27,584 nt of DNA from the NCBI GenBank assembly GCA_964451125.1, contig CAYVGM010000006.1, positions 1 to 27,584 on the forward strand, given 5' to 3'. The stretch comes from an uncultured Chitinophagales bacterium. Lineage in GTDB: Bacteria > Bacteroidota > Bacteroidia > Chitinophagales > JADIYW01. Both the position numbers and the translations under genes were made by a program. The notes under the pieces were generated by a model, which was not told the origin of the DNA, ran no database searches, and saw nothing but the letters and a program-made list of their open reading frames with translations. Shown piece after piece: positions 1-27,584 of the stretch (positions are counted from its first letter, which is position 1; each line of letters opens with the position of its first letter).

Positions 1-146
1 ACAAGGGTACTTTTCCGTCGGATGAAAACATCCGACGGCACGGAAAGGTCTTCCGCTACTGTGCCGTCAGGTCTTCCGACCTGACGGATGTACCGAACCA
101 ACAAGGGTACTTTTCCGTCGGATGAAAACATCCGACGGCACGGAAA
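1..146. repeat. REP/BIME-like palindromic repeat cluster (may continue beyond window start)
   Basis: 46-bp unit acaagggtacttttccgtcggatgaaaacatccgacggcacggaaa at 1-46 and 101-146, with hairpin ccgtcggatg-aaaa-catccgacgg. Between them is an oppositely oriented variant, gtgccgtcagg-tcttccga-cctgacgg-atgtacc. Confidence 0.8.
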
Positions 147-273
147 AACTATCAATTCAAAATTTGGCAAACGGCTACTATTTTATCTTTTATAACGATA
201 AGGTATATAAATTTTTGAAACAGTAGAGCTTCTGATTTCACATTTTATTTCAGGAAGCAACCGACTTTATAAA

Positions 274-1221
274 TCAATAATAAGAAAAGACCAAATGAAT
301 GATGTATGTTTGACCGCTTAACTGATCTGATTCATAAGTTAACATATTCTTACCTGTGGAGGAAATTGTAATGTAAGCAATTCTGCCCTGATCAAAAACA
401 TAATTAAATTTGCAACTTCCAATCCTGTTTCCTGTAATTGTAAAGTAATCATAAGTATTTATTTCAGCCGGAATCTTGTCTATCATTTTTAATCCTTTAT
501 ATTGAGTAGCACTACTTGGAAAGAATGCATTCGAAGTTAAATTATCACGGTTTAAGAATAGTAAATCATTCATAAACGACAGTAATTCAGTATTTTGAAT
601 GGTAGAATAATACACTGAAGCCTTTATCAGAACTTGATGATTAACATACGCATCAAACGGATAGGTTAGAAATATGGCAGAATCCTGATTTTTGTCCAGT
701 AACATAGTTCCATACGATGTATATGATGGTTCAAAGTAAGTAGTTATATGCGAAGTATATGCGGTAGCATTGTTACCGGTATACTGTACAGCATCTACCT
801 TGGTATTATAATACAAAGCGTTACTATTATATCCAGTAAGGCGTTGAGTATTGTGGTTGTAATAATATTTCTGATAGTAAATATCTGTCTCAGGTATCAG
901 TAGTTTGCAAAGCAAAGAATCCTGATTATAGATTAAGTAGATACTATCTTCTTTGGGGTTACTAATCCCATAACTTACACGCCCTGTATATGCTATTAAC
1001 CTGTTTTTGTCATAATAATATTGCATCCTTTGATAAGTATCTGTATTAAAGGTATCTATTCCATCCGTATAATCATAATACATCTCTATTGATTTCAGCT
1101 TCCCGCTCCACTCGGAGGGCTTAGGGATAAAGTATTGTCGGGGATCAACAAGCGTAGTTGTTTCTTTTTTGCAGGCACACAATGCCAAGGCGTAGAAAAT
1201 GCAAATTGTTAGATGTTTCAT
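274..1221 (-). CDS. Hypothetical lipoprotein, probably surface-exposed (315 aa)
   Basis: Signal peptide with lipobox LCA-C followed by KKET (charged, similar to the Bacteroidetes lipoprotein export signal). Tyr/Asn-rich body; no family recognised. Confidence 0.75.
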   Translation of the reverse strand: MKHLTICIFYALALCACKKETTTLVDPRQYFIPKPSEWSGKLKSIEMYYDYTDGIDTFNTDTYQRMQYYYDKNRLIAYTGRVSYGISNPKEDSIYLIYNQDSLLCKLLIPETDIYYQKYYYNHNTQRLTGYNSNALYYNTKVDAVQYTGNNATAYTSHITTYFEPSYTSYGTMLLDKNQDSAIFLTYPFDAYVNHQVLIKASVYYSTIQNTELLSFMNDLLFLNRDNLTSNAFFPSSATQYKGLKMIDKIPAEINTYDYFTITGNRIGSCKFNYVFDQGRIAYITISSTGKNMLTYESDQLSGQTYIIHLVFSYY

Positions 1222-1388
1222 TTATATCATTTTTAATGGGTATATAGTTTTTTGCAACTGTTTTGCTGATATAAAAAATCGCAGTTGCTCAGTAAATTTT
1301 CAAGTTCTTACAATCATAGTAAATATACTACAAAATATTCATACTATTATTGTAAAATTAGTATAATTTACACTTGTTTGGGCTTACT

Positions 1389-1910
1389 CCGTCATTTCGT
1401 CTCGCCTGAGGCGAGTTAGAGAACTCGTTTTGTATGCGGATGTCCAAGACGCATGGGTTTTCTCCTCCTCATGCTTCGTCGTCGGAATGACGGATGTCCG
1501 AGGTGCATGGGATTCCTCTCTGTCGTTCGGAATGACGGTGTATTCCACGTCATCTCGTCTCGCATCAGGGTATTTTCTTACGAATGCAAATAATTGATTT
1601 GCAATACAATACGGATAATAGTTTGTAGGTTGCAAACCAACAAAGGCGAGGGGAGTTCTTTAAAAATATCTTTGAGGCGTTCCATACTTTTTTCCCTCAA
1701 AAAATAATTAATTCTTGACCCACCTTAACCTTCTTTCTTAACAGATGTGAATTACTCGTTTATTTATAATGCGTGTTGCCCTGACAAGTACGCAACGCTA
1801 ATTGCCACGCTGCATACTTGCGCTAGTTGGGGGCATGGGATTCCTCTCTGCCGTTCGGAATGACGGTGTTTTCCTTGTCATCTCGTCTCGCCTCAGGCGA
1901 GAGAGATATC
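1389..1910. repeat. REP/MITE-like GTCAT...GGAATGAC palindromic elements
   Basis: Unit 1389-1492 bounded by ccgtcatttcg / cggaatgacgg. 65-bp direct repeat at 1505-1569 and 1833-1897 (5 mismatches). Internal palindrome ctcgcct-N-aggcgag near 1401-1415 and 1887-1901. Confidence 0.8.
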
Positions 1911-1929
1911 TTTAGAATTTAGCCGTATA

Positions 1930-3684
1930 TCAATATTTTTCACAAACCACTTTTGCATATCTGAAATTACCCTGATATTCAAAGTTAAGTTGAAAGTTAT
2001 TACCTGCCGGATGACCTGCTGGAATGGTATATTCCATCTTATCCATAAAAAGATAGTCCTCATTGGCTTGAAGATTTGGTAGAGTATTTACATTCTCTCT
2101 TATAAATCCGTAGCCGTTTGTATATAATTTATAAGCATGACCAAAGCCACTATTTTGTTTCCATGCATTATCTACCCAGATAAACACGGTAATTACAATT
2201 TTTTGACCCGGATACACAGCGGTAAGATTGCCTGATCTAAGACTTGGTCCATAAGAACCTATCCAAGTGCTTGTATTATTTGTTTCATTATATCCGTCAT
2301 AAAATACGATTTCTTCGACATCCGGCACCCCCTGGCATTTCCATCTCCATCCGTCATAAACTTCTATACATTTTTTAGTAGAGTTGTAGCGTATTGAACC
2401 TTCTACATTTGCCCCTCCACTAGTACCCAATTTTACATAGCCGTTAACATCTAATGTGTTGGTAGGGTCGGCAATATTAATACCCACATTACCTCCGGCT
2501 TCCAATACCAGCCTATTATCGGCTATAGTACTTTCCGTGAATCCCAAGTCATTGTTACCGGATCCTTGCGTGCGTAAATGCCATTGATTGGTACCGGCAT
2601 TATCCTTAAACTGGATTAGGTCTGCATTACCTGCAAGAGGCTGTATGGTTAGCTTCATATTGGGTGTAGTGGTACCGATGCCCACATTGCCGGTTTCATC
2701 AATTCTCATTCTTTCTACTTGAGAATTTCCGCCACCTGTGGTGAAAAACAATCTGCCTGCCCCCGAACTTGCTATATTTATGCCTATTCTTCCTCTGTCA
2801 TTTCCGTCTTGAGTAGTAGATGTAGTAGATGACGCACCGTGTACAAAACCCATCCACCATGTGTCATTTGCATTGCCGGATGTAGTTCCTAATTTGAATA
2901 CGCCATTATTTGGAGCATTGTCTGCTACAGCTAACCTTGCGCCTGGTGAGATAGTCCCGATACCCACGTTGCCATTTTGCAGCAAGCGCATTACATCTGT
3001 ATAAGTTTGACCTCCATAAGTGCCTGATGCGCTATTTCCAACTTGAAAAGCCAATCCATTTTCAGCACCTCCGGCTTTCAAATACGCCACTGAGCCGTCG
3101 TGGGTTAAATACATGTGATCCCACTGGGCAGAGGATACGCCACCTTTTAAACCAATACTACCACTAACAACGTCTAACTTTATATCGGGAGTAGCAGAAG
3201 CACCCGAAAAATCACCGAGACCTACATTACCCGTTACATACTGCGCATCTGATTTAGTGGCAGGTGTAGAGGCTGTAGTTGCTTTGGTCCAGTCGTTTCC
3301 AGCAGCCTAATTTATGGTTCTCCATCCTGCATTTACATACTGAAATATACCTACTCCAGTGGTAGGTGCAATTGATGTGCTATTAAAAATGGCAACATTA
3401 TCATCTAAATTAATGATGGTCAATACCTGCCCTTCCACCGGAGAAGTTGCTGAAACAGCATTGGCTTGTACGCCTGCAACATTGGTAATGTATACCGTAG
3501 AAGTATTCGTTGGTACCGTTATGGTTGCTGCCGCTGCTAAGGAGGTAGGAATAACAGCCAAGCCTCCATTTACGGTTAGTTTGGCAGTAGGTGAGGTAGT
3601 GCCAATACCTACATTGCCGGTTTGAGCTACTACATTCCAGATTGTTAACTGGAAAACGCAGAAAAAAAGAGTAAAAATTTTCAT
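1930..3684 (-). pseudogene. Secreted NVGIGT-repeat fibre/adhesin-like protein, copy A, interrupted by one in-frame TAG (3307-3309)
   Basis: ORFs 3307..3684 and 1930..3114 are in the same frame. The 64 codons between them are open (AAGNDWTKATTASTPATKSDAQYVTGNVGLGDFSGAS...) and match copy B. The TAG aligns with TCG (Ser) in copy B. Signal peptide ends in A-Q. Confidence 0.85.
3312..3624 (-). repeat. 313-bp perfect inverted repeat, arm 1 (partner 22500-22812)
   Basis: Base-by-base comparison: the reverse complement of 3312-3624 equals 22500-22812. After 2 mismatches in 4 bp, a further 30 bp are identical (3278-3307 vs 22817-22846). Confidence 0.95.
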
Positions 3685-3839
3685 AATAAAGTATAATTTA
3701 AAACTTCAACAAGATTAAAAATTTACTTGCAGATACTATCAACAAAAAGCGAATAAAAAATAACATTTCATGCATACTTTAATAAAATACATTACAATAC
3801 CTTTAAAACTTGTATTTTTAATGATAGTTCTAAAACGCA

Positions 3840-4413
3840 TCATATTATGAATCGGATTCTAACAATTACTACATTCCTTTTGATGTTAATAGGTAGTAAT
3901 ATACAAGCGCACACAGGAAGTTTTTTAGAATCTGCATAATAAATACCGGTATGTTTGCCATATCTGCAACAATTTAAATACAAGTATAACAAACTGAAAT
4001 AACGAGATTGAAGGCTAACGAAACGCTCGTAACTGACCGCTTTGGGGAAATAATCTTTAAGATGAATCAAGATGATTTGCCTCTAATAATATTCAAAACA
4101 TTTAAATCCGGACAAGTGATAGAAGATACAAATTGTCTTTATCTCGCTGGCAGCCATTTGCGGAATGTGTGTAGGTATTGAATTTGATTTATGGGGTAAC
4201 TTATGGGGTGCTTGCAACTGTTCAAAAGCATTCATAAAATCATCACAAGAACAAAATATTTCTATTAACTTTGATACGTGTACGATATAATTCATGGTGG
4301 TAAATGGTTTGATTCACCACAAAATTTATCTTCTTTTACAGTTTTATATCGTACACTTATAATATCCTGTTGATAATCTTTATCTTACATGGTTTCTAAT
4401 CCATAATTCACGT
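3840..4413 (-). mobile_element. IS982-family insertion sequence remnant (5' part; transposase with in-frame TAG and truncated)
   Basis: Motifs LIEIFCSCDDF, SEIKTICIFYHLSGFKCF, LKDYFPKAVSYERFV and TGIYYADSKKLPVC resemble IS982 transposase N-halves. In-frame TAG at 4083-4085; resemblance stops near 3909. The left end at 4413 (acgtgaatt on -) is tentative. Confidence 0.8.
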
Positions 4414-4586
4414 TAATTTACCTATGGGATTAATTTGAAGACTTTTTTAACGTCATTTGTTACGACAATATCTAATTTTCTGGTATATATTATACAAACA
4501 CCAAAACCAACCTACGAGGTCAATTTATATTTAGAATTTCAAAAGGTGTTGATTATCAATGTGTTTGATTTTTAACCTACGAGGTG

Positions 4587-7448
4587 TTACATGCCCGGAG
4601 GATGAGGAGGTGGCATAAACTCTTTTGGTTTATCGTCTGTTTGTTTTGCGCTTCCTTTTGTTTTTCGCAAAGTATAAGTGATAGTGCCCATAAAATAGCG
4701 TTGCAATGCCGTACTTTGTACATCTTCAGTATAATTTTCGGTTACATTGCGGCTGATGCTCTTATTTTGATTCAGGATATCATTGGCACTGAATTTAAGT
4801 TCGAGACTTTCGTCTTTTAAAAATTTGTAAGCCAAACTTGCATTTAACAGCCAATAACTCACATCGTAGCTCGAGCTTCCTCCTGCATTTAGCTGATTGC
4901 TTACTACCGTGTTCAATACAAAACCTTTCCAAAACTGATAGTTGATTTTTGCCGATGCTGTATGCGAATAATAATTGGAATTATTTTGCTGTTGCAGTGT
5001 GTTGCGTACAATATTATAAGAACCTGCATACATCAAGGTAAAATCTATCTTTTTGCTGATATTGCTGCTCACTACAAAACCTCCGTTTACAGCATAAGTG
5101 TTTGCATTATTCTGCAACAGATTGATAAGCGTAGGTGTACGGGTATATGCAAAACCGGTGTTGAAATTCATATTACATTTTATTTTTGAAACAGGAAAAC
5201 CATAAGTAATAAATGTTCTTGTCGCCAGATAGCCGTGCATGTTTACCGGATAGCTTAATTGTGTACCATTATTGACAAGCATTTGCTGAATGAGTGTATC
5301 ATTTATTATAGTTTGTGTGGCTATAGAAATATAATTTCTGGTGTTGTTGAACATGGCGAAAATGAACATGTTTGTTGCTTTATCTGTATTCGACCTGCCG
5401 TATCTTAAGCTGATTTGCTGGGCGAAAGCTTGTTTCAGCTCGGGGTTGCCTGTACTTAACAGCAAAGTATTGCTGTTGTCAATTACGTTTTGCAATTGTG
5501 AAATACTTGGAGGATTGGTTGAAGTCCTATAATTGATTCGAAGATTATCTGTCTTGGAAAATTTATAGGTAAATTCAGCATTGGGCAAGGCGGTAATAAA
5601 GTGCTTCTTTATTTTGAAATCGTAGGGAAATTGCTGTACACTGCTCAGAAGTGCACTTTGCCCATTGACACCGACCGCCCAGCTTATTTTATTTTTGTTG
5701 TAACGATAAGCAATTCCTAAGGTACTGGTGATGTATTTATTCAAGAATTGATTGCTTAAAGTTGAGTCTAACTCCGTATAGGAATCAGATAGTGCATTGA
5801 AATTATACGTGTTTTTGTCGGATGCTGAACGTGTATAAGAAGGGTTGTAAGACAATGAGATTTGTCCGGTTTTTTTAATTGGTTCAGTATATACAATTGA
5901 TCCGCCTAGTGTGTAGTTAAGTGTTTTTAAGGATGATTGCTGATCCAGGCTATCTGTTACCTCTAAACTATCTTGCTGGTAATTATTCAAACTCCACAAT
6001 GAGCCGTCATTCGTCTTGGTATTCACATTGGTTTGTAAGCTTGCAGAAATTGTTCTGCCTTTTTTATGCAATTTATGCTGATACAGTATTTCATTATTGA
6101 GTGTGTAGCCTTGTTGCTTTGCCTGTTGATCGTTTTGCAATGTACTGAGTATGCCTTCAGCATTGTTGGTATTCGCCTGCAAGGCAGAACGGTTGTTGTA
6201 ATATTGTGTGGTAAATGAAGGTGTGAAAATCAGTGTATTATTACTGTCTAAGGTATATTCGATTCTGAAATTAAGACGATTGTTGAAATTTTTTGAAACT
6301 GCTTCTTTATTTTCAAGATATACCAGATTGCTGTCATTTGAACTTAAATAATGTCTGTTGGTGTAGCTGTTATTTGTGTTTTTTGAAGCATTAAAAAAAT
6401 AAGAACCCGAGAAATTGACTTTTTTCTTTTTACCCCATTTATCCGCATAATTTACCCCTAATGCAGTAGTAGTAGAGATACCGCTTTGCGGAAAGACCAT
6501 TAAATTGTTCAGTGGGCTGTTTCTGCCCATTCCACTTGGCCCGCCTCTGCCTCCGCCTCTTCCGCCACCACCGGATGAACTTCCCATTGCACCAACCAAA
6601 TCTTGCACGCTGAAATTTTGTATATTGATATTATTGCTCATGGCAAGAATGGAAAATCTGCGGTCGTTTTTGAAATCATTATAGTTGGCACCCACAGTAT
6701 AGCGGTTGCCCGGTCCGCCATATCCCGCATAAAATCTGCCTAATTTCGAGTTGCCTAAAACATTTTTAGTTATAATGTTTAATGTCTTTTGTGCATTGCC
6801 ATCGTCAAATCCGGTAAATGCAGCCTGATCACTCATTTTATCAAAAACCTGAATTTTATCAATTACTTCAGCCGGTAGGTTTTGCAATGCAGTGCGTGTA
6901 TCATCGCCAAAATAGGCTTTTCCGTCCACCAGTACCTTTTTAACTTCTTCACCATTTACTTTTACAGTTCCGTTCTCCGAGGACACACCAGGCATTTTCA
7001 TTAAAAGGTCTTCAGTAGTTGCATCTTTATTAGTTTTAAATGCCTCGGCATTGTATTGTGCTGTATCTCCTTTTTGCAGCACACGAATTTGTTTACCTTC
7101 AATATTGACTTCATTCAGCATTTTTGAATCTTCTTCGAGCTGTATTGGCTCAAGTTGAATATTGTCTTTTACAAAAATTTTCTTCGTAAAAGTTTTATAG
7201 CTGATATAAGAAAACTCAAGCAAATAAGCACCTTGCGGTACATTATCAAGTTCAAAGTGCCCATTCATATCAGATACTGTGCCCAGTTTATAAGTGGTAT
7301 CCCGAATACCGTTAAGCAGAATATTTGCGCCAATAATTTCTGAACTGTCTTTGCTATCTGTAATTCTTCCTGAAATTTTATAGGACTGCCCATTAGAGGG
7401 TAAAACAAATAAAATAAGTAATAGTGAGGCAAATAAAAGTTTAAACAT
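4587..7448 (-). CDS. Outer-membrane beta-barrel protein with N-terminal carboxypeptidase-regulatory-like domain (TonB-receptor-like, OMP_b-brl_3 type)
   Basis: Signal peptide; ISGRITD...IIGANILL N-domain; plug-like TEDLLMKMPGV, VLVDGKAYFGDD and IDKIQVFD; barrel end QRYFMGTITYTL. Probable start is ATG at 7448 (ORF track starts at TTG 7457). Confidence 0.85.
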   Translation of the reverse strand: MFKLLFASLLLILFVLPSNGQSYKISGRITDSKDSSEIIGANILLNGIRDTTYKLGTVSDMNGHFELDNVPQGAYLLEFSYISYKTFTKKIFVKDNIQLEPIQLEEDSKMLNEVNIEGKQIRVLQKGDTAQYNAEAFKTNKDATTEDLLMKMPGVSSENGTVKVNGEEVKKVLVDGKAYFGDDTRTALQNLPAEVIDKIQVFDKMSDQAAFTGFDDGNAQKTLNIITKNVLGNSKLGRFYAGYGGPGNRYTVGANYNDFKNDRRFSILAMSNNINIQNFSVQDLVGAMGSSSGGGGRGGGRGGPSGMGRNSPLNNLMVFPQSGISTTTALGVNYADKWGKKKKVNFSGSYFFNASKNTNNSYTNRHYLSSNDSNLVYLENKEAVSKNFNNRLNFRIEYTLDSNNTLIFTPSFTTQYYNNRSALQANTNNAEGILSTLQNDQQAKQQGYTLNNEILYQHKLHKKGRTISASLQTNVNTKTNDGSLWSLNNYQQDSLEVTDSLDQQSSLKTLNYTLGGSIVYTEPIKKTGQISLSYNPSYTRSASDKNTYNFNALSDSYTELDSTLSNQFLNKYITSTLGIAYRYNKNKISWAVGVNGQSALLSSVQQFPYDFKIKKHFITALPNAEFTYKFSKTDNLRINYRTSTNPPSISQLQNVIDNSNTLLLSTGNPELKQAFAQQISLRYGRSNTDKATNMFIFAMFNNTRNYISIATQTIINDTLIQQMLVNNGTQLSYPVNMHGYLATRTFITYGFPVSKIKCNMNFNTGFAYTRTPTLINLLQNNANTYAVNGGFVVSSNISKKIDFTLMYAGSYNIVRNTLQQQNNSNYYSHTASAKINYQFWKGFVLNTVVSNQLNAGGSSSYDVSYWLLNASLAYKFLKDESLELKFSANDILNQNKSISRNVTENYTEDVQSTALQRYFMGTITYTLRKTKGSAKQTDDKPKEFMPPPHPPGM

Positions 7449-7573
7449 AAATGACAAGAGTAGATATTAGACTGTAAATATCGGGTAAAGTTTAATATGA
7501 AGTTGCAATTTCAGATTTGTTTAATCTTTATTAAGCATTCAATTTTCAGCTAATAGATTTTATTTGCTGGAAG

Positions 7574-8101
7574 CTATTCTTTTTGATTGATTTCAATTTT
7601 ATAAACTGCCCAGTCGAAAAGATTCAAAGTTTCAAATTTTTTGATAAATGCTTTTTTGTCTAACAGCGTTTTTGCAGGTATTTCAGCAATGCCCAGCATA
7701 TCATCATCATCAATAAATTCGTAATATCCTTTTTTGTTTTTTAATAATTCTTTGAAATAAACCCTACAGATGGCATCAAAGGCTTTCAGTTGTTTGCGTG
7801 TGTCTTGTTCTATCAAAACCAGACGCAGGGTATCTGTACTTAAAAGGGAGTCTGTTTTAAAGCTATATATTTTTGTTTTGTGCGATGAATCAGCCACAAA
7901 ATACTCGCGTACCAATGGAAGTGGATTTTCAATGTTAACTGATTTCTTATACAACAATAAAACCAGCTCATCATTGAAAGTAGCTCCTGGTGCAAGGTCT
8001 TCGCTCAAATCTATCGTTTTTATCTTTATGCTGTAAGTCAGCGAATCTGCATGAGCAGTAATCATATACATGCAACAGGCTAAAAAAAGTAGTTTCTTCA
8101 T
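7574..8101 (-). CDS. Hypothetical exported protein (~175 aa)
   Basis: MKKLLFLACCMYMITAHA signal peptide from ATG 8101 (ORF track starts at 8131); no family recognised. Confidence 0.65.
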   Translation of the reverse strand: MKKLLFLACCMYMITAHADSLTYSIKIKTIDLSEDLAPGATFNDELVLLLYKKSVNIENPLPLVREYFVADSSHKTKIYSFKTDSLLSTDTLRLVLIEQDTRKQLKAFDAICRVYFKELLKNKKGYYEFIDDDDMLGIAEIPAKTLLDKKAFIKKFETLNLFDWAVYKIEINQKE

Positions 8102-8189
8102 AGTTGAATTTTTATGTATTAACAATTTCACCGGAACGTTAGTTTATTTTAGCTTTTAAAATAGCACATTTTAACTAATTTCATACATT

Positions 8190-8837
8190 ATGCTGAACAC
8201 TACATTTATTTCAGTCCAAAAAACGGCAAGAATTTTTACGTATGGCAACCTTACCGCTAAGACCAAGCTGATATGGATGGTAGCACATGGGTACGGACAA
8301 TTAGCCGCTTATACAATTAAAAAGTTTGAAGTACTGCATCCTGAAGAGCATTTTGTTATTGTACCCGAGGCACTCAATCGATTTTATCTGGATGGATTAT
8401 CAGGTAGGGTAGGTGCAAGTTGGATGACAACAGAAGATCGGGAGCATGAGATTGCCGACCATATTTTATACTTAGAAAAAGTTTATGAAACATTAATTTT
8501 ACATTCAGGTGCAAAAGTGGTGGCTTTTGGCTTCTCGCAAGGGGCAAGTACGATATGCAGATGGGCTTTGCAAACACAGAAACCGTTGAATAACATCGTT
8601 TTATGGGGAGGTAGCATTCCGAATGAATGTCTGGAACAGGTGGATCGACTTAACAAATTAACTCCTTATTTATTGGTAGGCGATACAGATATCTACATCA
8701 GTGAGGAAAGAAAAGAAGAGGTTATGAAAAATTTACGTAATATTGGCTTAACATTTTCACATATTTTTTACAAAGGCGGTCATTCTATCGTAACTGAACC
8801 TTTAATCGAACTCTCTGCCCGCTTAACACAAACCTAA
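8190..8837 (+). CDS. Alpha/beta-hydrolase (phospholipase/carboxylesterase-like esterase)
   Basis: HGYGQ oxyanion motif, GFSQG nucleophile elbow, GDTD and GGH acid/His motifs. Confidence 0.85.
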   Translation: MLNTTFISVQKTARIFTYGNLTAKTKLIWMVAHGYGQLAAYTIKKFEVLHPEEHFVIVPEALNRFYLDGLSGRVGASWMTTEDREHEIADHILYLEKVYETLILHSGAKVVAFGFSQGASTICRWALQTQKPLNNIVLWGGSIPNECLEQVDRLNKLTPYLLVGDTDIYISEERKEEVMKNLRNIGLTFSHIFYKGGHSIVTEPLIELSARLTQT

Positions 8838-8848
8838 CCTTGCCGCCC

Positions 8849-8856
8849 TATTTTTG
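8849..8856 (+). promoter_or_regulatory. Candidate Bacteroidetes -7 box (TATTTTTG) for rlpA
   Basis: Matches TAnnTTTG 30 bp upstream of the start codon. Confidence 0.45.
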
Positions 8857-8885
8857 CATCAGCTTTTTGAACGAAACGAAATGCT

Positions 8886-9755
8886 ATGAAAAAAATTGCC
8901 ACCATATTTATATTAAACCTGATGTGTGTATTACTCGCATCAGCTCAGGTAGAGTACGGCGTTGCATCGTATTATGGTATTGAGTTTGAAGGAAGACCCA
9001 CTGCGTCAGGTGAAATTTATTATCAGAATAAACTGACTGCGGCACATAAAACCATGAAACTCGGCACAGTAGTGAAAGTAACTAACACTAAAAACCATAA
9101 ATCCGTTTATGTAAAAGTAAATGACAGAGGACCATATATTAAAGGAAGAGTCCTAGATTTATCTACCAAAGCTGCTCAAATACTAGGGTACAGAAATGCA
9201 GGTACATGCACCGTAAAAATTGAGACGGTACATCCTAATGAAGTCCCTAAAGATTTAATGGCTGCTACTGTCAAATTAAATAAAAAGCCTGATTTAGAAA
9301 AAACTCCTGTAAACGATAGTGCGGAAAGCAGAGATGCAACATGGGAAAATATTCCGACCATAGATACCGATATTTTTAACCCTTATGCTCCCACCACTAA
9401 TCAATCGTCTCCTTCCTCAAATTCCAATGCACCTGCCAACGAATGGAAATTAAAAGGAACTGAAGCCATAGGCAACCGCAAACCTTATTACGTTATTACT
9501 AAACATAATAAAGAAAATGACGGATTCTTTGGCATCCAGTTAGGAGTGTTTTCTGACCCATCTATTATTTTTGAAATAGCAGACAGCATTTGCAATGATT
9601 ATGACCACGAAGTAATAATTGAACAATCTACATTGAATGATAAGCCTGTGTACAAATTATACATTGGTAAATTTCAAAATAAAACCTATGCTGATGCGCT
9701 CAAATTAAGCATGACAGATAGATTTAAAGACGCATTTGTTGTACGCTACGAATAA
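8886..9755 (+). CDS. rlpA: Septal ring lytic transglycosylase RlpA-family protein with C-terminal SPOR-like domain
   Basis: GVASYYG...TASGE...LTAAHKT...VKVNDRGPY...LDLS DPBB motif; low-complexity linker; FGIQLGVF...YKLYIGKF...AFVV SPOR-like end. Confidence 0.9.
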   Translation: MKKIATIFILNLMCVLLASAQVEYGVASYYGIEFEGRPTASGEIYYQNKLTAAHKTMKLGTVVKVTNTKNHKSVYVKVNDRGPYIKGRVLDLSTKAAQILGYRNAGTCTVKIETVHPNEVPKDLMAATVKLNKKPDLEKTPVNDSAESRDATWENIPTIDTDIFNPYAPTTNQSSPSSNSNAPANEWKLKGTEAIGNRKPYYVITKHNKENDGFFGIQLGVFSDPSIIFEIADSICNDYDHEVIIEQSTLNDKPVYKLYIGKFQNKTYADALKLSMTDRFKDAFVVRYE

Positions 9756-9897
9756 TATACCGTATTTGTTTTTAATAAAGTCCAAACTTCACTACATTCA
9801 ATTGTATATTTTTAAACTACAACGACATAAGTTTATTTTTCTGGTCTAAAGAACAGAATACATTTAGTATAAGAAAAAAAGTAACCACCAGCCAAAT

Positions 9898-9933
9898 AAA
9901 AAGCCGCTTCAAGAGGAGCGGCTTTAATTTTTT
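9898..9933. terminator. Probable bidirectional intrinsic terminator
   Basis: Stem aaagccgct / agcggcttt flanked by A and T runs, between convergent rlpA and DUF2795 genes. Confidence 0.75.
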
Positions 9934-9950
9934 AGAAAAAGACAATTGGT

Positions 9951-10172
9951 TTAATATTCATCCTCATTAAACAAGAAATCTTCTTTTGTCGGGTATTCCG
10001 GCCAGATGTCTTCTATGCTTTCATAAATTTCTTCATCATCTTCCATTTCCTGTAAGTTTTCAATCACTTCCAAAGGCGCACCTGTGCGGATGGCATAGTC
10101 AATAAGTTCATCTTTTGATGCAGGGAAAGGTGCTTCTTCCAAGTATGATGCTAATTCGAGTGTCCAGTACAT
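9951..10172 (-). CDS. DUF2795 family protein
   Basis: MYWTLELASYLEEAPFPASKDELIDYAIRTGAPLEVIENLQ is the conserved Bacteroidetes/Chlorobi DUF2795 pattern. Confidence 0.9.
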   Translation of the reverse strand: MYWTLELASYLEEAPFPASKDELIDYAIRTGAPLEVIENLQEMEDDEEIYESIEDIWPEYPTKEDFLFNEDEY

Positions 10173-10209
10173 AATTTTAAATTTTAGATTTACTATTTTT
10201 TCAGGGTTG

Positions 10210-10217
10210 CAAATATA
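10210..10217 (-). promoter_or_regulatory. Candidate -7 box (TATATTTG on -) for DUF2795
   Basis: Matches TAnnTTTG 38 bp upstream of the start codon. Confidence 0.45.
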
Positions 10218-10270
10218 TACGCTTTTTCAAAAAAACAAAATATTTTTTTTAACGATTTTAATATTGATTA

Positions 10271-10816
10271 TCAGTTGCTTATCCAGATTTTCTCAGGGCG
10301 TCCGTCATCGTGGGCTAATTTTCGGGCAAAAACAAACAGAAAGTCAGACAAGCGGTTTAAGTATTTTATCAAAATGGAATCTGTATTTTCGTGTTCAGCC
10401 AGCCTTACCACACATCTTTCCGCTCTTCGGCAAACAGTACGGGCAACATGGCAATATGCTGATGCACTATTCCCGCCGGGCAATATAAAATGTTTCAACT
10501 CGGGTAAGTGCTCATTCATTTTATCTATTTCATTTTCGAGTAACGTAATCATGCTTTCATTTATTTCAGGCAACATGAGATTTTTCTTTCCCGGTTCTGC
10601 CGCTAAATGTGTGCCAATATCAAATAATCGGCTTTGTATGGAAGTAAAGAGCGCTTGTTGAGCATCATCTGTTAATCCACTTACAATTACTCCTATGCAT
10701 GAGTTGAGTTCGTCAACCGTACCGTATGCTTCAATGCGCAAATCGCCTTTCGATAAGCGCATGCCACCGTAGAGTGCTGTGGTTCCGTCATCGCCCTTTT
10801 TCGTGTATATTTTCAT
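10271..10816 (-). CDS. pduO: PduO-type ATP:cob(I)alamin adenosyltransferase
   Basis: MKIYTKKGDDGTT, RIEAYGTVDELNS, FILPGG, HVARTVCRRAER and YLNRLSDFLF motifs. Confidence 0.92.
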   Translation of the reverse strand: MKIYTKKGDDGTTALYGGMRLSKGDLRIEAYGTVDELNSCIGVIVSGLTDDAQQALFTSIQSRLFDIGTHLAAEPGKKNLMLPEINESMITLLENEIDKMNEHLPELKHFILPGGNSASAYCHVARTVCRRAERCVVRLAEHENTDSILIKYLNRLSDFLFVFARKLAHDDGRPEKIWISN

Positions 10817-10866
10817 AATTATCTGTTAATAGATGAATAAATGAGGTTTAGGTTGCAAAAAATATG

Positions 10867-11994
10867 TTAGTCATATTTCATCACCTGAATTTGCTTGATG
10901 ATTTCAATTGTACTTTGTATATCTGCCGGTGTGGTATATTTTCCCAAACTAAAACGAATACAATGTTCAGCATTTTCTTTGTTTAAGCCCATAGCGGAAA
11001 GTACATGCGAGGGCTTATTTACCTCAGAAGTACAAGCAGATCCCGTAGAAACAGCCAGTTTAGTTTTTGTTTGCCGTATGAAATCTGCTGCTTTAAATGG
11101 AAATTCAATATTAGAAGTATTTGGAATTCGCAGTACATTTTTTCCATTAATTTGTATCCGGTTTCCAAAATGTTTCATTAAAGAAAATTCAAATTCATTG
11201 CGGAGCTTTTCCAAGGAAATATCGAACGCAAAAAGTTCTACCGCCTTTCCGAGAGCAACAATGCCGGGAACATTCAGTGTCCCGCTTCTTTTTCCTTGCT
11301 CATGCCCTCCGCCATGAAGGAGCGGTTCCAAAATTACCCGCGGATTTTTGCGTCTGGTATACAAACATCCCACACCTTTTGGTGCATAAATTTTATGACC
11401 GCTTATGCATAGCATATCTATTCCATCTTTATCCACATCAACAGGAATTTTCCCTATGGCTTGTGTCGCATCGCAAAAGAAGATGGAGTTTTTTTGATGA
11501 ATAATATCAGCAATTTCCCGGATAGGCTGTGCTACACCGGTTTCATTATTGGCATACATGACTGCAACCAGAACAGTCTGTGGTGTAATAGCAGATTCCA
11601 GCTGATTTAAATCTATCAAGCCGTTTTTATCTACATCCAGATAAGTGATCAATGCACCTTTGCCGGATAAAAAATGGCAGGTATCCAATACGGCATTGTG
11701 TTCGGATTTTACAGTAATAATATGCTTGCCTTTGGTTTGATATAAATTCCAAACTCCTTTGATGGCTAAGTTGATGGCCTCAGTAGAGCCGGATGTAAAT
11801 GTAATTTCCTCGGGTGATGCATTAATTTGTTTTGCGATTGAATGACGGGCAGCATCCACAGCTTGCTTAGCCTGAATACCATAGATATGTGTGGCACTTG
11901 CCGCATTTCCGAATTTTTGTGAAAAATAAGGTAGCATGGCATCCAGCACTTGCTCGTCAACAGGTGTAGTAGCATTATAGTCCAGATAAATCAC
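10867..11994 (-). CDS. iscS: Cysteine desulfurase, group I (IscS/NifS-like)
   Basis: IYLDYNATTP, FTSGSTEA, SGHK (PLP lysine), RSGTLNVPGI and GSACTS (catalytic Cys). GTG start; lacks the long IscS C-terminal extension. Confidence 0.9.
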   Translation of the reverse strand: MIYLDYNATTPVDEQVLDAMLPYFSQKFGNAASATHIYGIQAKQAVDAARHSIAKQINASPEEITFTSGSTEAINLAIKGVWNLYQTKGKHIITVKSEHNAVLDTCHFLSGKGALITYLDVDKNGLIDLNQLESAITPQTVLVAVMYANNETGVAQPIREIADIIHQKNSIFFCDATQAIGKIPVDVDKDGIDMLCISGHKIYAPKGVGCLYTRRKNPRVILEPLLHGGGHEQGKRSGTLNVPGIVALGKAVELFAFDISLEKLRNEFEFSLMKHFGNRIQINGKNVLRIPNTSNIEFPFKAADFIRQTKTKLAVSTGSACTSEVNKPSHVLSAMGLNKENAEHCIRFSLGKYTTPADIQSTIEIIKQIQVMKYD

Positions 11995-12099
11995 CCGTTA
12001 AAGATAGTTAATAGTAGGTGTATTTGCTGATATAATGAAAAGTCTATTTGCTATTTAAACTTGTTTTTCAAACTATATTCATTATTTTGCGATTTTTAA

Positions 12100-14202
12100 A
12101 TGAACGCCTCTTTTCTAATAGAATATCCGAAATGGTTTATCTTATTCTGTCTGTTGGCAGGCGGAGTATATGCGTATTTATTATACGGACGAAAAGTTTA
12201 TGTTTTTCAGGATAAAGAACCGCGCTATTGGAAATATCTGCTGGGTGCATTGCGATTTGCTGCTGTTTCTATACTTACCTTCTTATTGCTTTCACCATTA
12301 ATCAAAACTAAAAAAACAGAAGAAGAAAAGCCAATCGTATTATTGTTAAATGATAATTCTGCATCACTTAAAAGTTCATTTGGTCCTTTTAGTCGCGAGG
12401 AATATCTCAAAAATTTAAAAAAATTACAAGAAAAAATAGCGGATAAATATGTGCTTGCCGCTTATAATTATGGCGATAAACTTACACCCTATCAAACATC
12501 TAATTTTACCGAAAAAGAAACAGATATCAACTCTGCTATTGATGAAGCGTTTTCAAGACATGCTGCAGAAAATATTGGCGCTGTGATTATTACCGGAGAT
12601 GGCATTTACAACAAAGGAAATTCGCCTTTATATAATGCTAAAGCATTACAAGTTCCGGTTTATACAGTTGCGTTAGGCGATACCACATTAAAGAAAGATG
12701 CTTATATCAAATCAGTACGTTGTCCGGATGTTGTTTATTTGGGCGACCAGTTTTCTATCTCTGTTCAGATTGAAGCGCATCACTTAAGAGGTCAGCAAAC
12801 CAGCTTACAAATCATAGATTTTAATGGAAATGTAATTGCTTCAAAAGTGATTTCCGTTACAGATGATAATTATATCGACCAAATAGAAGCCATAGGCAAT
12901 GCTGTCAAGCCGGGTTTATTGCCATTTAAGGTTATGCTCAAACCTTTGGCAGGTGAGATGACAACAGAAAATAATTATGAAACAGCATATATAGAAGTTA
13001 TAGACGGCAGACAAAAAATATTGTTGTTGTATGATGCTCCGCATCCCGATATCAAAGCGTTACGCTATGCCATAGAACAAAATAAAAATTACCAACTGGA
13101 AGCAACGGATATCAAAACGTACTCGGGTAATATTAAAGAGACCGATATGGTCATTTTGCACGGGCTTCCATCTTTAGGAGCATCTTCAAAACTCGGTTTG
13201 CTTTCCGAAATAGTGAATGCTCAAGTGCCTGTCTTTTTTATTTTATCGGCAAATACGAATCTGGCACAATTAAACACACTGCAAAAAGTGTTGCAAATAA
13301 GTGGTTCTGCCCAAAATGGCAATGAAGTTTTTCCGGTTTATAATTCCTCGTTTTCCAAATTTACAGTAAATGAGCAAATGATAAAAACACTGCAAAATTT
13401 ACCACCATTATTGGCACCATTTGGAAAATACACCCTTTCTGCCACAGCAGATGTTTTCTTGAAACAACAAATCGGCAGCATTCCTACCAATAACCCGCTC
13501 TTCTTTTTTAATGAAATTAACGGCAAGAAATCCGGATTTTTTTGTGGCGAAGGCATCTGGCGTTGGCGTATGCATGAATACCTGCAAACTAAAAGCTATG
13601 CTGCAACAGATGAGTTGGTCAATAAATGCATTCAGTATTTGACGGTGAAAAATGACAAACGGAAATTTAAGATTAAACCACTTAAAAATGTATATAATGC
13701 TAATGAGCAGGTGGAAATGGAAGCTGAATTATATAATGAAAGTTATGAGCTGGTTAACGATGAAGATGTGCAATGTGTCGTAAAAGGCGATAATGGAAAA
13801 GAGTTTAACTATGCGCTGGATAAAACACTGAATGCCTATTATCTGAATGCGGGAATTTTGCCCGTGGGCAACTATACAGCATTGGCAAAAACTACATATA
13901 AAGGCAAACCGCTAACTGCTTCATGCAGTTTCTCCGTACGGGCTATCAAAGTAGAAATCATCAACACGCAAGCCAATCACCAGTTGTTGCAGAACTTGTC
14001 GGCACAAAGCGGAGGTAAAATGTACTATCCACAAAATTTGTCGGCTATATTTGATGACTTGAAAAATCAAGCTAAAATGAAAACCATCTTATTTGATACT
14101 TTTAATACCCGTCCACTTATCGACTTTAAATGGCTTTTTGTACTGGCATTACTCGTATTGGCATTAGAGTGGTTTTTACGAAAGTTTAATGGCATCATTT
14201 AG
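12100..14202 (+). CDS. Membrane-anchored VWA-like domain conserved protein (700 aa)
   Basis: Two N-terminal TM segments, LLNDNSASL and IITGDG (vWA/MIDAS-like), Ig-like middle, GIWRWR, and C-terminal TM LALEWFLRK. Confidence 0.75.
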   Translation: MNASFLIEYPKWFILFCLLAGGVYAYLLYGRKVYVFQDKEPRYWKYLLGALRFAAVSILTFLLLSPLIKTKKTEEEKPIVLLLNDNSASLKSSFGPFSREEYLKNLKKLQEKIADKYVLAAYNYGDKLTPYQTSNFTEKETDINSAIDEAFSRHAAENIGAVIITGDGIYNKGNSPLYNAKALQVPVYTVALGDTTLKKDAYIKSVRCPDVVYLGDQFSISVQIEAHHLRGQQTSLQIIDFNGNVIASKVISVTDDNYIDQIEAIGNAVKPGLLPFKVMLKPLAGEMTTENNYETAYIEVIDGRQKILLLYDAPHPDIKALRYAIEQNKNYQLEATDIKTYSGNIKETDMVILHGLPSLGASSKLGLLSEIVNAQVPVFFILSANTNLAQLNTLQKVLQISGSAQNGNEVFPVYNSSFSKFTVNEQMIKTLQNLPPLLAPFGKYTLSATADVFLKQQIGSIPTNNPLFFFNEINGKKSGFFCGEGIWRWRMHEYLQTKSYAATDELVNKCIQYLTVKNDKRKFKIKPLKNVYNANEQVEMEAELYNESYELVNDEDVQCVVKGDNGKEFNYALDKTLNAYYLNAGILPVGNYTALAKTTYKGKPLTASCSFSVRAIKVEIINTQANHQLLQNLSAQSGGKMYYPQNLSAIFDDLKNQAKMKTILFDTFNTRPLIDFKWLFVLALLVLALEWFLRKFNGII

Positions 14203-14223
14203 TTGCACTACAAAAAAATATGT

Positions 14224-14231
14224 TACATTTG
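14224..14231 (+). promoter_or_regulatory. Candidate -7 box (TACATTTG)
   Basis: Matches TAnnTTTG 21 bp upstream of 14252. Confidence 0.45.
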
Positions 14232-14251
14232 TTCCTTAAAATATCAGCTTT

Positions 14252-14821
14252 ATGAAAAGAATTATTGCCTCAATTGCATTATTTATTTTATTGTTAGCAG
14301 CTACACCAAGTTTTGCTATAGAAAAAGGAGATTTCAATATTTATACGACACTTAATTTGGGACACCATAGCTATATCCCCACATATACTACAAAAGGCTA
14401 CGGTTTTGTTCCTGGTGTAACAGTCAATATGGATTATGCTGCTTCACCATATTTTGGAATTGGCGGTTGGTTTACTTTTTCGGGAAGAAAATATAATGCA
14501 GGTTCATTATACGCCATCGACTATAAATACAGAAATTTCGGTGTAGGTGTACGTGGTGTTTTTCATTTGTATCAGTTGATCTCAGAGAAAGGAAATACAA
14601 AATTAGATGCTGAAAAATTTGATGTTTATATTCCTCTTGCAGTAGGTGGTGGTTTCAGATTAAAAGATAAAAATCTTGTCGGAGATAAATTTGGTGCGGG
14701 TGCTATAGTAGGAGCCGGAATCGGAATGTCTTATTATTTCGTTGAACATATAGGTGGCAACCTTGAGGCCGGATATTTAGAAGGTTCTTATGCCAAGCTG
14801 GGTTTGGTATTTAAGTTCTAG
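14252..14821 (+). CDS. Small outer-membrane beta-barrel protein
   Basis: Signal peptide (SFA), alternating Gly/aromatic strands, terminal Phe (LGLVFKF). Confidence 0.8.
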   Translation: MKRIIASIALFILLLAATPSFAIEKGDFNIYTTLNLGHHSYIPTYTTKGYGFVPGVTVNMDYAASPYFGIGGWFTFSGRKYNAGSLYAIDYKYRNFGVGVRGVFHLYQLISEKGNTKLDAEKFDVYIPLAVGGGFRLKDKNLVGDKFGAGAIVGAGIGMSYYFVEHIGGNLEAGYLEGSYAKLGLVFKF

Positions 14822-15169
14822 TACCAGCCAATCTCTCTTAGTGTAAAGTATTTTAACATTTTGTGTGTTTTGTTTTAGAATTTTTACCACATAGAGGTAT
14901 AGATTTTTTTAGGATTAACAATGTTTTCCTTACAAAATTAAGTAAGAATAGGAAAATATAAGAATCGTCAAAGGCGATATTAGGTTTTTGCTTGTAATCT
15001 ATATTGGTTTGTAGCAAGTAACTATTTATGATTAGAAATACTATAATTCTATTTGGTTTAAATCACACAATGGGTTATATTATTATTTTTTACTGATAAA
15101 CTTTCATCAGTAATCCATCCACTTATTTGTACAATCTTACAATCACTAACTTCTTACCGCTTTTTACCT

Positions 15170-15177
15170 TAAATTTG
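15170..15177 (+). promoter_or_regulatory. Candidate -7 box (TAAATTTG) for tnaA
   Basis: Matches TAnnTTTG 17 bp upstream of the start codon. Confidence 0.45.
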
Positions 15178-15193
15178 TTGTCTAAATTTTTGC

Positions 15194-16576
15194 ATGAAAA
15201 GACCTCGGACCTTGGCAGAACCGTTTAAAATTAAGATGGTTGAACCATTGAAAATTACTACAGAAGCTTATCGCAAAACTCAATTAGAGAAAGCATTTAA
15301 CAATCCTTTTTTACTTAAAAGCGAAGATGTCTTTGTCGATTTGCTGACAGACAGCGGAACAGGAGCGATGAGCGAACAACAATGGTCTGCCATGATGTTG
15401 GGCGATGAGAGTTATGCCGGAGCAAGCAGTTGGGAAAAGTTAGAAACAGAAGTTAAAGATTTAACGCAAATGCCTTTTGTTATTCCCACCCATCAAGGCA
15501 GAGCAGCAGAAAGAATTTTGTATGGTATACTTGGAGGAAAAGATAAAGTATTTATCAGCAACACGCATTTTGATACGACACGTGCCAATATAGAATTTAC
15601 GGGTGCGCAAGCTTTTGATGTCATTTATGAGGAGGCTAAAGATCCGCAAAAAGAACTGCCTTTTAAAGGCGATTTGAATGTAGAAGAAGCAGATGCTATT
15701 ATACAAAAATTTGGTGCTGACCGAATAGGTGCTATCGTGTTAACAATTACTAATAACTCCGCAGGCGGTCAGCCTGTAAGTTATAAAAACGCACTTGCTG
15801 TTCGTGCATTGTGCGATAAATATGGCATTTTGCTTGTGCTGGATGCTTGCAGAATTGCCGAAAACAGCTACTTCGTTAAACACCGTGAGGCTGGTTTTGA
15901 AAATCAAACGTATCGCGAAATTGGTACGGCATTTCTGAGTTTGGGCGACGCATTTATTATGAGTGCTAAAAAAGACGGCTTAGTGAATATGGGTGGTCTG
16001 CTTACGCTGAAAGATAAAAAGCTGGCTGAGCAATGTATGAATTTACTGATTATTTCAGAAGGATTTGTTACTTATGGCGGCTTAAGTGGCAGAGACATGG
16101 AAGCCTTGGCTGTCGGATTGCAAGAAGTGTTTGATGATGATTATTTACACTATCGCATAAAAAGTACGGAATATCTAGGCAGGCATTTGAATGAAATGGG
16201 AATTCCAACGGTAAAACCTTATGGCGGACATGCCATCTATGTAGATGCCAAAGCCTTTTATAATCATATTCCCCCGCACGAATATCCGGGGCAAGCCCTC
16301 GTCTGTGATTTATATGTAAAAGGCGGTATTCGTTGTTGCGAAATTGGCTCGGTGATGTTTGGTAAAACGGATGCTCATGGTAATTTTATACCCGCACAAT
16401 TTGAGTTGGTTCGTTTAGCTATTCCTCGGAGAGTTTACACACAAAGCCATATCGACTATGTGATAGATATTTTTGCTGAGTTGAGTGAAGAAAAACAAGC
16501 TTCGAAAGGGATGAAAATTACATACGAGCCTCCATTTTTGCGCCACTTTACTGCACATTTCGAAAGAGTCGTTTAG
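15194..16576 (+). CDS. tnaA: Tryptophanase (beta-eliminating lyase family)
   Basis: EPFKIKMVE, DLLTDSGT, MSAKKD (PLP Lys) and LAIPRRVYT motifs. SAKKD and C-terminal LRHFT favour tryptophanase over tyrosine phenol-lyase (SGKKD, LRFFT). Confidence 0.85.
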   Translation: MKRPRTLAEPFKIKMVEPLKITTEAYRKTQLEKAFNNPFLLKSEDVFVDLLTDSGTGAMSEQQWSAMMLGDESYAGASSWEKLETEVKDLTQMPFVIPTHQGRAAERILYGILGGKDKVFISNTHFDTTRANIEFTGAQAFDVIYEEAKDPQKELPFKGDLNVEEADAIIQKFGADRIGAIVLTITNNSAGGQPVSYKNALAVRALCDKYGILLVLDACRIAENSYFVKHREAGFENQTYREIGTAFLSLGDAFIMSAKKDGLVNMGGLLTLKDKKLAEQCMNLLIISEGFVTYGGLSGRDMEALAVGLQEVFDDDYLHYRIKSTEYLGRHLNEMGIPTVKPYGGHAIYVDAKAFYNHIPPHEYPGQALVCDLYVKGGIRCCEIGSVMFGKTDAHGNFIPAQFELVRLAIPRRVYTQSHIDYVIDIFAELSEEKQASKGMKITYEPPFLRHFTAHFERVV

Positions 16577-16669
16577 TTGATATGCTTTAGTCTGCAAGCC
16601 ATTGATTGCGATATGCAACTACACTATTCTTAAACTTCCCGAAACAACAATTTTCCTATTTTTGCGCCC

Positions 16670-18577
16670 ATGTTGCAAGCTACAAATCTTTCTATCATAT
16701 TTGGCAGTCGTATCTTATTCGACAATGTTACTTTTACCATACAACCGAAAGACCGTATCGGTTTAGTGGGCAGAAACGGTGCGGGAAAATCTACTTTGCT
16801 GAAAACCCTGAATGGCGAAATCACTCCTCAAGAAGGAAGTATCGCCAAACCGAGTTCTTATTCTATCGGTTTCTTGAAACAAGAAATCAGAGCGCAAAAT
16901 GAACCTACCGTATGGCTGGAAGCACAAACTGCATTTCGCGAAATCAATATTTTGCAAGCTAAATTAGATGATATACAGCATCAGCTGGAAACCAGAACGG
17001 ATTATGATACGGATGATTATCTGAATTTATCTCAAGAGTTTTGTGATATCAATGACCGTTTGGTGCATTTGGATATAGACGATAAAGACAAAAACACCGA
17101 ACTGGTGTTAAAAGGTTTGGGCTATCAGCGCGAAGATTTTGATAAAGCGCCATCTACTTTCTCAGGTGGCTGGGCGATGCGCTTAGAGCTTGCCAAATTA
17201 TTGTTGCAATATCCCGATTTATTGTTATTAGATGAGCCGACCAATCACTTGGACATTGAGTCTATTATTTGGTTAGAAAGTTTTTTTAAAACGTATGACG
17301 GTGCGATAGTACTGGTTTCGCACGACAAGAAATTTTTGGATAATGTATGCAATAAGACTGTTGAGTTGGAATTGGGTAAAATGTATGAATACAAAGCCAA
17401 TTATTCCAAATACTTGATATTAAAAGAAGAGCGACGAGAAAAGCAATTACAAACGTATAAGAATCAGCAAGATCAAATCAAACAAATTGAACGCAATATC
17501 GAACGATTTAAAGCCAAAGCCAGCAAGGCTTCTTTTGCACAAAGTTTGGTGAAAAAATTAGATAAAATGGATGTGGTCGAAGTGGAGCAAGATGATGTGC
17601 GTGCCATGCGTTTCCAGTTTCCGATGGGACAACAAAGCGGAAAAGTAGTTGTAAAATCTACGAATCTGGCGAAAAGTTATGGCGAAAAAGAGGTCTTCCA
17701 TGATGTCAACCTTGAAATAGAACGTGGCGATAAAGTAGCTTTTATCGGTAAGAACGGAATGGGCAAAACCACGATGGCAAAAATCATTGCCAAAGAAATC
17801 AATGCCGACTCAGGCAATTTAGATTTAGGACATAATGTGAGCCGAGCTTTCTTCGCGCAGCATCATGCGGAGCATCTTCCCAAAAACCTCACTATTTTGC
17901 AATACATGGAAGATACAGCGCCGCCGGAAACCAGAGCTCAGGTGCGCAATATTTTAGGTGCGTTTATGTTCAGCGGTGAGGATGCCACCAAAAAGATAAG
18001 CGTACTGAGTGGAGGTGAAAGAGCGCGTGTATGCCTTGCACATTTATTGCTCCATACAAGTAATGTGTTGATTTTGGATGAGCCGACCAATCACCTTGAT
18101 ATCAAAGCTAAGGAAGTGCTGAAAGAGGCCATTTCCAAATATCCCGGAACGATCATCGTCGTTTCGCACGACAGGGATTTTTTAGCCGGTATGACCAATA
18201 AAGTGTATGAATTTAAAGATGGTGTAGTTAAAGAATTTGTCGGAGATATCGAAGCCTTTTTTGAAGAACGTCGTTTGCAGGATTTCAGAGAAGTGGAATT
18301 GAGTCAACAGCAAATAGCAGAAAGTACACCCAAAAACACGGTGAACACGGAACAGAAAACGACCAACACTATTGATAAAAAAATCAAAAATCAAATCAGC
18401 AAAATTGAAGCTGAAATTACAGCTAAGGAAACTCAAATCAATACTTTAGAAAAACAAATAACACAATTTTCGGAAGATGGTAAATATGATGAAAAAATTG
18501 CGCAAGATTTGGGCAATGCCAAAGAGCAATTAAACAGCCTGATGGAAGAATGGGAGAAACTAAGCATCGGGATTTAA
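16670..18577 (+). CDS. ABC-F family ATP-binding protein
   Basis: Two ABC domains (GRNGAGKST / GKNGMGKTT, FSGGW / LSGGE, LLLDEPTNHLD twice), linker, no TM segments, C-terminal coiled coil. Confidence 0.92.
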   Translation: MLQATNLSIIFGSRILFDNVTFTIQPKDRIGLVGRNGAGKSTLLKTLNGEITPQEGSIAKPSSYSIGFLKQEIRAQNEPTVWLEAQTAFREINILQAKLDDIQHQLETRTDYDTDDYLNLSQEFCDINDRLVHLDIDDKDKNTELVLKGLGYQREDFDKAPSTFSGGWAMRLELAKLLLQYPDLLLLDEPTNHLDIESIIWLESFFKTYDGAIVLVSHDKKFLDNVCNKTVELELGKMYEYKANYSKYLILKEERREKQLQTYKNQQDQIKQIERNIERFKAKASKASFAQSLVKKLDKMDVVEVEQDDVRAMRFQFPMGQQSGKVVVKSTNLAKSYGEKEVFHDVNLEIERGDKVAFIGKNGMGKTTMAKIIAKEINADSGNLDLGHNVSRAFFAQHHAEHLPKNLTILQYMEDTAPPETRAQVRNILGAFMFSGEDATKKISVLSGGERARVCLAHLLLHTSNVLILDEPTNHLDIKAKEVLKEAISKYPGTIIVVSHDRDFLAGMTNKVYEFKDGVVKEFVGDIEAFFEERRLQDFREVELSQQQIAESTPKNTVNTEQKTTNTIDKKIKNQISKIEAEITAKETQINTLEKQITQFSEDGKYDEKIAQDLGNAKEQLNSLMEEWEKLSIGI

Positions 18578-19293
18578 GTTGACGCAACTTCTTCTTGTTG
18601 TGTTTGTACAATTTCGACTTGCATCACTTCAATAGGCGGAACCCAAGCCGCATGTATTTTTTCATTGATATACGAAATAGATTTTACAGCAAGTAAAGAG
18701 AAAAATGGTGCTGCCAATACATCGATAGTATAATGTACTTTCTGCCACAAAATCATCACTGCAACAGCTATCGTAATGAATATCAACATTCGCTTTAAAT
18801 ATTTTCCTTTAGATACGATGAAAAATAAGAAGCTCGATGAAACATGTCCTGAAAAGAATAAATCATTGACTACCCTGTTTCCATTGTGATGCATATAGAT
18901 TTCTGCGAACGGGTCGCGCAGGAATATCATATCTTCCGGCGCTTGCAGTGGCCATAAATAGATGGTACATGTTCTGAATATCATTAAAAGTGCATAAGCC
19001 TGAAATGCAACAGATAATTCTCTTGGGTTATTGTAAAAAGAGGCGAAGCACAACACTATACCCAGATGAAATAAAACAAAAATGATGGTAGAAAAATCCT
19101 GTGCCTTGAATTGTGACAAAAGTGGATCGTTCAAAATTATGCCCGGTCGGGTTGTAAACTCTGCAATATAGGCTTTACAGTATTTGGCAGAAAACAACAA
19201 GATAGAAAGAGATATCAAAAAGTAGATAATGTGTACCGGAGAGGATAAATACATCTTCCAGTTCAAAAGTCCGTTTTTGATTTTTTGTGTCAT
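18574..19293 (-). CDS. PAP2-superfamily membrane protein, sphingomyelin-synthase-like (PAP2_C)
   Basis: Multiple TM helices; DLFFSGH and HYTIDV catalytic motifs. Stop codon overlaps the ABC-F stop by 4 nt (ttaa). Confidence 0.8.
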   Translation of the reverse strand: MTQKIKNGLLNWKMYLSSPVHIIYFLISLSILLFSAKYCKAYIAEFTTRPGIILNDPLLSQFKAQDFSTIIFVLFHLGIVLCFASFYNNPRELSVAFQAYALLMIFRTCTIYLWPLQAPEDMIFLRDPFAEIYMHHNGNRVVNDLFFSGHVSSSFLFFIVSKGKYLKRMLIFITIAVAVMILWQKVHYTIDVLAAPFFSLLAVKSISYINEKIHAAWVPPIEVMQVEIVQTQQEEVAST

Positions 19294-19437
19294 TATACTT
19301 TAAAAACACAAAAATATAGTATTTTTTTCTTACGAAATACACATTGGTTACAAAAAAATCATTTTAACCAATTATTAAGTAAAACTTCCGTTAAGCTATT
19401 GCTTTGTATGTAAACAAATTCACTGCAATAATTTCGA

Positions 19438-20487
19438 TTATTTTAGGTTTGCCTCAGACAATACACGTAGTCTTTGTTCGTAATCCATTTGCCGGTATTC
19501 ATTCGGAGCTATTTTAAATACAGATTTAAAATAACGCGAAAAAGAAGAAATATCATGGTAGCCAGTATTCTGTGCAATTTCCTTAATTTCTTTCATCCTG
19601 TTCATATTTTCCATAATAATTAAAATTCGCATTTCATTTATTATGTTCTTATATGTATTTTTTTTATTTTTAAGAATTTCCTGCAATTTTCTTGGAGACA
19701 TAAACAATCTTTTGGCTGTATTTTCAAGCGATAAAGGAAAGTTGTCCATGTTGTTGAGTAGGATGGATTTTATAGCATTCTCATATTCTGAATTTTCATA
19801 CATCTCAGGTATTTTCTTAAGCAACATCTCATCCATACTTTTGTATAACTCATAATTTTTATAAGGTATATCTTTGTTTATTACTGATTCGTTATAAATT
19901 ATATTATTGTACAGCCGGTTGGATGCCACCTCACAATTAAATTTTTTTGAGAAAAAAAAGATGCGTTCATTGCTTTTGTTTCCTGCGACATGAAATAACT
20001 CTATTTTTTTGGGTTGAGTGCTTTTGTTAGATAAGGTTTCTTCTATTCTTAAACGCAGAATCAACTCAAAATCTGCCAATGCTTCCATGTCATAATTTTC
20101 TTTATAAAACTGATATGGCATTTGTAATATCCAATGCACTTCATTATGTACCTTATTATATCTTATATTAATAAAATTGCTTATTAGTAATTGGTATTTT
20201 ATCATGCGGTCATGGGCGATATAAATACTTTTACAAGTCAGTAAAAAATGACCGATTAATCCGATATCCAATACACTCAACGGCTTAAATAATTCGTAAA
20301 ATAAATCGATACGGTTTACTTTTTGCCTTACTCGGGTGATTAGGTTAAAAAATATCTCTGCATCTGCCATTTCCAACGAATAGACAGAGGCAATAATTTG
20401 CTCATCACTTTCAAAATCACGCAAAACATAACCCGCATTTTCTAATGCAAAATAGATGCTTCTTAGTATTGACGTATTAATGACCAC
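19438..20487 (-). CDS. AraC-family transcriptional regulator
   Basis: C-terminal double HTH (SLENTAKRLFMSPRKLQEIL; IAQNTGYHDISSFSRYFK) with a long N-terminal ligand-binding-type domain. GTG start. Confidence 0.88.
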   Translation of the reverse strand: MVINTSILRSIYFALENAGYVLRDFESDEQIIASVYSLEMADAEIFFNLITRVRQKVNRIDLFYELFKPLSVLDIGLIGHFLLTCKSIYIAHDRMIKYQLLISNFINIRYNKVHNEVHWILQMPYQFYKENYDMEALADFELILRLRIEETLSNKSTQPKKIELFHVAGNKSNERIFFFSKKFNCEVASNRLYNNIIYNESVINKDIPYKNYELYKSMDEMLLKKIPEMYENSEYENAIKSILLNNMDNFPLSLENTAKRLFMSPRKLQEILKNKKNTYKNIINEMRILIIMENMNRMKEIKEIAQNTGYHDISSFSRYFKSVFKIAPNEYRQMDYEQRLRVLSEANLK

Positions 20488-20600
20488 TGTTTAAAAATAA
20501 TAAAAATACTTGCCCTAGTATACTTTTGCATGTGCTAACCTGTTATTTTGCGTTAAATGTAAATTATTAAGCGTATTATGCTAAGCAGAAGTGAATGAAA

Positions 20601-20614
20601 ATAATTAAATTTGT
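20601..20614 (+). promoter_or_regulatory. Candidate promoter core ATAATTAAATTTGT (contains -7 box), identical to 26746-26759
   Basis: TAAATTTG at 20606-20613; the same 14-mer occurs upstream of fibre copy C. Confidence 0.5.
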
Positions 20615-20634
20615 TTAGCTAATTATATATTATC

Positions 20635-22419
20635 ATGAATAAATTTTACACCGCTTTAGTATTTCTTATCATTTCCCATCAAATCTTTGCCCAACTTTTC
20701 ATTGACAACGGCACTAATGGCACCTTATCCATTAGAAATGCTTCTTCAGGTACTTTAGCTTCTTACGATAATACGAACTCAACAGTAGCCCTGTTTGTAG
20801 ATGGAGATATTACCGTGAAGGGTACGTATGACAATCAAGCTACTGAAACACAACTTACCGGCAATATCAGTAATTCAGGAACATTTACAACTACGGGTGA
20901 TGAAGTATTTGTTTCTGCCCCAAATGCAACCATCACTACAAGCATCAATCAACGTATAACCGGTTCATTTACTTCAACCAACGATTTTTACAATCTGATT
21001 ACACATAAAGCAGCTACTCAAATCGTCGATTTAGCCAATAATGTAGAAGTAGAAAATACCATAAAATTTAATAACTCAGGAAGAATTAGAACAGATGTTG
21101 CCGGACATACAAATGATGGTAGTGCCTATCCTTACGAGATCTATCTGAAAAATGGCGCAACAAGTTCATTAGTGGGTAACAGCACCGGCAATGGTGCTAC
21201 CGAAAAATATTTCGAAGGAAAACTAAGAAGAAAGGTTACATCTACGGGTACCTATTATTACCCGATTGGCGTTGCACCTGCTTCATTAGACGGTATGGAA
21301 GCCTTTGAACTTAATTTTACTTCAAATCCTAATATGGATTTTCTGGGATATATTAAACCTGCTGCAGTTGCACCTATTACAAGAAATGTGCTTTGTGATG
21401 TGGGCAAAGATCCCGGACCCGGTATGCAAACCCATAATGGCTGTGTAGGCTCTCCAGATGGCATTTATGATTGGTATTATTTAGAAACATCTATGGATTT
21501 ATCGCACGAGTGGGTGGCCACTCCAAGTGGCGGTACCAGCGGTTATGCTTACGGTATAACGCTACATCCGGGTAGTGTTTTAGACCCAAATAATGCATCA
21601 AGCTACTATACAATACCTACTGCTTGTGGAAGTCCATACCAAAATCAACGACTGAGAATAGTTGTCAAGGATGGCGTAGTAGGCGGTAATGCACAATTTT
21701 TTCCTACAATAGGTGGCTATATGGCTCCTTGGAATCATTTGGGACCTGTGTATTTGTGGTGCTCTTTTGACAATACCGATTTAGACATCACGTTAAATAA
21801 TCAGACTTCTTTCTCAACTTACCGTATCCACGGCACCAGTCTTTCTTCCAACACGGCTTTGCCGGTAGAGCTTGTATATTTAAAAGCAGAGCCTATAAAC
21901 AACTCCTATATTAAAGTTTCCTGGCAAACAGCCTCTGAAATAAATAATAAAGGATTTGAAGTGATACGCAGTACAGACGGTACTAACTTTACTTCAATTG
22001 GTTTCGTAAATGGTAACGGCACTTCAAGTTTACCGCATGATTATTCTTTTAATGATTACAACGTACAACCCGATATGCTGTATTATTATAAACTAAAACA
22101 ACTCGATTTTGACGGATCTTCTTCATTAACCTATACGGTAAGTGCTAAATTAACCGGAACAGATGTATTTTCCGTTTCAGATGTGTATCCAAATCCTGCC
22201 GATGGGGATGCCTTTGTCAATATTGTTGCTCCAGATTCCGGTGAATTACTGTTTAGTTTATACAATGTAATTGGTCAACAAGAAAATGCAGTAAAAATAA
22301 ATTTAGAAAAAGGACTCAATAAAGTTCGAATTACGGATATTAGCTTAGCAAAAGGAACGTATATTGCCCGTTTTGAATTTAATAACACTACAACCAGTAA
22401 AAAAATAATTAAAAAATAG
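20635..22419 (+). CDS. T9SS type-A sorting domain-containing secreted protein
   Basis: Signal peptide ending A-Q; LPVELVYLKA...WQTASEINNKGFEVIRS Ig-like module; CTD VYPNP...YNVIGQ...LAKGTYI...KKIIKK. N-terminal passenger not recognised. Confidence 0.88.
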   Translation: MNKFYTALVFLIISHQIFAQLFIDNGTNGTLSIRNASSGTLASYDNTNSTVALFVDGDITVKGTYDNQATETQLTGNISNSGTFTTTGDEVFVSAPNATITTSINQRITGSFTSTNDFYNLITHKAATQIVDLANNVEVENTIKFNNSGRIRTDVAGHTNDGSAYPYEIYLKNGATSSLVGNSTGNGATEKYFEGKLRRKVTSTGTYYYPIGVAPASLDGMEAFELNFTSNPNMDFLGYIKPAAVAPITRNVLCDVGKDPGPGMQTHNGCVGSPDGIYDWYYLETSMDLSHEWVATPSGGTSGYAYGITLHPGSVLDPNNASSYYTIPTACGSPYQNQRLRIVVKDGVVGGNAQFFPTIGGYMAPWNHLGPVYLWCSFDNTDLDITLNNQTSFSTYRIHGTSLSSNTALPVELVYLKAEPINNSYIKVSWQTASEINNKGFEVIRSTDGTNFTSIGFVNGNGTSSLPHDYSFNDYNVQPDMLYYYKLKQLDFDGSSSLTYTVSAKLTGTDVFSVSDVYPNPADGDAFVNIVAPDSGELLFSLYNVIGQQENAVKINLEKGLNKVRITDISLAKGTYIARFEFNNTTTSKKIIKK

Positions 22420-22442
22420 TTTAACTCATAAAAGTTGTCATC

Positions 22443-24218
22443 ATGAAAAATTCTTTACTTTTTATTTTATCTGTGATACTGACTGTAAACAGTTATGCCC
22501 AAACCGGCAATGTAGGTATTGGCACTACCTCACCTACTGCCAAACTAACCGTAAATGGAGGCTTGGCTGTTATTCCTACCTCCTTAGCAGCGGCAGCAAC
22601 CATAACGGTACCAACGAATACTTCTACGGTATACATTACCAATGTTGCAGGCGTACAAGCCAATGCTGTTTCAGCAACTTCTCCGGTGGAAGGGCAGGTA
22701 TTGACCATCATTAATTTAGATGATAATGTTGCCATTTTTAATAGCACATCAATTGCACCTACCACTGGAGTAGGTATATTTCAGTATGTAAATGCAGGAT
22801 GGAGAACCATAAGTTCGGCTGCTGGAAACGACTGGACCAAAGCAACGACAGCATCTACACCTGCTGTTAAATCGGATGCACAGTATGTAACCGGTAACAT
22901 AGGTATTGGTGATTTTTCTGGAGCTTCTTCAACTCCGGCTCAAGAATTGACAATTGGTACATCTACTTCCAATTCTGATCAGCGCATCTTGATTGATGCT
23001 GCTGCAAATGTTCAGTCAGGAATCGGTTTGAATAGTGCTGGTGTAGAAAAGTGGGTGATATATCGTCCGAGTTCATCAAATGACTTACGTTTTTACAATT
23101 CTACAACTACAGCCACTGATAAAATTACCTTTCAGGACGGAACAGGTAATGTCGGTATTGGTCTTACATCTCCATCCACTAGATTGCATGTGCAAACCGG
23201 AGCTAACTCTACTGCGGCAACGTTCGATGGCTCCAATTCGGCAGACAATACGGCAGTAGTAAGTATCAGAAGACAGGATATACCTGCAAGAAAAATAGAC
23301 TTTATTCCATCAGCTTATGATGGCTCTGCCAATACATGGCAGGAGATACAATTTAGCAGTTCAAGTATTGCAGGAACACATACTACACGCTTTACCAACG
23401 GCTTAAAATATACATTTGATAATATTGTGGGTATAGGAACGAATACGCCTAATTTCCGCCTTACTATTCAACCAGCTGCCGGTAATTCAGATCTTATCCA
23501 ATTTAGAAATAATGCGGGTGTAAATAAATGGCATATGCGTACGCAAGGTACATCAGATGGAGATTTGGGCTTTACTGAATCTGGAATAGCAGATAATAGA
23601 TTGGTATTAGAACAAGGTGGCAACATCGGTATTGGCACATCTAACCCGGAAGTAAAATTGCAGGTAGAAGGATCTACCAAAGTAACAGAGACTTCATTTA
23701 CTAGAGCATTGGTAGTAACAGATTATTCACAACTTTCCGGTAATAATGGTAATAGTAGTTGGACAGATGTTAATTGCAATGATGGTTGGGCAGTTACAGC
23801 ACTACAAGTATATGTTGGTGGATATCTGCAAGGTCCAATCCAAACTATTTGTGCTAATTTAACAGGTGTAATAAGTGGTGGTACATATAGATCAGGAAAC
23901 TCAACTAATGGATATGACAATGCTGACCATATATTTGATTGCAACTCAAATGAAATTGCCCGTGGTTTTGGATTATATAAAAGCAGTACCGGAGAATTTG
24001 ATAATGGTAATGTGTTTTGTAGTACTGTTTCATCAGGCTATACTAGAGGAACAGCATTTCAGGCATTGGGTAACAGTGGTAATGGCACCGGCCCTGATAA
24101 TATGAACCATGCTACCTCTTGTCCTCCCGGGTCATATTTAGTAGGCTCCACTATTTACGCTACTGGCAGACTAGATGGGAATTTACGCATCCGTTGTGCT
24201 ACTATCACTAAAAATTAG
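22443..24218 (+). CDS. Secreted NVGIGT-repeat fibre/adhesin-like protein, copy B (intact, 591 aa), with Cys-rich C-terminal tip
   Basis: Signal peptide (SYA-Q), repeated GN(V/I)GIG junctions, three C...C repeats at the C-terminus. Starts 23 bp after the T9SS gene. Confidence 0.85.
   Translation: MKNSLLFILSVILTVNSYAQTGNVGIGTTSPTAKLTVNGGLAVIPTSLAAAATITVPTNTSTVYITNVAGVQANAVSATSPVEGQVLTIINLDDNVAIFNSTSIAPTTGVGIFQYVNAGWRTISSAAGNDWTKATTASTPAVKSDAQYVTGNIGIGDFSGASSTPAQELTIGTSTSNSDQRILIDAAANVQSGIGLNSAGVEKWVIYRPSSSNDLRFYNSTTTATDKITFQDGTGNVGIGLTSPSTRLHVQTGANSTAATFDGSNSADNTAVVSIRRQDIPARKIDFIPSAYDGSANTWQEIQFSSSSIAGTHTTRFTNGLKYTFDNIVGIGTNTPNFRLTIQPAAGNSDLIQFRNNAGVNKWHMRTQGTSDGDLGFTESGIADNRLVLEQGGNIGIGTSNPEVKLQVEGSTKVTETSFTRALVVTDYSQLSGNNGNSSWTDVNCNDGWAVTALQVYVGGYLQGPIQTICANLTGVISGGTYRSGNSTNGYDNADHIFDCNSNEIARGFGLYKSSTGEFDNGNVFCSTVSSGYTRGTAFQALGNSGNGTGPDNMNHATSCPPGSYLVGSTIYATGRLDGNLRIRCATITKN
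22500..22812 (+). repeat. 313-bp perfect inverted repeat, arm 2 (partner 3312-3624)
   Basis: Identical to the reverse complement of 3312-3624. Its first 74 bp are also identical to 26848-26921. Confidence 0.95.
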
Positions 24219-24297
24219 AATATATTAATCTATTTATTATATGAATACTTGCAAGTGGAATAATTTTTGCATGTATTTTTTTATGTTATTATAACGT

Positions 24298-25683
24298 ATG
24301 TACGCGAGATATTTTTTCGTATTAATTTTACTGCTCTTTTTTGGTACGCCTACAATATTTGCATCTAATAGCGTTGTACTACATATTACAGAGATTGATA
24401 AAACATTGAATTTAATACAGTTGAAAAAATATCAATCCGGAAGCCTAATAATTGTTGACTCAATATATCTTTCTAACAACTCTACTGTATTTACACTTTT
24501 GGATAAGACGGCTCAAAACCCGGGTTTGTATATATTAACCATAAATAACAAACATAATATTGAATTGATTCTCTCTTCTAAAGAAATACCATCAATCAAA
24601 GGAACAATAAAAGATTTGATGATTAATAATATTGATATTAAGCAATCATCTGAGAATCAATTATATTATCGTTTGCTTAATTACAAAATGGAATACGAGA
24701 AAGCTATGCAAGAGATTCAACTTGAAAAAAGTAATATACCTTATTTTAGCAGCACATTTTATACACAACATCAACAAATTGAAAAAAAGATTGATAGCAT
24801 CCAAATATTATTTAATTATAACTTATCTTCTTTAAGAACAAACTTTCCATATTGCTATGCTTCAATAGTATTAATTCCATTAATGTTATTTCCAGAATAT
24901 AGGGACAGATTCCGATATGAAACCAACAGAGCATTTTTACAGCAATATTATTTTAATACATTTAATCAGCTTTCACCGGATGTAATACACCATTATTTAC
25001 TGTTGGAAAAACTAGATGCCTTTTTCTCCGATTATATAGAAATTGATAAAAAATATCAAAAAAATGAAATAATAGGATATATATATGAAAAAGTTCAAAA
25101 AAATAAAGTATTATCTGATTTTATTTTTGATTATTTGCTAACACGTTTTTATCAACAGAATGATGATGATGCACTGCAACAAGTATATGAAACATGGAAT
25201 GCCGATGCTTGCGAATTAGACACCTTTGCTAATCAAAGAAGAAACTTTGTAACTACTATTCTCAAACATAAGATAGGCAACAATTATACTGAGATTGCAT
25301 TGCAAGATGCAAATAAAATCAATCAATCACTACAAAAACAAATTGCTCAAAATAAAATGACTATAGTGGTGTTCTGGCAATCTTCCTGTCATACTTGTGA
25401 GCAGGTTTTGCCAAAATTACACGACATCTACAAGAAATATAAAACCAAAAAGGTGGAAGTTTATGCTATTAATTTAGATAAAGAACGAAAACAATTTCAA
25501 CAAACTATAGAGCAAAAAGGCTTCACTTGGATTAATGTATGGGATGAAAGCAGAGTTGCTCAAAAAGATTACGGAATCCTACAAACGCCAACCTTATTTA
25601 TCATAGACAATACAGGAAAAATTGTAAAGAAAAATATCTTTGGTGAAGAACTAAACCTATTTCTAAAGCAACAGTTTAACTAA
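24298..25683 (+). CDS. TlpA/redoxin-family thioredoxin-fold protein with large N-terminal domain
   Basis: Signal/anchor peptide; C-terminal VVFWQSSCHTC (CxxC), YAINLD, WINV and YGILQTPTLFIID (cis-Pro loop). Confidence 0.85.
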   Translation: MYARYFFVLILLLFFGTPTIFASNSVVLHITEIDKTLNLIQLKKYQSGSLIIVDSIYLSNNSTVFTLLDKTAQNPGLYILTINNKHNIELILSSKEIPSIKGTIKDLMINNIDIKQSSENQLYYRLLNYKMEYEKAMQEIQLEKSNIPYFSSTFYTQHQQIEKKIDSIQILFNYNLSSLRTNFPYCYASIVLIPLMLFPEYRDRFRYETNRAFLQQYYFNTFNQLSPDVIHHYLLLEKLDAFFSDYIEIDKKYQKNEIIGYIYEKVQKNKVLSDFIFDYLLTRFYQQNDDDALQQVYETWNADACELDTFANQRRNFVTTILKHKIGNNYTEIALQDANKINQSLQKQIAQNKMTIVVFWQSSCHTCEQVLPKLHDIYKKYKTKKVEVYAINLDKERKQFQQTIEQKGFTWINVWDESRVAQKDYGILQTPTLFIIDNTGKIVKKNIFGEELNLFLKQQFN

Positions 25684-25729
25684 TGACAGCTTGGATTTGG
25701 CTACACTAAAATTAAATGCAAAAAAGTGT

Positions 25730-26604
25730 TTATCTGTTTAGAGAATCTACAACATTTTTTCCGTATCCAATTTCATAAAAATCAACACCTAAGAAATTAA
25801 CTCGATGATTATTGGAGCTACTACAGGTTTGTATTCTGTTTTGTAAAACATTAAGGCTGTTTGCCTGTGGTGCTAAATTCTTATCAGGCAAACTAAGTCC
25901 GTTTTGAAGAAAATGGTTTACCAAATATAACTCTTTACTACCTGCACTGCCCCTATTTACTGCTGCATCAAATTCACCAACATTATGATATGTATATTTT
26001 GTATCAAAAATAGTTGACCATGCATGCATTAAATAAGCGGTTGTTGGTGTTTTTGTAAATTCAACAAACATGACCAGACGTTTATTTGAAGTTACCATAT
26101 TCTGAATGGTAGGCCAATCTGTACCATTGGTATGAATATATGCCATTTGGTCTAAATCCAGGCTGTCTATTGCTCGCATTAACTGCTCATTACTACCTTG
26201 GTTTTCAAAAATAATGGTAACTACTTCGTTTTGATTCGAATTTAAAAATGATTTTACTTCATTAAGAGCATCAACCAACTTTTGTTACCAAATGCAGGAT
26301 AGCCATGATAGGTAAGTGCAACTCCGTCAGAACCATCATAGGTATCCAACATCAAACCTCGAACACCATTTTGTAATTGTCTGGTGATCGAGTGCGATTG
26401 ATTAGGTACTGTAAAACCACGCTCTGTATTGTTCATAGCATTATGTGTCATTAAAAAAGAAACTTCATTATATTTTTTATTCAGTATATTCGGGCTTACT
26501 GAAGGAAGTACATTTCCTCCTATTGGTACACAAGCACTTAACAGCCCAAGGGTGAGCAAAATAAATAGAGAAATTCGTACATTTTTAGGTGATAATTTTG
26601 ACAT
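25730..26604 (-). pseudogene. PI-PLC X-domain-like lipoprotein split by a 1-nt frameshift
   Basis: Lipobox LSA-C; THNA, NQ...ITRQLQNGVRGLMLD and YHG in the 5' ORF; EVVTIIFE and NFLGVDFY in the 3' ORF. One extra base near the T4 run at 26280-26283 restores a ~291-aa frame. Confidence 0.8.
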
Positions 26605-26745
26605 GATGCTATTTTTTTTATTTGATAATTCAGGGAAACTAAGTGTAAATAGTTCATAAATATAAGAGGAAGAAATTGCATGTTTATCAATGCAATCAAT
26701 AAATGCGCATTTTGTTAAACTAATTACGTGAATTGCAAACGTCCT

Positions 26746-26759
26746 ATAATTAAATTTGT
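26746..26759 (+). promoter_or_regulatory. Candidate promoter core ATAATTAAATTTGT, identical to 20601-20614
   Basis: TAAATTTG at 26751-26758, 30 bp upstream of 26788. Confidence 0.5.
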
Positions 26760-26787
26760 ATGTTAAATCAACATATAAATTATATCC

Positions 26788-26973
26788 ATGAAAAAAAACC
26801 TACTCTTCTTTTTTAGCCTCATCCTTATAGGCTTATATGCCATAGCTCAAACCGGCAATGTAGGTATTGGCACTACCTCACCTACTGCCAAACTAACCGT
26901 AAATGGAGGCTTGGCTGTTATACCTACGTCTTTAGTAGCGACAGCCGCTATTACAGTGCCAGCAAATACTTAA
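26788..26973 (+). pseudogene. Fibre copy C, truncated N-terminal fragment (61 aa)
   Basis: Own signal peptide, then QTGNVGIGTTSPTAKLTVNGGLAVIPTSL. 26848-26921 is identical to copies A and B, then silent-site divergence, TAA in place of TCT, and no homology after the stop. Confidence 0.8.
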
Positions 26974-27183
26974 CATGCATGCTTAGTAAGTTAAAGTTTC
27001 TTTGTGATGCAAAACTTGAAATTACTTTTTATTTTCTTAATTCAATAGGTTTTAGTACATGCCCAAAGGCAACATGTAATGAAACTTATGCCTTAATAGT
27101 AATGTTGTTGAATATCAGAATACTTTTGAGACAAGACAGAACAATCATACAGCATAAAAAACATGAAGTAAAAGCGGTAAAAT

Positions 27184-27210
27184 AAAAAAACCCCGCATGA
27201 ATGCGGGGCT
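27184..27210 (-). terminator. rRNA operon intrinsic terminator
   Basis: Stem ccccgca / tgcgggg (27191-27208) followed on the - strand by T7, directly downstream of 5S. Confidence 0.85.
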
Positions 27211-27218
27211 GTAAGAGA

Positions 27219-27330
27219 TTGGCGACGACCTACTCTCCCAGGTTTTAACCTAGTACCATCGGCGCTGTGGGGCTTAACTTCTCTGTTCGGGATGGGAAGA
27301 GGTGAACACCCACGCTAAAATCGCCATTAA
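27219..27330 (-). rRNA. rrf: 5S rRNA
   Basis: The - strand reads ...ttcccatcccgaacagagaagttaagcc...gccgatggtact...gggagagtaggtcgtcgcca, the conserved 5S pattern. Confidence 0.97.
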
Positions 27331-27384
27331 AATTTTTAGCGTAATGCTGTATATTTTAACATATTGGGATATTATTCAAATTTT

Positions 27385-27584
27385 AAAAAGTTGATGGGTT
27401 ATTAGTACTACTCGGCTTTGTTGTTACCAACTTTACACCTATAGCCTATCAACGTCGTAGTCTTCGACGACCCTATGAGAACTCATCTTGAAGTGGGTTT
27501 CGTGCTTAGATGCTTTCAGCGCTTATCCCTTCCCAACGTAGCTACCCGGCGGTACATCTGGCGACATAACCGGTACACTAGAGG
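27385..27584 (-). rRNA. rrl: 23S rRNA, 3' end (partial; continues beyond window)
   Basis: Conserved 23S 3' complement: ...cctatcaacgtcgtagtc...ctcatcttgaagtgggtttcgtgcttagatgctttcagcgcttatcc...gtagctacccggc. The exact 3' boundary is approximate. Confidence 0.96.

Follow-up and report, generated by a model that had tools for sequence, protein, structure and literature searches.

The two opposed fibre genes in the window analysed here, which at 27,584 nt is an entire contig of a k=55 SPAdes-type metagenome-assembled genome (MAG) from sludge, are best read as the outcome of concerted evolution and decay of an ordinary kind within a multigene adhesin family. Judged by homology, genes A and B and the stump of a third copy, C, are paralogous genes for secreted fibre adhesins of the MAT-like (mosaic adhesive trimer) kind, for which a trimeric fibre is predicted. 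In the account that we favour, with confidence that stands about even, A and B are freshly homogenised paralogs with a past arm-to-arm flip behind them, B is working, A is a decaying spare and C is a truncation scar. Recent homologous recombination of the RecA type (conversion, with or without crossover) would have made the first ~440 nt of A and B past the signal peptide nearly identical. As A and B, and likewise A and C, are inverted, the same recombination could flip the 19-23 kb between them, and at least one such flip would have left the block of core genes between A and B, here called K, reversed relative to the rRNA operon. We infer that arm recombination caused the flip of K, and that this flip was rare and incidental and not a regulated switch.

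The only repeats found to bound the segment in a repeat search of the window are inverted coding arms of 440 nt and 129 nt. The 440-nt arms of A (3188-3627, minus strand) and B (22497-22936, plus strand) are 96% complementary, and their base-by-base comparison gave two tracts with zero differences, one of 313 nt (3312-3624 / 22500-22812) and one of 30 nt (3278-3307 / 22817-22846). Between them A reads AAT TAG and B reads AGT TCG, exactly as an earlier note on this DNA had described; the first internal mismatches are arm positions 316 and 319 (window 22813 and 22816), and the next is 350. A perfect inverted repeat of 313 nt cannot have originated by chance. Nucleotide identity between A and B is ~50% ahead of the genes and across the signal peptide, rises to 100% over nt 58-370 and then falls through 93% and 82% to ~50% again, which gives the putative conversion tract a sharp 5' edge at the signal-peptide cleavage site and a graded 3' edge. 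Outside the tract A and B are old paralogs, with 59% amino acid identity over 410 residues. Zero divergence, silent sites included, within otherwise saturated paralogs and with abrupt edges is the signature of gene conversion, and the identity of synonymous sites within such old paralogs argues for conversion rather than selection alone.

Fibre gene A (1930..3684, minus strand) encodes a signal peptide, the shared N-terminal module, an NVGIG-repeat stalk and tip A. Translation of its 584 codons encounters a single in-frame stop, the TAG at codon 126 (3307..3309, minus strand), where B has TCG at the matching site; the frame behind it is open throughout its 458 codons. TAG terminates 220 of 1092 long open reading frames in the source genome and is therefore an ordinary stop, which rules out its use as a sense codon. 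A scan for the TAnnTTTG motif found no recognisable -7 box upstream of A, and a scan of the same region for promoters of the sigma-70 type, which is the wrong type for this phylum, gave fewer matches than shuffled sequence. Between the gene for an outer membrane protein (OMP) and leader A lies a degenerate remnant of an IS982-family transposase (3843..4313, minus strand; NF033520, E 1.3e-9, model positions 2-85 of 243), of which a second partial copy (86%) is found at C191:1342-1604. With its amber codon, no recognisable -7 box and the IS982 remnant upstream, A looks like a silent spare at an early stage of decay. Intact homologues of tip A occur in G046 and G009 (41-45% identity), and an identical tip A is present on a Logan contig, L042, from another sample. 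The open codons past the TAG would also fit a cassette kept for reuse, which runs counter to the decay view.

Copy C (26788..26973, plus strand), recognised by repeat search and translation, consists of its own signal peptide and 41 residues of the shared module followed by TAA, a stump of 61 codons; its arm (26843-26971, 129 nt) is 90% identical to A. The neighbouring PI-PLC-X-like gene (25730..26604, minus strand; domain search and translation) is frameshifted into two overlapping frames and is one frame in G048. The broken genes of the island are thus A with its amber, truncated C, the IS982 remnant, the PI-PLC frameshift and a frameshift allele of the gene upstream of B. An amber codon amid several other broken genes is more readily explained by decay than by the purposeful silencing of a partner that the earlier note had suggested.

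Fibre gene B (22443..24218, plus strand) is open in translation, encoding an intact protein of 591 aa with tip B, and starts 23 nt past the stop codon of a gene for a protein with a type A C-terminal sorting domain of the type IX secretion system (T9SS; 20635..22419, plus strand; PF18962 / TIGR04183). This gene diverges from that of an AraC-family regulator identified by domain search (19438..20487, minus strand), so both gene order and sorting domain agree with the earlier placing of B behind an AraC-adjacent T9SS gene. The sequence TAAATTTG is found 22 nt ahead of the ATG of the T9SS gene, with a -7-like box at 20606, and again 30 nt ahead of the ATG of copy C. The TAnnTTTG box, present ahead of the T9SS gene and C and absent ahead of A, is not enriched in the window (50 occurrences against 42 expected). 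The AraC/T9SS arrangement is the same in L050 and L053, and in Logan contigs from six samples the T9SS gene is split by the frameshift allele, a 10-nt deletion. Relatives carry the AraC / T9SS-tail / fibre module with a single fibre gene and no inverted partner. B is the putative working gene, in a conserved module of AraC regulator, T9SS-tail protein and fibre. Homologues of tip B at ~30% identity are present in G019, G016, G014 and G008, and tip B was found in many sludge runs.

The assignment to the MAT-like family comes mainly from A, whose residues 167-307 (counted after the TAG) match the structures 8OND (Bd2133; E 4.7e-10) and 8OML (E 1.9e-4). B gave no match to the PDB at E<=1; it has a stalk module in common with A, at ~67% nucleotide identity over nt 1010-1186 and with the motif aligned. 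Pfam and NCBIfam searches assigned no domain to A or B, and homologues of the two carry Peptidase_S74 or DUF5907. An AlphaFold2 monomer model of B, built from a 35-sequence alignment, had a mean pLDDT of 46.5 and a pTM of 0.25, too low to serve for comparing folds. Over the last ~170 residues the closing NVGIG motif was the only similarity between A and B that BLASTP detected, in keeping with the earlier description of the tips as unrelated. A shared N-terminal and stalk part is thus combined with exchangeable, unrelated tips, and for each tip separate homologues occur in different members of the genus. The MAT fibres of Bdellovibrio bacteriovorus are likewise encoded by paralogs whose N-termini are 75% identical and whose tips have been exchanged (PMC10769870). 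The present genes resemble them in the homology of the repeated beta-helix stalk with its ERMRID..GNVGIGT..P..L motif (PMC10769870; 8OND, 8OML), in the N-terminal signal peptide and in the pairing of near-identical N-terminal parts with unrelated tips among paralogs. They differ in their host, a sludge bacterium of the Bacteroidota type, in their much shorter proteins (~590 aa), in the pairing with a T9SS-tail protein and an AraC regulator and in the absence of the S74 chaperone domain.

Between the fibre genes lies the core block K (4415..19285), which Pfam and BLASTN identify as housekeeping genes syntenic with G022 and G048: a TonB-type OMP, an esterase, an RlpA-like protein, cobalamin adenosyltransferase, an aminotransferase, a beta-eliminating lyase, an ABC-F protein and a PAP2-like protein. 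K matches the G022 and G048 contigs at 72-96% (BLASTN), the nearest relative being G022 at 93% nucleotide identity. The contig ends in a 5S rRNA gene and the 3' end of a 23S rRNA gene (27217..27584, minus strand; Rfam), and each of five genus genomes has a single 5S gene. Relative to this flank, K has the opposite orientation in G022, where one contig runs from window position 11510 to 4415, continues for ~30 nt and then runs from 26977 to 27536, the rRNA flank adjoining the OMP end of K. Inversion between A and B, or between A and C, brings back the K-rRNA order of G022, which points to a past inversion between the arms, or to the path taken by the assembler, as the likely cause. From this comparison, the 19-kb block has probably flipped at least once between the fibre arms in evolution. 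The polarity of the flip is uncertain, as G022 is a single relative and in more distant members of the genus the OMP gene is not beside the rRNA operon. GC skew, which is weak evidence, is +0.048 for K on the plus strand versus -0.05 to -0.06 for the accessory segments next to it, the rRNA operon being on the minus strand; the AraC-T9SS segment has the skew sign of the outer flanks, although it is within the putative inverted segment. G022 is without fibre genes altogether.

The breakpoints bear on whether the arms were involved at all. It is possible, though we think it improbable, that A and B are static paralogs which owe their identity to conversion or recent partial duplication only, with arms that never recombined reciprocally, and that K was flipped by unrelated events such as an IS982-mediated rearrangement or the insertion of an island. 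The breakpoint at 4415 coincides with the outer end of the IS982 element (~4414-4417), and that at 19285 is outside the arms, with accessory DNA on both sides of K. At 19285, K adjoins a B12-radical-SAM gene in both G022 and G048, a gene that the source genome has on C51, and a further rearrangement is needed there under any model. Despite the IS982 end at 4415, the opposite end of K (19286-19437) showed no trace of an IS, and IS-mediated inversion of K is retained as a minor rival only. The third breakpoint (~26975) is a few nucleotides from the end of arm C, homology to G022 restarting ~4 nt from the end of this copy. An arm-to-arm inversion together with two insertions would explain all three breakpoints, in line with the recombination account that we prefer.

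A separate concern is the assembly itself. The MAG comprises 424 contigs at 80.9% completeness and 4.2% contamination, with 88 pairs of contig ends sharing 55-mers and 100-N gaps in its scaffolds, features typical of SPAdes-type assembly at k=55. The 313-nt repeat is six times k=55, so the orientation across it rests on read pairs; the two inversion states are equally valid graph paths in a k=55 short-read MAG, and the 19 kb of core genes may have been oriented arbitrarily. It is therefore conceivable, although rather unlikely in our view, that the path through the repeat, or the TAG, was chosen by the assembler from a mixed-strain metagenome and that in the real genome the block is oriented the other way or A is intact. 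Both the orientation found in G022 and the GC skew speak for the alternative path, and the linkage of leader to tip across the repeat and the TAG is that of this one short-read assembly. Protein searches for further copies of A, B and the 125-aa product were negative, and none of the other assemblies searched contains full-length A, B or that product. Exact look-up likewise gave no match for a 30-aa fragment of leader A, the 125-aa product, the AraC protein, the product of 274-1221 or the T9SS protein, and a scan of JGI metagenomes with the shared N-terminus as query yielded nothing closer than distant relatives that match at <=78% along short stretches. Against an artefact, one contig through both arms would normally mean consistent pair support, and the linkage of the TAG to tip A has k-mer support because the 30-nt tract is shorter than k=55. 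The locus is also present in ~30 sludge and wastewater runs, all as k=31 Logan contigs, for which the 30-nt tract is one base short of linking TAG and tip. These break off at 22526-22529 or 22573, begin at 22817 and 3307 and have a further end at 26877; the ends at 22526-22529, 22817, 3307 and 26877, seen in several independent samples, are exactly those that the repeat structure predicts. In four runs no Logan contig contained a strand-changing joint, a result of no power, since the contigs end at the arms.

The earlier note had proposed a candidate inversion switch between the two tips. Its crossover geometry holds: recombination in the 30-nt tract would link the T9SS gene, leader B, the shared tract and TCG to tip A and carry the TAG to tip B, whereas a crossover in the 313-nt tract would swap the leaders alone. 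It was also right that no recombinase gene is linked to the segment, the IS982 transposase remnant being the only such sequence on the contig. A search of the genome (81% complete) for tyrosine and serine recombinases yielded seven tyrosine-recombinase matches and a single weak resolvase fragment, none of them on this contig. In Bacteroides invertons and plasmid shufflons, a dedicated recombinase of the tyrosine or serine class, usually linked, acts at short specific sites. Inversion here would similarly change the surface structure made; however, the arms are 440-nt coding repeats, and a site-specific inverton was rejected for want of short inverted sites and a linked recombinase. The genome has recA (C77:755-1543, E 5e-137). 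RecA recombination depends roughly linearly on length above a minimum of ~25 nt, so with 30 versus 313 nt the productive crossover would make up a few percent of events.

Another parallel is the sap locus of Campylobacter fetus, where Dworkin and Blaser are said to have described in 1996 S-layer switching by inversion between the conserved 5' regions of sapA homologues. There both orientations have been demonstrated, the cassettes are complete and a dedicated invertible element of ~6 kb is used. The present locus is similar in having opposed surface-protein paralogs whose long 5' coding region is conserved and whose 3' parts diverge, a putative promoter on the segment between them and, as proposed here, general (RecA) recombination instead of a site-specific invertase. 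It differs in that one cassette has an amber and another is truncated, in its 19-kb segment of housekeeping genes carrying both leaders, and in that its switching is a prediction. The 1996 paper (pmid 8730866) is cited in PMC4902306. A working RecA-dependent switch of this type, in which the T9SS-operon promoter on the invertible segment joins different tips in turn and silent cassette A loses its amber by a crossover or conversion ending in the 30-nt tract, seems unlikely. The inverted paralogs with their long common 5' coding region, the presence of recA, the flip of K relative to G022, the intact codons behind the TAG and the intact family of tip A in relatives are all consistent with it, and the segment holds the sole good -7 box before the fibre operon (20606), with none upstream of A. 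Complete, expressible cassettes are lacking, A having its amber and C being a 61-codon stump; the commoner crossover would just separate tip B from its operon, 15 kb of the segment consists of housekeeping genes and neighbouring genes are decaying. No inverted fibre pair was found in the nearest relatives searched or in distant contigs with the AraC/T9SS/fibre module. Of the earlier proposal, a flip of the block is supported by the opposite orientation of K in G022, whereas the switch is not, given the 30 versus 313 nt and a pair that is not conserved, and a working, programmed tip switch is unsupported. That a RecA-driven 19-kb inversion varies the MAT-like fibre, moving the T9SS-operon promoter between cassettes as in the C. 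fetus S-layer, we regard as quite doubtful; if it did, 313-nt crossovers would switch tip B off, and rarer events, crossover or conversion extending into the 30-nt tract, would bring in tip A while the amber moved to the partner.

A further known parallel is the 15-kb inversion at phtB/phtD of Streptococcus pneumoniae, whose breakpoints are inside inverted paralogous surface-antigen genes, which swaps gene halves and which, found by genome comparison, recurs on four branches of the strain tree (PMC6437910). Here too inverted paralogous surface genes are putative breakpoints deduced from genome comparison, although from one comparison, with one relative that has no fibre genes. If the arms recombine at a measurable rate, the locus would be a rare non-pathogen case of adhesin variation by general recombination, extending the mechanism of sap and phtB/phtD to MAT-like fibres, T9SS-linked operons and wastewater Bacteroidota. 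Tip B is followed on its 3' side by a gene for a thioredoxin/TlpA-like protein (24298..25683, plus strand; domain search), a 27% homologue of which follows the tip-B-like fibre gene on G019:C7.

Base-by-base comparison of fibre genes A (1930-3684, minus strand) and B (22443-24218, plus strand) confirmed the inverted repeat described in the earlier note. A repeat finder run on the window returned inverted arms of 440 nt and 96% identity (3188-3627 / 22497-22936), and within the first 350 arm positions A and B differ only at 2, 316 and 319. The identical tract of 313 nt (3312-3624 / 22500-22812), the AAT TAG of A versus AGT TCG of B that follows it and the next 30 identical nucleotides are all exactly as reported. 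Translation gave an intact reading frame for B and, for A, a single in-frame TAG at 3307-3309 in 584 otherwise open codons, and the final ~170 residues of the two proteins (the tips) proved unrelated by BLASTP, again as claimed. A third, truncated copy, C (26788-26973, plus strand), has its own signal peptide and 41 residues of the shared module, then TAA. Identity between A and B is ~50% upstream of and across the signal peptide, 100% at nt 58-370, then 93%, 82% and ~50%, apart from an island of 67% at nt 1010-1186. Such a profile is the mark left by recent recombination or conversion within old paralogs. The shared 5' module of these MAT-like fibre genes is freshly homogenised, and the gene family is recombination-prone.

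Neither A nor B matched Pfam or NCBIfam. In the stalk of A, a repeated ERMRID..GNVGIGT..P..L unit gives a match to Bd2133, a Bdellovibrio fibre of solved structure (8OND, E 4.7e-10), and remoter homologues carry an endosialidase chaperone domain or DUF5907, which argues at the sequence level for A, B and C as MAT-like trimeric fibre adhesins. The MAT family is already known to include paralogs that are nearly identical in their N-terminal parts and have exchanged tips (PMC10769870). The genus members searched contain no close orthologue of A or B (top identity 38%); tip A has intact homologues in two genomes, G046 and G009 (41-45%), and tip B has ~30% homologues in four genus members. In another genome (G019:C7:162992-184435), fibre-like genes stand in tandem on the same strand; the last is tip-B-like, and a thioredoxin/TlpA-like gene comes after it, mirroring the B-Trx order of the window. 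The AlphaFold2 model of the B monomer was too poor in quality to be used.

B does lie behind an AraC-adjacent T9SS gene, beginning 23 nt past this gene, which encodes a T9SS sorting domain and is divergent from the AraC regulator. The same triad occurs with a single fibre gene on two Chitinophagales MAG contigs, L050 and L053, with no inverted fibre partner within 10 kb, and T9SS-plus-fibre pairs recur in the relative G048, which makes B the canonical gene and A and C extras. The recurrence of the triad suggests that the T9SS-tail protein and the fibre cooperate. Such triads of AraC regulator, T9SS-tail protein and MAT-like fibre, at times several per genome, recur in Chitinophagales-type genomes (L050:7249-13601, L053:8754-13900, G048 contigs C275 and C333), with gene spacings of 4-23 nt.

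The earlier note read this arrangement as a candidate binary tip switch with an amber stop placed to silence the unjoined partner; a programmed switch of that kind is not supported by the data, and we consider it unlikely. In its favour, the inverted layout of A and B is like that of the sap system in C. fetus, recA is present in the genome, the frame past the TAG is open, and a motif scan found a Bacteroidota-type -7 box at 20606, before the T9SS gene, and at 26751, before C, and none upstream of A, although the motif is not enriched overall. However, the crossover that would put tip A behind the operon and the TAG onto tip B is confined to 30 nt, and because RecA recombination depends on length of identity, the 313-nt tract would absorb nearly all events, merely detaching tip B from the operon. 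No linked recombinase was found, in agreement with the note, the inverted pair is not conserved, and TAG is a normal stop codon in this genome. Moreover, the accessory DNA flanking K, the block of housekeeping genes at 4415-19285, carries many lesions besides the amber codon, namely the truncated C, an IS982 remnant, a frameshifted PI-PLC-like gene and a T9SS deletion allele.

The degenerate IS982-family transposase remnant (3700-4417, minus strand) lies directly upstream of A, with a further remnant on another contig of the MAG (C191:1342-1604). The PI-PLC-X / Rv2075c-like gene (25730-26604, minus strand) consists of two overlapping ORFs in different frames, likewise in contigs of public sequencing runs (Logan), whereas its G048 orthologue (C151:4732-5541) is in a single frame, which identifies the window gene as a frameshift pseudogene. 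One allele of the T9SS gene (20635-22419) lacks 10 nt at 21893-21902, a deletion whose edges show CCT microhomology and which breaks the product into 432 + 152 aa. Six samples have this allele in their Logan contigs (L054-L059); the gene is intact in the MAG and in run X2.

The window is the entire contig C6 of a MAG of 424 contigs and 80.9% completeness. Common 55-mers join 88 contig-end pairs and common 77-mers none, and scaffolds contain 100-N gaps, which points to a SPAdes-type assembly with a final k=55. A perfect 313-nt repeat collapses in such a graph, so that contig orientation depends on read-pair support; the two leader-tip pairings in the graph are exactly the two inversion states, and the other path could be the true state of this genome. 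Linkage of the TAG to tip A, only 30 nt apart, has k-mer support. No other assembly searched contained A or B in full length, or the 125-aa product. Run searches showed the organism to be widespread in activated sludge, and four public runs from four studies, with the locus in k=31 contigs, were compared over 3050-23049. None contained a strand-changing joint, but contigs stop at the repeat and link neither leader to tip nor TAG to any sequence. Contigs coming from the left end at 22526-22529, or at 22573 in one run of low depth; those with tip B begin at 22817 and one with tip A at 3307, and B-side contigs stop at 26877, within arm C. The repeat structure is thereby confirmed in a number of independent samples. 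Contig L054 of the low-depth run X1 (window 19332-22573) reads through leader B and 76 nt of shared tract, past the point where contigs of four other samples break; either the leader A junction is absent from the X1 graph or the strain is different.

Comparison with relatives supported an inversion of the block between the fibre genes, but not conservation of the fibre pair. In two close relatives, homology spans 4415 to 19285 (G022, 93-96% nt; G048, 85-91%). One G022 contig follows the window from 11510 to 4415 and, after ~30 nt, from 26977 to 27536 (5S/23S gene flank), so the OMP-gene end of K (4415) abuts the rRNA operon in G022, the one relative that informs on this junction; in the window the opposite end faces the operon, 7.7 kb off, and K is thus reversed relative to G022. 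This adjacency is absent from more distant genus genomes. At its 19285 end, K is joined in G022 and G048 to a B12-radical-SAM gene, whose orthologue in the MAG starts contig C51. The breakpoints are 4415, at the outer end of the minus-strand IS982 remnant, 19285, and about 26975, a few nucleotides from the end of arm C. Two insertions and one fibre-arm inversion (A×B or A×C) would convert the G022 order into that of the window; for an IS-mediated flip, no IS trace was found at 19286-19437. Plus-strand GC skew (+0.048 in K, -0.05 to -0.06 in neighbouring accessory segments, with the rRNA operon on the minus strand) agrees weakly with a flip. The inverted fibre arrangement has probably flipped K at least once, or else gave the assembler an arbitrary choice.

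The window also holds other repeats. A dispersed, MITE-like repeat of ~230 nt occupies an intergenic stretch (14854-15090); it is found 15 times in this genome, spread over 15 contigs at 74-84% similarity, and dozens of times in G022 and G048. REP-like hairpin repeats occur at 1502-1569 / 1830-1897 (68 nt, 91%) and at the contig start (1-146; 46 nt exact, spacing 100 nt), with weaker copies on other contigs and in G048, and probably caused the contig break.

What the first reader, a model, noticed from the sequence alone, without database searches (positions are those of the whole stretch)
3312..3624. Sharp-edged zero-divergence tract starting at the mature N-terminus, against saturated divergence elsewhere in the same genes
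Seen: identity begins at the Gln codon right after three different signal peptides and has no silent changes over 313 bp. The other module shared by A (~2480-2690) and B (~23425-23640) is 52/69 aa identical with most third positions changed, and codons just past the 30-bp tract are also silently diverged. Inference: purifying selection cannot preserve silent sites like this, so the tract was recently homogenised by gene conversion or recombination, or collapsed by the assembler.
Basis: partly seen in the sequence, partly recalled or inferred. Interest (0 to 1): 0.65.

Follow-up and report, generated by a model that had tools for sequence, protein, structure and literature searches.

The report
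Recombination-homogenised start of two fibre genes
Two oppositely oriented genes for secreted, phage-tail-fibre-like surface proteins of a sludge bacterium share a 313-base identical stretch, most likely copied recently from one gene onto the other; this is an ordinary process, and the exact "zero differences" may be partly a product of metagenome assembly.

Summary
Gene A (1930-3684, minus strand, one in-frame TAG) and gene B (22443-24218, intact) are identical over 3312-3624 = 22500-22812. No identical-amino-acid codon of about 100 there differs, against 26%, 47% and 53-58% further along.

Three unrelated signal peptides (A, B and a truncated copy C) all meet this module at the same Gln codon.

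The best reading is nested copy-over (gene conversion) between paralogous MAT-like fibre genes, stopped on the 5' side where homology ends.

"Exactly zero" is not secure:
- The genome is a fragmented, scaffolded metagenome bin in which every long internal repeat has a perfect core.
- In independent k=31 contigs from four sludge runs, two runs carry a second tract haplotype. One of these strains differs from the window at 1 base in 2275, and there the second haplotype's depth matches gene A's.
- In one run the tract sits at single-copy depth although A's 3' part is present.

The A-specific junction with the TAG is held by at least 20 runs from 12 studies, so it is real.

The window holds no recombinase, and no other sign of a programmed switch was found. 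This scan found the same pattern before in fibre paralogs of other (CPR) genomes. Ordinary; low interest.

The parts
3312..3624 (-). Arm A of the identical tract. It encodes mature residues 21-124 of gene A, a small beta-sandwich domain.
   Evidence: Zero mismatches to 22500-22812. Model of B residues 20-135 has pLDDT 76 and nine strands.
22500..22812 (+). Arm B of the identical tract, in the intact gene B.
   Evidence: Present without differences in Logan contigs of all four runs laid.
3278..3311 (-). Edge of the tract in A. Two substitutions 3 bases apart (3311, 3308) create the in-frame TAG (3307-3309), followed by 30 bases identical to B. This is probably part of the same homogenised stretch (347 bp in all).
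   Evidence: Words of this 64-base junction are held by at least 20 runs from 12 studies. TAG is an ordinary stop in this genome: it ends 220 of 1092 long frames.
3188..3277 (-). Older, partly diverged continuation (stalk): 17 mismatches in 90 bases against B 22847-22936.
3625..3684 (-). Gene A's own start codon and signal peptide, unrelated at the DNA level to those of B and C.
22443..22499 (+). Gene B's own start codon and signal peptide.
1930..3684 (-). Gene A: 585 codons with one in-frame TAG at codon 126 and an otherwise open frame. It is a MAT-like fibre gene, annotated in the public record as two genes (125 and 394 aa).
   Evidence: Residues about 293-433 match Bd2133 (PDB 8OND) at E 4.7e-10.
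22443..24218 (+). Gene B: an intact 591-aa paralog, 55% identical to A over 442 aligned positions (B residues 1-414), with an unrelated C-terminal tip.
26788..26973 (+). Copy C: a 61-codon remnant with its own signal peptide. Bases 26848-26921 are identical to A and B, then it diverges and stops. It lies beside the 5S/23S rRNA genes.
2470..2685 (-). Shared middle module, used as the internal yardstick of old divergence. It pairs with B 23427-23642 and is 66% identical in DNA.
3840..4295 (-). Decayed IS982-family transposase remnant, 155 bases upstream of gene A's start. It is a sign of past rearrangement at the A locus.
   Evidence: NF033520, E 4.6e-6, fragment.

Best explanation
A, B and C are paralogs of a secreted, trimeric-fibre-type (MAT-like, tail-fibre-like) protein family. 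Each has its own promoter region and signal peptide, followed by the same N-terminal beta-sandwich module.

The module has been homogenised by homologous recombination inside the genome. Sequence was copied non-reciprocally from one copy onto another (gene conversion), more than once. This gives a nested pattern: 74 bases identical in all three copies, 313 (probably 347) bases identical in A and B, about 90 further bases at 81% identity, then saturation.

The sharp 5' edge is simply where homology ends, because heteroduplex cannot run into the unrelated signal-peptide DNA. The 3' edges are where individual events stopped.

The TAG in A lies 3 bases beyond the perfect run and arose or survived after the last event.

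Shown: the identity pattern, the reality of the A junction in many samples, and mosaic haplotypes in other samples.

Inferred: the recombination mechanism, its direction (B, the only intact copy, as likely donor), and that both arms are truly near-identical in the source genome. In the real population the arms may still differ at a few sites that the assembler's consensus removed.
For: - Step change in synonymous difference (0 of about 100, then 6/23, 7/15 and 19/36), with p = 7.5e-9 and 8.4e-14.
- All three copies share the same 5' homology edge, with different 3' ends.
- The A-specific junction words are held by at least 20 runs from 12 studies. Tract end, TAG and A's 3' part are therefore really joined.
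- In run X4 the summed depth of the two tract haplotypes (10 + 7) equals A plus B flank depth (7.09 + 9.1). The shared 33-mer of variant plus C (14.7) is close to the sum of its branches (7 + 9.51), so two tract copies exist there.
- The variant haplotype is a mosaic. Three of its four synonymous changes are copy C's letters, flanked by A/B-type sequence. Its strain differs from the window at 1 base in 2275.
- The variants are confined to the tract and none occur in B's flanks, so they come from a paralog and not from another strain.
- The same design (conserved base after the signal peptide, varied tips) is described for MAT fibres (PMC10769870). RecA-type conversion between adhesin paralogs is known (PMC3960876).
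Against: - No reads of the source sample were seen.
- The bin looks like SPAdes-type scaffolds (runs of exactly 100 or 10 N). Such an assembler writes one graph edge into both arms.
- All other long internal repeats of this bin also have perfect cores (610, 322 and 367 bases), and no repeat pair with sparse isolated differences was kept.
- In run X1 the tract is at 8.9x while A's and B's 3' parts are at 7.1x and 8.5x. In run X13 the tract is at 1x and A is not seen.
- Fibre paralogs in five better-assembled genomes of the same genus show identical runs of 74 bases at most.
- k=31 contigs cannot link a haplotype to an arm.
Confidence: 0.62

Rival explanations
1. Assembly artefact in the strong sense. 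In the real genome, arm A does not carry this sequence, or carries a version about as diverged as the flanks. The assembler routed the contig twice through one collapsed graph edge, so the zero-divergence tract in A is borrowed from B.
For: - Fragmented bin: 424 contigs, N50 9.9 kb, 81% complete, 4% contamination.
- Every long repeat in it has a perfect core, and no sparse-difference repeat was kept.
- Run X1 has the tract at single-copy depth with A's 3' part present. The flow into the shared 30-mer (8.9) is about half the flow out (15.6).
- Run X6 shows a 13-difference patch (17% over 77 bases) that could be the unconverted state.
Against: - The A-specific letters at 3308 and 3311 cannot come from B. 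Thirty of the 34 possible words of that junction reach into the tract's end, and both sampled words are held by at least 20 runs.
- A's signal peptide is in frame with the tract's start.
- Run X4 supports two tract copies that differ at only 4 of 313 bases.
- Runs that hold the A junction have correspondingly lower shares of B's words. This is as expected if the A and B paths form a simple bubble anchored in the tract.
Confidence: 0.15
2. A programmed DNA switch. The inverted 313-base arms are recombination sites whose crossover flips the 18.9-kb segment between them, or a cassette system. The switch swaps promoters and signal peptides between fibre bodies, or turns the TAG-bearing gene on and off.
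For: - The arms are inverted and start exactly at the constant/variable boundary of fibre genes, as in phage Mu G or P1 C segments (my own knowledge).
- There is one intact and two defective copies.
- Depths of B's 5' and 3' flanks differ in run X6 (6.1 against 9.9).
Against: - No recombinase, invertase or reverse transcriptase lies in the window. The segment between the arms holds housekeeping genes.
- Every copy has its own start and signal peptide.
- The TAG lies outside the arms on the 3' side, so a flip cannot repair it.
- No joints were reported, although k=31 contigs could not show them.
Confidence: 0.05
3. Constraint at the nucleotide level. An RNA element, a binding site or the antisense reading frame inside the tract keeps every base fixed in both copies.
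For: - Antisense frames of 88 and 90 codons lie inside both arms.
- The first 74 bases are identical in all three copies.
Against: - No Rfam family matches in the window apart from rRNA.
- The antisense frame matches no family.
- Synonymous variants of the tract exist in natural populations.
- The exact 40- and 41-base words of the tract occur in no other species' genome or held metagenome contig.
- Selection of this kind does not give 313 of 313 identical bases beside 19% divergence.
Confidence: 0.03
4. A recent insertion or duplication of the module. For example, a rearrangement linked to the neighbouring IS982 element placed a fresh copy of B's 5' module in front of an older gene body. No repeated conversion is needed.
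For: - An IS982 remnant lies 155 bases upstream of A.
- A single event would also give a perfect tract.
Against: - The graded pattern (74, 313/347 and 440 bases) and the different mosaic haplotypes in other samples need several events.
- A's signal peptide is not B's, so the 5' join would have to fall exactly at the cleavage site.
Confidence: 0.1

Closest known systems
Interlocus gene conversion between adhesin paralogs, e.g. Helicobacter pylori babA/babB and sabA/sabB (review PMC3960876)
   Same: Surface-protein paralogs at separate loci in one genome. Stretches are made identical by intragenomic, RecA-type recombination, giving chimeric genes. Defective or silent copies sit beside an expressed one.
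   Different: Here the process is only inferred from one assembled bin plus k-mer contigs, not observed experimentally. The converted part is the N-terminal module alone. The host is an uncultured sludge bacterium, probably of the Bacteroidota.
MAT (mosaic adhesive trimer) fibres of Bdellovibrio bacteriovorus (Caulton et al. 2024, PMC10769870; PDB 8OND, 8OML)
   Same: Signal peptide followed directly by a conserved beta-rich domain, then a beta-helical fibre with repeated loop motifs, then diverse tips with or without an S74 chaperone. Gene A matches Bd2133 at E 4.7e-10 and Bd1334 at E 1.9e-4. Relatives of A and B carry Peptidase_S74.
   Different: Homology of the N-terminal domain to the MAT N-domain was not tested. 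Gene B has no match to any solved structure. The recurring motif here (NVGIGTxxPxxKL) resembles the published capping-loop consensus but does not fit it exactly. The host is not a known predator.
Invertible tail-fibre segments of phages Mu (Gin/G) and P1 (Cin/C), and shufflons (my own knowledge)
   Same: Inverted repeats at the junction between a constant N-terminal part and alternative C-terminal parts of fibre genes.
   Different: Those use short (about 20-35 base) sites, an adjacent serine or tyrosine recombinase, and one shared promoter plus constant part. Here the arms are 313 bases long, no recombinase is present, and every copy has its own 5' end.
Earlier findings of this scan in CPR/Patescibacteria fibre paralogs (e1-3373535, e1-861747, e1-817448, e1-4899527)
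   Same: Near-identical 5' modules (113-772 bases) shared by tail-fibre-like secreted paralogs. One case is also inverted and starts at the mature N-terminus. All were read as gene conversion.
   Different: Different phylum. Those notes are unchecked by me.

Membership tests
Interlocus gene conversion (concerted evolution of paralogs) | Identical run far longer than flanking divergence predicts, silent sites included | tested here: met
   313 of 313 bases identical. Synonymous differences are 0 of about 100 in the tract, against 13/38 and 19/36 beyond it, with p = 7.5e-9 and 8.4e-14.
Interlocus gene conversion (concerted evolution of paralogs) | Both copies physically carry the tract in one genome (not a consensus artefact) | tested here: inconclusive
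   Run X4 shows two haplotypes whose depths sum to A plus B. Run X6 is similar. Runs X1 and X13 are at single-copy depth. The A junction is real in at least 20 runs. No reads of the source sample were seen.
Interlocus gene conversion (concerted evolution of paralogs) | Mosaic or incongruent relationships between tract and flanks among copies or strains | tested here: inconclusive
   A 4-site variant shares 3 letters with copy C inside otherwise A/B-type sequence. A 13-site patch occurs in run X6. These haplotypes cannot be assigned to an arm with k=31 contigs.
Interlocus gene conversion (concerted evolution of paralogs) | Dependence on homologous recombination (RecA) | not testable with these tools
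   Needs genetics in a cultured strain.
MAT fibre superfamily (PMC10769870) | Sequence relationship of the fibre body to solved MAT proteins | tested here: met
   Gene A residues about 293-433 match 8OND (Bd2133) at E 4.7e-10 and 8OML (Bd1334) at E 1.9e-4. B shares that module with A (52 of 72 residues) but has no direct PDB match.
MAT fibre superfamily (PMC10769870) | Conserved beta-rich domain of about 130 aa directly after the signal peptide | tested here: inconclusive
   A beta-sandwich of about 105 aa is predicted right after the signal peptide (pLDDT 76). It gives only weak fold matches to tail-fibre and adhesin sandwiches. Homology to the MAT N-domain was not tested.
MAT fibre superfamily (PMC10769870) | C-terminal S74 chaperone (S74 group) or another tip (NS74 group) | tested here: met
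   No Peptidase_S74 in A or B, so they are NS74-type with unrelated tips. Relatives P0002, P0005 and P0124 carry S74.
MAT fibre superfamily (PMC10769870) | Trimeric fibre displayed on the cell surface | not testable with these tools
   Needs expression and microscopy.
Site-specific invertible fibre switch (Gin/Cin type, shufflon) | Recombinase gene next to the repeats | tested here: not met
   No recombinase family among the 21 window products scanned, 20 in Pfam and some also in NCBIfam.
Site-specific invertible fibre switch (Gin/Cin type, shufflon) | One promoter and constant 5' part outside the invertible segment, serving alternative 3' parts | tested here: not met
   A, B and C each have their own start codon and signal peptide.
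Site-specific invertible fibre switch (Gin/Cin type, shufflon) | Both orientations present in a population | not testable with these tools
   Only k=31 contigs were available, and they cannot bridge 313 bases.
Diversity-generating retroelement | Template and variable repeats differing at adenines, with a reverse transcriptase nearby | tested here: not met
   Zero differences in the tract. The mismatches beyond it are of all kinds. No reverse transcriptase in the window.

The most novel reading that the evidence does not exclude
The three copies form a polarised, recurrent conversion system. Events start at or stop at the fixed signal-peptide boundary and run variable distances into the gene. 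Natural populations are polymorphic for how far gene A has been overwritten: no tract (runs X1, X13), a patchy tract (X6), nearly complete (X4), complete (this bin). An event reaching just 5 bases further would erase the TAG and switch on a fibre with a different tip. Gene A would then be a reversibly silenced spare adhesin, not a dead gene.
Probability: 0.1. Interest if true: 0.55.

Novelty: new member of a known kind. Interest (0 to 1): 0.25.

Why it matters
If real, it is one more example of surface-fibre gene families keeping a common "base" identical while their tips diverge, here in a widespread sludge bacterium and in the MAT-like family, whose biology outside Bdellovibrio is hardly known. 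It also has a practical side. Perfect repeat cores in short-read metagenome bins should not be read as zero divergence without reads. In other samples of nearly the same strain, the tract carries two distinct haplotypes that probably belong to the two arms.

Tried and rejected
- **Other codes for TAG.** Rejected: TAG ends 220 of 1092 long frames in this genome.
- **Further tract copies in the genome.** None. There are only distant paralogs on C272 and C39.
- **Independent assemblies.**
  - Exact-protein look-ups found nothing for A's 125-aa, 394-aa and 30-aa products, for B, or for three neighbouring genes.
  - Only one Logan contig starting at the shared 30-mer was returned.
  - The cluster look-up showed only the bin's own annotation.
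- **Close orthologs of A or B.** None. The best hits are 55% identical over 30% of B and 42% over 45% of A, so no tract-versus-flank tree across strains was possible.
- **Parallel cases in the genus.** Paralogs in five genomes of the genus have identical runs of 74 bases at most.
- **Promoter and terminator scan around A.** No more sites than in shuffles.
- **Pfam and NCBIfam on A and B.** No family.
- **Fold search of the tract's domain.** Only weak beta-sandwich matches.
- **DGR, invertase switch and RNA element.** Considered and rejected (see the membership tests and rival explanations).

Full report
**1. What is there**

The window is a whole contig (C6) of a fragmented bin: 424 contigs, 2.93 Mb, N50 9.9 kb, 36% G+C, 81% complete and 4% contaminated. 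Its DNA is found in activated-sludge and wastewater metagenomes from many studies.

- Gene A (1930-3684, minus strand) is a 585-codon frame with a single in-frame TAG at codon 126 (3307-3309).
- Gene B (22443-24218, plus strand) is an intact 591-aa paralog.
- Copy C (26788-26973) is a 61-codon remnant next to the 5S and 23S rRNA genes, where the contig ends.
- The repeat finder reports inverted arms 3188-3627 / 22497-22936 (440 bases, 96%). C matches the first 129 bases at 90%.

**2.

Base by base, A and B are identical from 3624 down to 3312 (22500-22812). There is one silent mismatch at 3625, and upstream of it the signal-peptide DNA is unrelated. Two mismatches (3311, 3308) make AAT TAG in A where B has AGT TCG. 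Then come 30 identical bases, then 17 mismatches in 90 bases, then no nucleotide homology.

By codons, none of about 100 identical-residue codons in the tract differs. The next blocks show 6/23 and 7/15, and the shared middle module 19/36. The statistics are Fisher p = 7.5e-9 against the next 50 codons and 8.4e-14 against the middle module, and a run-length chance of about 1e-9.

C is identical to both for 74 bases from the same Gln codon. It then differs at 13 of 43 bases (7 silent codon changes) and stops.

Within the genome the tract exists only in these three places.

**3. What the genes are**

Pfam and NCBIfam name nothing in A or B. Their database relatives are long Bacteroidota and other "tail fiber domain-containing" proteins, many ending in Peptidase_S74.

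A's fibre body matches the solved Bdellovibrio MAT fibres Bd2133 (8OND, E 4.7e-10) and Bd1334 (8OML, E 1.9e-4) (entries identified in PMC10769870). [quoted passage not shown]

The tract encodes just such a domain. The model is a nine-strand beta-sandwich (pLDDT 76) with weak fold matches to tail-fibre, tailspike and adhesin sandwiches.

In the nearest relative, P0002, the same module occurs internally and twice, so it is a movable building block.

**4. Is the zero real?**

This was the main test. Two kinds of evidence bear on it.

*(a) The assembly.* N runs of exactly 100 (99 times) and 10 (16 times) suggest SPAdes-type scaffolds (the assembler is my inference). Such assemblers write one graph edge into every place a repeat is traversed, and they pop small bubbles.

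In this bin every other long internal repeat also has a perfect core, with mismatches only at its edges: C186 about 610 bases, C282 322, C12 367. Among 344 repeat pairs, none keeps sparse isolated differences. The only two pairs with several long identical runs are 89-93% identical overall.

So the bin itself cannot show that the arms are identical.

*(b) Independent data.* Logan k=31 contigs of four runs from four studies were laid on 22250-23150.

| Run | B 5' flank | Bases 22500-22573 | Tract | Other haplotypes | C branch | B 3' | A 3' |
|---|---|---|---|---|---|---|---|
| X1 | 8.99 | 19.7 | 8.9 | none | 9.05 | 8.51 | 7.11 |
| X4 | 8.88 | merged with flank | reference 10, then 13.5 | 4-site variant, 7 | 9.51 | 9.1 | 7.09 |
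| X6 | 6.12 | 13 | reference 10.2, then 8.47 | 4-site variant 4.4; 13-site patch 3.2 | 6.56 | 9.94 | not seen |
| X13 | 5.91 | part of one contig | 5.94 (one contig, 22500-23150) | none | no fork | same contig | not seen |

- In X4 the 4-site variant is T22574A, T22577C, C22580G, C22583T. A 33-base piece shared by the variant and C has depth 14.7, close to the sum of its two branches (7 + 9.51).
- In X6 the 13-site patch lies at 22653-22729.

The four variant sites are all synonymous, and three of them are C's letters. The 13-site patch has 7 silent and 6 conservative changes.

X4's A 3' contig was also fetched by exact-protein look-up. It differs from the window at 1 base in 2275. No variant lies in B's flanks. 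The extra haplotypes are therefore paralog copies, not another strain.

My reading is that in X4 arm A most likely carries the 4-site variant, so the arms are 98.7% identical there, not 100%. In X6 a minority arm is about 5% different. X1 is unexplained: A's 3' part is present, yet the tract and its first 74 bases are each one copy short.

Contigs of this kind cannot link a haplotype to an arm, and they drop minor variants.

*(c) The A-specific junction.* All 34 words of the 64 bases 3278-3341 contain an A-only letter. The sampled words are held completely by at least 20 runs from 12 studies dated 2020-2025. Runs that hold them have lower shares of B's words (X7 0.96, X11 0.91, X12 0.82). This is expected if the A and B paths form a bubble anchored in the tract, with only one path kept per run.

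The TAG and the join of the tract's end to A's body are therefore real and widespread. TAG is a normal stop here.

**5. Mechanism**

The pattern has one common 5' limit in three copies, identical runs of 74 and 313 (347 with the two clustered changes) bases, then 81%, then saturation. Other samples add mosaic variants. This fits repeated non-reciprocal copying between paralogs by homologous recombination, halted on the 5' side where homology ends.

B, the only intact copy, is the likely donor. That direction is inferred.

Nothing suggests a dedicated machine. The 21 window products scanned against Pfam or NCBIfam include no recombinase or reverse transcriptase, and the 18.9 kb between the arms holds housekeeping genes. 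Each copy has its own 5' end, and the TAG lies outside the arms, so inversion could not repair it.

A decayed IS982 transposase fragment sits 155 bases upstream of A, showing that this locus has been rearranged before.

**6. Comparison and novelty**

The closest process is conversion between adhesin paralogs such as babA/babB (PMC3960876). The closest protein family is MAT (PMC10769870).

This scan has already reported near-identical 5' modules in fibre paralogs of several CPR genomes. One of them is inverted and begins at the mature N-terminus. I did not check those notes.

Sampled relatives in the genus do not show such long identical runs, and no close ortholog exists in the databases.

**7. 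Verdict**

This is a real step in divergence caused by recent recombination between MAT-like fibre paralogs, of a well-known kind. The figure "zero" is not established and is probably sharpened by consensus assembly. Interest is low. The one open oddity is the copy-number disagreement between samples.

Noticed in passing
window 3840-4295 (minus strand); also G000 C191:1342-1604: Decayed IS982-family transposase remnant, split into two short frames, 155 bases upstream of gene A's start. 270 bases of it (4152-4417) are 85.6% like a stretch on contig C191.
   Followed up: partly
window 3307-3309: The single TAG in gene A is made by two substitutions 3 bases apart. They are the only differences in 347 aligned bases. 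The junction is held by at least 20 public runs, so it is a stable allele and not an error. The 459 codons after it carry no other lesion.
   Followed up: partly
run X1 laid on window 22250-23150: The tract and its first 74 bases are one copy short by k-mer depth, although A's 3' part is present at full depth. What precedes A's body in that sample is unknown.
   Followed up: no
G000 contigs C7:11320-11491, C25:585-757, C26:16403-16574, C28:12541-12707 and at least 15 more: A dispersed repeat family of about 165 bases, 90-97% alike, on many contigs of the genome (MITE- or REP-like). It does not occur in this window.
   Followed up: no
window 1-46 and 101-146: A perfect 46-base direct repeat with an internal palindrome at the very start of the contig. 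Weaker copies lie on C295 and C45. It is either a small repeat element or an end-of-contig artefact.
   Followed up: partly
window 1502-1569 and 1830-1897: A 68-base direct repeat (91%) in the non-coding stretch downstream of gene A, with a 50-base relative on C32.
   Followed up: no
window 3359-3625 (+) and 22493-22765 (-): Antisense open frames of 88 and 90 codons inside both tract arms. They have no family match and are probably chance.
   Followed up: partly
window 20635-22419: The gene just upstream of B encodes a 594-aa protein with a T9SS C-terminal sorting domain. A and B have a signal peptide but no such domain, so their route to the surface is unclear.
   Followed up: no
G000 C186:441-2198, C282:372-1039, C12:21230-21919: Other internal repeats of the bin (about 640, 345 and 367 bases), each with a perfect core and mismatches only at the edges. 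The C282 and C12 pairs are overlapping tandem copies with a 323-base period.
   Followed up: partly
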